DNA of 63,750 bases, counting the filler, from Reclinomonas americana ATCC 50394 (Eukaryota): assembly GCA_048213135.1 (NCBI GenBank). It is 4 parts of 3 records of this genome, joined end to end, with 100 filler letters (N's around TTAATTAATTAA, not from the genome) between each part and the next. Parts side by side here need not be neighbours in the genome. Positions count along the whole stretch, not along the records: positions 38,998 to 50,614 come from PS015079.1; 3 more parts are not named here. One strand, 5' to 3'. The position numbers and the translations under genes were made by a program. Each line of letters begins with the position of its first letter. The stretch's first letter is position 1. The notes under the pieces are model-generated. The model did no database searches. It was not told where the DNA came from and saw only the letters and a program-made list of their open reading frames with translations. Below are positions 1 to 63,750 of this stretch, in pieces.

Positions 1-43
1 AGTCAAATGCTAGCTCACACGTTGTTGGATGCACTAATGCAAC

Positions 44-497
44 CGACCTCGAGCACAGTCTGGATGGTCTCCTGCAGCTGCTCACGCAGGTCGGCGCCCA
101 AGCTGCGCAGCTCCTCGGGCACCAGCTGTGCGTCGTACTCCTGTTGAATGCGGACCGAGGCCTTGGCCAACACCATGGACAAGAGGTTGATGAGCGACGT
201 GAAGAACGGCCAGCCACTGTGGAGAACAATGTGAGAGTCAACAAATGCAGAGAGTAGCAACAATGCTTTGCGCCGGCACACACACACCGATACATGGCAA
301 TCAGCTTTTCTTTGCCGCCTGGCTGCTTCATGACGCCGTTCAGCGCCACGCCGACACCGAGCCTGCTCAACAAAAACAATGTCAGTCGCCAACAACGACT
401 AGAAGCAGCGCGGCGCCGGAGCCGACGTAACCACACTGGCGCATGCAGGCGATTCTGCGTGAAGCAGAAGATCCACGGAATGGCTAGAGAGAACGAA
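44..497 (-). CDS. ppc: Phosphoenolpyruvate carboxylase, internal 3' exons (contig appears reverse-oriented)
   Basis: Spliced minus-strand reading gives RLHAPVW/LGVG...KEKLIAMYR/GWPFFTSLINLLSMVLAKASVRIQQEYDAQLVPEELRSLGADLREQLQETIQTVLE, which matches the PEPC C-terminal region. Introns are GT-AG. Confidence 0.85.
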
Positions 498-537
498 CNN
501 NNNNNNNNNNNNNNNNNNCCCCTGTCACACGTCACAG

Positions 538-798
538 GTGTCTGGCGACCGCTGCCTGCTGGAGCACGAACCCGTCGTGCTGCGCGCCATTCGCGTTCGT
601 GAGCCCTTCACCGACCCGATCAACATTCTCCAGATCCGCTGCCTGAAGGCGTACCGCACCGCCGCCGAGGTGCCGCAGGCCGTCCAGGACGCTCTGCTGC
701 TCACCATTCAGGGCGTGTCGGCCGGTACGTTGCACAGCACGAATTCCCACACGTCCCCATTCTGAATCGCTTGCACAGGCATGCAAAACACGGGCTAA
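538..798 (+). CDS. ppc: Phosphoenolpyruvate carboxylase, last two exons
   Basis: VSGDRCLLEHEPVVLRAIRVREPFTDPINILQIRCLK...DALLLTIQGVSA, then a GT-AG intron (~725-778), then GMQNTG-TAA, the canonical PEPC terminus. Confidence 0.92.
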
Positions 799-1166
799 CC
801 ACCCCGGATCTGCCGTTTCTCAACCGTGTCGTTTCTCTGTACCTTCTTCATTTTGTAACTCTCTTTACAAGCCAAGCGGTCCCGTTTTGCATGCACCGAC
901 TCCGATTCCGGGCGCATCGGAGTGACAGCATGATAAAAACCCGGCAGCGTGACTGACTTCAAACGCGTTCACTGAGCAAACACACACAAACATACACACC
1001 GACACTGTGCTGCATATGAGCGATCTGATGGGCTCGTCACCTTCTCAGCAACAACAACAATCGACTGCCTCGGCCACCGGAGGTTCATCTGTCCTCGCAT
1101 GACTCCGCGAGTGTGTGTGTGTCTCTCTCTGTCTCTCTGTCCCTGTGTGTGCTTGTGACCTCCCTC

Positions 1167-1836
1167 ATGTTTGGCTTCCTACTCTCTCTGCGACTGGTTG
1201 CTCCCTCGCGGATTCCCGTCGCCACTTGTCTCACTCTCCGATCTGCAGCCTCCTCCTCCTCCTCTTCCTCCTCCACTGTGGACTGGAAGTCGCTGCCTGA
1301 CAGCGAGTGGCGATCGCGTTTGTCCGCACAACAGTTCGATGTGCGCACTTGTGTGTGTGAGTGTGTGTGTGAGAGTGCGTGTTGTTGATATCACTGCCAC
1401 ACAGGTGCTTCGGAAGCACGGAACTGAGCGCGCCTTCACTGGCAAGTACGCTGCGTACAAGGGATCAGGTGTGTTTGCATGTGCCGGATGCGGGCAGCCG
1501 CTCTTCGATGCCAAGAACAAGTTCGAGTCGGGCACAGGCTGGGTTCGTCATCTTCCTTCCCCTCTCTCTCTTTCTCGCGCGCTCTGTCTCATGTGGCAAG
1601 CACAGCCGTCGTTTGATCAACCGGTGACGGAGTCGGCAGTGGGTGAGACGCGTGACCAGAGCTATGGCATGGTGCGCGTGGAGGTGCACTGTTCGCAGTG
1701 CGACGGGCATCTTGGGCACGTGTTCCGCGATGGTCCTCGCAACACCACGGGTCTGCGGTACTGCATCAACAGTGCCTCGATAGAGTTGCAGAAGGACGGC
1801 TGCGGTGCGGGTGGCGACGAGCAGCAGAGCAAGTGA
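1167..1836 (+). CDS. msrB: Peptide methionine-R-sulfoxide reductase MsrB, 3 exons, probable mitochondrial presequence
   Basis: EWRSRLS..QFD/VLRKHGTERAFTG, two CxxC Zn pairs (CAGC, CSQC), KFESGTGW/PSF, HLGHVFRDGP and catalytic RYCINS. The N-terminus is R/S-rich and lacks acidic residues. Confidence 0.93.
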
Positions 1837-1949
1837 TTATACAGCGCTAGCTGGCTTGTGTTTTTATTGTTGTTGTTGTTGTCGCTTCAAGCTGCAAGCT
1901 GGCAGTCGGTGAGCTGCATCTCGGGTGTCACCTGTGCTGTGGCGGGCGA

Positions 1950-2730
1950 GGTGCCTGCACCGTTCTCGATGTCGTCGTCGAGACCCTGCTCGAATGGCAC
2001 GCTGTTCTGCGTGATGGCGGTGCACCAGAGTGCGTCCTGTGTAATAATAATATGTGGTGAGCGAGACAACTCGACTTGGCAGCACTTGCACGGGAACTGC
2101 CGTACCTCCAGTTGGCGACGGCCTGCGAACATGGGCAAGCGGCGGAAGCAACACACCGCGTGGCGGAACATGAAGAACCTGCACAGTCTCATGAGCAGAC
2201 TGGCAAGTGCGGTGCGGTGCGGTGCGGCAAACTGTACCTGCGGCAGTCAACACGGCCCATGATGGTCCACATTGGGCGCAGCGAGAATGGTCTTTCGTAG
2301 CTACCTGCAATAACCAAACGAAGAAGGTGGGCAAGTGGGGAGCGGAGTAGCGGGTTGACAGCGAAGCACGAACCAAATCCAACGAAAATCGTCATATACA
2401 GGCAGATGATGGGAGTTGAGAGGAAGACGGCAAAGGAGGCGAGAGACTCGCGTAGATGGTGCGAGCTGCGCGACGTGCATATGGTGGCACTGGCGGCGGC
2501 CAGATGGTACAGAGTGTATACCTGAATTCATGAACGCAGCGGATGTGGCACGAATGAGGAAACCACCACGACCGCAACCGCAACTCCTCTCGATCGTGCA
2601 CGCAACAAAGCTCTCCAAAATCAGCAGCGGCCACCCCGGCAGCAGTGCCATCACTCCCAGCGACATGTACAACAACAGGCACGTCATCCTCGGTGTTCCC
2701 GTCAAAATTGTTGGTCTCGAAGGATGATGG
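1950..2730 (+). CDS. Possible multi-exon hypothetical protein (structure uncertain)
   Basis: Several open stretches are bounded by plausible donors and acceptors (e.g. LDVVVETLLEWHAVLRD / LARELPYLQLATACEH). No motif recognised. Confidence 0.25.
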
Positions 2731-3619
2731 AAAACTTGAGATGTATTCTGCTGCTCTCTCTGACCGCGCGCAGCGTCGTCTCTCACTTGGAGACAGGAGC
2801 AAGCACGTCAAAATCGGGCTCGAGAGGCGGGGACAGAGAACAAGACTGCAATGGCACGCCGACCGAGCAAGAAAACGAAGTGGTCTCGACAGGATCGTAC
2901 ACTGCAACTGCGTTTCTCCGACAGAAACGGATCCGGAAACATGCGGGTGCAACTTCATGGTCACTCACTTGTGCCTTGCATCTCTGTCGGCGTCTGATAC
3001 TACAACGACATGGTGCCTCTCGTAAGTGGCTGCTTGCTTACGAGCGCAAAGTTGTGTGGCCTGTCGTCGAAGTCGACTCTGCAAGTCCTACCGCATCACA
3101 CACACACACACGCACGAGGCAGGAGAGAGCAGCTACAGTAATAGCGACAACAGCAATAGCACACTCGCACACAACCACCACGACAAGAAGAAGGAGGAGA
3201 TAGAAGAGGGAGCCGACATTGCCACCCACACCCACACACGCACTTTATCTCTCTCTCTCTCTCCCTCTCTCCTCTCTCCTCTCTCCACGCACCACTCATC
3301 CACCATGTTGCGCGTGAGCAAGAATCTACAAGCGGCCATCGCACGTGCGACGACGGCAAGCGATGTGTGGTGCTCGAGGCGATGAGGTGAGAGTGAGGGA
3401 AAGAGGCAGTCAGAGAACAGCAGTTGCGATTATTGAGAGCGGAGCAAGTGGGATGAGCAGGACTGACTGGGAGAAGTAGAGAGAACGAGAGAATGCGTGG
3501 TTGCCAGCTCGTGAGTTCTAGATGCAGTTTTCTCCTGCCTTCATCGATAATCGCCACCATGCGTCCTCTCGGGTGGGGAGACATCTTCTGTTCATGTGCA
3601 CTCACTCTCTCGTAATTCA

Positions 3620-4809
3620 CAGTGAGCACAATCTGGAACACCGACTGCTGCAGTGGGCGGATCGTGGATTACCAGTGATGTCGATTGAGGCACGCATGAC
3701 ATGCATGTTGCGAATTGCCGAGGCAGTTTCTTCGCTGCATAAGTTGCGTGCCACATGTCTGGTTGTCTCGTGTTTTGTTTTCCATTCATTTGGACTCATG
3801 CTGTGGTTGCTACGATTCAGGCATGTGAGTGTGAAATGTGGTGTGTGTTTTTGGTTCATTTTCTCCTGTTGACTGACTCGTGTTTTCTTGTGCGCTTGTC
3901 GGGATGCGCAGAATGGTACGCGTTCTTGCTCTCCATCCTCTACTCATTTATCTCGCTCACTTGCTTTTTCTCTCGCTCAGTGATCCATCGCGACCTGAAG
4001 CCAGCCAACATTCTGTTCAATCACAGTGGAATGGCATACATCTCGGACCTGGGAGTGGCGCACTGGTTTCGCACCGAGGGGGTGAGTGACTCTTTTATGC
4101 ACTGTCTCTCCTTAACCTTTCCTCTCATCTCTTCTTTCTCCCTCCCCATCCTCGTGCCACAGACGCATCTGTCCGTCCATTTTGCTGGCGACCCAAAGTA
4201 CGCCGACCCCAAGGCCATGCATGGCCAGCTGCGACTGAGTTCGGATGTGTTCTCGCTCGGTCTCGTCCTGCTGCAAGTGTTCAGCGGTCTGCCGATCGAG
4301 GAGGTACATCGGCGAGTGGAGGCACTGGAGGAGATGGACGACATTGAAGGCGTCGATGGCGAAGCACTGCTCGATGCCGCGGTGGAGCTGGCGGATGGTG
4401 GTGTCGGTCGACCGTGGCCGGCTCCTGTGTGTGAGCGGATTGTGCGATTGGCACTCAGGTGAGTTTTATGTTCAGGAGAGAGTTGCGAGGAAAACGCATC
4501 GACTGACTTGCGTGGCCAATCTGCAGATGCCTGGATGGTCGACCAGCACGCCGTCCGACAGCGCAGCAGCTGGCGACCGAGTTGAGTGACCTGACGGTGT
4601 TGTCGTGTCGACGGGCGTGCATGGTGTGCGACGGACTGCGCGAGACGCGATTGCGTCCGTGCATGCACCAAGTGTTGTGTCGGGAGTGCGCGGAGCGGCT
4701 GGTGAGCAAGAGCGGCGAGTGCCCGGTGTGCCGCGTGCGAGTGGAGGGTGTGGATGCGGGCGAAGGATACGGGTTCCACACGTATGTGGCTCTGCCGGCG
4801 CGGAGATAA
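3620..4809 (+). CDS. IRAK/Pelle/RLK-like protein kinase C-lobe fused to a C-terminal RING-HC finger; 5' part unclear
   Basis: IHRDLKPANILF, ISDLGVA, AGDPKYADP, SDVFSLGLVLLQ, WP..V.ERIVRLALR/CLDGRPARRP, followed by CMVC..PCMHQVLCRECAERL..CPVCR. Confidence 0.8.
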
Positions 4810-5031
4810 TGTGTGCCGGAGAAGAGGATTCGTTGTGTTGTATGGCAGACGAAAGTAGTGAACTCGGTTCGGGAAAGATCATAGTCGGCTGCTTCTGATG
4901 TCTCGATCGCAGGCGACACACAGGCTACGTGGAAGTGTTGCAGGAAGGAAAGCTCGATGAATCACAACGATAGTCAGAGCCTTCCTACCAACAGATTGAC
5001 TGTACACTGCGCACCTCCTCCTCACTACCTC

Positions 5032-6290
5032 TCACAGCGTGATTGCGGTGCCTTGCGGTTGTCCCCGCTTGCGCTCCCGCCCCCAGTTGACCATCATGGA
5101 CGCCATTCTGGCGATCGACTTGCGCTCGATCCAAAGCTGAGAGCCACCATCGACCAGCACCCAGAGAACGAATGCGATGGTGGCGGAAACAGCCACCGCG
5201 ATCAGGAACTGGTGTCCGTGGACCCAGTCCACGCGAATGGCACACTGCAGGCAAGTCAGGATCAGCACCAGCACATCACTATCGCACTTTGACGGCATCA
5301 TGACACACAGGCCTGGAACAGAAGGATCAGCAGCAGCATGAACATGCCAAAGGCGGAGAAATAACGTCCGGTCGGTGACATGGCGATGCTGCTGGAGAAG
5401 ATGCGGTCTTCGATGGCGGTGGCCGTGGCTCGCAGCCATGACTCGAGGTGAGCCTTCCTCTCTGTCACCGCCGTCTGCTCCGAAGCTGTCGATTGCATGG
5501 CCAGCTCGAGTTCGTGGTAGTACTTGTTGAGAATCTGCGCGACGACGATCAGATCACAGCGCAGCGCCTCACGTGTGAGCGGACGCATGCGCACCGAGCC
5601 CTTGGTGAACTTCAACATGGATCCCTTCTGCACAGAGAGCACGAAAATGTACACTGCCCACAGTGGCAGGCAGATGGCGAGCAGCCACTGGTAGCCGTCG
5701 GGTGCGTCGGTGCTGATGTTGTTGGGCGACTGCGATGCATCGATGATCGTCGTCATGATCGGTGGTGACACACGCGAACGTGAGGCAGATGGTTGATCAC
5801 ACCCACCTCAATCCACGCGTAGTAAATGGGCAGCAGCAAGGCCGCAATGACGCTGTTGTTGTCAAAGAACTGCGACTGATTGTCGATGCGATCGCTGATG
5901 TGATCGGCCTTGGCGTCCACAATGCTGCAAAAGTAGTCCACCCATCGCAGCGCCTCGCTCGTTCGTTGATCGTCGGAGGTCAGCAGCGAGATGTCGTCCA
6001 AGTCTGGCGCGGGAGGCCCTGTGCGTGTGCGAGCGTGTGTGAGCGCATCTCATGACGTGTGCGTCGGAACATTTCAGTCACACGCTGCCGCGCGTGCACT
6101 CACCGAGGAGGTAGCGCACGAGTTGTGCCTTGCGCACGTAGTGGTGTCCGTCGCTCATGGTGCTGCGATCGTTGGCGTTGTTGTGGTGCGGTTGGTGAGT
6201 TGGAGCGAAATATTCGGCGAACAACGGTTCCTTCTCGCACACAACGTCCCGATCCCTTGACCAAGTGTCCAGGTCCAGTGGCACCTGCAT
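5032..6290 (-). CDS. Hypothetical multi-pass membrane protein (~4 exons)
   Basis: Consecutive ORFs can be joined by short GT-AG introns. Four hydrophobic segments: VIAALLLPIYYAW, WLLAICLPLWAVYIFVL, FGMFMLLLILLF and FLIAVAVSATIAFVLWVLV. Confidence 0.6.
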
Positions 6291-6434
6291 GAACCTCGAC
6301 ACACATGGCCGCCGTGTTGACGACGACGACCCACCGGTATTGTTGTTGCGATGCCAATGCGTGGCCGAATTCGATACACTGTGAAACTTTACTGCAAACA
6401 ACGTGCTTCGGCAGCCATTGCGCCGCGTGCATCG

Positions 6435-9240
6435 TCACATCAAACCAAAGCCTTGCGAGTTCTGAATGGCCAGCGAAAGCTTGGCGCGTAGCTTCTCCTT
6501 TGACGAGTACTCTGCGATCGTATATCAGCTGACAAGCCCTCCCCACAGGCGCCACACACACACACACACACCTGGTATCAGCACGTGGTTGAAGCACGTG
6601 TGTGACGTCGGCAAACTGCACCAGAGCGTAGCAGGGGTCAGCGAGTGGTGCTAGCACGAAACATCACACAGAGATCAGCACCTTTCCGAATCCGGTCCCT
6701 GCCGCGCAAAGATGATTTGCAACTGCGCCAGACCCTCGATCGGTGCACGATCGCTGCCGGTGGCAAACTGCAAGAATCGCTGCTTGTCGGCTTCGTCGAA
6801 CTCGTGCACAATCTCCCACATCCAGCTGCGCGGTGCACAACAAAGGTCAGTATCCGTGCCACGGGCAAGCATCGTGCTGCCACAATGCACATACACACCG
6901 AATAATGTAGTGATCCCTGTTGTAGCCGTCGTCGTACCGCGCCGCCTTCTCCAGATCCTCAAAGTTGAGCTCTCTCTTGCCGCACACCAACAACTCCAGC
7001 TCCTCCGGACGGAACATCTGCCCCGAATCCCTCAGTCACCACGACAACCGACAACTACGCACTATGCACTCACACACACCTGCAACACCGGTCCCGCCAC
7101 CACCATCTGGAAGCCACGAACAAACGAGTGGAACTGCTTGTCCACCGAGTCCTGCAGGCGGTACTTGGTGTAGGCCTTGACGTACTCTGCGTCAACAGCA
7201 CTCTCAGCATTCACCCATCGACCGACAGCGACTCCGCCACACACCATCACGGTTCGCGTTGGTGACTGGCGTGTTCTTGCCGTTCTCGCACAATTCCACC
7301 TCAATGTGCTCGCCGAATGCCTCGCGATCCACCACCCAAGTGAGACCCATGTCTTCCGCCACATCGCCGGGGTAGTCGAGAATCGCCTGCAGGCTGCGAC
7401 CGAGAACCTACAACCCAAGTCGCGTTGAGTGGCGGGGCGATTCGCACGCCACGCACCACATACGATGGCACGCAACTGGATCCGTCTCCTTCAGGTCCTC
7501 AAAGAAGACGTCCTTGTTCAACAGCTTCTTGTACACCACCAGCGGGAACTGAATGTCGAGAATGATGTGATTGTAGATGGCCAGGCCAATGATCTGTCCG
7601 ATGAGCTCAAACTCAGCGTCGTCCGGCGAGTCCGGATTGAACCAGTAGGTTCGGGTGTCGGGGTTGAGCGTGAACATGCCTGGCGTGGAAAGACACAAGT
7701 CAGCTTACCCCCAAATTTGTGTGTGAAACGAGACGAACGCACCAAACGACGGATTGAAGATTTCGCGCACAATCAGCAGGAAGAACTCCTTCTGCACGCC
7801 GCCCTCGTCGATACCCTCTTCACCCACGAACTGCACCTTCAGCGGCTTCTTCAGGTCGCCAGCCTTGTTGGCCAGCTGCACGCACACGCGCATGTGAGTA
7901 CCGAATTGGGGAAGCACACANNNNNNNNNNNNNNNNNNNNNNNNNNNNNNNNNNNNNNNNNNNNNNNNNNNNNNNNNNNNNNNNNNNNNNNNNNNNNNNN
8001 NNNNNNNNNNNNNNNNNNNNNNNNNNNNNNNNNNNNNNNNNNNNNNNNNNNNNNNNNNNNNNNNNNNNNNNNNNNNNNNNNNNNNNNNNNNNNNNNNNNN
8101 NNNNNNNNNNNNNNNNNNNNNNNNNNNNNNNNNNNNNNNNNNNNNNNNNNNNNNNNNNNNNNNNNNNNNNNNNNNNNNNNNNNNNNNNNNNNNNNNNNNN
8201 NNNNNNNNNNNNNNNNNNNNNNNNNNNNNNNNNNNNNNNNNNNNNNNNNNNNNNNNNNNNNNNNNNNNNNNNNNNNNNNNNNNNNNNNNNNNNNNNNNNN
8301 NNNNNNNNNNNNNNNNNNNNNNNNNNNNNNNNNNNNNNNNNNNNNNNNNNNNNNNNNNNNNNNNNNNNNNNNNNNNNNNNNNNNNNNNNNNNNNNNNNNN
8401 NNNNNNNNNNNNNNNNNNNNNNNNNCACACACACACGCCAAAACACGGACCTCATTCAGCGCCGACACGATCAGGTTCTGGCGGAAAACGCGCAACACGA
8501 GGTAGGGAACAGGAGGTGGACCAAAGAATTGCACCGCAGCGGCAGCCTGCTCCCCCACAAGACAATCAATAAGTGAGCGAGTCAGTGAGTGTATGAGTGA
8601 TGATGATGATGGCAGGCGGACGTACCCGAACAGACTGTTGTTGGGCCTCCACCGACTCAATGCGCAGCACTTGGCTCTTTGTGGCCGCCGACAGCAGATA
8701 CGGGTGCTCGCAGAAAGAGAACACGGTTGGCGCACGAGAACTCCGTCGACTGCACGCGCGCGCGTTAAACAACCAATTCAATCGACAGCAGGCAGACGGG
8801 CAGACCCGCACTCAACTTTTGATTCAGCATCCACTGATGGTAGTCGTCGATGAGTTGCCGAATGTCCATGTCATTGATGGCATCGTTGTAGAACTCTTCT
8901 GGCGGGATCTTGCGCGTGAGCTCGTTGGTGCGAGCTGCACGGTTGCAGGAGAGACGATGAGTGCGAATCGTGGCATTTGAAGACTGACGAGTCGAATGAC
9001 GCACACAACACGCCGAGGAACTCGCCGGCCCACGCAATGCGCTCGTCGTAGCCGGTGGCGAGGAACCACTGCAACGTGATGAACTGTTGAAACACGTAGA
9101 CCACGCGCTGGAATTGCTNNNNNNNNNNNNNNNNNNNNNNNNNNNNNNNNNNNNNNNNNNNNNNNNNNNNNNNNNNNNNNNNNGGAGGGGAATTCATCAG
9201 TGCGATCAAAGTGCGAGGAACAATACGGACGCACGCAAGA

Positions 9241-9274
<34 letters not shown>

Positions 9275-9454
9275 TGAAGAGAGGCATGCACAATGCACAC
9301 GACTCTGTGCGTGTTTTGCTGTGGAGAAACAAAAATGAACCCTCGCATTGGCGTATGTGCGAACTCGCACACTCTTCCTGTGCTCTCTCTCTCGCATTCA
9401 CATATACACACATGTAGTACCTGCCACGTCTTCCATGTGCACGTCGTCGGCCAT
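6435..9454 (-). CDS. HECT-domain E3 ubiquitin ligase (UBE3A/HERC4/HECTD2-like), ~12 exons, spans two gaps
   Basis: [71 protein letters not shown], catalytic LPTSHTCFN, and C-terminal QGFGLM*. The start ([11 protein letters not shown]) is tentative. Confidence 0.92.
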
Positions 9455-10329
9455 TGTGGAAGTAAGGGTGAATCAACAAAATGAAGTGACGTCACCACAC
9501 AACAATTTGTGTCTCACAGCGCAGCCCAGGTTGTCGACATCAATGGTGCATCGTTAACTCCCACGCCGCCGCCTCTATTCGCTCACCTTCATTGTGGACG
9601 GTGCGGGCACGGCCGCTCGCAGCGAGTTTGCGGCAACGTTGTCTGTCTTTTGCATCTTCCGCATGCGTGCAATCATCTCATCATCATCGTCGTCGTTGTC
9701 GTCGTCGTCGTCGTCGTCGTCGTCATCAGCATCAGCATCGTCATGTCTCCGTCGCGCGCTCTCTCTCTCTCTCTATGTCTCTCTCTCTCTCTCACACACA
9801 CACACACTCTCTCTCTCTCTCTGACTCTCTCTCTCTCTCTCTTTCCCTGCACACTCGCACAGATGTCATTTATGCAGCGAAGTGGACGCCGCAAGCGGCC
9901 TCGGCGCACCCCGACAACACGGATATCATGCTGGCGGGTGGTGCATTCTTGCCTGCATATTGCGTCTCTCTCGTTGCCCACGACCATGTTCTAGATCTCC
10001 CTTTGTTTAGATGGCCTTATACATTTTCTTGGTTGATCCTTTCGTGTACTGAGGTGACGCACACCAGCAGTGCGGCGACAGTCTGGTAGCGCAGCGGTAT
10101 CAACACCCAACGGACTGCTGCGTGCCGCCATCTGTATCTAGCTGTTCCTGTGCGACGGAAGTCGTCGACAGTCATAATCAGAACCACGTACGTCGATCAG
10201 CAGTCGCTGCAGTTCAGCACTGGACGCCTCTCGGCAATGAGCACTGCAGACTATATGACAACGAGCACAGTGTCGTTATGTGCACGTGGGTAGCAATCTA
10301 GCATTACTAATTTACGTGCAGCTTGCAGC

Positions 10330-12270
10330 CGTCGAGTCACATTTTATGGTTGCATGCAACACTATTTCGTCGCCGACAGTGTGGGTGGCGACTTCATGAG
10401 GCATGCGGAGCAGTGGTCTCAGTAACGTGAACAGCACATGGCGGAGAACGGCGAGGAGGGAGAGAACAACTTGATTGTTCTCCTCCTCGACTACAAGCGT
10501 GCCTACGACTCTGTGTGCCCCGAACTGATTGATCTCACACTGAAAGCGATGAACTTTCCTCCCTACATCGTCGACATGGTGGCAGACTGGATGCGGTACA
10601 TGCCGTTCTTCGCGACATGCCAGGAAGGCCTCCACACCAAGATCATGCACCAGAGGGTCGGCGTTCCCCAAGGCGACGTGCTGAGTCCGTTCATGTTCAA
10701 CCTCGTGGCCTCGATCTTCATCCGCCGCGTCAAGCAGCTGGAAGTCGGATACCGCTTTGCCAAGGATCCCTCCATCTGTGTTCACGTATCCGCCTTTGCT
10801 GATGATCGCCACGTGTGTCTCTCATCGGTGCAACAAGCGCAGATGGTCCTGGACGAGTCGCAACGGATCGGCGAATGGTCTGGCGTCAAGGACAACCCGG
10901 AGAAGTCGTTGGTCTTAATCTATGTGCCACTGGAAGCAGTTCGCGACTGCAACCTCACTCCTCTTCAGAAAGTCGATGCTATCCGCACCTTTATTCTGCC
11001 GAAAGCCACATTCGTCATGCAGTCTATCGATCTTACAGCAACCTTACTCAACGAGATTGACACCAAGCTCAGAGAGGCAGTGAGAGCTGCCACGGGGCTA
11101 GGAAAAGAAGCTGGCAACACAGTGATAGAGACACCGCTCTCCATGGGTGGGCTGGGAGTCCAATCCCTGGCCGACCGTCGCGCACCACTCCTCATCTCGT
11201 CGGCACACAAACTCCTCACGAGCGTGCGCACCCTTGTCAGAAATGTTGCACACAGAGTGAAGGCAGACACGATGGAGAAGTTTGCACTCTTGCCTGACAA
11301 CGCTGTCCCTCCCACCGACCACCTGTTCAAGAGAGAAGTCGTGCAGAACCACAAGGAGCTGCACCGCCAGCAGGTAGACGTCAATGCTCCCCCCCGTTTC
11401 TTTGACTTTCCCTTTGTCGCGAGAGAAGACGGTACCTTCGTGTTCAATGGTCAGCAGCCTGGAAAGACAGACAAGGCAGAGAACATCATCGCCACCGCAG
11501 CCACACTAGCAGCGAAGCACAGATTCAGCGTAGACTCCTACACCGATCCTGTCACCCAGAAGACCACCACGATTGGACGTCTCCCCGACAACACGACTGT
11601 CTTTCCGTTCACTGAGAAGTTTCTGAAGTCTGTCAACAAGTTTCAAGGAAAACAGAAGTCCGAGAAGTGGAGCGAAGAGGTGGCAGAAGAAAACGGAGAT
11701 GTGCACCCGAGAAAGTCAGGTCGCTTGCTTTCACTTACCGTCACGGTGCTGGCGCGCACGACTGCTTGAAAATCGGTCGTGGTCTGTATCCTAAACAGCA
11801 GTCTTTCGCCTTGAAACTGCGCACCAACTCTCTCTATCTCAACGCTACATACTCTAAACATCGCCACAACAATAACCCCATCATGGCGAGGTGCAGAGTG
11901 TGCAACATGGGACAGCCAGAGACAGTGGCGCACCTCTTGTGCTGGCACAGAAAGACAATGTGACGAGTCGGCACAACAGAGTGGCAACGATCTTGCACGA
12001 GGAACTCAGAGACTCGATTGTACACAGAGAGGCAGTCTTCTACACTGAGAAGGTCCCACAGAATTTGCTGGCAGCAGGAGAAGACCAGTTGGCTCTGTTG
12101 AAACCAGAGACATTGTGGCTGAAGAAGATGGGCATTGAGGGCGGCCAACTGCGCCGAGTGGTGGACAGATGGTGTGCCAAGGTCGTTGTCGGCAAGGGAT
12201 TTGTGGGCGTTTATCGCATTATTGGAATGTGGTGAATGAAGTGTTTTGTTTTTTGATACAAACAAAAAAA
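10330..12270 (+). mobile_element. Decayed, 5'-truncated non-LTR retrotransposon of the RLE class (R2/NeSL/Utopia-like)
   Basis: Intronless RT motifs LDYKRAYDSV, GVPQGDVLSPFMFN, AFADD and GGLGV. A CCHC-type knuckle (CRVC..ETVAHLLC), RHN and LKPE lie in shifted frames, with frameshifts near 11.7 and 11.96 kb. An A-rich tail is at ~12257-12270. Confidence 0.88.
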
Positions 12271-12329
12271 GACTTGAATTCATTCCCCCCACATGCATAC
12301 TGACACAAGAAATCAGCACCGGCTGCTAG

Positions 12330-15300
12330 TAATCGTCGTCATCCGTGTCTTCATCATCTTCTGGAATGGCTCTGAGGCGGCGCTCCGTGTATTGGGCAAA
12401 CAAGTCGTTTTCGTCACTCAAATCTGTGCAGATTTCTCGCGTTTGTTAGGAATTCAGTATCCGAGTCACAGTACTGGTACTGGAACAGACAACAGTGATC
12501 CGGAAAGAGACAAAAAGAAAACAGAAATGGTAAGAAGCGCAACTTATCCAGGCATAGGACTTAATACGACGCAGAAGATTGTGATGAGGATCGCGATCGC
12601 CCTCCCCAGTTTCCATCCCGTCAAAGAACTCGGTCACAGCCGCCTCGATATCCACCATGCTCAGGCGGCGAGCTGCTGCTGGACGCAGTCGATCACCATG
12701 TGCTCCAGGGGCGCGGTCAATGTGACGCTCAAGGAAATGGTGAAAGAAAGTTGCCATTTGCTGTTGCAGTTCTCCATCCTTCGCGAGCTCTGGAACGCGC
12801 TTTTGAACAAGGCGATGCACGAACCGCCGTGCTTGGTCCATGTCGGGAAGGCCAATGTGCAGGATCAGATCAACGCGCTTGGAGCGAATGAGCCGCTTGG
12901 ACAACGCCTTCACGACATTGGTGGTAAGTACCACCACCTGCACGCAAGAGGGATACAAACATGTTAACAGATGCATCATTGTACATGTATGCGTACGCAA
13001 ACACGTGCACATGTACAGAGACTGTACACAATCGTGTGCTGTGATCTCCCGCTGCACACGCCACACACCTTGCCGCTGCATGGTTCACCGACTCCGTTGA
13101 GTACATTCGTCAAGCCCTCTTCCGTGACGGCAATGTGCGAACGACTGTGCACGAATTCGAACACAAATTAATACCGAGTCACAAATAAGAACATCTATTT
13201 GCAATGCACAGGAGACGTACGTTGGGTTCCTTGGATCAGGCATGATCATGTCGAAGTCCTCTGCAAGGACGACATTGAGTGCTGGGACTTCATCAACCAA
13301 GCGCGGCAGGTTGGTGTCGTTGAGTCCTGGAGCGTTGAAATTAACGACGTAGATGTTGCCGCGATCGTAATCGCTAGCGCTCCCCTCTCCCGCTGCAGCT
13401 GTATTCTGTTTGAGAAGCGAGGCGATGTAGTGTGCCAACAGAGACTTTCCAGAACCCGGCGGTCCATGAAGCAGGATGACCAGCTTGCGTGTGGCACCGC
13501 CATTCTGTGCCAAGCTTGCTTTTGAGTGCATGAACAAGCAATGAATTCGAAGAGAGCACCCGCAGCGTACGCGACGAACGACGTTCGGCTAACTGTAATT
13601 CCCCCAATTGCAAGAACTCACCTTAAGGCGCCGCACAGCATCCTGTACACGCTGCAGGTGGTCGGCCATCAACACCACGTCAGCAGCCGTCTTCGGTGGC
13701 TCGCGTCGCTGCATCGGCGCCCACATGAGCTGTTGATTGACGCGCCAGATGCTGACATTGTCGCGCATGGCTCTCGTGTACTCGCGAACGGCACAGTTGA
13801 CAAAGAATGTCAGCAGGTTGCGATGGCGCTCGTCGTAGCCGTCGGAGTCGTCCTCTGTTGTCATCTTGAAGTCGAGCATGTCGACGGGCACTGCCGAGCT
13901 CTCGAGCCTGCGCATGCGCCACCATAATAACGATCGCAGTGGTCGCAAAATCGATATCGTGAGTGAAAATTAAATATTGCGCAATTGCAATTGCCCCCCC
14001 CCCNNNNNNNNNNNNNNNNNNNNNNNNNNNNNNNNNNNNNNNNNNNNNNNNNNNNNNNNNNNNNNNNNNNNNNNNNNNNNNNNNNNNNNNNNNNNNNNNN
14101 NNNNNNNNNNNNNNNNNNNNNNNNNNNNNNNNNNNNNNNNNNNNNNNNNNNNNNNNNNNNNNNNNNNNNNNNNNNNNNNNNNNNNNNNNNNNNNNNNNNN
14201 NNNNNNNNNTAACTAACGTAATACGTACGTAGTAATAAATTAAAATTAATTAGTCCGACTACGTACGTACTACTACCCCCCGTCCCCCCCCCCGCCCCCC
14301 CCCCCACCCCCCCACCACACACACACACAATCATACATGACGTACATACAACGCCACGTAGCACTGCTCAGCTGATCAGCATCTCACCTTTTTCGCGTTA
14401 CACGAAATGTCACTTCACGGTCGTCATCGACATCGTCGTCAGCAGCTTCAAATTCGAGCCTCTCAAGCTCACTGTCCTCCATCATCGCGTCGCCATGGTC
14501 AAGAACGTGGTTGACGAGAGAAGAGGGCAGCCTCACGATGAATTCGTTCTCCATGTATCCAACTTCGTAGACCACCAAATTCATCGCGGGCTCGCGATCG
14601 GCAAACTGCCGCGGGGGGGCTGCTGAGCCTTCTCCACCAGCTGCGCCACCAGCTGCAGCTGTGCCTTCTCCACCAGCTGCGCCACCAGCTGCAGCTAGCG
14701 CTGTGCCTTCGAATTCTCCACCAGCTGCGCCACCAGCTGCAGGTGCAGCCTCGGCGCCGGCCTCACCCTCAACGTCGACGTCGGAAGAAGGTTGTTGCGA
14801 TCGTTGTTGCGCGTGTTGTGCCGCGGCGTCGGCGCCGGCCTCCTCCTCAACGTCGACGTCGGAAGAAGGTTGTTGCGATCGTTGTTGCGCGTGTTGTGCC
14901 GCGGCGTCGGCGCCGGCCTCCTCCTCCACGTCGACGTTCGAAGAAGGTTGTTGCGATCGTTGTTGCGCGTGTTGTGCCGCGGCGTCGGCCTCACCCTCAA
15001 CGTCGACGTCGGAAGAAGGTTGTTGCGATCGTTGTTGCGCGTGTTGTGCCGCGGCGTCGGCGCCGGCCTCCTCCTCAACGTCGACGTCCGAAGAAGGTTG
15101 TTGCGATCGTTGTTGCGCGTGTTGTGCCGCGGCGTCGGCCTCACCCTCAACGTCGACGTCGGAAGAAGGTTGCTGCAATTGCGCGTGTTGTGCCGAAGCC
15201 ACGTGCACCGCCGCTCGGTCGGCATCTGTCACTCGACGACACGTGAGATACCGCATGAATGGCTTGAAAAGTGGTGACCGCGATAAGAATTCCACCACAG

Positions 15301-15626
15301 CATTGAATTCGATCGGGTTGCTGTTGCTGTAAATTGAGACGCTGAACTGGCCGTTCACGGCAACGAACTTGCCAAGCCGCGTGAAATTCCGTGACCACCA
15401 GTTTCGGAACTTACCCCAGCGCGAGCTAGAGTCTGAGTCCGATGCTTTCATCACCGAAGCCAGCTTCTTCAATCCTTCGCAGCACGTGCACGTTAATATA
15501 CATATGGAAGCTTCGCGAATCACTCATCACAAAAATTGTACCTGCACTTGTTTTCCGGCGCCCTGCACTAATTGCCTTCCCCGCCGAAGACACCACCACA
15601 GCACCTGTGGCAACCAATGCACCCAT
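12330..15626 (-). CDS. BCS1-like AAA+ ATPase with an N-terminal tandem-repeat insertion (multi-exon, spans a gap; 3' end uncertain)
   Basis: Walker A LLHGPPGSGKS, Walker B VVLAEDFD, VTEEGLTNVLNGV, sensor LTTN, and LIRSKRVD (compare the BCS1 motif LIRPGRVD). Confidence 0.75.
14620..15200 (-). repeat. Coding tandem repeats: 6 copies of 66-78 nt (AQHAQQRSQQPSSDVDVE[E/G]EA[GA]DAA) plus 3 copies of AAGGAAGGE
   Basis: Near-identical units are directly visible and preserve the reading frame. Confidence 0.92.
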
Positions 15627-15704
15627 TCGCCCTTCTAGATTTACGAAGCACAAGTAAGCACCTCACGGACCAGAACGATTGGCGACTGCACGCGAACTTC
15701 GCTC

Positions 15705-16110
15705 GCCGGCAAAATCAAATTCGACAAAGTTGTTGTTGTCTTGTTTGTCTACAAACAACAACTGTTGACAGGATATCCGGATTCTGTCGGCTGCCACCAC
15801 CTGCAGCGGCGATGCGGCCTTGTTGCGCGGTTCGTGACGTCCCCACATATGCCGCGCACGGCGCCACGTGGCGATGTTCAAGTTGCCGGCAAAATCGAAT
15901 TCGACAAAGCTGTTAACATGTCGCAATTGTTGTCTTGTTTGTCTACAAACTGTTGCAATTGTTGTTGTCTGTGGACAAATGTCGACTGGTCAATTGCAAG
16001 TTGCGATCTTGACATGATATCTGGATTCTGTCGGCTGCCACCACCTGCAGCGGCGATGCGGGCCTTGTTGCGCGGCTCCTGACGTCCCCATATATGCCTC
16101 GAGCTCTGAG
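15705..16110. repeat. Non-coding direct repeat, 2 copies of a ~180-240 nt unit, running into an assembly gap
   Basis: gccggcaaaatc(a/g)aattcgacaaag occurs at 15705 and 15885. The block ggattctgtcggctgccaccacctgcagcggcgatgcgg...tgacgtcccca(c/t)atatgcc occurs twice. Confidence 0.85.
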
Positions 16111-17033
16111 CCCGCTGNNNNNNNNNNNNNNNNNNNNNNNNNNNNNNNNNNNNNNNNNNNNNNNNNNNNNNNNNNNNNNNNNNNNNNNNNNNNNNNNNNN
16201 NNNNNNNNNNNNNNNNNNNNNNNNNNNNNNNNNNNNNNNNNNNNNNNNNNNNNNNNNNNNNNNNNNNNNNNNNNNNNNNNNNNNNNNNNNNNNNNNNNNN
16301 NNNNNNNNNNNNNNNNNNNNNNNNNNNNNNNNNNNNNNNNNNNNNNNNNNNNNNNNNNNNNNNNNNNNNNNNNNNNNNNNNNNNNNNNNNNNNNNNNNNN
16401 NNNNNNNNNNNNNNNNNNNNNNNNNNNNNNNNNNNNNNNNNNNNNNNNNNNNNNNNNNNNNNNNNNNNNNNNNNNNNNNNNNNNNNNNNNNNNNNNNNNN
16501 NNNNNNNNNNNNNNNNNNNNNNNNNNNNNNNNNNNNNNNNNNNNNNNNNNNNNNNNNNNNNNNNNNNNNNNNNNNNNNNNNNNNNNNNNNNNNNNNNNNN
16601 NNNNNNNNNNNNNNNNNNNNNNNNNNNNNNNNNNNNNNNNNNNNNNNNNNNNNNNNNNNNNNNNNNNNNNNNNNNNNNNNNNNNNNNNNNNNNNNNNNNN
16701 NNNNNNNNNNNNNNNNNNNNNNNNNNNNNNNNNNNNNNNNNNNNNNNNNNNNNNNNNNNNNNNNNNNNNNNNNNNNNNNNNNNNNNNNNNNNNNNNNNNN
16801 NNNNNNNNNNNNNNNNNNNNNNNNNNNNNNNNNNNNNNNNNCCTTCTCAGGCGTCATGCTCGCAAAAGCCGCGCCCATAAATAGACACCTTCAGCTACAC
16901 GACAGAGTCGAATTCAAAATTGTGAACGCAGCGGTGTGTTTGTCGGATATCGATGTTCAGCTTCGTTTATGCATTCCCGGCAAATGCTGCATTATTTTGT
17001 TGTGCTCTGCGCGCGAGAGCAAACACTACGAGT

Positions 17034-18071
17034 ATGGAGCTTGAGTTTGATGTGAACGAGCGTGTTGTCAGCATGAAGGAGATCCACCGCAAGATGATTT
17101 TCCCGCTGAACCCCTTCCCCGGCAACAACGGAGAGCTTTCGCACTCTGCTGTTTTGCTCAAGACTGAGAGCGGCAAGCACTTCATTCTAGAGTACACCAA
17201 GAAGGGTGACACTCTGCTGTACCCCGTGACGTCAAAGGACCCTGGCGGAAAGTGGCCACGATTTGATGCACTACCACCGGTGAGTGATATCAATTAATTG
17301 CAACTCTCTCCACCACGTGCACGCCCGCGTCATTTGATTGCAGTCCTGACATAGCCTCGATGTCACCTGCCACAGGGAACAGGTCACCACAAGTGGAAGG
17401 CGTCGCGAGACGAGCGCATCCTTTCGCATGAATGGACACCCGCGCAGGCCAAGGCAGCCATGGAGCAGGAAATGGATGGCTACAGCGTAATCAAACGTGA
17501 GCACTGCCACCGCGCTCGCAAACGCACAATGATGGCCATGGAACACCACGACGGAAACGAATACCTGCCTGCGGCCTCTGGCTCTGGTGCGAGCGGCAGT
17601 CGTGTCCTGGCGGTGACTTGCGTTTGACGTCGACTTCTTCGTTTCAATTCGAAGAAAAACTGTACACGTCAAGTCAACTGTCACTCATCGCTGCGGCAAC
17701 TTTCTCTGCGCATGCAGGCACCGCCGACGTTTTCGGAAGCGTGGGCAATTGCCGCAAACGTGGTCCGTGAATGCAAGCGTGCTGCGGCGACGTCGACAGA
17801 CGGAGGGCAAGTAGAGCACTGGGACCCCACTTTCGTGTTCGGTCGCCTTGTCGGCCAAGACGCACACGTTACTGGCATCGGCAAATACTACGTGACCGCC
17901 GAGGCGAACATCGCCGCGCTGATTCACACTCGTGGACCACCGGGCCAGCCAACTACAACGATGCATCTTCCCGAGCACGTCCTCGCTGATGAGGTGGAAC
18001 GCGAAGTGATGCAAGCGCGAGATCGATTGGTCGCCGAGCGGGCTATTGCAGCACAGGTGCTGAGCCCATGA
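17034..18071 (+). CDS. Putative permuted papain-like (PPPDE/LRAT/YiiX-type) protein, 3 exons (17034-17279, 17376-17612, 17718-18071)
   Basis: Phase-0 GT-AG introns join the exons in frame. Motifs occur in the order SHSAVLL, ILEY, YSVIKREHCH, so His precedes Cys in a Y-x6-C motif. Confidence 0.55.
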
Positions 18072-18527
18072 ACTCAAGATCAAGCGTGAGCACACCGCTG
18101 CGCATCGCCGCGGGACCGGTGCCTGCAGCTGCCCAGTATGATTGTGTGGATTTGTGTCAATGTTGGAACTCTCCTTTGTTGGAGTCGATATGATGATTGT
18201 ACTGTGCGGCCGCGCGTCTTATGTGAGCTCCAAATATTGACAGATTGCGAAACCAGCCAGTACATAACAGAATCGTCATACACAAGTGCATTTACAAGTG
18301 ATCGCCAACTAGTCTCATGTGGTTTCCTTCTACAACAAACACTATTAATAGTGTGTTATTGATGTTGAGAATACAGCCGCATTCTGGACGCACAGCCTCC
18401 AGGCCAGGAAAAAGACAAGACTTCCTTCCCGTCGTGAGCGCACGCCGTCGGCCATTGCGGAAGGATGAAACAACAAAACGAGTGATGTCGTCACAATGCT
18501 GACAACAGGACTTTCTCCCTTCTTCAC

Positions 18528-21500
18528 TTATGGTCGATCGCGTGACGCTGGCGATTCTCTCCGCGTCTGAGCCGCCTCGTCGGAGAACAAGATCTGACTG
18601 TAGCCCGGCTCGGGTGCCACGAACGCAAAGCCCTTGTCTGTGAAGGGGAGATGGGTAAGTGAGCGGTTTGGTGCCTCAACACACGCACGCAGACGCAACG
18701 TTGTGTCGGTGACATGCCGCGCGTCTCGGCGTCTGGTATCTCGCGCATCGCCTTGCTGCCGTCGTCGTCGTCCTCTTCCACCTGCTGCAGGCGCAGTCGG
18801 TGCAGGAGCGTTGGTCTGAACAACCAGCGCACCGCCAGCCAGGCAAAATCGCGGCTGAGACACGTCGCCACCACCAGCAGAATGACCAGTGGGGCGACAA
18901 AGTTGGAGAACAAGTCGTTGGCCACCCCGGTCATCTCGTAGAAGAGTGTCGAGCGCGACCACTGCAAGTGGTACTGGACCAGGAAGATGAAGCCGAAGAA
19001 GGAGCCGATGCTGAGCACAATAATCAGCATCGACACGACGCTGTACAGCTTGGTCTCCAGTGCCAGCTTGAAAGTGACCACCACGATCACCAGCGCGTAC
19101 ACCAGAGTGCCCATGATGTACAGATCGGCGTTGCGACCGTCTTGGAAGCCGACCGTGCCGCGGAAGGCCAGCATCACCGCACCCATGCACAGCAGCGAGT
19201 GCCAGAACGCGTTCATGATGTAGCCCAGGAAAGCACTGGTCGTAAACTGCACGCGCGCACAAAGGAGAATGAGTAAGCCACAAGACGGTGCAACACACAA
19301 GCGTGCACGGAGCGCAACGTAGTAATGTTTCGGTCCAAGCTTGTACACTTGAGCGAATTTGAGGCGCTTCGTCGGCACATCGCGCTGCGGCTGATCGTCC
19401 AGTGTCATGTCGACATCGAGGACGGCAAACAGCAGCACTGGCCAAGAGGTGAACAGCATGTTGTACATCGACAGGGTCCAGTTGTCGTACAGACTCTGCA
19501 TGTCGCACATGGTCAGCACGCAGTGGAGTCATTTTTACACACCACGCCGACAAACCGTGCCCGAAAAGCCGTTCATCAGCACAAACCAGAACTGCGTCAT
19601 GTACAACGCAATGTTCTTGTAGAAGCAGTAGAGAATGAGCTTGGAGATTCGCCTGTACGACATGCGACCGTGCACCAGCAGCAGCCTTTGCAAGAACCTG
19701 TCCAACCCACCACGAATGAGTACGGGTGGGAGTGACACCGATCAAACAAGCGTGCAGCGCCAGCGTACCGGAACTGCGAGATGGAATAGTCGCTGGACCG
19801 CGCCGCTTGCATGCCCTCATTGCCGCTGATGCCAATGCCTGCACACGTATCCCACAAAGTGAGCATCTTGTTTGCCGCGTGATCCACTGAATGATCCAAT
19901 CACATGTCCACGCACCGACATTGGCGGCCTGAATCATGGCACAGTCGTTGCCGCCGTCGCCAATGGCCAGCGTGACCGCACCGAGGGTCTCACGAATCAG
20001 CTTGACCACATCCGCCTTCTGCTTGGGCGACACACGGCAGCAGATGACGGCCTTGGCACGAATCGTCAACTCCAAGAACGACATGCGCTGCTCCGGCTGC
20101 AGTGCCATCTCCAACGCATCGCCGTCGAGCACAATGGCAATGTCGTCGAGGTTCGTGTCGAACTCGCCCAGTTCTTCGTCATCGCCTCCCTGCATCGCTC
20201 GCTCGTGTTTGCCGTGAATCACCTCGGCTTGCACCTGCGACAGCGCGCTGCCCATGTCGCGATAGAACTGCGCAGCTTGCCGATCGCCAAATCTCGACAA
20301 GTGCTCGGTAAACTATGTGTGTGTGTGTGCTCACATCAGCAAATGACTTTTGTGTGTGTGTGTGGCCTTCAGTGCGACAGTGGCACGCAACTTTGATCAT
20401 GCGCATGTCGTTGTTCAGCAACTTGCAGCTGTAGCCGACATTGATGGCGGTCTCCTGCTTGTCGCCCGTGAGCATCCACACTCGCATGCCCGCAGCATGC
20501 AGCGTCTGCAGCGTTTCCGACACGCCGTCCTGCAGGCGATCCTCAATGCCCGACACGCCCAACATGGACAGCTGCTGTTCCACCAAATTGTACGCCTCCG
20601 CCATCTACACGGCAAACATCCAGGTCAGCAAAGCCATCTTCTCTCGTGAAAAAAGGACAGCACTGCTGCACACACCAGTTCGGCGCGGCGAGCGGGATGA
20701 TCGACCGTGGAGCACGCCTGCAGATACAAGGTCGCAAACTCGCCGTACTCTTGCTCGCTCAACTCGCGCCGTGCAAACACCAGCGTGCGCAACCCGGCCT
20801 CGCCGTAGTCCTGCACGAGGACACCTCGAGTCAGCCACAGCACAAGCGGCAAAGACAATGACGGAGGAGACATCACCTTGAGGCGGTACTCCAGCGTGTC
20901 GTGCAGCTCGTGACTCTCGTGAGCCATCGCGGCCTCCACCGACTTTTCCCGCATGACCGTGTCTGCACCCTTCGCAAAGAGCACGCGAATACCTGTGACA
21001 CAAACAGAGAAATGAGCAACGACGTGCCAAGGCTGAGCGGAGAGTGAATACCACTCGCCATTGACATTGACAATGACCGACATCATGCGCCGATCGCTGG
21101 TGAACTCCAAAATGTGCTCAATGGTGAACTCGACCACTTCGCCTGTTCGTGTGTCCAACAGCGTCAACGACCTCGGCGTGCGCGACTGCACAAGAAAATA
21201 CACTCGACATGTGAGCTCCATCGACCGCGGCCACTACGTGCATCACAGCGGAGCTTCCACGCACCAGCAACGCAAAGCCGAGTTCGCGGGCGCCCTTGAC
21301 CAGCGCCTCCTCGTCGGGCGACGCCGACTGGTATTGAATGGCTGCAAAAAGGGGTATACCAATTGAGAGAGGGGCGGGCGCATGTCAGTCAAGTCACGCA
21401 AACGCAACCGTCCGTGGTCATGGCCGAGCCTCCTTCAGGCACGACAGTGTTGCACAGGTTGATGCACGTGAAGAATTCGCGAATCTGCTGGTACGCTGGC

Positions 21501-22600
21501 GAGTTGACGTTTTCCAGCTCCGAACGCAGCGGATGAATGTCACCCGGTTGCTGCAGGCCACGTGGTCACACAGTGAGACACGCAGTGTGTGCGTGTGTGA
21601 GAGAGAGACAGAGACAGGGAGACAGAAGTACCAGCGATGGGTACAGCTCGTAGCTGGCACCTGGAACGGCAAACTTGAGCAGCTTCATCTGGTTGCACGT
21701 CAAGGTGCCAGTCTTGTCGGAAAACACATACGTGACCTGTGCCAGTCGCACAACTCAGCATGCACTGCGGGTAGATGGGTGCGTGACACACACACACCTG
21801 ACCGAGTTCCTCGTTCAGCGCCGACGTCCTCGGTTCGGCTGGCGTCGTGACGCGAGTTCCATCGGCCTGCACTTGCTCGTAATGCATGCCCTTGTCCAGG
21901 CGAATGGCCACCGCTTGTGCAAACTTGACAATCTCCATCGACACGTACAGCGAGATGGGAATCAGGTTGTTGAACAGGATGAGGAAGGTGAAGAAGCCGA
22001 CGAGACCCTGCGTGGTCGGCGACGGACGTCTCGAAGCGTAAATGTACCACGCCGTGTACTCGCCATGCTCCTGCTCGCAACAGCATGAGACACACGCGTG
22101 TGTGCACAAAGAGAATACCACGCGGCATGCACGCAACGGTCCAGAAACCAATGCCCACGGCACACAACAAACAGAGGCCGATTTGAACAAGGAACAGGAT
22201 GAGGATGCACCGGTTGGTCAGTTGCTCCACCTGCCGCCGATGCCACGCGCAGTCAGTGACAAGACGCACGCACCCGGTGCGACGAAAGTGAACAAACCTG
22301 GCTCTGCTTGTGCTTCGGGTCGGTCATGTTGCGCATGATTTTCGAGTCGTGTCCCGTGTACACGACCACGCCAATGGCCCACTCGGTGTTCTTCACCGTG
22401 CTGCCGCGCAACAGCAGGTTCTCCAAGTGCAGCGGCACAGAGCGCAAGTTAGACTCAAAGACACCGTGGAACTCGCGCAGGTCCTTGTTCGGCGTCTCAC
22501 AGTTGATGACGCCGCGCATGGACTGGTAGACACTGAGCGTGTCCCGCATCTGGTACGTGCTGCTGACGCTCCGCTTCAGCTTGAGGTTGGTTTCGCTGCG
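18528..22600 (-). CDS. P4-type ATPase phospholipid flippase (Drs2/ATP8-like), ~16 exons, 5' end cut by a scaffold break
   Basis: [105 protein letters not shown] and YNMLFTS. Confidence 0.97.
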
Positions 22601-22633
22601 AAAACACACAGACGAGATGAGCTCTTCGTGATC

Positions 22634-22733
22634 NNNNNNNNNNNNNNNNNNNNNNNNNNNNNNNNNNNNNNNNNNNNTTAATTAATTAANNNNNNNNNNN
22701 NNNNNNNNNNNNNNNNNNNNNNNNNNNNNNNNN
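22634..22733. other. Artificial scaffold linker N44-TTAATTAATTAA-N44
   Basis: A six-frame-stop 12-mer sits between N runs and is identical at three positions in the window. Confidence 0.95.
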
Positions 22734-22899
22734 AATGGAGACAAAGGCAATGGAGAGAAAGTGGAAGGGGAACAAAAGGTAGTAGAAGGCCCAAATAGAG
22801 AATAAGAAAGGGGGTGGAAGGAGGAAAAGACGGAGACAAGAAACCGCAGCCATGCACGACTGATCCACACACACTTGAGCTGTTGACCGTGACAGAAAA

Positions 22900-23511
22900 T
22901 GGATAAACACCGACGCTCTCCACCACGACGTCACCTCGATTGCGCTCCTTATCCAGCTGCTTCAGCGTGTTGTCGAGAATGCGTTCCATGTAAATGACCT
23001 CGTTTCGTGATGCCGGCAGCAGCGAAGGGAACACCGACTTGTGCCATCCGTGACCCTTGCCCTCCAGCTCCAGCTCCGTGAGGGCCTGGTGTGTTTCGGC
23101 CGCGGAGGATGCTGTCGGGAGTTGCTCGGTGGTCATGCGTGTCTCGTACGGATCCTCTCGCCTCGTGGTTTCGCCTCCCTTGACGGAGAACATGAGCACG
23201 GCCATTTGGCTCGCCTCCGGTGTCTCCATGCCGCGCGGTGGGGATGAAGGCTGCGCAGGGATAGGGTGCGAGGCAGGGTTTCGGCGGTGATAGAGAGAGA
23301 GGGAGGGACAAGGAGGCGACGCACCCTCGGTTTGTGCACGGCGTTGTTTCTCATGTACATGAGCGGGCTGACCAGAGCGGGGATCCTGCGAAGGGGGGAA
23401 GGGAAAGGGAAAGAGGGTGAGAGAGGTAGGGAGGGAGGGTATGAGGGAAAGGTAGAATGTAAGACAAGAAGCAAGGATACGGAAGCAGGCACGAAGTGTG
23501 TGAGTGAAGAA

Positions 23512-23560
<49 letters not shown>

Positions 23561-25450
23561 GATAGAGAGAGACTGAACGGAGACAACGAATGCAAGATGA
23601 GAGGGTCAGAGAGACGGCCAGGGGCTGAGAAACAGAACGAATCCAAGAGAGAAGGGGAGAGCCACCGCGAGAGAGAAAGACATCTTGTGCAAGAAACTGA
23701 CGCTGCCAAACACATGAACGGGCAGGAGAGTGGTTCCATCAACAGCATCGCCATCAATACCGTGAACATCATCGATTAGAGAGAGCGAGAGTGAAAAATA
23801 ATGCAAGCAAGAGAGGAGAATTGATCGCAAGCGAAGAAAGGGTGAGAAGAGAGAGAGAGAGTGAACGATAGATCACCCGTCACACACACTCACATCTTGG
23901 CCGTCGTCGCCGGGTCGTCACGCGCACCAGCGCGAGGCACATTGACGTTCTTTGGTCGCGCCAGCTCACCCAGCCGCGCCTCTCGATCGTGGGGCTGCGC
24001 TGCCGGTGCCGCCACTGGCGAATCGGCGGCACCCACGCTGCTGTCGTGCGACGTGTCGAGCATGGACACTGTGTGAACACCATGGCCCGAGCTGTGCTGT
24101 TGCTGCTGCTGCTGCTGGTGAGTCGCTGGAGTGCCGGCCACCAGTCCACTCTGCCGCAGGGCGCTGCCGAGCGGATGCGCGCCCGTCACCGTGCTCAGGG
24201 AGCTCGCACGACCCGGTCGCCGCTCAAACATCTTCTTGGAGGCCGACGATGGCGCCGTGGTGGTGGTGGTGGCAGCCGTGGACGCCGCCATTGCGTCGGC
24301 CAGCAACATCTCGTGCTCCACGCCCTCACTGAATCCATCGCTGCGCGCCAGCACGCCGAGCTCCGCCCCACGCTGCTGCACGACACTGGCAATGGTGGTG
24401 GCCGCCGGCCCGCCGAATCGCCGTCGGTATTCGGCGGCCAGTCGTTGGTGAACGGTCAGTGGGGGCGGGTTGGAGGAGCGCGTGCTGGCGGCGGAGGCCG
24501 ACTGGGCGCGTCGTCGTGAGCCGGAGGTGGGGCGGCCGCGATCGCCGCCGCTGTTGGGGGCGGTGGCGGCTACGGGGGCGGCGAGGGAGGTGTTGGAGGA
24601 AGGATATGTCGCGCGCTCCACGGTGTCGATGAGGGTGGCATAGGGGTCGCGGTGGCCGGCGGTGGCCGCTGTGGGGAAGGGGGAGGAGGAGAGGGAAAGG
24701 AGGAGGGGGTGGTGAGACGGGAGGGAGAAGGGGAGGGGAAGGGAAGGGGAGGGGAAGGGAAGGAGAAGGAGAAGGGTTGGGATGGAGAAGGGATGGGATG
24801 GAGAAGGGGTGGGATGGAGAAGAGATGGAGAAGGCAGGTGATGGGCAGGTGATGGGCAGGTGATGGGTAGGAGAAGGAGAGGAGAAGGGAGGAGAACGGG
24901 TGATGGTATGGAGACGGGATGGAAGGGAAGGCGATCGGAAAGCGAACGGAGGGCGAACAGAGTCGATCGCGACGGGAGGTGAGGAGAAGGAGAAGAGCCA
25001 GTGGAGATACAGTGACGAAGACAGAGCAGCAGCAGCAGCAGTGGAGAGAAGAGGCAAGGAGATACCAGCACCAATCCGAACAACGCTCTACTCACTCACC
25101 CTGCGTGTTGAAGTGAATCGATCGCAGCGCCTGCTCGCGCTCCTGCAGCTCGCGCTTGCCCGCCGCCCGCGCATCGTCGTTGGCGCGCACGGCTTCATCG
25201 AGAAGCAGGGCTTCTTCCGCGAGGCGACGGTTGCTATGCGTTGTTTGGAGCATGAGCGTCGAGAAGGGGGGAAGAGAGAGTGAGAGAGGGGTGTGAGAGT
25301 GAGGGTGCTCACCTGCGGCCCCATACTTCGACCTCCACGCCGCGCGTACTCATGCGAGGAGCGCTGTTGCAACGGCGATCTGTGATTGATGATGGGCGGG
25401 GTGTCGGCGGCGTCCATCACGAATGGTGTCATGCATGCGGACGGCATGTC
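22900..25450 (-). CDS. 5' exons of an axonemal dynein light-chain-domain (AXDND1/p28-like) gene on a reverse-oriented contig
   Basis: Low-complexity N-terminal exons end in WHKSVFPSLLPASRNEVIYMERILDNTL, which resembles the first half of the DNALI1/p28 domain (P.TR.DV..L...LD). Confidence 0.55.
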
Positions 25451-25654
25451 GTCGCAAAGACGATGCATCGATGCACCATCAGTGCCATCAGTGATAGTGA
25501 TCTGTGTGTCGCTGGCAAAGAGTGCGGCAGTTGCTTATCATGCTCGTGTTTGGGCAGAGTGCGTGTTCTTGTCAGGCGCATGGGCGCACATGTTGTGGCG
25601 GGTGAGTGAGCCTCACGCCTTGCTCTCTGCTCCCTTAAGTCTCCTTCCCTTCCT

Positions 25655-25709
<55 letters not shown>

Positions 25710-26218
25710 CGTCGTTCGTTCGTTCGTTCGTTCGTTCGTTCGTTCGTTCGTTACTTANNNNNNNNNNNNNNNNNNNNNNNNNNNNNNNNNNNNNNNNNNN
25801 NNNNNNNNNNNNNNNNNNNNNNNNNNNNNNNNNNNNNNNNNNNNNNNNNNNNNNNNNNNNNNNNNNNNNNNNNNNNNNNNNNNNNNNNNNNNNNNNNNNN
25901 NNNNNNNNNNNNNNNNNNNNNNNNNNNNNNNNNNNNNNNNNNNNNNNNNNNNNNNNNNNNNNNNNNNNNNNNNNNNNNNNNNNNNNNNNNNNNNNNNNNN
26001 NNNNNNNNNNNNNNNNNNNNNNNNNNNNNNNNNNNNNNNNNNNNNNNNNNNNNNNNNNNNNNNNNNNNNNNNNNNNNNNNNNNNNNNNNNNNNNNNNNNN
26101 NNNNNNNNNNNNNNNNNNNNNNNNNNNNNNNNNNNNNNNNNNNNNNNNNNNNNNNNNNNNNNNNNNNNNNNNNNNNNNNNNNNNNNNNNNNNNNNNNNNN
26201 NNNNNNNNNNNNNNNNNN

Positions 26219-29200
26219 CCGAGGAGCAGCAGCCGCGCGCTTCGTCAGCAGACCAAGATCAAGACGTGACAGTGACCATTGCCGTGCCACTCTCCCTCGG
26301 CGATCTCATGCGACGCGAGGAGGAGGCCTACGAGACCGTGATGAGCGAAATCATTCGTCAAGTGCGTTGCGCCCACCGCACTGCGTGCTTTGTCTCTTTC
26401 CCCACACCAACCCGTCGTCCACGTGCAGGTCAGTGTGCACTGCTCGGAGCGTGGTCTGCTGCTGGCGCGCATCTACCAGCGATACAAGCGCATGATAGGT
26501 GACATGCCGCAGCAGCTCAGCACCAAGGACGCGGAGATTCACCGCCTGTCGGTGACGGTGAGCGAGTTGGTGGTCGACAAGGCCAACCAGGAGAAGAAGC
26601 TGGCCGCTGCTGGTGGGTGAAGCGCGCCTTGCAACCTCTGCCTTCTCTGTGTGTGTGCTCACATGCTGCGCAGAGCGCCTGATCAACGAGTTGCGAGTGG
26701 CGGAGCAGGACGTACGCATGCTGAACGATGCGCTGGAGGCCAAGGTGCTCGGCCTGGTGTCGGAGACCAAGAAGGCCACCGTGCAGCGCAACGAGGCCAT
26801 GGAGGAGACGGAAAGGCAAATTGAGTGGCGTGCGGCGCAGGAGCAAGTGAACAAGCAGCTGGTGGCGGAGAGCAAGGCCGCGCAGAAGCGCATCCAAGAG
26901 CTGCGCACCGAGGCCGATTCGACGAGGGCGCTGTACATTGCCGAGCAGGAACAGGTGTGTGGTGGTCACCGAGCACATGTTTCTTTGTCTCTTTCGTAAG
27001 CGACTGCACTCGCGCAGACACGCACCACGCTAACCAACGTTCTACTCACACACAACACACATTCTTCCCCTTTCTCCTTACATGTTGTCTCAATTTACGA
27101 GCACGATCGCCCCGAGATATCTCCTGTTCATCTTCCCCTCTCTTTACGACACACCTGCACTCCGTCGTTCGCTTACGCTCGTAGACTATACTCGATACCG
27201 TCCCTCCTGGTCATCCCGTCCACGTGTTTCCTCAATGCACACTTGCAAATTCTCACACGTCCACGCTCTTTGGTACTATTCTCCTTCATACGCCCTCCCT
27301 TTTTGTCTTCCCCTTCACTGCTTACCTGCAACATTCTCACTCATCCCTGGACACTGAGACAATTGTTTTGCAAATGCCCTCTCTTTCCCCTACAGCTCAG
27401 CTCTCACGCCCACACTCCCCATTTCGCAGTTTCTCTCTTCCTGTCTCTTCCGCCCGCTTATTTTTACACGCATCCGAGACTCATCTGCAAGACCACATTG
27501 TCCTCTTCTCACTGAGTGACATGCGCGACGCACTCTTCTCTCCATATCCGTTCCTCTCATGCATCTCGAGATATATTGCTCTCCATCGCTTCCTCGTTCT
27601 CTCGAACACTCGCACTTTTCCTCCTCTCCCCTGCCAACCCCCCTTCTTCCCCCCCTTTCCCCCTTACCTTTCCCTGTTCCCCTCACATCCCTTTCCCTTT
27701 TCTTCCCTGTCTTCCTCAGTGCGCCTCCCTCCGCCGCGCGGTGGAAAACGCCGAGCGCGACCGCGAACGCTCGGAGACCGACCTCAAACTGCGCACCGAG
27801 TTGCTGCAGCAGCACATTGCCGAGCTGGACGAGTGCCGTCGCACCGCCAACCTCGCCGAGAGCGCACTGGCACGGAGGGACTCGGCGATCGAGGAACTGC
27901 GCAACCGGCTGTCGGCCGAGGCGGCACTGTCCGCGTTGCGTGTCAAGGAGTCCATGGAGAGCGGCTGCAGTCCGCGTCGCGTGCTGCTGTCGTCGGTGCA
28001 CTGCCAGACGAATCCCGTTCGCATCGTCTCGGCCGCGGCCACTCCACTGGCCTCGCCTCACATTCCTCCCTCGGCCAGCCAAATGTCGCTGGAGTTGCCG
28101 CCGATGGCTGGCTCGGATGGTGGCAATGGCGGTGGTGGAGGCAGCGAGGGTGACGCCGACGAGCATCGCACTCTGTCGGCGTCGTCTACACAGCGCACAG
28201 CCTCCACCAATCGTCTCCGACCGCACAGTGCGGTGGCGCAGACCGACTGGGATATGGAGCAGGCCGGTCGGCTGTCGGAGGCACTGACGCAGCTGCAGCG
28301 AGTCGAAGACGAGCTTCGTGACGAGCGGTCACGGGCGCACGACGCTGAACGGCGTGCCACTCGTGCGGAGGATGCGCTGGCCGAGGCGAGCGCCGCCATG
28401 GAACAGCTGCGTGCCAGTGGAGGAGGTGCGGGCACGCTAACCAGCGGTCTGTTGTCGGCATTCAGCACGCCGGCCAGTGCGCGAAGCACGACGTTGAGTG
28501 TGCGGTCGCGACGTGGATCGTCGAGCACTGCCGCCACTGTGGAGGTGTGTGATCGAGCGGCACAGACAGAGGAAGCGTGGCCTGCGTCCAAGCCGGCAGC
28601 TGCGGTGCGTGAAACATGATCCCGTTCTCACTCTCTCTCTCTCCCCTCCCTCCCTCCCTATTTCTCGCCCTTCTCTTTCACTGTCGCTTTCTCTCGCTTT
28701 CTCTATCCCCCTCTATTTCCCTAATTTCATCTATTGTTCTCTTCTCTCCTTCCCTCTATTTCCCTTCGTTCTCCTTCTCTATCTCCCTTTCCCTCGCTTT
28801 CCTCCCTTCCCTCCCTTCCCCTCATATCCCTTCCCTTCTCCTTCCCCTCCCTTCCCCTTGCATCCCTCGCCACAGACGGCCTCGGCGGGCACGGATCCAC
28901 CGAGCAACCGATCCGGTCGCAAGCCACCATCATCAACGAACGCCTCACGACGGAGTACTCCCGCCGCGTCGCGCTCGGCCTCATCGAAAACTACCCCTCG
29001 CGTCGACTCTGCGCCAAAGAAGGGCAGCAGTGCGCGCTCACTCGATCCGAGTCTGTCGGCCTTCACCGCTGGTCTCGACGACGAGGACGAGGACGCTGAT
29101 CGTCTCACTGTACCATCGTCGGGAGAGCGTCGTCGTGCGTCGCTTGCCAACATTGTGCCAAACTCGTCGCGACCCGTGCCGAGCATCAGCATCGAAGACC

Positions 29201-32200
29201 ACGTGCGTCATCGAGTCTCTCTGCTTTTTCTTGCTGCTGTGTGTGCGTGTGTGTTCTCACTCTGCAACACAGCACGAGGGATCGCACATGCTCAGCGACG
29301 TCGATGCCGACGTTGACGGGGTGGCCAGTAGTATCGACACTGCGTCACGGCCGACGTCGGCGCGCGAGCCCGCCGTCAGTGAGGCCACCACCAAGGCGGT
29401 TCGTCTCTTTTTTTGGTGCTACTTCCCCATCCCATGCATCGATGCACACATTCGCTGACTTGCGGGGGCGTGGTGACAGCTGGCGTCACTCGGCAGTGAA
29501 CTGGCGACCTGCACGCGCATGGCTTGCGGCATCTTGGAACACATGCGCCGCGAGCCTGCCAAAATCGCCAACGGTGCAGACTCGCTCATTGACGAGCTGT
29601 CGGCGCCGACCGATGCCAAGTCCACCGAGGCGTGGGTGGAGCGTGCGCACATTTCTGCGAATGAGCTGCGCTCGGTGCTGAACGAGATCGACATTGAGTT
29701 GAGCCAGCAGACGCTGCACTTGGTGTCCGACGGCCTGCATCCGTTCAGCGACGATGAGGACGACACGTCCAATCAGCAGCAACAACAGCAGGAACAGCAG
29801 CAGCAGTCATCCACACAAGATGACTCCAACGCGCCTGCGACGTCGTCGACTGGCCGTGGACGGCGCAAGAAGAGTGCGAACAGTGGCAGCCGCAAGGGTG
29901 GTCGCCAGCACGCAGTCACCGGCGCCGCCGACGCGCGCAGCTCCATGTACGGCGCACGACGAGGCAGTCTGCGCTCGTTGTCGCCAGCGCAGCGTGCGGC
30001 GCGCAGTCCATTCTTGCGACTGTTGTCGATTGACAATGTTCGCTACCGCGAGGTCAGTGTGAGCCAGGCAGGTGTCGCTCGGGGAGTGGTTTTTGATACA
30101 CAATTTGACACACAGACAAAACCGCTTGTCTGGCTGGTGCGCACTATTCGCTCTCTCTACGACGACAAGATCCAGGCCGATGTGGTCGCCGACCGTGAAA
30201 ACAATGTGCGCGAACCACTGAACCGCTTCACGTATCGCTGGATTTGCAACAAGTACGGATTGCCGCAGTTGGCCGACCAAGTGTGCTTTGATTTGTACAT
30301 GGGTCTGGAGGCGCATCGCACGCACTCGCTTGAAGTCGACCTCTTCCGCAAGTTCATCGACGACGAATTCAACACGGATCAGCTCAGCTTCATGTTGTTG
30401 CGTGCTTGTTTTTTTCTATGTGGTGACGGGCGATTCTCTCCTCTCACCACCTCGCAGTGCATGCCGTGCGCTGGCCGAGGGACGCCGAGTGGCGCAGCGG
30501 GGATCCGGTCCGGATGCGCCGTCTGTGAACGAGCTGCAGGAGGTGCGATATGTGCCGATGGTGCGAGTGGCAGGTGAGGCGCATCTATACAACAAGCTTG
30601 CAGTGTGTCATGACATGAACTGATTAATTTCTCTCTCTTTCTTTTTTCTCTCCGTTCTCTTTTGCTGCCTTTGCGGTCTGTTCTGTCCTCTTTAATCCAT
30701 TCCCTTCGCTCTTTCTTTCCATTCATGTTCCTCATACTTTCTCTTTTTCTCTCATTTTCATACTTTCCCTCGCTTCTCACTCGTTTTCTCTCTCCTCCTG
30801 TTCACCTCGTCCACGACTTTCGAATTCGTTCTCCCCTTCCCCCTCTCTCTTCCTTCCCCTCTCAATACTCTGTTCTCCCGTATCTTGTTTCTTCTCTCCT
30901 TCCCCCTCGCTTTCTTTCTTCCATTCTTCTCCTCCTCCGCTTTCCTCCCCATCTCCTCCCCCTCTTCTCCAGCCATCGTGTACCGCATGTTCCCATACGC
31001 CACCGAACCGGAGCGAGTGCGCTGCCTGGAGGAGATTGACGGCAGTGCCGAGTCGTTCCAGGAACACAATGGGGTTCGGCACAAACACACACACACACAC
31101 ACACACCCAGCCTTCTCGCCTCTTCTCACCTCTTTGCACCCCTAACAGCAATGGCAGCGACGAGTGGAAATGCACAAGTTCCTGCACATGTGCCTGCTGG
31201 AGTACCGCAAGGAACAGCTGCGCTTCCGACAAATCCTCACCACACACTTCCAGCAGCAGGAGATGCTCGTGCATGCACAAGACGAGCTGCGAAAGCACCA
31301 GCTGTCGCCGGAGAATGCAGTCTTCATGCCATCGCCCTCTGCCGGCTTTTCTCCCACGGTAGGCTTGGCCGTCCTCACGCGCAGTTCCCTGCTTTGTTCT
31401 CGTAGCTCATTTTCATGCACTGTGCAGCATCGCCTCATGCACGGACTCGCCGTAGACCAGTGCGTGGTGGTCGTGCTGGCACTCTTCCCCAAGGCCCCAG
31501 AGGAGGCGGTGGCGCAGTGGTTTGTGTCGGCGCTCACCAAGGCCATGGGCGTGTCGGAGGTGGAGGCGTACCTGCCGGTGCTGCCTGCTGTCGACACGCA
31601 CACGTTCCTGCGTGTTGTGTTGGACCGACAGTTTGTGCTTACGCACTCGGCACAGTTGCGAACGGAACAGAGTTGCTGTTGCATCCTTCAGCACTTGCCG
31701 TCTGACATTTGCGCACCCGCAGCACACTTTCACGCGAAGTCACGGGCGTGCTGAACATTCTGCGACCCATCACGCCACCCACTCGTCCTGCCTCGCCACC
31801 GATCGAAACGCAGGCAGTTGTTCCACGCACAGTGCAACTCGGTAGGGCTCCCATCGCTCCCATCGCTCTCTGTCTCTGTGCCACTCCCTTTCACAATCGC
31901 TTCTTCTCGACTGTTTCTCTCCATCACTTTCCGTTGTACATCTTCTCACTGTTGCATATGTCAGCTTTCTCTCCATCACTCTCTTCTTTTGCCATTCCCT
32001 TTCATTGTAGTTGTCTCTCTGTCTGTCTGTCTCTCTCTCTCTCACCCTCTCAATCTCTCTTTCTCTCGCACCATTGTTCCCTTTCTTCTTTTCTCTGTTT
32101 CTAACATGCCTTGTTCCTCGTGTCGCAGACATGTCCGTGTCGGCCGATTCCATCCTGTCGCGCTCGCTCGGCAGCATGCCCAAACTCCACTCCTCCCTGC

Positions 32201-33009
32201 GTCCGTTGACGCAGCATGTGGAACTCGCTCCGCAGTCATCGTCTTCTATCGCCGGTAGCAGACAGCACGCCGCCGACCGTGAAGTAGTTGCGTCTTGCTA
32301 TCGCTTGGTCTGTGGCTGGAGAAAAAGAGCGACTGATTTCCGTTCACTGTACGCAGTCACTGTCGTCGTCATCGTCGTCGGCAATCGTCGTCGCCGCCCC
32401 TCGCACCACTGCTGATGCACGCGATCGACGCAGTACATCGCCAGTGCTGAGAAGAGAAGGGCGCTCACCGTCGCCGCCCAGTGGCTTCCGACCGCCGACC
32501 TCGCTCGAGGCCGCCGTGCTGGAGCGCCTGCACAGATTACTCGCTCGCCACTGGCAGCGATTCTCAACGGTGCTTTACCGGGTGCTCGACCGGTCGTGCG
32601 GCCCCTCCGGCATGCCATCGACGCCACAGCAGGATCCGCAGTCGCCGCAGTTGCAACGACAGCCGTCGCTTCGCGTGTCCACCCTCCTGAACGCCGTTCG
32701 CGTCATGGAATCGGTGCGTGTTGCTTGCCCTCGTCCCCCAGGTGACTCTCCTAACAACATCTGTGCCAGACGGTGTTGCCGCTTGTCGATCCCAACTCAC
32801 CCGACGCGCTGATCACCATTCCGGCGCTGCGCACTGCCGTCGATTTGTACCGTGATGTGCTGCTGCGCATCGTGTCGATCACCAGCACGGCGCCGACGAC
32901 CAGTACGAGTGCGGCGGACGTGGATGTGCAGGATCGAGAAATGAGCCTGCTGGAGGATGCCATTGTGGTGCGCGACGACTGGCACTTGCGGCAGCACAAG
33001 AACGCCTGA
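26219..33009 (+). CDS. Large coiled-coil protein: axonemal dynein light-chain domain plus a TSNAXIP1-like C-terminal region (many exons)
   Basis: EEEAYETVMSEIIRQ/VSVHCSERGLLLARI is the p28-domain signature. It is followed by long coiled coils and KPLVWLVRTIRSLYDDKIQAD...NKYGLPQLADQ...EVDLFRKF. Stop at 33007-33009. Confidence 0.72.
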
Positions 33010-33088
33010 AAGTGGCGAGTGTACTCTGTTTCGGTGAATGATTACGTGTGTAGGGTGTATTAACAAATTGTATACGGTGGTGGGTTCG

Positions 33089-36000
33089 TTATTGTGCTCC
33101 GTGGCTCCTCGCAATGAGGCGTTGCAAGGCGAAATTGGGGTAAATGAGTGGGTGAACGAGTTCATGGCCGGTGACCGGGTCGGTCAGTGGCATATTCTTT
33201 GCTTTGCATTCCTGTATGTGGCTCTGGATGACCTGCTCGACAAAAACACACAAAGGAGTGAGCGTACATCAGAGAAGTCGACTGACTGGAAAAAAGGTAC
33301 GCACTGTGCGGTCGTACGAGCGCCCGCTGGACAGCACCACTGGCTCACTCATCACCTGGCCAGTGAGCGGATCCAGCATTTCGTCAACCACTGGGAAGGG
33401 GTTGTCGGCAGAGGCGGTGCGAGCGAGACGGCCGTGCAATGAGCCGTTGGCTCGCCGCGATGACGAACCACCGGTCAAAATGTGTTCCTCATCGGCGGCC
33501 GACGATGCTGCAGAACGGTAAGCCGCTGCAACTGACAGCGTACACTGCAACAGGAAAAAAAACTCACCGGCGACGTAGTCGGCCATCTCAAACTCCTTCT
33601 TCAACCCGAAGAGCGACGGCTTGGGGATGTTTGAGGTGGTGACCACGGTGTCCCAGAAGAGCGCCAGTGCCTCCACCGTGTCGACACACACGTCGCTCAG
33701 ACGCTCAATGACCAGTTGCACGAGTTCCGGGCGCCACTGTCGCTTGTGGCCCACGGACTGCACAAATTCGGCAATGGGCATGTCCGGGTGGATGCGCGGC
33801 TGCGTGCCAACACCGCCTCCAACCAAACCACCGCCGCCGACACCGACACCGACACCGCCAACGCCACCGCCAACGCCACCACCACCACCACCACCTCCGT
33901 TGAGGTCGTAGTCATACTTGCCGTCCATGTCGCCACCGTTGGCAGCCGATGCCGCCGCCGCCGCCGACGCGAGACCCATGGCACGCATTCCATAGAAGCT
34001 ACCGTCGGGTGCCGGTGGTGCGGCAGCGTTGGAGTAGCGTGCGGCCGAGTGAGGTGGCGGCACGAGCAGCGCCGTGCCAGTGCCGGGAGGCGTGTCACCT
34101 GCGCCTGCACGCGGCTTCACCGGCGACGGGAATCGCTCCGTCGAGCTGTCGTACTTGTCGAATCCGCCATCGTTGTTGAGTTCGTGCCCTTTTCTGCCCG
34201 TCGCCACATCGATCGCCGCCAGCGTCGCGATGTGCATACCCAAGGCAGCTGCCATGAACTGCTGCTGCTGCTGCTGCCGCTCGTAGTCGACGTATGGAGG
34301 TGGCGGACCGGAGGCCACAGGTGGCGGCGCAGCGGCACTCGCCACCGGGTAGCCACTCATACGCGTCACGTGATGATGATGATGCTGTAGCTGTTGATGA
34401 GCAGCTACATCATATGCAGGCGGCGCCGAAGCGAGAGGCGGAGGCGGAGGCGAGGGAGAGGAGCGCGCCAGTGGTGGTGGCGCCGCCAACGTCAGCGAGT
34501 TCCGTCGACCTCGCAGATCCGGCGGCAAGTTGGCCGCCATTCTGTAGTCCACCAAGTTGGCGGAGAACGGAGGTGGAGGAGCAGCAGCCGCAGTGGCGAG
34601 AACCAGAGGCGCGCTCACGTTGCCGTCATCGTCAGCAGCCGAGGCAGCAGAGACAGTGGTGGTCGTAGTGGTCGTGGCAGCGGCGTGCACAGTCTGTGGG
34701 TGGCGTGGACCCGAGCGCACCACCTTGTTGACAATGGACACATTGCAGGCGACAACATCACCGCGATCCTCCTGTGCCACGCGTGTCAAACCAACGGGGT
34801 AAAATAAGGGAAGGGCAATCCTCGCATCTTCTCTCCTCGCCACCCCGCTATCTCCCTGAAAAGGACAGGAACAAAACACAGGCTCCCTCTACCCGGGCGT
34901 CTTTCTCTCCTCGTCACCCCGCAGACTCCCTTTCCACTCCCTTTTCCCTCCACTTGCCACCCCTGTTCCCTCTAATCCCATTCTATCCCTGCCCCTGTTC
35001 TCTCTCTCCCTCGCGCCCTCCTTTCTCCTCCCTTTGCCCTCCAGTTGTCACCCCTCATCCCTTCAGTCCCATTCTATCCTCTCTTTGCTCACCCATTCCA
35101 CTCGCTTTCTCCTCCACTTGTCACCCCTGTTCTCTCTCTTCCTCGCGTACTCCTTTCCCCTCTCTGTGCCCTCCCTTCTCATCCCTCCAGTCCCATTCTA
35201 TCCCTCTCCGTCCCCTTATCGCCTCCACTTGTCACCCCTCATCCCTCCAGTCTCTCCTTGTCATCCGTTTTCCTCTCCTCGCCACCTCTCTTCCTCCAAT
35301 CCCTTCCGCCTCCACTTGTCACTCCCCTCCCTTTTCCCCTCCCTTTTCCCCTCCCTTTTCCCCTCCCTTCTCCCCTTCCCTTTCCCCTCCCTTCTCCCTA
35401 CCTGGAACTGCACACCAAAGCGCAACCGCGTGTGCCCATTCTTCAACACCACGCGCTCATCCGTGCCGAAACGCAATTCCTTCCATGCAAAGTAGATGCC
35501 GCGATCGCGACCAGAGATCTCCGCGTATCGACTGTGATAGATGAACCCATAGCTCTGCTCACACACGCACACAGACACAGAGGCAGTGAGCATGAGAGAG
35601 AGAGAGAGCGTGCACTCAGTCTCCACTGCGCAACATTCTTAATGTGGCGCAACAGAACGCCCTCGTACACTGTGCCCTCGGAGAACACCTCACGGAAGAA
35701 GAGCAGGCGTGCCATGCGGTCATCGCCTGTGCGCAAAGAGAGTGAGACAGCAGGAAGATGAAGAAGAGAGCAACTCTTCTTTTACCTCCTCCTCCTCCTC
35801 CTGGAGTGACCGCAAGAGGTGGCGTTGCGCTCAGTGGGGTGGCACGCGCGTATTGCTTCTCATCGCCACCGTCTCCGTCGCCTTCTTGCATGCGTGAGTG
35901 TCTGTGTGTGTGTGTGTTCTTTTCTCCGCAGAAGTCGACAAATGCGCTGATTGTCATACCAGTATTTGAGTACAAATTTGGCTGTCGACTCTGTGCGAGC

Positions 36001-36745
36001 TTTTGCTGCGTCCGGGAACTGGTTATGCGGTAGTTGGTGACAGCTGATCGCTGTGTGAGTGTGGTTGGAGATGGTGGGGATGGAATAGAGTCTGCGAGGA
36101 ACGAGAAACTTGTGCAACGTCGACGACGATGCACGACGTCGCGACGTTTTCTGTCACGCAGGCGTCGTGTTTACTCGCTGCCCAGCGCCTAGCCTGCTGG
36201 TAATACATCAGTGGCGCGTACCTCGGTGGGTAGCTCCGCTGGTCTGGCTTCGTCTTTGACGACGTCTGTGAAGCGCGTCAGTCGACGTTGACAAGACCGA
36301 AGACTTGCGCGACATGCAGCTCACCAGTGGGTAATGGATTTGATTCAGTGAGTGCGGCGGTGGTCGCTGTGTCCGTTTCTGCAGGGAGCACTGCACTGGC
36401 TAGTGCTTGGTCCGCTTGTTCGACCGCAACTGCGACCTCGAGCTCAGCCGCTGCGAACCCGCCATGACTGTGAGGCCCAAAGCGGCAGTGCTCGATGCAA
36501 CTTGCATCACATCACGCAACTGCTTGACGCAGCTGGCACCTCGGCGGCCTGCAGATCCGCTTCCGACAACACTTGTGACCCTGCATTCTTTCAAATGAGC
36601 GTGCGATCCCCTTGCTCGCCAACAAGATCGACCGCACCCTGTTCCACAAGCAGATCAGTAGTCGGCGCCGCATTCTCTGTCAGCGAAACCGCGCTGCTAG
36701 CGACGGCCACGGCGTCCTTTTGTGCATTGTCGACGCTCATCGATT
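33089..36745 (-). CDS. Cold-shock (OB-fold) domain + Pro/Gly/Gln-rich region + SAM-like helical domain + C-terminal U-box protein
   Basis: CSD RNP-like motifs: YEGVL...SYGFIY...RGIYFAWKEL...LKNG..LRFGV. SAM-like segment: PDMPIAEFVQSVG..IERLSDVCVDTVEAL. U-box: MLDPLTGQVMSEPVVLSSGRSYDRT/VIQSH..TDPVTG..IYPNFALQRLI. The 5' exons are uncertain. Confidence 0.7.
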
Positions 36746-36900
36746 GCACTACCGCTTCTTCCGGACTCGAAGATACCACTGCTAGTGATCCCAGATCCGC
36801 TGTGTGTGAAGCAAGTGAGCCACAATTACTATACGTACATCATCGTCGTTCGTGTGGACGAAACTCTGTTCCACTGTAGAGTCAACAGTGGCGGAATCTG

Positions 36901-37800
36901 TTACGAATACGCGATCAGCAACGAGTCTTCATCGGGTGCTGGCAACCACCAAAGCAACAACTGCATTCACCTGCACGCACGTCCTCCACGGCTGCCGACT
37001 GGGCGAGATTGAGCGCCGACTCTGCCGAATTGCAGCGCAGTGAGTAACGGTCAGCAGCGCGATGATCTTCAGTCCCACAAAGAACTCGCCTTGAACCAGT
37101 GCCGCCACTCGCCGATCCTGCTCCTCACTCAACATGACAACCCACACCACAATGCCCACTGCACCACCGCCCACAGTGAGCAGTCAGGCACTCCACACAA
37201 CCTCATTTGTTGCCTCACCAAGAGCGCCAATGATGGTCAACACAATCGCCGTCTGAAACACACGCGGTGTGCACCAGCCGCCCGAGGCCTGCACACACGC
37301 GTGACAACACGTGAGCGGCTTGCTGGCCAGCTCCGCCGCCAGCAGCTCATCGCGAGCACTGGGAGGCTCACTGGCCGGCAATCGTCGCGGCCGTCGCGCG
37401 CGCTGCCTCCTCTCTTCGCTCTCACTGTCCGGGTACTGCGGGTCCTCCAGGTCACCCGGCATGACCGCGTACAGCTGATGCTCGCGACGTGCGGCCGCCA
37501 CGAGCACGGCCAAGCGACGCAGCTCTTCGTCCGACAGCCGTTCGCTCATCACGTCCTCCATGTCCGCGCTGCCGGGTGGCGACGTTGGCTGCCGGTGTAA
37601 TGGTGGTGGTGGTGACTGTGGTGATCGTCGCGGGGAGACATCGTCCGCGAAGCGCACTCCACCACCACCGCCGCGCATTCTTCTCTCGCACAATGCGTGG
37701 AAATCGATCGACTGGTGCTCCGTCGTGAATGATGGCGACGGTGGCGGAAGGCCGCCGGTCTCTAGGCTGTCGGAAGCACGCGCGCACAACTGTGGCAATG
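36901..37800 (-). CDS. Hypothetical membrane protein
   Basis: A long Pro/Ser-rich ORF is followed by hydrophobic segments (TAIVLTIIGAL, GAVGIVVWVVML, FFVGLKIIALL) joined by short introns. Start unclear. Confidence 0.45.
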
Positions 37801-38129
37801 CCGCAAAAAAAGACGAGACACAAAGAACGTCGTCAATGCAATACATGCACAAAGCCGTGTCTCTCCTTGCCTCCACGTGCGCCTCTCCTCACACCCGCAC
37901 GCATGCATCATAAACAGTCGAAACAGCACTCTGCACTCTCCATCTCCGCCACAGTGGACAGGAAATATTGCAATCCCGACTGACAAGATGGTCGTCACAT
38001 TGGCGGACGACGGGCGTAGCCACGTGCACTCTCATTCACTGCACCCTAACTCCCTCTCTGTCTTACGACCCACCACCACCACCACCACACTTGAAACACA
38101 CTCATACAAAGGAGACACACACGCACACA

Positions 38130-38617
38130 TTACGTGCCGAGTTCTCGCCTTTCCCGTTCCCGAATGCGGTCGAGCTCCTCTGGTGCAGCGCGATCAGACG
38201 CCACGAGCTTTTGCTGCAAGGGAGAAGAAGGAGGAAGTGGAGAATGATGAGTACCAACGCGCCCACTGACTGACTCGCACCACACACACGAACCTGCACA
38301 GCGCGCTTCATGCGTTCCTGCTCTGTCAGATCCACGGGGTCGCCTGATCCACTCGCACCCCCACCAACCTCGTCGTCGTCTCCACTGCTTCCACTCGGTT
38401 GCTGGTACCCATTCGCACCTGCGACTGCGGTGCTGTTTGTCTTGGCCTGGTCCATGGTCATGCGCTTGCGCTGTCGCTGCTCAATCGTCATGCGTGACTC
38501 ATCCTTCACGTAGCCGGCCGAGTCGACGCTGTGTGCGTCGTCGTCGCCGCCAGTGGCCAGTCGCCCACTGCCGTTGCCCTCTTTCACAGAGGATGACTTG
38601 CTGGATTTGCAGCCCAT
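38130..38617 (-). CDS. Small hydrophilic protein with an N-terminal dual acylation motif (MGCKSSK), 2 exons
   Basis: MGCKSSK...RMKRAVQ / QKLVASDRAAPEELDRIRERERRELGT*, joined by a GT-AG intron. Confidence 0.65.
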
Positions 38618-38897
38618 GATGAAGATGATGATGTTGCTCTGTACACAACGTTGCACACTGTTGTTCTGCTCTTTTTCTCCTCTCCTCTAGCACACACAGA
38701 CAGATGACAAGCAAGCCACCCGAGCTCGTCACTGTGACGCAAAGTGCAACAACGAAATTTGAAGGCGCGGAGAAATTTCTTGTTTGGCGCACATTCATTG
38801 CCTCACAAGCTACTCCGAAGTCAACACTTACTCATTACCCTCTGTGCAACTGAGCGAGCGCGGGAAGAAGGAGACGCGACGTCATTGATTCCGACGA

Positions 38898-38997
38898 NNN
38901 NNNNNNNNNNNNNNNNNNNNNNNNNNNNNNNNNNNNNNNNNTTAATTAATTAANNNNNNNNNNNNNNNNNNNNNNNNNNNNNNNNNNNNNNNNNNNN
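38898..38997. other. Artificial scaffold linker N44-TTAATTAATTAA-N44
   Basis: Same linker as at 22634. Confidence 0.95.
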
Positions 38998-39456
38998 CAA
39001 CTCTGGCGTCTAGAAGGCGAAGAGATGGCAGCGAGAGAGAAGGGGAAAGAGGTGAATGTGTCGTGGGTGCTTGAAAGAGAATGCAAACTGGAAAAGTGTT
39101 GAGGTGCAAGCAGTGGAAGACAATGCACGAGTGGCGAAGGATAACAATGGAGTGACGCTGGCATGTGAACTGCAAGGACAGGGTTGAGTGGAGATGGGAG
39201 GCGGAGGAGGGGTGCCAACAGAGAGCGGGGGAATAGACGGAGCGAGAGAGATGTGTGGGAGAAGGCTAGGACACAAGTGCAGATGAGAGCATGACGTTGT
39301 GAAGCACAGACGGGTTGAATGGGTATGCGAGGTGGAGAAGAGGGGGGAGAAGTTGTGGAAGAAACAGAGTGGGAGGGCACAAGTGCAGACGAGAGAATGC
39401 ATGGCAACGCGGGGGGGGGGGGGGGATGCGACCAATGGCTGACTTGAGCGACACAG

Positions 39457-39638
39457 CAAAAGCGCAAGTCGAGTGGCATGGAATTGCTGAAGCTTGTCGG
39501 CCTCTCGCACATGCGAGAACAGTATCGAGTGGCGCGCGAGGCCAACGACCTTGCGGCGTGGCGTGCTGTGTTGCAGGTATGTGTGTGGGTGAGGGAGCGG
39601 GGAGAAGAGAAGAGAAGAGAGTGAGCGAGTGGCAGATT

Positions 39639-39672
<34 letters not shown>

Positions 39673-42600
39673 AGTAAAAGAGAAGAAGAGAAGGCTTGTG
39701 GTGACCAGTGAGGATGTCTGTGTGGCTGCGTGTGAGAGAGGAAGAGAGAGGACCGTGAATTAGTAAGTGTAGTGAGTGAGCGAGAGACGAAGTGAATGGG
39801 TGAGTAAAAGAGTGAGAGAGAAAAGGAGAGTGAGGGTATGCCAAGTGAGAATGTGAGGACGTGGAGTGAGCGTGCGAGAGAAAAATATGTCTTCGTGAGC
39901 GCGATGAATGAGGAGACGAAGTGAGTGAGTGACTACATGAGTGAGAGAGAAAAGAGGAGTGCATGAAGAGAGTACGTGAGTGAGTGAGTGAGTGTGAGAG
40001 AGAAAAGGAGAGCAAGTGAGCATGTGAGCGTGAGCGTGTGTGTCAGAGAGAGAGAAAGAAAACCACGTGTGAGTGAGTTGAGTGAATGAGGCAGGGATGA
40101 CACGAGTGAGTGAGCAATTGAGTGAGAAAAGGAGTGTGACTGCAGTGAGTGAGAGAGTGAGGCTGAGTGTGAGTGTGAGTGTGAGTGGGTGTGCGCAGAG
40201 AAAGAGAGAAATAGAGGCAAAGAGAGAGAACTGCGTGTGGTGAGCAATTGAGAGAGATAGAAAAGAAAGCGAGTGCAGTGAGTTCGTGAGTGAGGGCGTG
40301 GCTTTGTACATAAGAGTGAGAGACACCGTGTATTTGTAAGTGCAGCGGGAGAGAGAGAGAAAAGAAGTGTGCATGCAGTGAGTACGTAAGTGGGCGAGCG
40401 AGTGTGCGCAGAGAAAGAGAGAAATAGAGGCAATGAGAGAGAATCGCGTGTGGTGAGCAATTGAGTGAGAAAAAAACGATTGCAGTGAGTCCATGAGTAA
40501 GTGAATACGCCAGCAAGTGAATGAGTGGATGAGTGTGAAAGTGCCTGCCCTAGTCTGCGAATGGCTTTGTGTCAGTGTGCTCATCCCACTACGCAGACCG
40601 CCTACGACCACTACTCGCGCGAGAATGCACATCATCTGCGTATCTTCTTCAAGAACTCGATGGAGACGCTGCGCAAGCTGGAAGACGCCGATCGCACGCT
40701 GCGCAGTCACGACGACTACATCACGGCGCGCATTCTGAATGCTCGACTGACGGCCCACTCAAGGCGCGTCTCTTTTGTGCATCTGTCTTGCTGTCCACAC
40801 TCGCCATTCTTACACCACAGCAGCTACGACGCCGGTCACGATTCATTCGAGGCCATGTTTCTGTCGGGAGTGGGACGGCATTCGACTCATTTTTTCAACG
40901 AGTGGGGCTCGTTTGAGCGTGACAATGGTTCTCCCTCACTCTCCCCCCTCTCGCTCACCTTATCCAAAAGCCTCATCATGTCCCCCTTGCCAGGCCGACT
41001 GGAGAAATGGACCAAGCAGTTCCGCAAGGGCCACGGTCTCACCGAATCGGAGGCCGAGGAAGTGCTAGCGCGCCTCGCTGACGACCCCAGCGCTACATCA
41101 ATCTCCACCTGCTCCTCCTCGCGCACCTCGTCGTCCTCGGCCATTGACGCCACCGTAGACGACACCACCATTTGCGGTCTGCCGGAGGATCTGCAGACTC
41201 CGGCGGCAGACGACGACGTGCCGGCACCGTTCCAGATGACACCGCTGGTGTCGCCAATGCCGGGCCTCATGTCCACGCCCACGGTGGCCGGCGGTCTCGC
41301 CACACCGTCTCGGGATGCTTCGATGAGCGAGGAGCCGACCGTCATCTCCTTCAACACAACACCAAAATCACTATCCGGCACAGCCACCACCACGACCACC
41401 GTCACCACACCCGCCGCGCATGTCGACGACGACGACGAACCGACAGTGGTGACACGAACCCCGAAGCAGGTGGTGACCCCGACACTTCCAGCTGCTGCTG
41501 TGGCCGTGTTTGCGGACGCCGACGAGCCGACTGCCGTCATACCTGCACCGGCTCCCGCAGTAGTGTTTGCCAAGCCGCCACCCATGGGACCACCGCGACC
41601 ACGAGCCACTGCACCGCCACCACCAGCTGCTACAGCAACTGCGGCACCGGTAGAAGGCGACTCGACCGTGGTGTTCTCGCGACCCACTGGCGCCGCCAGC
41701 CGGACGGCGGCGGCACAGAAGCGGGCGCGCGGTGGTCTGCTGGCCAGCCTCGGATCGGCCAAGCGCGTGACACCGGCGGCCACTGCGGAGCCTGTCGACG
41801 GCGACGACGACGAGGCGACTGTGGTGGTGCCGACGGTCAAGCCCGCAGTTCCTGTTGTCGGAAAAGAGCCGGAGAAGTCATTGCTGGATGATGCACCGAC
41901 TGTGGTCGTCCAGCCTGCGCAGCCAGTACAATTGCCGCCACAGCCAGCAGTGGCACCGCCTCCGCCTGTGTTTGTCGCTCCTGCGCCAGTCGTAGTAGCA
42001 CCTGTGCGGCCAGTGGCGGAGACGCCCAAGCCGGCCGCACCCTCTTCGTCGCCGCCGAGGAAGGTGCTCTTCCGCGCCAGCGTGCCCACACCAGCAGCGC
42101 AGCCGCCACCGCAACCGCAGCAGCAGCCGCGCGCAACTCCGTCGAGCAGCAACAAGGTTTGTATAGCCCTCTTCAGTGCAATGCTTTTTGGTGATTCTCA
42201 CCTGCACGCAGCAGCAGGCCGCCAAATCACAGGCAGCACCCTCCAAATCGGTGGCAGCATTCGATGGCGAGAATATGGTCACGGTGAATGGAGTCCCCTA
42301 TCGCAAGCTGAAGATGATTGGACGTGGCGGGAGCTCCAAGGTGTTCCAGGTGCTGAGCGAGAGCTACGAAATCTACGCGCTCAAGAAGGTCTCCCTCAAC
42401 GGCCTGGACGAGGACACGATCGCCTCGTTTGTCAACGAGATTGCGTTGCTGCAGAGTCTGCACGGCCTCAAATTTGTCGTGCAACTCATTGACTCGGAGG
42501 TCAACTATGAGCAGAAAGTGCTGTACATGGTTTGTTGCAGTCACCGCAACCATCAGTCCATTATCCACACTGTGCTGAACACGCCATCTTCTTTGCCAGG

Positions 42601-43677
42601 TGATGGAGTGCGGTGAAATCGACCTGAACCACCGCTTGCACGAGGAGCAGGAGAGCGGCCTCGACGGCACCATTCTGCGTTCGTTCTGGCACGGCATGCT
42701 CAAGGCCGTGCAGTCGATTCACGAGCGTGGCATTGTGCACGGCGACTTGAAGCCGGCCAATTTCATGCTCGTCAAGGGCAAGGTCAAGCTCATCGACTTT
42801 GGCATCGCCAAGGCCATCCAGGGCGACACCACGAACATTATGCGCGACACACAGGTCGGCACGCTGAATTACATGTCGCCCGAGGCCTTTGTAGACACGG
42901 CAAAGGGACGCGGTCAGGGCCCGTGCATGAAGGTGGGTGATTGATTTCCCTTGTCGCTGAAGATACTGTGTTTTTTCTGACTCGCGAGTGACGCATACAC
43001 AGCTCGGCCGAGCCTCTGACATTTGGTCCATGGGCTGCATCCTGTACCAGATGGTGTTTGGTCGTCCGCCGCTGCACCACTTGTCGATTGTGCAAAAACT
43101 GCAGATGCTCTCCAATCCCAACCTCAAAATCACCATTCCCGACTGCAACAATCCCGATCTCAAGGACGTGCTGGAGCGGTGGGTGCTCTTTCGTGAAGAC
43201 GCCTGCATTTCGCTATCTATCACTCACTCATATTGTGTCGACAGTTGCCTGCAACGCGATCCGACACGGAGACCACTGACGGGTGACCTGCTGGAGCACC
43301 CATTCTTGCGTCCTGCGGCACCACCATCAGCACCGCCACCAGCACCAGCTGTTACCACCGTCGCCACTGCCGAAGATCACCAAGGAGGTGCGGCGATTTC
43401 ACTGTCGGTCGCCGACGTGGAGCGCATCGCCCGCGACCTAGCGACGCACACGGGCGCCGAGCCGTCGATCATCCTCCAACACTTGCGCCGCGGCGTGAAT
43501 GGTGGTGGTGGTGGTGCGCCGATGCCTCCTCCCACGACGTCGACGTCGTCGACAGTCTCCCCCGACGACCCCACGGTGTTGGGGCTGGAGACGGTGGATG
43601 TCGACGAGCCGACGGTCGCCGTCGCACCTCCGCCGCCGCCTGCTGCCGCGCGCGCTCCTCCTCCGCGAGCCCCGCGT
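39457..43677 (+). CDS. MPS1: Mps1/TTK spindle-checkpoint kinase with an N-terminal Mad3/Bub1-like TPR; 3' end runs into a gap
   Basis: [96 protein letters not shown] and [22 protein letters not shown]-like stretch: [20 protein letters not shown]. Confidence 0.93.
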
Positions 43678-44118
43678 NNNNNNNNNNNNNNNNNNNNNNN
43701 NNNNNNNNNNNNNNNNNNNNNNNNNNNNNNNNNNNNNNNNNNNNNNNNNNNNNNNNNNNNNNNNNNNNNNNNNNNNNNNNNNNNNNNNNNNNNNNNNNNN
43801 NNNNNNNNNNNNNNNNNNNNNNNNNNNNNNNNNNNNNNNNNNNNNNNNNNNNNNNNNNNNNNNNNNNNNNNNNNNNNNNNNNNNNNNNNNNNNNNNNNNN
43901 NNNNNNNNNNNNNNNNNNNNNNNNNNNNNNNNNNNNNNNNNNNNNNNNNNNNNNNNNNNNNNNNNNNNNNNNNNNNNNNNNNNNNNNNNNNNNNNNNNNN
44001 NNNNNNNNNNNNNNNNNNNNNNNNNNNNNNNNNNNNNNNNNNNNNNNNNNNNNNNNNNNNNNNNNNNNNNNNNNNNNNNNNNNNNNNNNNNNNNNNNNNN
44101 NNNNNNNNNCCCCTCCCA

Positions 44119-44352
44119 TCATACCGTCCACTCCTCCGTCGCCTCCTCGCCCTTCCCCTCCCCCCCACTAATCTGCCGCATCCTCTGGAACAACGGATTG
44201 CTCTCCTCCTCCTGCCGAATGGCCGCCTCCCTTCGCTCCTCCTGCAGCTTCTGCAGCGACGGAGCCGCGGCCAGACTGCGGTTCTGAATCGCATTCTTCA
44301 GCTCGGCCTCAAAGGGCACGGCTGGCGCAGGTGGCCGTTCCACCACGGGCGG
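44119..44352 (-). CDS. Orphan 3' coding fragment with a WH2/C/A-like ending (possibly the inverted 3' end of the Mps1 gene)
   Basis: PPVVERPPAPAVPFEAELKNAIQNRSLAAAP...SNPLFQRMRQISGGEGKGEEATEEWTV*, on a small contig between two gaps. Confidence 0.45.
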   Translation of the reverse strand, partial: PPVVERPPAPAVPFEAELKNAIQNRSLAAAPSLQKLQEERREAAIRQEEESNPLFQRMRQISGGEGKGEEATEEWTV

Positions 44353-45646
44353 NNNNNNNNNNNNNNNNNNNNNNNNNNNNNNNNNNNNNNNNNNNNNNNN
44401 NNNNNNNNNNNNNNNNNNNNNNNNNNNNNNNNNNNNNNNNNNNNNNNNNNNNNNNNNNNNNNNNNNNNNNNNNNNNNNNNNNNNNNNNNNNNNNNNNNNN
44501 NNNNNNNNNNNNNNNNNNNNNNNNNNNNNNNNNNNNNNNNNNNNNNNNNNNNNNNNNNNNNNNNNNNNNNNNNNNNNNNNNNNNNNNNNNNNNNNNNNNN
44601 NNNNNNNNNNNNNNNNNNNNNNNNNNNNNNNNNNNNNNNNNNNNNNNNNNNNNNNNNNNNNNNNNNNNNNNNNNNNNNNNNNNNNNNNNNNNNNNNNNNN
44701 NNNNNNNNNNNNNNNNNNNNNNNNNNNNNNNNNNNNNNNNNNNNNNNNNNNNNNNNNNNNNNNNNNNNNNNNNNNNNNNNNNNNNNNNNNNNNNNNNNNN
44801 NNNNNNNNNNNNNNNNNNNNNNNNNNNNNNNNNNNNNNNNNNNNNNNNNNNNNNNNNNNNNNNNNNNNNNNNNNNNNNNNNNNNNNNNNNNNNNNNNNNN
44901 NNNNNNNNNNNNNNNNNNNNNNNNNNNNNNNNNNNNNNNNNNNNNNNNNNNNNNNNNNNNNNNNNNNNNNNNNNNNNNNNNNNNNNNNNNNNNNNNNNNN
45001 NNNNNNNNNNNNNNNNNNNNNNNNNNNNNNNNNNNNNNNNNNNNNNNNNNNNNNNNNNNNNNNNNNNNNNNNNNNNNNNNNNNNNNNNNNNNNNNNNNNN
45101 NNNNNNNNNNNNNNNNNNNNNNNNNNNNNNNNNNNNNNNNNNNNNNNNNNNNNNNNNNNNNNNNNNNNNNNNNNNNNNNNNNNNNNNNNNNNNNNNNNNN
45201 NNNNNNNNNNNNNNNNNNNNNNNNNNNNNNNNNNNNNNNNNNNNNNNNNNNNNNNNNNNNNNNNNNNNNNNNNNNNNNNNNNNNNNNNNNNNNAAGAAGG
45301 GGGGGTGGAAGGGGGGAGAGATGGGGAGAATTTGACGGGAAAATAATTTTGAGAAGAACAATGAATGTGTTAATGGAATAGGATGGGGGGGAAGGGGGAG
45401 GGGGAGGGGGAAAGGGGGAAGGCAGGCGTGCCAGACAGCAACGATGGCACACGAGCAATAGCCACACTACCCACCGGAACATCACCAGCCCGAGTTATCG
45501 CAGTGATTGGCCTCTGCGCTCTCCGTTCGTGACTCTTCCACTCAATTTGTGGTGCATGTCACTCCTGTTCCGCCTCTCCTGCAGCACCGTGCCCTGATCT
45601 CCTCTTCTCCTTCTCATTAGCTTGTATTCACCCTTTCCCTCGGCAT

Positions 45647-48600
45647 CTACCACTGCTCATCCTCCTCCTCATCATCGTCATCGGCGCCACCGCCATTCGC
45701 CTTGCCCTTCATGCTCCGGCGACGATTGGCCATCTTGCCATACAACTCCTCCATCACTCCACTCGGCGGTGCCACATTCGGGCGAGGGACCTACGCAACG
45801 TATGTAAGCGACGCAAAACATACATCCTCCTCGTCTGACCCATTCTACGTACCACAATCGGCCGCTCCGCCAGTGGCGGCGCCTTTTTCAGGGCCACAGA
45901 CCCACGCCAAATGTCGTCCATCACCATCGATCGCAGATCCATTCGCGGACTGCTGTGTGCGTTGCCTGCACCGCTGCCGACCTCGTGTGAAGCGGCGGAG
46001 GGTAGCCTGGGTGAGGCGGGGGACGGCAACAATGCGGGCGGCGGCGGAGGCGGTGGTGGAGGTGGAGGCGGGGGCGGTGGTGGAGGTGGTGGCGATGACG
46101 CTGCTGGTGGTGCGGGTGGTCGCTCTGCCATTGTCACCGGCGGTGACGCCGGCGGCGACCTGGGCGATCGCACCGGGGACGCGACAGGGAGCGAATGCGA
46201 CGCCGGCGCCGGCGCTGGTGGTGGTTGCGACGGCGACGAGGTCGGCGAGCTCGCCAGTGCGCGAGGAGACGGCGACGTTGGCAGTGTGGGCGGAGAGCGT
46301 GGCGTTCGTGGACTGCCGTTTCGTTCGCTATCATACTACACATCACTCGCGGCGGCCAGCGCCGGCTCCCGTGGCGGCGGTCGAGATGCAGGTGCAAGAG
46401 GAGGTGGAGCAGCTGCAGCGGCGGGGTTATCGGCAGCAGCGGCAGNNNNNNNNNNNNNNNNNNNNGTCGAGATGCAGGTGCAAGAGGAGGTGGAGTCAGC
46501 TGTCAGCGCGGGGTTATCGGCGAGCGAGGCGGCGAGAGGCGGGGGCGTGCAGCGACGGGGCGGGGGCGGCAGCGGCGGGGGCGGGGGCGGCAGCGGCGGG
46601 GGCAGCGACAGCAGCCAATGGCGGAATCTGTGATGCTTACGACTGAGTGACGATATACAACAAAAAATCATCAGAGTGTGACACGGCGGACCAGTGAACA
46701 AACGTCAAAGTGCTGCGAGCGTGCCGGATAGAACTCGACGACCGGCGGCACCTTCTCGACCTCCGTTCCAGCAAAGAGGTTCCACTCGGCATTCCCGTCG
46801 ACCATTTGCAGGCGCTTGGTCCAGCAGTCGTCACCCAACACCGACTCCTCAACGCTGCGACACAGCTCCTGGTGCAGGCACGCGTACCGATCCAGGGCGC
46901 TGTGCACGGCGGTGGCGCGCTCCGCCATGGCCGCCCTCACTTGCTCCCGGGCGGCATCCAGTCGGATGCGATGCTGGTCCTCGACCACCGCCAGTGCCTC
47001 GCGTGCCGCCGTGACATCCTCTTCAGTGCCCTTGGCCGCCGCCAGTGCCGCCTCTGCCGCAAAAACACCCTTCAGCGCAGCCTCTTGACGTCGGCGGAAT
47101 CTGGCATCGTTGCTTTCGATGGTGGCGGCCTGTGCAGAGAGTTGGTCGGCTCGCCCATCCAACTCCAACGCCAAATTGTGCAACTCCGCCGCCAGCCACT
47201 CATGAATGTCCATCACCATCAGCGGCGAACTGCGCGCCTCCATCCACAGTGCGTGCAGGGAGCCCACGTCGAATCGCAGACCGTCAACAATTCCCGTCTT
47301 GCTCTTCACCACCAACGACCGCAATGCGGCCACGTGCGCTGCACGACTACTTGACTCCGCATCCAAATGCTCCGCCATCACCGTCACCTGCTGCGCGGCA
47401 CTTCGTACCTGCTCGGCGAGGGCGGCCAGAGACGGTGCCGTGTATGGCGATCGAACGCCGTCGGCAGCAACAGCAGCGTCAAGCCGAGCGTGACGCGCCA
47501 GCAGACTCTGTTCGAGTGCGCGCCCGAGCGCTTGCTTGGAGGAAGCGTACGACGTAAGCGTGACAATAACCGTAGCCGTGCACGAGTGATGCGCCGTCCA
47601 TAGCACCCGCCGTGCTTCCGGTAGCTGCGCCAAGTACGTGTTGCGCATGGCCGTGTGCGCCTGCACGGCTTGCCAGTACGCCAATGTGTGTGCATGTGCA
47701 CGTGCATACGCCTGCTGCTGCTCCTCGGCCGCCTGACTGGAGGAGGGACTGGCCGACGGTGCAGCGACCACCGTCATCTCGGCGCGCTCCAATGCTGCGA
47801 CCTGCGTGCGCCGTCTCTGCCAACAACAAACACAAACAAGTTCGAGTGAGCGCGCGCGAACGACCATGCACACGACGCATGTGTATGTCAGCCAAGCACC
47901 TCTTCCACTTGAGTGGCCAGTCGCGTCAGCTCCTTTTGCAAGCGCGTAATCTCCTTCATCGACTGCGTCACCTGCTGCCGCGACGTCTCCGCCGTGGACA
48001 GGAGCAGCGGCAGCAAGTGTGCGGTCACCGTGCGCGACCAGAACGCGTACTGCGACGCACAAATCTCCGCATGCTGCAACACGACGCCATGCATGGTCTC
48101 AATGCTCGTTCTGTGCGATCGGGTAAGTATACAGTACGCGCCTCCTCTGTCTGTGCCGCAAGAGTGAGTGTGCATACCTGACACCCGAGGGCGGTGGTGG
48201 CGGCGCCGGCAATCGCGAAGCCGGCAGGCGCGGCAACCGCGAGGCAAACTTGTCGACCAGACGCGCCTCTGCACGCAGAAAGTCGACCACACTGCTCACA
48301 AACAGCAGCTCCTGTCGCATCTGTGTCTCGGCGTGCGTCACGGAGAAGGTGTCGGTGGTGGGATCCACATTGGCCGGGCGCAGGCTGTTGCGACGACGCG
48401 GTCCACCACTGCGATCAAAACAGTGAGAGGGAGGGAGGGAGGGGAGGGGGGAGTGAGTGTGTGTGAGAGAGAGGTAGGGAGAAAGAAAGAGTAGACGCAA
48501 CGAGGCAACAACCGATCGATAGGCATCAGCGCCCGCGACGAAGGGCGCAGTCTGTGAGGCTCAGTGAGTGAGTGCGTATGTGTATGTGTGCAAGAGTGTG

Positions 48601-48765
48601 CAAGTGTGTGTGCAAGTGGGGGAGACGCACCTGTGAGCCACGTTGAGCGGCACGAGAGCGTGGTTGTGACGGTCCACTATTCACACCAACACCTTCGAAG
48701 GCGTCAACACGATCGGGGCCATTCCAGGGAGCAATGCGCGGGGCCTTTGAGGAGCAGCTGCCCAT
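45647..48765 (-). CDS. N-acylated F-BAR-domain protein with a polyproline tract and C-terminal WH2-C-A (WASP-family-like Arp2/3 activator)
   Basis: MGSCSSK start. F-BAR-like helices: RQELLFVSSVVDFLRAEARLVDKFASRL...QKELTRL...RNTYLAQLP. Then a P17 tract, WH2 RSMVMDDIWRGSVALKKA, and a last exon GVMEELYGKMANRRRSM...DDDDEEEDEQW*. Confidence 0.75.
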
Positions 48766-48930
48766 TCTCTGCGCTGCTTGCGAATAGTTGCTGGTGCGAC
48801 TCGCAGTATACATAATATTTCTGTCCGCCAGCGCACGCATTGGAATTGATACACTGGTCTAATAATAACTATTAGTTCAAGTTCCCTGCGACCAAAACAA
48901 CGAGACCTCCATCATCGTCCCTCCCGCTGT

Positions 48931-49314
48931 TCACGCAACAACTTGGCCAGCGCACCTGGACCCGGTCAGCGACTCTTGTACCAGCAGGTCGTCATCTTGC
49001 CGTCGCCGGCGTCGTTGATAGGCCTGCATAAAGTAAATCAATTCGCATGCACACCAGCAGCCACGCTCAAAGTACGCGCAACTTGCTGGAGCAGACGACC
49101 GCGTTCCACCTCACGCTGCCGATTGGCACTCACTCGCGATCTGATGGAGAGTGGCGTCACGGCACTGACGCGCGAGTTGGAAGTGGCGGCCAGCGGAGTA
49201 TGTGTACGCGCAGCTGGCGATGCCGCAGCGCTGCTCACCACGGTGGGTGCGAGTGGCGACATGGAGGCCCGATGGTGCTCCTGGCGACGTGCCAACAGAC
49301 TCCACCGAACTGGT

Positions 49315-49345
<31 letters not shown>

Positions 49346-50215
49346 CTCGCGTCTGTGATGCGCCACCATCCTCGTCGCTGTCGTCGGTCGACGATAGCAG
49401 CGAGCGCAGCACGTTGCTGTCGCTTCCTTTCAGCCGGATGCTGCGAATCACCTCTGTGGTCCACTGAGCCTGCTCCTGTCGCCGCTGACGTGCCACTTGC
49501 AGCGGTCTCGAGTCATCGCCGCCGCGTGCGTCGTCACTGCTGGCCACCAGGGGTGCGGGCAGCACTGACAATGGGGGACACGGAGCCGGCCGCACCGCTC
49601 TGCAACCAAAATATGAAAAGATCCACCACCATGGCACACTTACCAGCAGTGTCTCACGTACCTCGAGCTGCAAGAACACCGACTCCGGAGCCACCCCGGC
49701 CGCCGCATCTTCCACACCTTCCCGTCCGCAGTTACCATCTTCCTCTACATCCTCTACAGCCTCCTCCTCCTCCTCCTCATCGTACCACGGCGAGGAAGAC
49801 GCCGTCGAGGCGCCACTCTCCTCCTCCTCCTCTGCGTCTTCCTCGTCTTCCAGGTCCCACTCACCGTCGCTGTCGTCCTCGGCAGAACTCTCGTCGTCGA
49901 CATCAAACGTCAGCGGTCGCAGTGACTGAGTCGCCGTCAGCAGGAATACAAACAGCAGCACGCAGGCACACATCCAACAGACCTGAATGGCACTCAGTCG
50001 CATCGACACACGAGAGGAGACGCGCAGCGAGTCGCGCGACATGAGCGTGCTCACGGGAGCCGCCGCCAGCGGTGCCGGCGGATCGGCTGCAGCAGTGCCA
50101 CCCAGCCACTGCTCGGCAAATGAGACCAAGTTCGCTTCAAAAGACGGAGATAGGTGCACATGCTGGTTTCACTGGATACAAACGATTGCTTTTTCTACTG
50201 TCCCTCACGCACACG
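48931..50215 (-). CDS. 3' part of a hypothetical acidic, low-complexity protein
   Basis: A long ORF with D/E tracts and poly-Q, interrupted by short GT-AG introns. The 5' end is lost at the scaffold break. Confidence 0.5.
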
Positions 50216-50511
50216 TACGTGTGTAGCGTGTTGTGTGGGGGTGGGTGATGGGTGGTGGTTGTTGCGTGTGGTGGCGTCAGTTGTAGTTGTTGCGTGTGGA
50301 AGATTGTTTGGGTGGGGTGGGACTGGTCGCGTGGCACAGACACAGAGCGAGACATATATGGAAGGGGGGGAGTGGACAAGTGCGTTTTGTTTCGACGAGA
50401 TAAGCGCGTGGGGGGAGGGGGGATTACACGTACCGTCACTGGTGGGGCAGTCCGTGGTCTGCTGGGAGGGAGAAGGGGAAAGTGAGAGAGAGAGGTAAGT
50501 AGCGGGCAGAC

Positions 50512-50612
<101 letters not shown>

Positions 50613-50614
50613 TA

Positions 50615-50714
50615 NNNNNNNNNNNNNNNNNNNNNNNNNNNNNNNNNNNNNNNNNNNNTTAATTAATTAANNNNNNNNNNNNNNNNNNNNNNNNNNNNNN
50701 NNNNNNNNNNNNNN
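50615..50714. other. Artificial scaffold linker N44-TTAATTAATTAA-N44
   Basis: Same linker as at 22634. Confidence 0.95.
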
Positions 50715-51045
50715 CTCTCTCTCTCTTTCTTTCTTTTCTTTCTTTATTCCTCTCTTTCTCTCGTTCTCCCTCTGTCCGTCTGTCTTCCATCAGTCCCGTT
50801 GGTTTTATCTCTCAGATTCCCCACACGTGCAATGTCTGTCCATCTGTCTCTCATTCCCTCCCTCTGTCTCTCAGTTTACCCCCTCTCCCTCCCTTCCTCC
50901 CTATATCTCTCCCTCCTCCTTCTCTCCTTCTCCCTCCCTCCCTCCCTCCCTCCCTCCCACCCTCCCTTCCCTCCCTTCCCTCCCTTCCCTCCCTTCCCTC
51001 CCTTCCCTCCCTTCCTCCCTCACCCTCTCTCTCCCCCCTTCCGCA

Positions 51046-51376
51046 GAGCGCACTGCTGGCACGCTGTGCACGGCTGTGCCGCGAAAGGCAATGGTCACGA
51101 CTCACGCAAGCCGTGGCGGCGTTTGACACGGCCCCCCAGCCACCAGCACCAGTAATGACGACGAGTCGGCGGAACGGGGGCGGAGCATCGTCGTCATCGG
51201 GGCCACCGAGTCGATCGTCCAGTCGCGGCGGCGGAAGTGCTGCCGGTAGTCGGAGTAGTTCTGTCGCCTACTCGGACGACGACGCCAGCTCAGTGTCGAG
51301 CAAGGCGTCGAGCGGTGTCATGTCGTCGTACTCATTCACCGCGTCCCTGCCGGCTCTGACTAGTCTGCGGAGGTAG
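51046..51376 (+). CDS. Terminal Ser/Gly-rich exon of an unidentified gene
   Basis: Follows a polypyrimidine tract ending ccgcag and reads open to TAG at 51374-51376. Confidence 0.4.
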
Positions 51377-51411
51377 CAAATGAACGGAGAAGTGCCGTTC
51401 TCTTTATTCTT

Positions 51412-52548
51412 TCATGATGCCACAAAGGAGAGCACGACACCACACGCATCGGCGGCGCCTGGCGCGGTCAGCTCAATCACCTGCCCACGCTCGACAAACG
51501 GCACACTGGCCGCACGCAGCGTCTGCCGCACAGCATCCAGCGACGCCACTCGTATTTGCATGGCGGCCATCCACGGCTCCTTGTCGGCGCCGAGAAGCTC
51601 CCTGCGCACCGCCGCCTGCCCGTGCACGGCCGCGAATCGCTGCGCCGATTGCACGACCACGCAAAAGGCCGGGTCGCCCAGATGCAGCACCACGTCATCA
51701 CTGCCACTCTTCAGCTCGACCACGTGCGACTCGTCGCCACCAGTTAATCGCGCCAATCGTGACGCCAGTGCGGCATGATCGCGACAAAGCGCCGCATGCA
51801 CCTCGTCGGCCATGACCAGCGTCACACTAGCAATGCTCTGCGCCGTGTTGCGATGCTGCATCCACTCAGGCTTCCACACCAGCTCTCGCGTCAAGTGCGC
51901 ACACACAAACGCACGCAGCGGTGCAGTCGATGCCGCCGCCGGGTACACCAGCTGAAAGAGCGGCCACGTCGACGCCGGCTGCCCGTCGTACTGCCTTCCG
52001 AGCTCCTTTGGTCCTGCTCCACACGCACGCATGCAGTGAGCTCGCCATCGCTCGTACACACATTGGCGACGCGCGTACCCTCGAACTGTACACCAGCCGC
52101 ACGCCATCGTTCCGCTGTCGCCTTGCTGTCATCAGTGGCCAGCGCCAAGCTCAGCAATCCCGGTCCGCGATCGCGCAGAAACGTGTCCAAGTTGTTAGTG
52201 AAGCGACTCGGATCGACAATGCCCAACAGCTCAATCTGCGAGCAGTGAGCGCTCGACAAAAAGAGCGATCGATCGCGATCAGGACTCACATAATCGCGAC
52301 CCGATGGCATCATGATGCAATAGTTACCGGTGCCCCAACTGCCAGCGCATGTGAGACAGGCAAGGTTGTGAACGGTACAGGCACGAGCGCGCGCGGAACT
52401 TGTTGTGAATGCCGCGCCAGGCCGCAGTGAATCCCAGTCGCTCAAAGCTCTTCCGCGCAGCTTCCAGATCGCTGACTCCGATCAGCGCGTGATCGAGTCC
52501 GCACAGACGCCCCTTGGCAGCAAAGGCAGACGACGAGAGCATGCGCAT
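51412..52548 (-). CDS. VOC/glyoxalase-like protein (Glyoxalase_3 type), 4 exons
   Basis: LDHALIGVSDLEAARKSFERLGF, WGTGNYCIM, Y/IELLGIVDP, GLLSLALATDD and FVCAHLTRELVWKPEWMQHRN, with three GT-AG introns. Confidence 0.82.
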
Positions 52549-52957
52549 GGACAGGAGGAAGATATCAGCTTGTCCTCGACGTCGGCATCAGTTTGCTTTC
52601 AGTTTGCGCTCTTTCCCTGTACTCTCGCGTCTGTCAAGGTGCTATCTCTCCCATGCGTTAATACGCGAGGAGTACGAAGGGCGAGTGAAAGCGAATGATG
52701 CGACGTCGAGGCGGATGAATATACGCGCCAAACGGTCAGATTTCTATCAAACAACTCTTCACACACTCGCCCGCACGCACGCTTCACGCACGCTCACATG
52801 TCAACAGCCGGTCCGTCATCAACTCCACCCGTCGACACCCGGTCAGTGGCCACACTTGGAACACACACACGCACACAGTTGCTCAACACTAACATACGCA
52901 CACACACACAGTCGCCCAGTGACACGCTCAGTCAGTCGCAAGCTCAACAAAGACCCC

Positions 52958-54388
52958 ATGGAGATCGTCACTGATGAGTCGACAACAACAACCACCACAA
53001 CGACTACAACAACAACTCCTCAGTCGGCCTCGTCGATGGGCCCTCCCTCGTCGCGTCGTCGTCGCGGCGACGATGCGCCGTGTGGAGGCAGCAGCGATGT
53101 GTGCAGCAGTGAGATGTCTGAGGCGTCGCCGGCTGCGTCGCCTGCGGTGTTTGAGCGGATTGATGTGGCGGATGAGGGCGAGTGGGCGGGCCGAGTGGTG
53201 CAGGCGCTGCTGAGCGAGGACTGGAAGCAGTGGATTGCGGGGTGTGAGGGCATTATGGAGCGAGTGCGCGTGCAGGGTGGGCGCATGAGCAGCGCGGATG
53301 TGGCGAGTGTCGTGGAGCCGCTGTGCCGGAGGGTGCGGACTGCTGTTTGCCTTGCGCGGTGTATTCGTTTGCTGCGGCTGATTTTTGAGTTGCAGATGGA
53401 CAACTTGCGGTCGACGGTGGTCAAGTCGTCATGTACGGCGGCCACGGCACTGGTCGATGCGTTGACACAGGACGACTTGCGCGACACGGCACCGCTGTTC
53501 ATTCCCGCACTGCTGTCGCTCACGTGCAAGACGACTCAGGTTTGTTGTTATGCTGCTGCAATGCACAAGTTATGCATGGTGTGTCTCACACCCTCAGCAA
53601 ACGCACAGGTGATGGCCGACAGCGGCCTGGCATGTCTGCACCACACGGCGCGCGCATTGTCGCCGTTGGTGGAGGGCCCGAGTCTCCTGTCGCTGCTGGA
53701 CGGCTGCCGCGCAGCTCATGCGTTGCGTCGCCCAAACTGACACGTCGCGCAAATCGTGACCCTCTTCCACTCACGTGTGTGTGTGTTCTTGCGTTCAGCA
53801 TGATTCGCCGTAGAAGCATCGAGGCTCTGGCGCTGGCCATGGCGCCGTCGAGTGGCGACGCCGTGGGCGAGCTGCTCTTTGAGGCCTTTGGCACGGCGTT
53901 GGCGGACGCGTCGGCTGATGTGCGCTCGGCGGCACGCGAGGCGTTTGTCAAGGGCGAGAAGGTGTTTGCGGACATTGGCGCACGGTGCGTATACTCTCGC
54001 GATGGTGTGCCCTGCGGAGAGACCGCACAGCTCATTACTTCTCGGTGCAGTGTGAGGAACACACTGGCCGGCACGGCACGCACCGTCCTGGAGGGTGGCC
54101 ACAACAGCACCAGCAGTGGCAGTGAATCGGCATCCTCAGGTGTCACTCCGACGTCGGCGACTGCGGCCGGTGAGAAGAGGCCCAAGTCTGCCGTGGCCGA
54201 CGCCATTCGCAAGGCCAGGTTTGTCGCGTGCCAAATGTCTTTTTCTTCCTTCATCGTTCACGCGCTCAGCACCGCCGTCTATGGTCCCACAGAATGGCCA
54301 AGAAGCCCGAGGCAGCCGGCTACGACGACGGTTTCCTGGTGTTGTGCCCGGAGAAGCCACCCGTCGGCAACACCACCGTCACGGACCT
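52958..54388 (+). CDS. CLASP N-terminal/TOG (HEAT-repeat) domain protein; 3' end in a gap
   Basis: EDWKQW, DNLRSTVVKSSC, FIPALLSL, VMADSG..CL and LADASADVRSAAREAF are CLASP_N-type motifs. Confidence 0.78.
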
Positions 54389-54579
54389 NNNNNNNNNNNN
54401 NNNNNNNNNNNNNNNNNNNNNNNNNNNNNNNNNNNNNNNNNNNNNNNNNNNNNNNNNNNNNNNNNNNNNNNNNNNNNNNNNNNNNNNNNNNNNNNNNNNN
54501 NNNNNNNNNNNNNNNNNNNNNNNNNNNNNNNNNNNNNNCGAACGAACGAACGAACGAACGAACGAACGAACGAACGAAC

Positions 54580-54637
<58 letters not shown>

Positions 54638-54679
54638 CAAGAGAGAGCAAGAGATGGAGAAAGTGAGTGAGTGAAAACA

Positions 54680-56694
54680 CACCAGCTCCCTCATTCGTTG
54701 TTGGTTCGTCGCAGACTCGGCACGCAAATCGGCCTCCGTTGGACCCTGTTCTGCAGGAGTGGACGGTGGCTTGGCTGCACGGCGGGGTGAGACGAGGGAG
54801 GCGCGACTGAAAGGTGGAAGACGGATGCGCACCAAAATCTTCGAGTTGTGCGTCAATGTCGGCAATCTTCTTCTCCAGCTGAAATATCTTGGAGCGGAAC
54901 GGCTCGAGCACTTGCAGAACCTTGCCGCATTTTTCCATGCCCAGCACCCATGCACACAATCCCACCGCTTCGGGACACCGCGCAGCCACCACCTGTGCGA
55001 GGGATGGGAAGATGAGAACAAGGCTATCTTCCTCAATCGGCACTGGAGTCACTGCGCGCAACATTAGACGACAGCATGCTCGTGACACCAGCGAGCTTGG
55101 CCAGGTGCGACTCGGTGAGGTTCTCCATCTCGAAATCCATGAGCATGTTGGAGAACACTGCCGATCGCGTGAGCAGATAGAGTAAGACAGCGACGACGTG
55201 CGACAAAGACTCACCGTCGGGATCCACCAACAACTTGCCGGCCTCGCGTACCACGTAGGTGGTTGGTCTCTGAAAGAGAATCAAGACAGCCTCCAGCACC
55301 CGCACCAACTGTGCCCGCCGTTCGGTGAGTCGCAGGAAGTGATGGGAGTACACGCGGAGTGCGATCAAGCACCTCTGGTGGATGTCTGGAGAGGCTGCGC
55401 AACACTCGCAAATCTTCGACCTTGTGAGCATCCAGAAACGGCTGCAGCGCCAGCTGAATTTCCGGGTGCAGCTCCTCGCGTGCCCCGTCCAGCTCATACT
55501 CTGCAGCCTCCAGCAGCGTCACTAACCGTTCCCGTTCGTGCTGTAGCCGCCGCACGGCGCGAGACTGCGCCACACACGAACAACCCACATCAGCCTATTG
55601 CGAATCGCCGGTTCACCACGAAGAATTCAGGCGCGCACCGTGCTCCCTGGCGATGGCTCCGAGTCCGACTGCTCCTCATCCACCGGAATACGCTCCACAA
55701 ACGAGCTCGACATTGAATCGGCGTCCGAGAACGAACTTGCGCGCGAATGTTTCCGCACACTCGTCGCCTCCGACTCGACCTCCCGCTCCGCCGCCGCCGC
55801 CGCCGCTGCACCTCCCCTTATCAATAACCTCTCTCTCTCTCTGCACAGAGCCTCGTTCCATCGCAGCACTCACCCAGCTGCGCCAATTCACGTTCATACG
55901 ACGCGATCAGCTGCCGATGCTGCTCGACCTCGCGTTGCCGCGGCACCACAAACTCATGAAACAATCGCGTGTTGCGTTCCACTGCCAACACCCACGCGCA
56001 CAGCACAGCCGCCACTCGCGAATGCTTACCCACCTCCTACACACAAACGCACTCAGAGAAGAGCACGTGAACTGCAACGATCCACACAATGTGCGCACTG
56101 TTGGAGAAAAGAGTCGATCGGCGGCAAACTCGTGCAACTTTGCCACAGCAAACGAGGGGATGTTCTTCATCTCTAGCTTCTGCAGCAGATCCACAGCACC
56201 TGCACTTGCCCACATGAGCGCGAAGAGAGAGAGAGAGGCAATGATTGCAAGAGAAAGCACGCGACCTGCTGACGAAAGCAAGCGACGTGCATCGGCCAGC
56301 GTCGACGGCTTGTTCAACACAATCATCACTGCACGCATCACCTTCTCCACCTACAACAACAACAACAACAAGTAATAAGAGTGTGCGCGCGCCATTTCGC
56401 TCAACACCACTTCTTTTTTTGCAAACAACGCCCGCTGACCGTTGGTCTCACGGTGCCTGGCTCCTGCTCACACAGGTGCACGAGGTCGGTCTCGGTGAGC
56501 GCCAGCAACGCCAGTCGCGGTGCCTCCATCGCCGACGAGAACGCAGACAGCTCGTTCTCACTGGCGCGCAACGCAGCCTCGGCCTCCACACGAAGCCGCT
56601 CAAGCTCGTGCGCCCGACCCATCTATCTGAACACACACACAAAGACACACACACAGACTGCAACTTCGTTCTCGACAATGGACAGTGCGAGCAT
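54680..56694 (-). CDS. Protein with two dynein heavy-chain stalk/microtubule-binding-domain-like modules and no AAA ring visible
   Basis: Module 1: APRLALLALTETDLVHL..EP/VEKVMRAVMIVL...KNIPSFAVAKL...LCAWVLAVE..VVPRQREVE. Module 2: VEDLRVLRSLSRHPPE/LVRVLEAVLILF...FEMENL...GLCAWVLGMEK..VLEPFRSKI. Both are flanked by coiled coils. Confidence 0.62.
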
Positions 56695-56730
56695 TATGAT
56701 CGTTTTTTGTAAGGTTTTTGTGGTGTTTTC

Positions 56731-57069
56731 ATGGCTGCGACTTCGTCTAGTGCTGCTGCGGCTTCTGCAGCTGGAGCCAGTGCCGAGGCGGGAGCTGCGA
56801 TGCCAGATAACTTTGTGTGGCAAGATAGAGAGATCCGCTTTGATGTGCCTCCACCGTTGAGTTGTCATGTGATTGTGTGTGTGTTGTGTTGTGTGTCTCT
56901 CATGTGTGTGTGTGTGTTTGGTTGTAGTGAGCTGTCGCTGAGACCTGGTGAGAAGATCATTGATGCGATTGACTCGATTGAGGATACCAAGGGCAACAAT
57001 GGGGAGCGCGGTGAGTTGGTGGGAGAGAGAGAGAGAGAGAGAGAGGAGGAGAGGAGGAGGAGGGAGGAG

Positions 57070-57114
<45 letters not shown>

Positions 57115-59272
57115 AGAGAGNNNNNNNNNNNNNNNNNNNNNNNNNNNNNNNNNNNNNNNNNNNNNNNNNNNNNNNNNNNNNNNNNNNNNNNNNNNNNNNN
57201 NNNNNNNNNNNNNNNNNNNNNNNNNNNNNNNNNNNNNNNNNNNNNNNNNNNNNNNNNNNNNNNNNNNNNNNNNNNNNNNNNNNNNNNNNNNNNNNNNNNN
57301 NNNNNNNNNNNNNNNNNNNNNNNNNNNNNNNNNNNNNNNNNNNNNNNNNNNNNNNNNNNNNNNNNNNNNNNNNNNNNNNNNNNNNNNNNNNNNNNNNNNN
57401 NNNNNNNNNNNNNNNNNNNNNNNNNNNNNNNNNNNNNNNNNNNNNNNNNNNNNNNNNNNNNNNNNNNNNNNNNNNNNNNNNNNNNNNNNNNNNNNNNNNN
57501 NNNNNNNNNNNNNNNNNNNNNNNNNNNNNNNNNNNNNNNNNNNNNNNNNNNNNNNNNNNNNNNNNNNNNNNNNNNNNNNNNNNNNNNNNNNNNNNNNNNN
57601 NNNNNNNNNNNNNNNNNNNNNNNNNNNNNNNNNNNNNNNNNNNNNNNNNNNNNNNNNNNNNNNNNNNNNNNNNNNNNNNNNNNNNNNNNNNNNNNNNNNN
57701 NNNNNNNNNNNNNNNNNNNNNNNNNNNNNNNNNNNNNNNNNNNNCTTCTCTCTCTTCTCTCTCTCTCCTTCTCTCTCTCCCTCTCTCACTCACTGTCTGT
57801 GTTCTGCAGGAACGCTGTCGATCACCAACCTGCGCTTGATATGGGTGTCGCAAAAGAAGGCCAACATCAATCTCTCCGTCGGCTACAACTGCGTGATCAA
57901 CATCACGATTCACACGGCGAACTCGCGGCTGCGAGGTCACACACAGGCGTTGTACATTCTCACCAAGTTCAACAATAGTCGCTTCGAGGTCGGTGCTTCA
58001 TGGTGTTGGCAGAGTTGTCGCGCGTGTCGATTGCCTGACTGTAAGTTCTCTGTGCCGCAAGTTCATCTTTACGAACCTCGTCAAGAACAGCCCGCGGCTG
58101 TTTACCACGGTGCAAGCTGTGCACAGGTGCATCATCTCACCACTTTCGGAGTCATGTGCACGGCGCTTACACGTGTGAACAGAGCATACGAGACAAGTCG
58201 GTTGTATCGTGATCTCAAATTGCGTGGAGCCATCATTCGCGAGAAGGAGCTGTGCTTGCTGCCAAAGGAGCAGGTGTTCAGCCGTGTCAACGGTGTGTGG
58301 AATCTCTCCTCTGATCAGGGCAACCTCGGCACGTTCTATATCACGAACGTGCGCATTGTATGGTGCGTCGTGCTCTCGTGTTTGTGAAGACACTGGTTCG
58401 ACGATTGACGTCCGTTCTCTCTCTCTCTCTCTCTGTGTGTGTATGTGTGTGTCTGTCTCTCTGTCTGTCTGTCTGTGTGTGCCTGTCTGTCTGTTTGTTT
58501 ATTTGTCTCTCTCCTTTCTCTCTCTTCGTTTGCCTGTTCTCTCTCTCCCTCTCTCTCTCTCTGTGTGTGTGTGTGTGTCTGTCTGTCTGTGTGTGCCTGT
58601 CTGTCTGTTGTTTATTTGTCTCTCTCCTTTCTCTCCCTCTCGCTCTGTATGTGCGTGCCTGTCTCTCTATCTATCTATCTGTCTTCGTCTTCTCCCTCTT
58701 CTCCCTCCCCCCCTCTCTCTTCCCCCCCCTCCTCTCCCTTGCAGGTTCGCCAACTTGGCTGAGAACTTCAACGTGTCGATCCCGTTTCTGCAAATCAAGA
58801 CCATCAAGGTCCGCGACTCCAAGTTCGGCAAGGCGCTGGTGATTGAGACGTCGCCCAGCAGTGGCGGTTACGTCCTCGGTTTCCGCATCGATCCGCTGGA
58901 GAAGCTGAATCAGGTGTTTGAGGAGATTCAGAACCTGCACAAGCTGTTCTCGGCCAAGCCCATTTTCGGTGTCGACTATGTCAGCGAGGACAAGGTGTGG
59001 GCGTAGTGATTGGTTGATCATCATCATTTTCTGTTCGTCGTCGTGGCTAACTGTCCTCTCAGCCCCCGACACTAAAAGATGTGACGGTGCCGAGGGCGGA
59101 GGAGAAAGTCGAAGTGATTGAGACGGAGGACGAGGTGGCCGATGCGTTTGCGGCCTACTACGCCGACACGAACAAAAATGTGGACCGGGAGCCCATTTTC
59201 AGCGCGGAGCTCGGGCTGGCCATTGAGCGACCAAAGGACGGGGTCACTCTCGAGATGTTGTGGAAGGTGTGA
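56731..59272 (+). CDS. BBS5: Bardet-Biedl syndrome 5 protein (BBSome subunit), 7 exons
   Basis: [79 protein letters not shown] and [10 protein letters not shown]. Confidence 0.97.
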
Positions 59273-59344
59273 GGGCGGAGTTGCCACGGTGCATGTACGC
59301 GCGGACAGGCGCACGTGTGTAAGTGTGTAAAGGGAAAGCTGAAA

Positions 59345-59772
59345 CGAAGGATGGAAGTAATTCGCGTTTCTTGCCTGTTCGTATGCCACCACGTGTGTGT
59401 ATGCAACAGAAAGAGAATGGAAAATAATTTGTGTTTCTTTTTACCCTTGCCTGTATCGTGTGTCTGCAACAGCAAAGAGAATGGAAAATAATTCATGTTC
59501 CTTGTTACCCTTGCCTGCATTCGTCTGCCACCACATGTGTGTCTTCAACAGAAAAGAGAATGGAAATAATTGGGGTTTCCTTTTCCCCTTGCCTGTATCT
59601 CTGGGCCACCACATGTGTGTTTGCAGCAGAAAAGAGAGTGGAAAATAATTCGTGTTTCTCTGTACCCTTGTCTGTATCGTGTGTCTGCAACAGCAAAGAG
59701 AATGGAAAATAATTCGTGTTTCTTTATACCCTTGCCTGCATCGTGTGCCACCACCACATGTGCGTGTGTCTA
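59345..59772. repeat. Intergenic minisatellite, ~6 degenerate copies of a 63-80 nt unit
   Basis: Repeated unit (g)caacag(c)aaagagaatggaaaataattcgtgtttct..tacccttgcctgtatcgtgtgtct, with an optional gccaccacatgtgt insert. Confidence 0.9.
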
Positions 59773-59788
59773 CTCGCTGTGCTAAAGC

Positions 59789-62700
59789 TCACAGAATCTT
59801 GTTCCGGAAGTCCTCCAGCTTCTTCGCCACTTCTGTGGGTGTGCGATCGAGTTCGCCCGCAATCTCGCGTTGCTTCGCCGCGTCAATGGTGGTGAATTGT
59901 TCGCACAAGTCACCGTCGCATGTTGCCTGCGGGGGGAAACAAGTGAGTCGCGCGACTCGACAGACTTGTTGGGATACAAACACACACCTTGACTGGGTAG
60001 TAATACGAGCGGAACGCCATGTGATCGCGACCGCACAGTGGCGGGTGTTCTTGCCGCATGTGCATCTCCAGCGCGCTGTAAAACTCCACATCCTCGGCGG
60101 TGGCGAACGGAGCAAAGCAGCCAATGGCACCACTCTGTGTCGTGTAGACCAGCGTGTCGGCGCCGCCCAGCATCAACGAACACCGCTGCAATCGTGTGAT
60201 AATGTCGCCCAAGTGGAATTGCACAATCTCCTCAGCCTGGTTGTGCGTGCACACACGAGTGAGACGATATCGCAAACGAGGACATGTATGTGTCTGTGTG
60301 AGGGCGCAACTCTGTACGGTGCTCCATTCAGGTAGCCGCGCTCCCACAGGAATCGCTCGCCCATGTCCTCCGCCGCCTTCTCGGCCACGTCCTTGGAGAG
60401 TCGGCACACGAAGAGGTTGCCGAATTTGTCGCCACCTGGGAAGGCGAAGGGAGACGGGGGATGTAAGCAAAGGGAAAGCGAAACAGAGACAATGAAACCG
60501 GCACGCATGCGTGAACACAGACGCACGCACAGAGAGAGAGAGAGAGAGAGAAGGGAAGAGAGCAAGAATGCAAGAAAGAGAGACAGACAATGACACAGGC
60601 GCGTACTGTCGCGCATGAACATGGATGCATGCACAGAGAGAAGACAACGGAGGACGGGTCAGAAGGGAGAAGGAAGGAGAAGGAGATTAAGGAACGAAAG
60701 AAAAGAGAATGAGAGAAAATGATGCGTGACGATGATAGCAGTGGTGTGTGTGAGGGTGAAAAGGGGGAAGGATTGATGTCGTTAGAGAGAAGGAGAGAGA
60801 GAAAAAGGGAGATAGATAGAGGAGAGAGTGTGAGAGAGAGAGAAAGAGAGGAGAGACAGACAGACAAACACATGGACACACGCAAACACAGAGAGAGAAG
60901 AGAAGAGAGAACAAGAATGTATGTATGAAAGAGAGAAACAGAGAGTGACAAAGATGCATGCACAACGAGCGACGGGAGGAAACAGAGATGGAGCACGACT
61001 GCATCGGAGAAGAAGAGATAATGGCAGGCGCGTACTGTCGTTCATGCATGCATAGAGAGAAAGACTAACAAAGAACGCAAGAATGAAAGAACGAATAGAT
61101 ACACGGGAGAAGAGAGACTATGTCACAGGTGCATACTTGCATGCACGAACACACACGCTTGTACTGAGAGTGAGAAAGAGAGACACCATGGCAAAGGCGT
61201 GTACTGTCATCCATGAACACACACGTATGCTAAGAAAGAAAGAGAGAGAAAGAGAGAGAAAGACAGAAAAAACAACACACTCACACAAACTCTCTCTCTT
61301 CCCCCCTCTCCCCCTCCCTCTCTCCCTTCCCCTCTCTCCCTTCCCCTCTCTCCCTCCCTCTCTCCCATCCACCACTCACCAGCCAAGGTGTTGGCATCGA
61401 CAAACTCGGAGGCCACCACCCACCGCGGTGCGACATCGTCAGCAAAGATCGAGATGGTGTTGTCGCGACGGTTGTACGACGCGAAGTGGAAGCTCTCCGT
61501 AATGTCGCTCACGTAGATGCGATCGTGGAACACGCGGATCGAGGTGATGAAGTTGGGGAAGTTCTGCAAGCACGCGTGAGACGACAGCCGTCGGCGCGCT
61601 CAAGGAACGGAGAGGGAGCGCACCCTGTTTTCACACTTGCGCAGGAGCTTCTTCTTGCCGAGATCGTACAGACGCAGAGTCTTGCCGACACCAGCCAGAA
61701 GGCGACCGTCGAAAGCAGCAATGGCATACGGCACATCCTTGACTGGTGTCTGCGAGTGGCCAACAAGCGTGAGATCAAGCGGCACAAGTGGTGGTGTGCA
61801 CACATACGATCGGCAAACCTTGTGCAGCAGGTCGAGCTTGTAGCCTTCACGCATGCGATACACGTACAAGAAGCCGCAGCTCGCGGAGCGTTCGGGCCAG
61901 AACGACAGGTCCTTGGCGGTGCCGACGACCAAGAAAATCTCCTGGCCGAACTGACATGTGCACACGCTGAACGCTGCCTCGTTGTCCTCCAGCTCCACCA
62001 AGTCCAGTGTTCTCATCTGGGTCGAGTGAGGGTGAGGGAGGGCAAAAAGAAAGAAAGAGGGGGAACAAAAAGGACGCACCGACACCGGGTCAAAGATGCG
62101 AATGCACGATGCCCACTTGCCGGTTGGCGCTTTGATGGGGTACAGATCGCGGTCGTGCTCGACGGCGGAACCGGATCCTGAGCCGCCGGCGCCCTCCTGT
62201 CACCACACAAAGTGAGTGAACAACATGAAGCGAAGAGGGAGAGGGAAAAGGGGGGGAGAGAGAGAGGGAGGAGAGGTGAGAGGGAGAGGGAGAGGGAGGA
62301 GGGGGAGGGGGAGGGAGAGGGAGAGGGAGAGAGGAACGGAGACTCACAAACACACAATAGAGAGAGGCGTAGGGAGAGATAAAGAGAAAGAGATTCGGAC
62401 AATCACAGCAGAGAGAGGAAGGATAAGGACAGGGAGGATAAAGGAGAACATGAGGACGGAGAATTGAGGTACGCCACACACAAAACAGAGAGTGAGGGAG
62501 ACAGAGACTCACAGACGGATTCAGACGAAGAGTGGGATTGATTCACACAAACAGCGGAGAGAGAGAGGAGGGAGAGACACAGAGAGAAGCAGACTCACAG
62601 ACACAAGGACACACCCGATGAACAGATGAAAGAGAAAAGACTCACACGGATTGAGACACACACGGGAGCAAACAAACAACGAAGAGACAGAGAGAGGGAG

Positions 62701-63750
62701 AGAGACGCACACAGAGATACAAGCAAACCAAATGCAGTGTCTCACATACGCGCTCAGGAGAGGCATTGAGAAAAATAGAGAGACACGCACAAACAGGGAG
62801 AGCACGCGCGCTCGCTCTCATTCAGACACTGAAGAGACAGTGAGAAAGAGAGAGACATGAACGCAGACACACACGCACACAGCACACACACACGCACACA
62901 CATACGTACACAGATACACACAGAAAAAAGAAAGTGGCAAACACACAAACACGCACATAAACAGTTATTCCGAGAGACACTACGAGAGATATAAATGCAA
63001 ACACAAAACACAAAAACAGAAAGACAAATACGATTTCCCCCTCTCCCTCTTCCCCCCTTGCCTCCCTCCCTTCTCCCCTGTTCCCCAAACTCACATCCTC
63101 CATATCCATATCCATGGCCTCCTCACGCATCCGCGCCCGCTCGGTGATGGTGTACGCTCTGTTGTCGCTCTCGATAATGGACAGGTAGTTGGTCTGCGGA
63201 TTGACAATGATCTTGCGCGGCGTAAAGTGCAGCGGCACACTGATCTGGTTGAATGACTCGCCCAGACGCTCAAAGTAAAAGATTCTGTGCAGTCGGTGAG
63301 CATCGAGTGAAAGGATGGGAGAAGGAGAAAGGCTGCGCACCGCAAAAAGTTGCCAGAGACCGCCACCACACCCTGCGGGCACGGTCCTGACGAGAAGCCG
63401 GAGGCGTAGTCAAGTGCCTCGTATCTGGCGGAGCGAGGTGAGCGCACAGCAAAAAAAGGGAAAACACACACACTCCATTGAAAAACGCAACGACAGCGGC
63501 GTCATGTGGTACTTGCCCTGGTGATCGTAGCAGAGCCACGGTCGTGCCGACAGCGCCAACACGGCGTTGCTCTGGCCGACCTTGATCTTGATCAGCTTCA
63601 CCCCGCGCGCGCCGAGGAATCTCGCTCGCGAGTCCGCCAGCTCGCCCGTGACCTTGTCCATCACGGTGCGATGGAGGACGCCGGACGACAGACCAACGTA
63701 CAAGTAGAGTGCCTCGGCTTCGGCAGAGGAGGCTGCCGAGCCACGCATTT
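59789..63750 (-). CDS. SF3B3: Splicing factor 3B subunit 3 (SAP130/Rse1), C-terminal half; 5' part lies outside the window
   Basis: HMTPLS/YEALDYASGFSS, YDLGKKKLLRKCEN, IFADDVAPRW, GDKFGN, HPPLCGRDHMAFRSYYYPVK, DGDLCEQF and ELDRTPTEVAKKLED. Confidence 0.97.

Follow-up and report, generated by a model that had tools for sequence, protein, structure and literature searches.

This locus raises the question of whether introns may open with GT, an additional T and only then the GCG, GAG or ACG that ordinarily follows GT directly, and whether such shifted donors are frequent enough to constitute a class. An initial annotation, made by eye, had proposed 17 such sites and claimed an abundant donor class. 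All 17 hexamers (14 GTTGCG, two GTTGAG, and one GTTACG) are present, by position and strand, in the window, the whole 63,750-nt stretch of DNA analysed here. Chance or misplacement would explain them as a word that is frequent in GC-rich DNA and that a reader working by eye would favour. The two strands together hold 72 copies of GTTGCG, with 53.9 +/- 7.7 (about 54) expected from shuffles, and ten of the 72 lie inside a tandem repeat at 14794-15117. Within predicted genes, 28 copies are in the sense orientation, of which 14, about half, are not donors and 14 are, and a further 14 are antisense, the repeat being excluded. Since the bare word is common, its raw count is weak evidence, and the sites had to be tested one by one. 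Even so, a branch/acceptor module lies 50-95 nt downstream of 19 of the 72 copies, compared with a 9.6% background (p = 3.7e-5), and GTTGCG ranks at the top of the tabulated GT hexamers in this respect.

At eight of the 17 sites, taking out an intron that starts with GT and ends with AG yields a conserved and continuous protein. Homologue counts come from a spliced protein-to-genome aligner on which only GT..AG was imposed, with no donor model:

63425..63491, minus strand, SF3B3 intron of 67 nt; donor GTTGCGTT after exonic c; 8/8 homologues, also with GC donors allowed
60237..60310, minus strand, SF3B3 intron of 74 nt; donor GTTGCGCC after exonic a; 8/8 homologues, 7/8 with GC donors allowed
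56856..56927, plus strand, first BBS5 intron, 72 nt; donor GTTGAGTT after exonic c; 11/12 homologues, 8/8 with GC donors allowed
22074..22137, minus strand, P4-ATPase intron of 64-67 nt; donor GTTGCGTG after exonic c; 16/20 homologues
21342..21408, minus strand, P4-ATPase intron of 67 nt; donor GTTGCGTT after exonic g; 14/20 homologues
19247..19318, minus strand, P4-ATPase intron of 72 nt; donor GTTGCGCT after exonic c; 17/20 homologues, 9/10 with GC donors allowed
7408..7476, minus strand, HECT-domain intron of 69 nt; donor GTTGCGTG after exonic a, acceptor TGTAG; E6AP structure sequence
363..431, minus strand, PEPC intron of 69 nt; donor GTTACGTC after exonic g, branch-like CTGAC, acceptor GCAG

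The junction codon at 63491, TCA, encodes a serine that all eight SF3B3 homologues share, and the sole BBS5 homologue to miss the 56856 donor is one without the N-terminus. For the 22137 donor, the acceptor was placed at 22074 by ten homologues and at 22071 by three, while the codon following the 19318 intron is TTT, where homologues carry F (9), Y (7), or N (1). At 7476 the exons abut at residues 139 and 140 of E6AP chain 1c4z_A; the boundaries preferred by the gene model (7456/7394) would insert two residues that have no match. The gene model likewise put the PEPC donor at 436 rather than 431, the position supported by Pfam: the PEPcase profile, matched over 746-764, stops at the junction and resumes at 791 two exons on, a gap that fits the 24-residue middle exon. 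The codon split there, tg/G, gives the W of ...PVWLG..., which we take to be a PEPC motif.

The same alignments bear on a second explanation, namely that these are GC-AG introns starting three bases later (...GTT/GCGTG..., the slash marking the junction), with an extra valine codon kept in the mRNA. The reading frame is blind to the difference, and once GC donors were allowed five of ten homologues shifted to GTT/GCGTTT at 21408 and three of ten took the GC reading at 22137; a genuine-looking GC-AG intron, moreover, lies at 20993-21058 (GCGAGT after exonic g, 8/10 homologues). At the well-conserved junctions, however, GT was kept (63491, 8/8; 19318, 9/10; 60310, 7/8), and the E6AP alignment at 7476 is gap-free under GT alone. 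The GTTGAG and GTTACG members are incompatible with a GC reading, under which the exon would also invariably end in T, contrary to the -1 G rule of all other donors. We consider this explanation very improbable.

For seven of the remaining sites (8816, 18699, 20391, 30397, 32287, 53722, and 55062), the support comes from full intron anatomy (59-93 nt with a branch-like CTNAY and YAG), a self-trained gene model, or both; two more were identified by reading:

8750..8816, minus strand, probable intron of 67 nt; donor GTTGAGTG after exonic a, acceptor GTGCAG
18638..18699, minus strand, P4-ATPase C-terminal intron of 62 nt; donor GTTGCGTC after exonic c; gene model, CTCAC/CTTAC branch motif, CAG
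20313..20391, minus strand, P4-ATPase intron of 79 nt; donor GTTGCGTG after exonic a, acceptor ATAG; gene model and flanking codon scores concur
30397..30457, plus strand, intron of 61 nt; donor GTTGCGTG after exonic t, CTCAC branch motif, GCAG; gene model
32287..32356, plus strand, possible intron of 70 nt; donor GTTGCGTC after exonic a; gene model
53722..53798, plus strand, intron of 77 nt; donor GTTGCGTC after exonic c, CTCAC, TCAG; gene model
54993..55062, minus strand, intron of 70 nt; donor GTTGCGCG after exonic t, CTCAT, CAG; gene model and flanking codon scores
48409..48501, minus strand, possible intron of 93 nt; donor GTTGCGTC after exonic c, following a 50-nt exon; read by eye
49024..49082, minus strand, possible intron of 59 nt; donor GTTGCGCG after exonic a, TTTAC, TGCAG; read by eye

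Upstream of 8816 there are 100 open codons, and the downstream open exon ends in g/GTACGT; neither flanking exon matched a PDB entry, nor did the downstream exon match Pfam. The 18699 donor was placed by 2/20 homologues, in a P4-ATPase C-terminus that is unconserved, and that at 20391 by 7/20 with varying acceptors. Open codons number 306 upstream of 30397, with positive codon scores on both sides in a gene that matched no family, and 409 upstream of 53722, with a codon score of +21 downstream; the flanks of 32287 are of low complexity and their codon scores weak. The two sites read by eye are unverified and are contradicted by the gene model, which uses GTTGTT at 48512 with an unchanged acceptor in place of 48501 and closes the frame at a stop codon (49038-49040) in place of an intron at 49082; both count towards misplacement. 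The gene model also called two candidate shifted donors absent from the initial list:

3743..3820, plus strand, candidate intron of 78 nt in a kinase gene; GTTGCGTG after exonic a; gene model
12424..12543, minus strand, candidate intron of 120 nt; GTTGCGCT after exonic a; gene model

At the first of these the exon ends ...taa, and the frame is doubtful.

The frequency of the class was determined in two sets. Shifted donors made up 6/24 introns in an unbiased set from three genes (SF3B3, BBS5, and P4-ATPase) aligned without site selection, and 17/85 in a merged set (68 ordinary and 17 shifted donors), 58 of whose 85 introns came from the gene model, which had learned donor motifs and which missed 9 of the 23 homology-verified introns. 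Both values bear out the claim of an abundant donor class. Exact GTTGCG donors accounted for 5/24 introns in the unbiased set (chance P = 5e-7), and a mixture model with two components, started without donor information and fitted initially to introns that had been predicted with no donor model, split the donors into G/GTG[C or T]GT (77%) and [A or C]/GTTGCGT (23%). GTTGCG donors are thus recovered by aligners and models that are blind to the word, and chance or misplacement becomes extremely improbable as an explanation of the class. In the merged set, the median intron length is 70 nt for shifted and ordinary introns alike and CAG is the common acceptor of both, with C at acceptor position -3 in 63/68 ordinary and 13/17 shifted introns; among the 23 verified introns, shifted and ordinary, the majority show by eye a branch-like CTNAY motif, which in U2-type introns is expected 10-35 nt upstream of a YAG acceptor. 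This equality of length, acceptor, and branch motif suggests that one machinery is likely to serve both. Based on these data, we conclude that shifted GTTGCG donors are a genuine class of U2-type GT-AG introns, and that they appear to make up about 20-25% of the short introns in this intron-rich protist. The initial annotation had placed the class on all four scaffolds, which holds for scaffolds 1 and 4 (verified) and has gene-model support on scaffold 2, but on scaffold 3 comes down to the two unverified sites read by eye. Our literature search found no paper describing a GTTGCG shifted donor class.

U12-type introns carry a (A/G)TATCCTT donor and a TCCTTAAC branch site. We rejected a U12-type assignment for the present introns, whose donors are GTTGCG, GTTGAG, or GTTACG and whose branch motifs are CTCAC-like, none of them showing an ATCC-type donor or a branch motif resembling TCCTTAAC.

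The two classes differ sharply in the last base of the exon, as had been proposed. In the unbiased set an exonic G precedes 18/18 ordinary but 1/6 shifted donors (Fisher 1.4e-4), and in the merged set 56/68 versus 2/17 (chi-square 5e-7), the two G-preceded shifted donors being 21408 and 431. The -1 base of shifted donors (A 7, C 6, G 2, and T 2 of 17) is indistinguishable from the -2 base of ordinary ones (p = 0.77). A comparison of shifted -2 with ordinary -2 or -3 revealed no difference (p = 0.99 and 0.88), the preference there being too slight to separate registers. At shifted -1, C (6/17) is as common as A (7/17), which counts against the slid register proposed below in that U10 pairing would not account for the C.

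The intronic positions agree with the proposal that both classes align in one register, the shifted +4 to +7 mirroring the ordinary +3 to +6. Ordinary donors (n=68) have G at +3 in 46, C at +4 in 30, G at +5 in 57, and T or C at +6 in 52 and 11, respectively; shifted donors (n=17) have G at +4 in 16, C at +5 in 15, G at +6 in 17, as the class definition demands, and T or C at +7 in 13 and 4. GTT donors also divide in the predicted manner, with G at +5 in 9/12 of those that follow G and at +6 in 15/18 of those that follow another base. The shifted class is the more uniform, GTTGCG(T/C) accounting for 14/17 of its members versus 17/68 ordinary donors with GTGCG(T/C); the ordinary words include GTGCGT (12 of 68), GTGCGC (5), and GTTTGT (5).

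To our mind these patterns are best explained, with somewhat better than even confidence, by a register of U1, and probably also of U6, that would be slid by one base on U2-type introns. Ordinary donors here have the form G/GU(G/U/A)(C/U/A)GU, in which the exonic G is near-obligatory. If an exon is unable to end in G, the intron opens with GUUG(C/A)G(U/C), the intronic G+1 standing in for the exonic G and the GCGU block lying at +4 to +7, and the seven-base block then differs between the classes at one position (U for G). The U1 5' end would pair one base along (G+1 with C9, U+3 with A7, G+6 with C4, and U+7 with A3), cleavage would fall at the sole GU available, and U6 would probably tolerate one additional base ahead of its pairing site. 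We infer this RNA pairing from the boundaries, frequency, -1 rule, and register match of the introns described above. The U1 predicted for this protist would have G at position 5 (ACGYAC), as in Mastigamoeba, and both classes would pair well with it. In a nearest-neighbour duplex model, which used borrowed U1 ends, the standard end bound shifted donors more weakly than random GT sites (average -1.4 versus -2.9 kcal/mol), and the Mastigamoeba-type end (ACGUAC) gave -5.2 for shifted donors versus -4.2 kcal/mol for random GT sites, with G+1 pairing C9, as the slid register predicts, in just 9/17 shifted donors.

Alternatively, G+1 and U+2 might pair normally while one U (+2 or +3) bulges, pairing being resumed from G+4 to U+7. 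This offers as many pairs as the slid register, and in the duplex model G+1 pairs C8 in 2-3/17 shifted donors. For the corresponding human bulge +2/+3 register (Roca laboratory), in which an extra U likewise lies between GU and the block with equal potential pairs, PMC4856993 gives experimental proof from human cells and a prediction of 54-68 sites. In a bulged register, however, a -1 G would gain a further pair, with C9, and be retained and favoured, whereas here it is depleted (2/17 versus 56/68). At these 17 sites the depletion argues for the slid over the bulged register, and we regard bulging as unlikely.

The poor fit of the standard U1 end to the shifted class, together with the unusual uniformity of that class, would also be expected if a second, dedicated U1-type snRNA complementary to GUUGCGU read the shifted donors and the ordinary U1 the rest; a preprint describes donors and U1 5' ends that have evolved together in Entamoeba and Mastigamoeba (bioRxiv 10.1101/2022.06.08.495308). 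Against this, a search of the window returned no snRNA at gathering threshold or E <= 1, and a perfectly matched RNA would make the strict -1 rule unnecessary. We therefore hold a second U1 to be a distinctly doubtful proposition. Returning to the slid register, we tentatively suggest, as a possibility that may well prove wrong, that intron starts are recognised through a single seven-base block, G-(G/U)-U-G-C-G-U, which fits a U1 with G at position 5 and is cut at whichever GU it holds, so that the same machinery would cleave at either of two set distances from what it recognises. If true, U1 and U6 would both have to pair with a one-base displacement in a quarter of all introns, and the exonic G, indispensable in one mode, would give way to the intronic G in the other.

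Minority donor classes such as GC-AG and U12-type introns are known to occur beside GT-AG introns within a single genome. In contrast to these, shifted donors start with GT and have the same branch motif and acceptor as the major class. The ordinary donors resemble Archamoebae consensus words (GTGCGT, GTGCGC, and GTTTGT): the preprint gives GUUUGU donors with a U1 end of AACAAAC for Entamoeba, and GUGCGC with ACGUAC for Mastigamoeba (bioRxiv 10.1101/2022.06.08.495308). By analogy, the C at +4 in ordinary donors suggests the same U1 change as in Mastigamoeba. The BBS5 proteins of Mastigamoeba and the window are 71% identical, and the species thus differ. The available text describes one register per species, as opposed to the two donor classes found here, and nowhere mentions GUUG, GTTG, 'shifted', or 'register'. 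A close counterpart is the +1 shifted register known in humans (Roca and Krainer 2009, as cited in PMC4856993), which has in common with the present class the GU at the cut, the block one base inward, the +5G/+6U equivalents at +6/+7, and a G+1 that replaces the -1 G. The human sites are GUUAAGU-like, whereas here the word GUUGCGU is near-fixed and is tied to an exon end other than G, with the pairing predicted from sequence. According to the same source, the validated non-canonical registers of humans together make up 1.5% of 201,541 donors, the shifted ones being few, as against about 20-25% of introns here. A mode of reading that is a rarity in humans would thus be common in the present protist.

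Shifted donors, in which the intron starts GTTGCG, GTTGAG or GTTACG so that the ordinary block G^GTGCGT (^ marks the exon-intron boundary) lies one base further into the intron, had been listed at 17 sites in the initial annotation, and all 17 hexamers were found where that list placed them. The word itself is an unreliable guide: GTTGCG has 72 copies over the two strands where shuffled sequence gave 53.9 ± 7.7, and a tandem repeat at 14794-15117 (+) supplies ten of these and inflates the raw count. The repeat, in which the copies occur as pairs with starts 12 bases apart and a period of 72-78 bases, sits in long open frames on both strands and has a weak LRRNT match. Because the raw count proves nothing, every junction needed independent evidence.

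The window pieces (1-22633, 22734-38897, 38998-50614 and 50715-63750, joined by N-TTAATTAATTAA-N spacers) have a G+C content of approximately 57%, rising to 73% at codon third positions of Pfam-supported exons, and contain the following recognisable genes and open frame:

PEP carboxylase (PEPC), end of gene
HECT ligase
P4-ATPase
56794-59269 (+), BBS5
SF3B3, C-terminal half
two kinases and MsrB
10426-11766 (+), intronless open frame of 447 codons with a reverse transcriptase match (RVT_1, E = 7e-17), probably a retroelement

The homologues matching SF3B3 were 40-47% identical to it. The identity of BBS5 to almost all homologues of near-full length lay at 67-72%, while two partial alignments reached 74-77%; its best-named matches were Discoba-like (euglenid, diplonemid, jakobid), and Mastigamoeba stood at 71%. 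The protein and metagenome collections searched contained no close relative; a metagenome scan with a BBS5 exon returned 58 loci with at most 74% identity, and at most 69% over the full exon, which were left unused. The P4-ATPase C-terminal exon found no close relative in a metagenome scan, and the P4-ATPase C-terminus found no match as a query for homologues.

Junctions were placed with our own protein-to-genome spliced aligner, which required only GT...AG and a minimum intron length and carried no donor weights. With eight full-length SF3B3 homologues, the shifted donors c^GTTGCGTT at 63491 and a^GTTGCGCC at 60310 were each chosen by 8/8, as were the ordinary donors of the same gene:

63340 and 61623 (-), g^GTGCGC, 8/8 homologues
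62079 (-), g^GTGCGT, 8/8 homologues
61818 (-), g^GTTTGC, 8/8 homologues
61379 (-), g^GTGAGT, 8/8 homologues
59987 (-), g^GTGTGT, 8/8 homologues

For BBS5, aligned with twelve homologues, the shifted donor c^GTTGAGTT at 56856 was used by 11, the remaining one having no N-terminus, while the ordinary donors g^GTGAGT, g^GTCGGT, g^GTGCAT and g^GTGCGT were used by 12/12 and g^GTGTGG by 11/12. Twenty P4-ATPase homologues (32-42% identity) supported the shifted donors 22137 (16/20), 21408 (14/20) and 19318 (17/20); donor 20391 was chosen by seven, with varying acceptors, and 18699 by only two, because the C-terminus of this protein is not conserved. The ordinary P4-ATPase donors 22297, 21797, 21264, 20675, 19915, 19768 and 19555 were each preceded by G. 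In the same gene, 30 in-frame bases at 19385-19414 (-), t^GTCGAC...CGCAG, were spliced out in 17/20 alignments and probably represent a loop insertion of 10 residues rather than an intron. At HECT site 7476 the upstream exon ends at residue 139 of E6AP (chain 1c4z_A) and the downstream exon begins at residue 140, gap-free, and at PEPC site 431 the match to the PEPcase profile stops at position 764, where the junction lies, and picks up again at 791 two exons on, which is space enough for the middle exon of 24 residues. A PDB search with the exons flanking 8816 gave no match. Taken together, these five genes provide independent, homology-based verification for 8 of the 17 sites, two others (48501 and 49082) being candidates by reading, and the observation of a shifted donor class is confirmed.

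In the unbiased set, comprising introns of SF3B3, BBS5 and P4-ATPase aligned without site selection, 24 introns had majority support, of which six began GTT(G/A)(C/A)G and five exactly GTTGCG; at intron base composition, the chance of at least five exact copies is 5e-7. The exon ended in G at 18/18 ordinary donors and at 1/6 shifted donors (Fisher 1.4e-4), and a -1 G in 18 of 18 is stricter than in most eukaryotes. A merged set of 85 introns (17 shifted, 68 ordinary), of which 27 had been checked by homology or added by hand and the others depend on the gene model, gave the same picture, with a -1 G at 56/68 ordinary and 2/17 shifted donors. The initial annotation's claims that shifted donors are abundant (6/24 unbiased, 17/85 merged), and that most of them follow C, A or T whereas unshifted donors mostly follow G, were both borne out. 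The shifted -1 base (A 7, C 6, G 2, T 2; n=17) differed from the ordinary -1 base (p = 5e-7) and not from the ordinary -2 base (p = 0.77); comparison of exon positions further upstream in the merged set gave no usable signal.

Reading the shifted class one base later mirrored the ordinary class, as had been proposed, although the class definition (+4 G/A, +5 C/A, +6 G) partly fixes positions +4 to +6, which are therefore no free test.

Donor positions in the merged set, shifted class read one base later (+4 to +6 partly fixed by definition)
ordinary -1: G 56/68; shifted +1: G 17/17
ordinary +3: G 46/68; shifted +4: G 16/17
ordinary +4: C 30, T 20, A 12 of 68; shifted +5: C 15, A 2 of 17
ordinary +5: G 57/68; shifted +6: G 17/17
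ordinary +6: T 52, C 11 of 68; shifted +7: T 13, C 4 of 17

When GTT donors were split by the -1 base, those after non-G had G at +6 in 15/18, and those after G had G at +5 in 9/12 (GTTTGT, GTTCGT). The latter include an ordinary subclass, G^GTTTG(T/C), which resembles the Entamoeba consensus and is always preceded by an exonic G:

22231-22297, 19496-19555 and 61750-61818 (-), G^GTTTG(T/C) introns
42157-42211, 42530-42599 and 54219-54292 (+), G^GTTTG(T/C) introns

As this subclass occurs only after G, a GTT intron start has two meanings set by the last exon base. The shifted class was far more uniform than the ordinary one, GTTGCG(T/C) accounting for 14/17 of its donors against 17/68 for GTGCG(T/C), and in the merged set the two classes shared a median length of 70 nt and the same acceptor type. 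Most verified introns measured 56-79 nt, and a CTNAY motif followed by a CAG acceptor was present in the majority of them. We rejected the idea that the GTTGCG introns are copies of a mobile element, as by eye the verified examples share only donor, branch motif and acceptor. In the 944-nt SF3B3 intron at 60436-61379 (-), long GA-rich tracts are matched by complementary CT-rich tracts towards the opposite end (arms 31-39 nt, 72-84% complementary), and these account for weak miRNA-like Rfam matches at 61229-61346; such inverted repeats were found in one of five long introns tested.

Two other placements of the boundary were considered. If GC donors are allowed, the exon could end in GTT and the intron start with GCG, and this reading was chosen at the weakly conserved junctions 21408 (5/10) and 22137 (3/10). 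At three other junctions it was absent or rare (63491, 0/8; 19318, 1/10; 60310, 1/8). At 7476 it would insert a residue relative to E6AP, and with GTTGAG and GTTACG donors it cannot occur. Cutting after the G instead (G^TT...AGN^), with the acceptor one base later, was rejected since it alters the junction base at 12/17 sites, the next exon being G-initial in only 5/17, and at 19318 yields V where 16/17 homologues have F or Y. Allowing GC donors did settle a P4-ATPase region for which GT-only rules gave no clear answer: the 66-nt segment at 20993-21058 (-), g^GCGAGTGG...TGTCACAG, was then picked by 8/10 homologues and is a probable GC-AG intron.

The shifted class also emerged from a self-trained Viterbi gene finder built on codon usage, intron composition and the 3' module, with 'GT' alone as donor on the first pass. 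(An earlier version with GT..AG as its sole signal was dropped as too noisy, and self-training of intron composition was abandoned when it moved towards CT-rich low complexity, with recovery of verified introns dropping from 13 to 8 of 23.) A two-component mixture separated first-pass donors into [-1 G, +3 G, +5 G, +6 T] and [-1 A/C, +3 T, +4 G, +5 C], and after five rounds into G^GTG(C/T)GT (77%) and (A/C)^GTTGCGT (23%). The model recovered 14/23 verified introns and 11/17 listed donors, and proposed two candidates absent from the initial list:

3743 (+), extra candidate shifted donor
12543 (-), extra candidate shifted donor

It placed 7476 and 431 on nearby ordinary-looking donors, which homology contradicts. 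The class had been described on all four scaffolds, and this fell short for the third, which has no verified example; its sites 48501 and 49082 lie outside the gene model and show a complete short intron by reading alone. Within predicted genes, the 28 sense copies of GTTGCG comprised 14 donors, 10 exonic and 4 intronic copies, against 14 antisense copies (tandem repeat excluded), so that the sense surplus equals the number of donors. When we counted, with no gene model, how often each GT hexamer had a CTNAY-plus-acceptor module 50-95 nt downstream, GTTGCG ranked first among the tabulated hexamers (19/72 against a 9.6% background, p = 3.7e-5); GTGCGT had it in 15/80.

The donor pattern in the window is what U1 pairing in a shifted register, known from a few human sites (PMC4856993, part of the text), would predict, with the pairing slid by one base and G+1 facing C9. 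Looping out one U instead gives as many pairs but should retain the -1 G preference, which is lost in shifted donors; the slid register is consistent with all available statistics. In a nearest-neighbour duplex model using borrowed U1 sequences without pseudouridines and 600 random GT sites as reference, a standard U1 5' end bound shifted donors at a mean of -1.4 kcal/mol, weaker than random GT sites (-2.9). With the ACGUAC end, G at position 5, given for Mastigamoeba balamuthi U1 in the accessible part of bioRxiv 10.1101/2022.06.08.495308, the values were -8.2 (ordinary), -5.2 (shifted) and -4.2 kcal/mol (random), and G+1 paired with C9 in 9/17 shifted donors. A modified U1 in this organism is a prediction motivated by the model and nothing more; a search of the window against Rfam gave no family at gathering score and no snRNA at E <= 1. 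U6 normally pairs with donor positions +4 to +6, and on such general grounds a U6 facing G-C-G there in shifted donors would need an offset of its own.

If one intron in four to five uses a fixed shifted word by the exon-G rule, this genome would offer a natural system for two questions, namely how the cleavage site is fixed once U1 has left and whether U6 can accommodate an offset of one base. When trained on ordinary donors, gene finders will put shifted junctions in the wrong place and hence give wrong proteins, as our self-trained model did at 7476 and 431. No GUUGCG donor class was described among the literature matches listed, and the terms GUUG, GTTG, 'shifted' and 'register' were absent from the accessible part of the Entamoeba/Mastigamoeba preprint (bioRxiv 10.1101/2022.06.08.495308). 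According to the portion of PMC4856993 consulted, validated non-canonical registers make up 1.5% of human donors, and shifted or bulged U1 sites there needed proof case by case. Unlike the two donor classes seen here, Entamoeba and Mastigamoeba have one atypical donor per species, as far as the accessible part of the same preprint describes them.

Follow-up and report, generated by a model that had tools for sequence, protein, structure and literature searches.

A candidate WASP-family gene with an orphan helical N-terminus in Reclinomonas americana

Layout of the locus and coding signal

The locus lies on the minus strand of a window of 63,750 nucleotides (the whole stretch of DNA analysed, filler included) from Reclinomonas americana ATCC 50394 (GenBank assembly GCA_048213135.1). 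The window is draft sequence with 17 N runs (4412 N in total), three of which are artificial N44-TTAATTAATTAA-N44 contig linkers. The stop codon of the upstream gene is at 49038, about 270 nt away. The elements of the locus, in the direction of transcription, are:

48631..48765 (-), candidate exon 1, starting at the ATG of MGSCSSK, with a GTGCGT donor at 48630
48502..48551 (-), candidate 50-nt mini-exon, flanked by introns of 79 and 93 nt
48178..48408 (-), exon 2b, where the helical region begins, with a short Pro-rich loop at its end and an alternative start ATG at 48320
47900..48110 (-), exon 3, 70 aa, helical
46704..47816 (-), exon 4, 371 aa, consisting of long helices throughout apart from a non-helical tail with DGNAEWNLF..PPVVEFY
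46628..46703 (-), candidate 76-nt intron, GTTTGT..CACAG, GC 0.45, with a T-rich tract, resembling the other short introns
46336..46627 (-), link region, GC-rich repeats resembling Pro/Ala codons around a 20-N gap
45853..46335 (-), exon 5, Ser/Pro-rich linker, P19 and WH2-type motif, with an internal ATG at 46131
45791..45852 (-), 62-nt intron separating the WH2 exon from the C-A exon, GTACGT..GCGTAG, its 3' splice site 14 nt from a CTNAY motif
45647..45790 (-), last exon (C-A, exon 6), with the C motif at 45757-45710, the acidic tail at 45685-45650 and the stop TAG at 45649-45647

Complete GT-AG models with a single terminal stop were obtained in frame at 819, 788 and 804 aa, and exon 2b splices to exon 3 in frame. 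The supported short introns of the gene (n = 5) are 62-93 nt long with a GC content of 0.48-0.56. The spliced exon chain given in the preliminary description is not confirmed: in-frame models of 788-819 aa exist, but the link from the helical to the WH2 part has stops in every frame, and exon 1 reaches exon 2b in a good frame only via the 50-nt mini-exon (the 788-aa model) or by low-complexity read-through.

The exons between 48408 and 46704 are clearly coding, giving about 500 residues, all helical. Frame-specific codon bias was 0.199 in exon 2b (-0.187 and -0.077 in the other frames), 0.232 in exon 3, 0.134 in exon 4 (-0.234 and -0.148 in the other frames) and 0.357 in the last exon, the strongest value in the gene; the ORFs of these four exons are intact. 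The signal is ambiguous in exon 1 (0.058 versus 0.043), in the low-complexity stretch and in exon 5a, and weak in exon 5 (0.014 and 0.071). GC content is 0.61-0.70 in the exons, 0.71-0.75 in the link region and 0.52-0.55 in the flanks.

The ATG of MGSCSSK is present at 48765 (-) in an A-3/G+4 context and is a plausible translation start; further in-frame ATGs lie upstream at 48840 and 48813, below an upstream stop at 48861. In the dual-acylation (SH4-like) consensus, the genuine start of the protein is Met-Gly, residue 6 is Ser or Thr and a Cys lies close by. We take MGSCSSK to be a possible myristoylation/palmitoylation motif of this kind, and the lipid anchor is accordingly hypothetical, resting on a candidate start with two in-frame ATGs upstream of it.

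The C-terminal PPR-WH2-C-A module

The C-terminal elements follow one another in the correct order on the minus strand, namely polyproline, one WH2-type motif, central helix motif, acidic tail, Trp and stop. The proline run, previously given as P17, is present and is in fact 19 residues long (46092-46036 (-)), within a Ser/Pro-rich exon N-terminal to the VCA. The WH2-like motif (45933-45880 (-)), the central motif VMEELYGKMANRRRSM (45757-45710 (-)) and the acidic tail DDDDEEEDEQW with its TAG (45685-45647 (-)) are all present as had been described. A proline-rich region before the VCA and an acidic tail with Trp at the C-terminus are both WASP-family criteria, and are found here in the P19 exon and in DDDDEEEDEQW-stop, respectively.

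In the published WH2 (V) pattern, a hydrophobic helix core precedes L-[KR]-[KR]-[VTA], with K/R/Q after the core (Kollmar 2012, PMC3298513), and the motif here fits the pattern as described there except for a Trp at the [KRQ] position. When this pattern was used with its [KRQ] position dropped, there was a single match in the six-frame translation of the window, relative to a mean of 0.04 per shuffle (100 shuffles) and 13 matches across 500 shuffles. The Pfam WH2 profile gave no match to the exon 5 motif at E <= 10, a PDB phmmer search with the WH2 region gave 0 matches, and a search with the WH2 region among longer proteins gave no match at E <= 10. The window has one WH2 motif followed within 30-400 nt by an acidic-Trp-stop pattern, an arrangement that none of 500 shuffles produced; the acidic-Trp-stop pattern on its own occurs 3 times (0.53 per shuffle). 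For the C motif, the rule described in PMC3298513 is three large hydrophobics with three residues between each, then two or three basic residues and a final hydrophobic, and VMEELYGKMANRRRSM has V-L-M spaced by three, RRR and then M. The loose C pattern alone is common (34 matches in the window versus 25.4 in shuffles), so it counts only in context. Residues 4-47 of the last exon are collinear with the N-WASP CA part of chain 7t5q_J at E = 3, which is not significant alone. The PPR-WH2-C-A module is real at the level of sequence motifs, which points at that level to a WASP-family-type Arp2/3 activator. That part of the earlier reading, a nucleation-promoting factor of the WASP family with F-BAR domains, is thus supported at motif level, whereas its F-BAR and tandem BAR parts are not supported.

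The helical N-terminal region

The stretch DGNAEWNLF..PPVVEFY was located at 46799-46728 (-), in the tail of exon 4. AlphaFold modelling of exon 4 (pLDDT 53) placed helices at residues 26-118, 127-176, 198-261 and 265-325, with lengths of 50-93 residues; both models made of the helical region are of low confidence (pLDDT 53 and 64). Residues 1-327 of the helical domain carry a net charge of +12. The helices had been called amphipathic, a description that shuffling does not confirm: 61-247 of 300 shuffles reached the hydrophobic periodicity of the four predicted long helices.

Assignment to the F-BAR family found no support in sequence searches. Exons 2b, 3 and 4, scanned separately (any FCH region thus being split across exons), gave no FCH, BAR or IMD match in Pfam at E <= 1 and 0 families overall, and a PDB sequence search with the same exons gave no match; exon 3 returned only coiled-coil rows with PDB phmmer (E 0.14-1.2), and its neighbours in the ESM Atlas were generic coiled coils. 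Structural comparison of the single-chain AlphaFold models did not favour a BAR fold either. The best Foldseek E values were 1.6-2.9 for the two models, to generic long-helix folds, and the VIA rows were generic helical hairpins. F-BAR chains appeared only in insignificant rows (E 2.0-9.5, probability <= 0.13, query-normalised TM-score <= 0.30), mixed, like the I-BAR rows, with ABC transporters, SMC proteins and axonemal coiled coils. In the ESM Atlas, the ten best neighbours with a family assignment all belong to one family or clan, as is also seen for one third of shuffled proteins. The named rows among the matches listed were FCH/F-BAR with scores of 0.84-0.87, all below the 0.9 line that itself marks a lead only, and the recognition value of the query (2031) was below the 2300 mark.

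The second, tandem BAR-like block proposed earlier would imply an internal duplication. The local score of 58 was reached by 54 of 2000 shuffles, but the reversed-sequence control scored 55, and the duplication was rejected.

A phmmer search of 1.84 billion representatives with exon 4 gave 0 matches at E <= 0.001, and neither a 30-mer nor a 36-mer had an exact match in the metagenome contigs scanned. These blanks mean little, because in the same libraries, which contain no close relatives of R. americana, even the conserved neighbouring genes find matches at just 26% (P4-ATPase) and 48% (SelR) identity. The N-terminal part is probably a lineage-restricted, all-helical domain of an orphan family.

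Gene number and comparison with known systems

We slightly favour a single minus-strand gene of approximately 790-820 codons whose product would be a nucleation-promoting factor of class I (WASP-family type), in which the helical domain and PPR-WH2-C-A are probably joined in one predicted protein. From what is known of the family, its proline-rich region would recruit profilin-actin or SH3 partners, its single WH2 motif would bind an actin monomer, and its central helix and acidic tail with terminal Trp would bind the Arp2/3 complex and switch it on. The helical domain of about 500 residues would stand where WH1, WHD, WAHD or IMD sit in other WASP-family proteins, and would probably target the protein to the membrane, where it may also oligomerise it, since the first ~330 residues are basic and MGSCSSK fits N-myristoylation/palmitoylation. 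One transcript, membrane anchoring and Arp2/3 activation are inferred.

The link region bears most directly on the number of genes. All three frames are closed there, by TGA 46673-46671, to which the exon 4 ORF extends if unspliced, by TAA 46516-46514 in the frame that splicing of the 76-nt intron leads into, and by TAG 46338-46336 in the WH2 frame, directly 5' of the WH2 ORF. The in-frame linking introns (46703-46336 and 46556-46313) are atypical, with a GC content of 0.67-0.68, no CTNAY motif and few pyrimidines. An intron of 34 or 29 nt removing TAG 46338-46336 was rejected, being far below the 62-93 nt of the supported introns and below the 53 nt of the neighbouring gene's shortest plausible inter-HSP gap; at 29 nt, the frame would also be shifted. 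The 20-N gap is present at 46446-46465, as noted earlier, and has copies of a perfect 30-nt direct repeat to either side (46380-46409 and 46466-46495), which places the gap within one repeat array. No poly(A) or terminator motif common to the three 3' ends was seen by eye.

The closed frames and atypical introns cast doubt on a single gene and would fit two adjacent genes on the same strand, a helical protein, possibly lipid-anchored, ending at TGA 46673-46671 or, past the 76-nt intron, at TAA 46516-46514, and a small gene for polyproline-WH2-C-A alone. The latter could start at ATG 46131, which has a strong A-3/G+4 context and would give a PPR-VCA protein of about 140 aa; intergenic distances here are short (that to the upstream gene's stop, for example), and the ambiguous codon bias of exon 1, the low-complexity stretch and exon 5a adds to the doubt. 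We nevertheless consider two genes rather unlikely, because the typical-looking 76-nt intron removes the TGA and carries coding past it into Pro/Ala codons, the GC content of the link is exon-like, in contrast to the supported introns, the 76-nt intron and the flanks, and ATG 46131 is preceded by an out-of-frame ATG, near 46331, that opens an ORF of 66 codons. Furthermore, a free PPR-VCA without an N-terminal targeting or regulatory domain fits no WASP subfamily described in the text of PMC3298513, where every member has an N-terminal domain before the PPR. The existence of in-frame models with one terminal stop and the position of the gap inside one repeat array also argue for a single gene. 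The draft state of the sequence, the stops in all frames and a gap within a repeat with small indels between its two copies would suit a decaying or mis-assembled locus, either a fusion pseudogene or an assembly artefact in which the gap hides sequence, even another domain; this is very improbable given the strong frame-specific codon bias and intact ORFs of exons 2b, 3, 4 and 6, the well-formed C-A exon and splice sites, and the repeat on both sides, which argues for a small gap in one array.

A true F-BAR domain, possibly tandem, that couples lipid anchoring, curvature sensing and Arp2/3 activation is unlikely. The long helices, the basic N-terminal half, the FCH/F-BAR rows of the ESM Atlas and the recurrence of PSTPIP1, Cdc15 and syndapin F-BAR and of I-BAR/IMD chains among the weak Foldseek rows of both models are in its favour, but Pfam and PDB are blank, the Foldseek rows are insignificant, exon 3 alone resembles a generic coiled coil, the tandem signal fails its reversed control and the models are of low pLDDT. 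The single-gene reading itself is tempered by the absence of a Pfam WH2 match and by helix periodicity not above that of shuffles, and its architecture by the fact that no homologue in the libraries searched shows it conserved.

The closest described architecture is WAML (WASP and MIM like), which consists of IMD (a BAR-superfamily domain), WAID, PPR and VCA and is reported in 3 Entamoeba species only (Kollmar, Lbik and Enge 2012, PMC3298513). Its helical domain is an IMD/I-BAR, which is membrane-deforming, and the authors already proposed a fusion of BAR/IMD-type membrane function with Arp2/3 activation; the preliminary description, which held the architecture to be absent among characterised nucleation-promoting factors, overlooks it. 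Searches of the literature for a fusion of F-BAR and WCA gave the text of this paper as the one relevant match. As described there, WAML resembles the gene here in having no WH1 domain and no CRIB motif; it carries a WAID autoinhibitory segment. The R. americana helical region is about twice as long and is preceded by a candidate N-terminal acylation motif. Under the criterion of PMC3298513, a protein whose VCA follows a proline-rich region is assigned to a new subfamily if its N-terminal domain is a different one. Unlike WAML, the gene here has no IMD match (0 Pfam families) and no detectable sequence relation to it.

WASP-family proteins are classed by the N-terminal domain, on which the place and time of branched-actin formation by Arp2/3 depend. 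The gene probably encodes a new WASP-family variant whose helical N-terminus is an orphan, and the BAR fold of that domain is hypothetical. The genome is GC-rich and intron-rich and encodes BBS5, so the organism is presumably ciliated. If the one-gene model is true, a new WASP subfamily of this kind exists in an apparently ciliated eukaryote, its helical domain an orphan and perhaps accompanied by a lipid anchor. After WAML, this would be the second example of a single chain that unites membrane scaffolding with nucleation. It is doubtful that a single myristoylated and palmitoylated polypeptide joins a BAR-superfamily-like dimeric helical scaffold without sequence relatives to PPR-WH2-C-A; if it does, it would be a self-contained, membrane-anchored, curvature-coupled Arp2/3 activator, representing a new subfamily of the WASP family whose origin was independent of that of Entamoeba WAML. 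For now, the transcript and fold questions limit this significance.

Like the VCA of N-WASP and WASP, the C-terminal module has a proline-rich region, a WH2 with LKK[A/V], a C helix in which basic residues come after spaced hydrophobics, and an acidic tail that has Trp close to its end. It differs in having a single WH2, with a Trp after the helix core where the pattern in PMC3298513 has K/R/Q, and WH1, basic-CRIB and GBD were not detected by Pfam in the N-terminal exons scanned separately. In overall layout and size the predicted protein is like WHAMM/JMY, but its N-terminal exons match no Pfam family, and its one WH2 pattern match compares with two tandem WH2 in vertebrate homologues of WHAMM, a protein described as metazoa-specific (the predicted third WH2 of class-2 WHAMM is most likely an artefact; PMC3298513). 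The gene shares a proposed logic, that of a curved-membrane scaffold tied to actin assembly, with Toca-1/FBP17/CIP4, Bzz1 and MIM/ABBA (PMC3298513, discussion). Its domains, with the BAR fold hypothetical, would be covalently joined, unlike those of Toca-1/FBP17/CIP4 and Bzz1. These are F-BAR proteins that recruit WASP in trans via SH3-polyproline contacts, and MIM/ABBA combines I-BAR with WH2 and does not carry the C-A needed for Arp2/3.

The proline-rich, WH2 and C-A module

A proline-rich region (PPR), a WH2-type motif and central (C) and acidic (A) motifs were located in the 3′ part of the minus-strand gene.

Elements of the C-terminal module
46092-46036, minus: run of 19 prolines in a Ser/Pro-rich stretch
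45933-45880, minus: WH2-type motif
WH2 exon to last exon, minus: GT-AG intron of 62 nt
45757-45710, minus: central motif, last exon
45685-45647, minus: acidic tail ending in Trp, then TAG, last exon

The motif patterns tested were those of Kollmar et al. 2012 (PMC3298513), with the [KRQ] position of the WH2 pattern left out due to the Trp found there in this gene. Across all six reading frames of the window this pattern matched once, relative to a mean of 0.04 per shuffled window (100 shuffles); a further 500 shuffles gave 13 matches in total. A WH2 match with an acidic-Trp-stop sequence 30-400 nt downstream was seen exactly once in the window and in none of those 500 shuffles. The C motif fits the rule stated in PMC3298513, in which three large hydrophobic residues, separated by three residues each, precede a basic triplet and a final hydrophobic residue. 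Codon bias is stronger in the last exon than anywhere else in the gene, and from residue 4 to its end this exon can be aligned with the CA portion of an N-WASP chimera (PDB 7t5q_J; E 3, a qualitative match). The loose C-motif pattern by itself is common (34 matches in the window vs 25.4 in shuffles); recurring matches to it included a run of ~78-nt tandem repeats (about 14750-15180, plus) that translate into copies of a VGAGLLLNVDVGRRLL-like unit. Counting against the module, Pfam WH2 gave no match, and the WH2 exon had none among PDB sequences. At the level of sequence motifs the PPR-WH2-C-A module is taken to be real, and the order of WH2 and acidic-Trp-stop, unique relative to 500 shuffles, supports the nucleation-promoting-factor tail proposed in the preliminary description, in which the WH2-like motif, central helix and acidic-Trp end were correctly listed and the proline run was given as 17 residues rather than 19.

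The upstream helical domain

Exons of the upstream part, each with clear frame-specific codon bias
48408-48178, minus: exon 2b
48110-47900, minus: exon 3
47816-46704, minus: exon 4

These exons are connected in frame by GT-AG introns of 67 and 83 nt. Exon 1 (ATG 48765, MGSCSSK) has no in-frame join to the strong acceptor at 48409; it joins via an acceptor at 48552, either by read-through of a low-complexity, pyrimidine-rich stretch (819-aa model) or via a 50-nt mini-exon with introns of 79 and 93 nt (788-aa model), the latter route being the more plausible. Upstream of ATG 48765 are two in-frame ATGs of weaker context, 48840 and 48813, and a further ATG lies inside exon 2b at 48320. Due to these alternatives and the ambiguous codon bias of exon 1, MGSCSSK is a candidate N-terminus only: the motif proposed as a lipid anchor exists, at what may be the true start of the protein. 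The upstream neighbour is a 376-aa ORF (49038-50168, minus) in which acidic, poly-Gln and hydrophobic segments abound; only about 270 nt separate its end from ATG 48765, which leaves room for no more than a short promoter and 5′ UTR.

A Pfam scan of the exons gave no actin- or membrane-relevant family at E ≤ 1, a phmmer search of exon 4 against 1.84 billion representative proteins gave no relatives, and a PDB sequence search gave no matches for exons 4 and 2b and coiled-coil rows only for exon 3, which by itself resembles a generic coiled coil. Model residues 1-327 have a net charge of +12, and the next block -10. The upstream part is thus an orphan domain, some 500 residues long and helical throughout.

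AlphaFold, run with no alignment, predicted long helices in exon 4 at residues 26-118, 127-176, 198-261 and 265-325 (pLDDT 53), and a second model covered residues 120-340 (pLDDT 64). Foldseek found no PDB match to either model at E ≤ 0.001; the top rows were an ABC transporter (E 2.9) and EnvC (E 1.6), and the F-BAR chains of PSTPIP1, Cdc15 and syndapin were listed, with chains of the BAR-superfamily I-BAR domain (IMD), at E 2.0-9.5 and probabilities ≤ 0.13. In the ESM Atlas, named F-BAR rows scored 0.84-0.87 for exon 4, a weak lead; its recognition value was under the tool's mark, and its ten best family-bearing neighbours belonged to one family or clan, as seen for a third of shuffled proteins. 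Two ~220-residue halves gave a similarity score of 58, attained by 54 of 2000 shuffles and matched by a reversed-sequence control (55), and a tandem duplication was rejected on this basis. The second BAR-like block of the preliminary description thereby finds no support; nor do its amphipathic helices, as none of the four long helices exceeds shuffles in hydrophobic periodicity, nor, given the Pfam and Foldseek values, does its F-BAR assignment. A BAR-superfamily fold is possible for the helical domain; if one gene is assumed, the chance that the fold is a genuine BAR or F-BAR is perhaps a third.

The link to the WH2 exon and its assembly context

The stretch from exon 4 to the WH2 exon is the weak point of the exon chain. 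The exon 4 frame terminates at TGA 46673-46671, which a candidate intron takes out:

46703-46628, minus: 76 nt, GC 0.45, T-rich tract, resembling the gene's other introns

The frame then leads into Ala/Pro codons and stops at TAA 46516-46514; a 30-nt repeat stands in perfect copies on both sides of a 20-N gap (46446-46465), and TAG 46338-46336 directly precedes the WH2 ORF. Single-intron in-frame solutions are 46703-46336, or 46556-46313 following a short Ala/Pro exon. These linking introns are atypical (244-368 nt plus the gap, GC 0.67-0.68, pyrimidine-poor, without a CTNAY motif), whereas lengths of 62-93 nt, GC of 0.48-0.56 and a CTNAY 13-30 nt from the acceptor characterise the five supported ones. 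At 0.71-0.75 the GC of the link is close to the value for the Pro-rich exon (0.70) and differs from that of the flanks (0.52-0.55), which suggests a coding stretch disrupted by the gap and by errors of the draft.

That one gene encodes the helical domain, PPR and WH2-C-A is slightly favoured, because every WASP-family member described in PMC3298513 has an N-terminal domain, the 76-nt intron implies that coding runs on beyond the TGA, the composition of the link resembles that of exons, and an identical repeat lies either side of the gap. The single-protein claim made earlier keeps this much and is weakened by the TAA and TAG stops and the atypical introns. Two genes, the second beginning at ATG 46131 in strong context, are a rather unlikely arrangement, and a pseudogene or assembly artefact is more improbable still. 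Exact-match scans of metagenome contigs found no other copy of the gene.

The window is GC-rich (~0.57), intron-rich eukaryotic sequence and a draft, with 17 N runs (4412 bases in all), three of them being the artificial spacers listed next.

Other features of the window
22634-22733, 38898-38997, 50615-50714: identical artificial 100-nt spacers (44 N, TTAATTAATTAA, 44 N); all six frames contain stops
1159-1833, plus: SelR/MsrB ORF (E 1e-42)
10426-11766, plus: reverse-transcriptase ORF, 447 aa (RVT_1, E 7e-17), probably a retroelement
18545-22618, minus: P4-type phospholipid flippase gene, at least nine aligned blocks
58179-59003, plus: BBS5 exon
59913-62199, minus: CPSF_A-family exons (DDB1/SF3B3/CPSF160-like)

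As the spacers are artificial, the window is a concatenation of different scaffolds, and their relative order and orientation may not be genuine; the piece 38998-50614 contains the whole gene. Other ORFs match protein kinases and U-box. Gaps between P4-ATPase blocks, similar in size to the supported introns above, are mostly 53-94 nt (four of the five among those listed, the fifth, 23 nt, being too short for an intron). The best relatives of the SelR/MsrB ORF (41-48% identity) have an additional N-terminal PF24046 domain and a Yippee-like match. Top identities of 26% (P4-ATPase, C-terminal ORF) and 48% (SelR) indicate an organism without close relatives in the 5.8-billion-protein collection, and BBS5 suggests that it builds cilia.

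Comparison with described WASP families

By the criterion given in PMC3298513, a protein whose VCA follows a proline-rich region and whose N-terminal domain is of another kind constitutes a new WASP subfamily, as this gene would if the one-gene reading is true. The architecture had been regarded as unrecognised; a BAR-superfamily membrane domain fused to a VCA is already in print, in the WASP and MIM like (WAML) proteins of three Entamoeba species (IMD, WAID, PPR and VCA; PMC3298513). Literature listings and abstracts gave no F-BAR and WCA fusion. WHAMM and JMY share a layout of N-terminal region, long coiled coil, PPR and WCA, but PMC3298513 describes them as metazoan.
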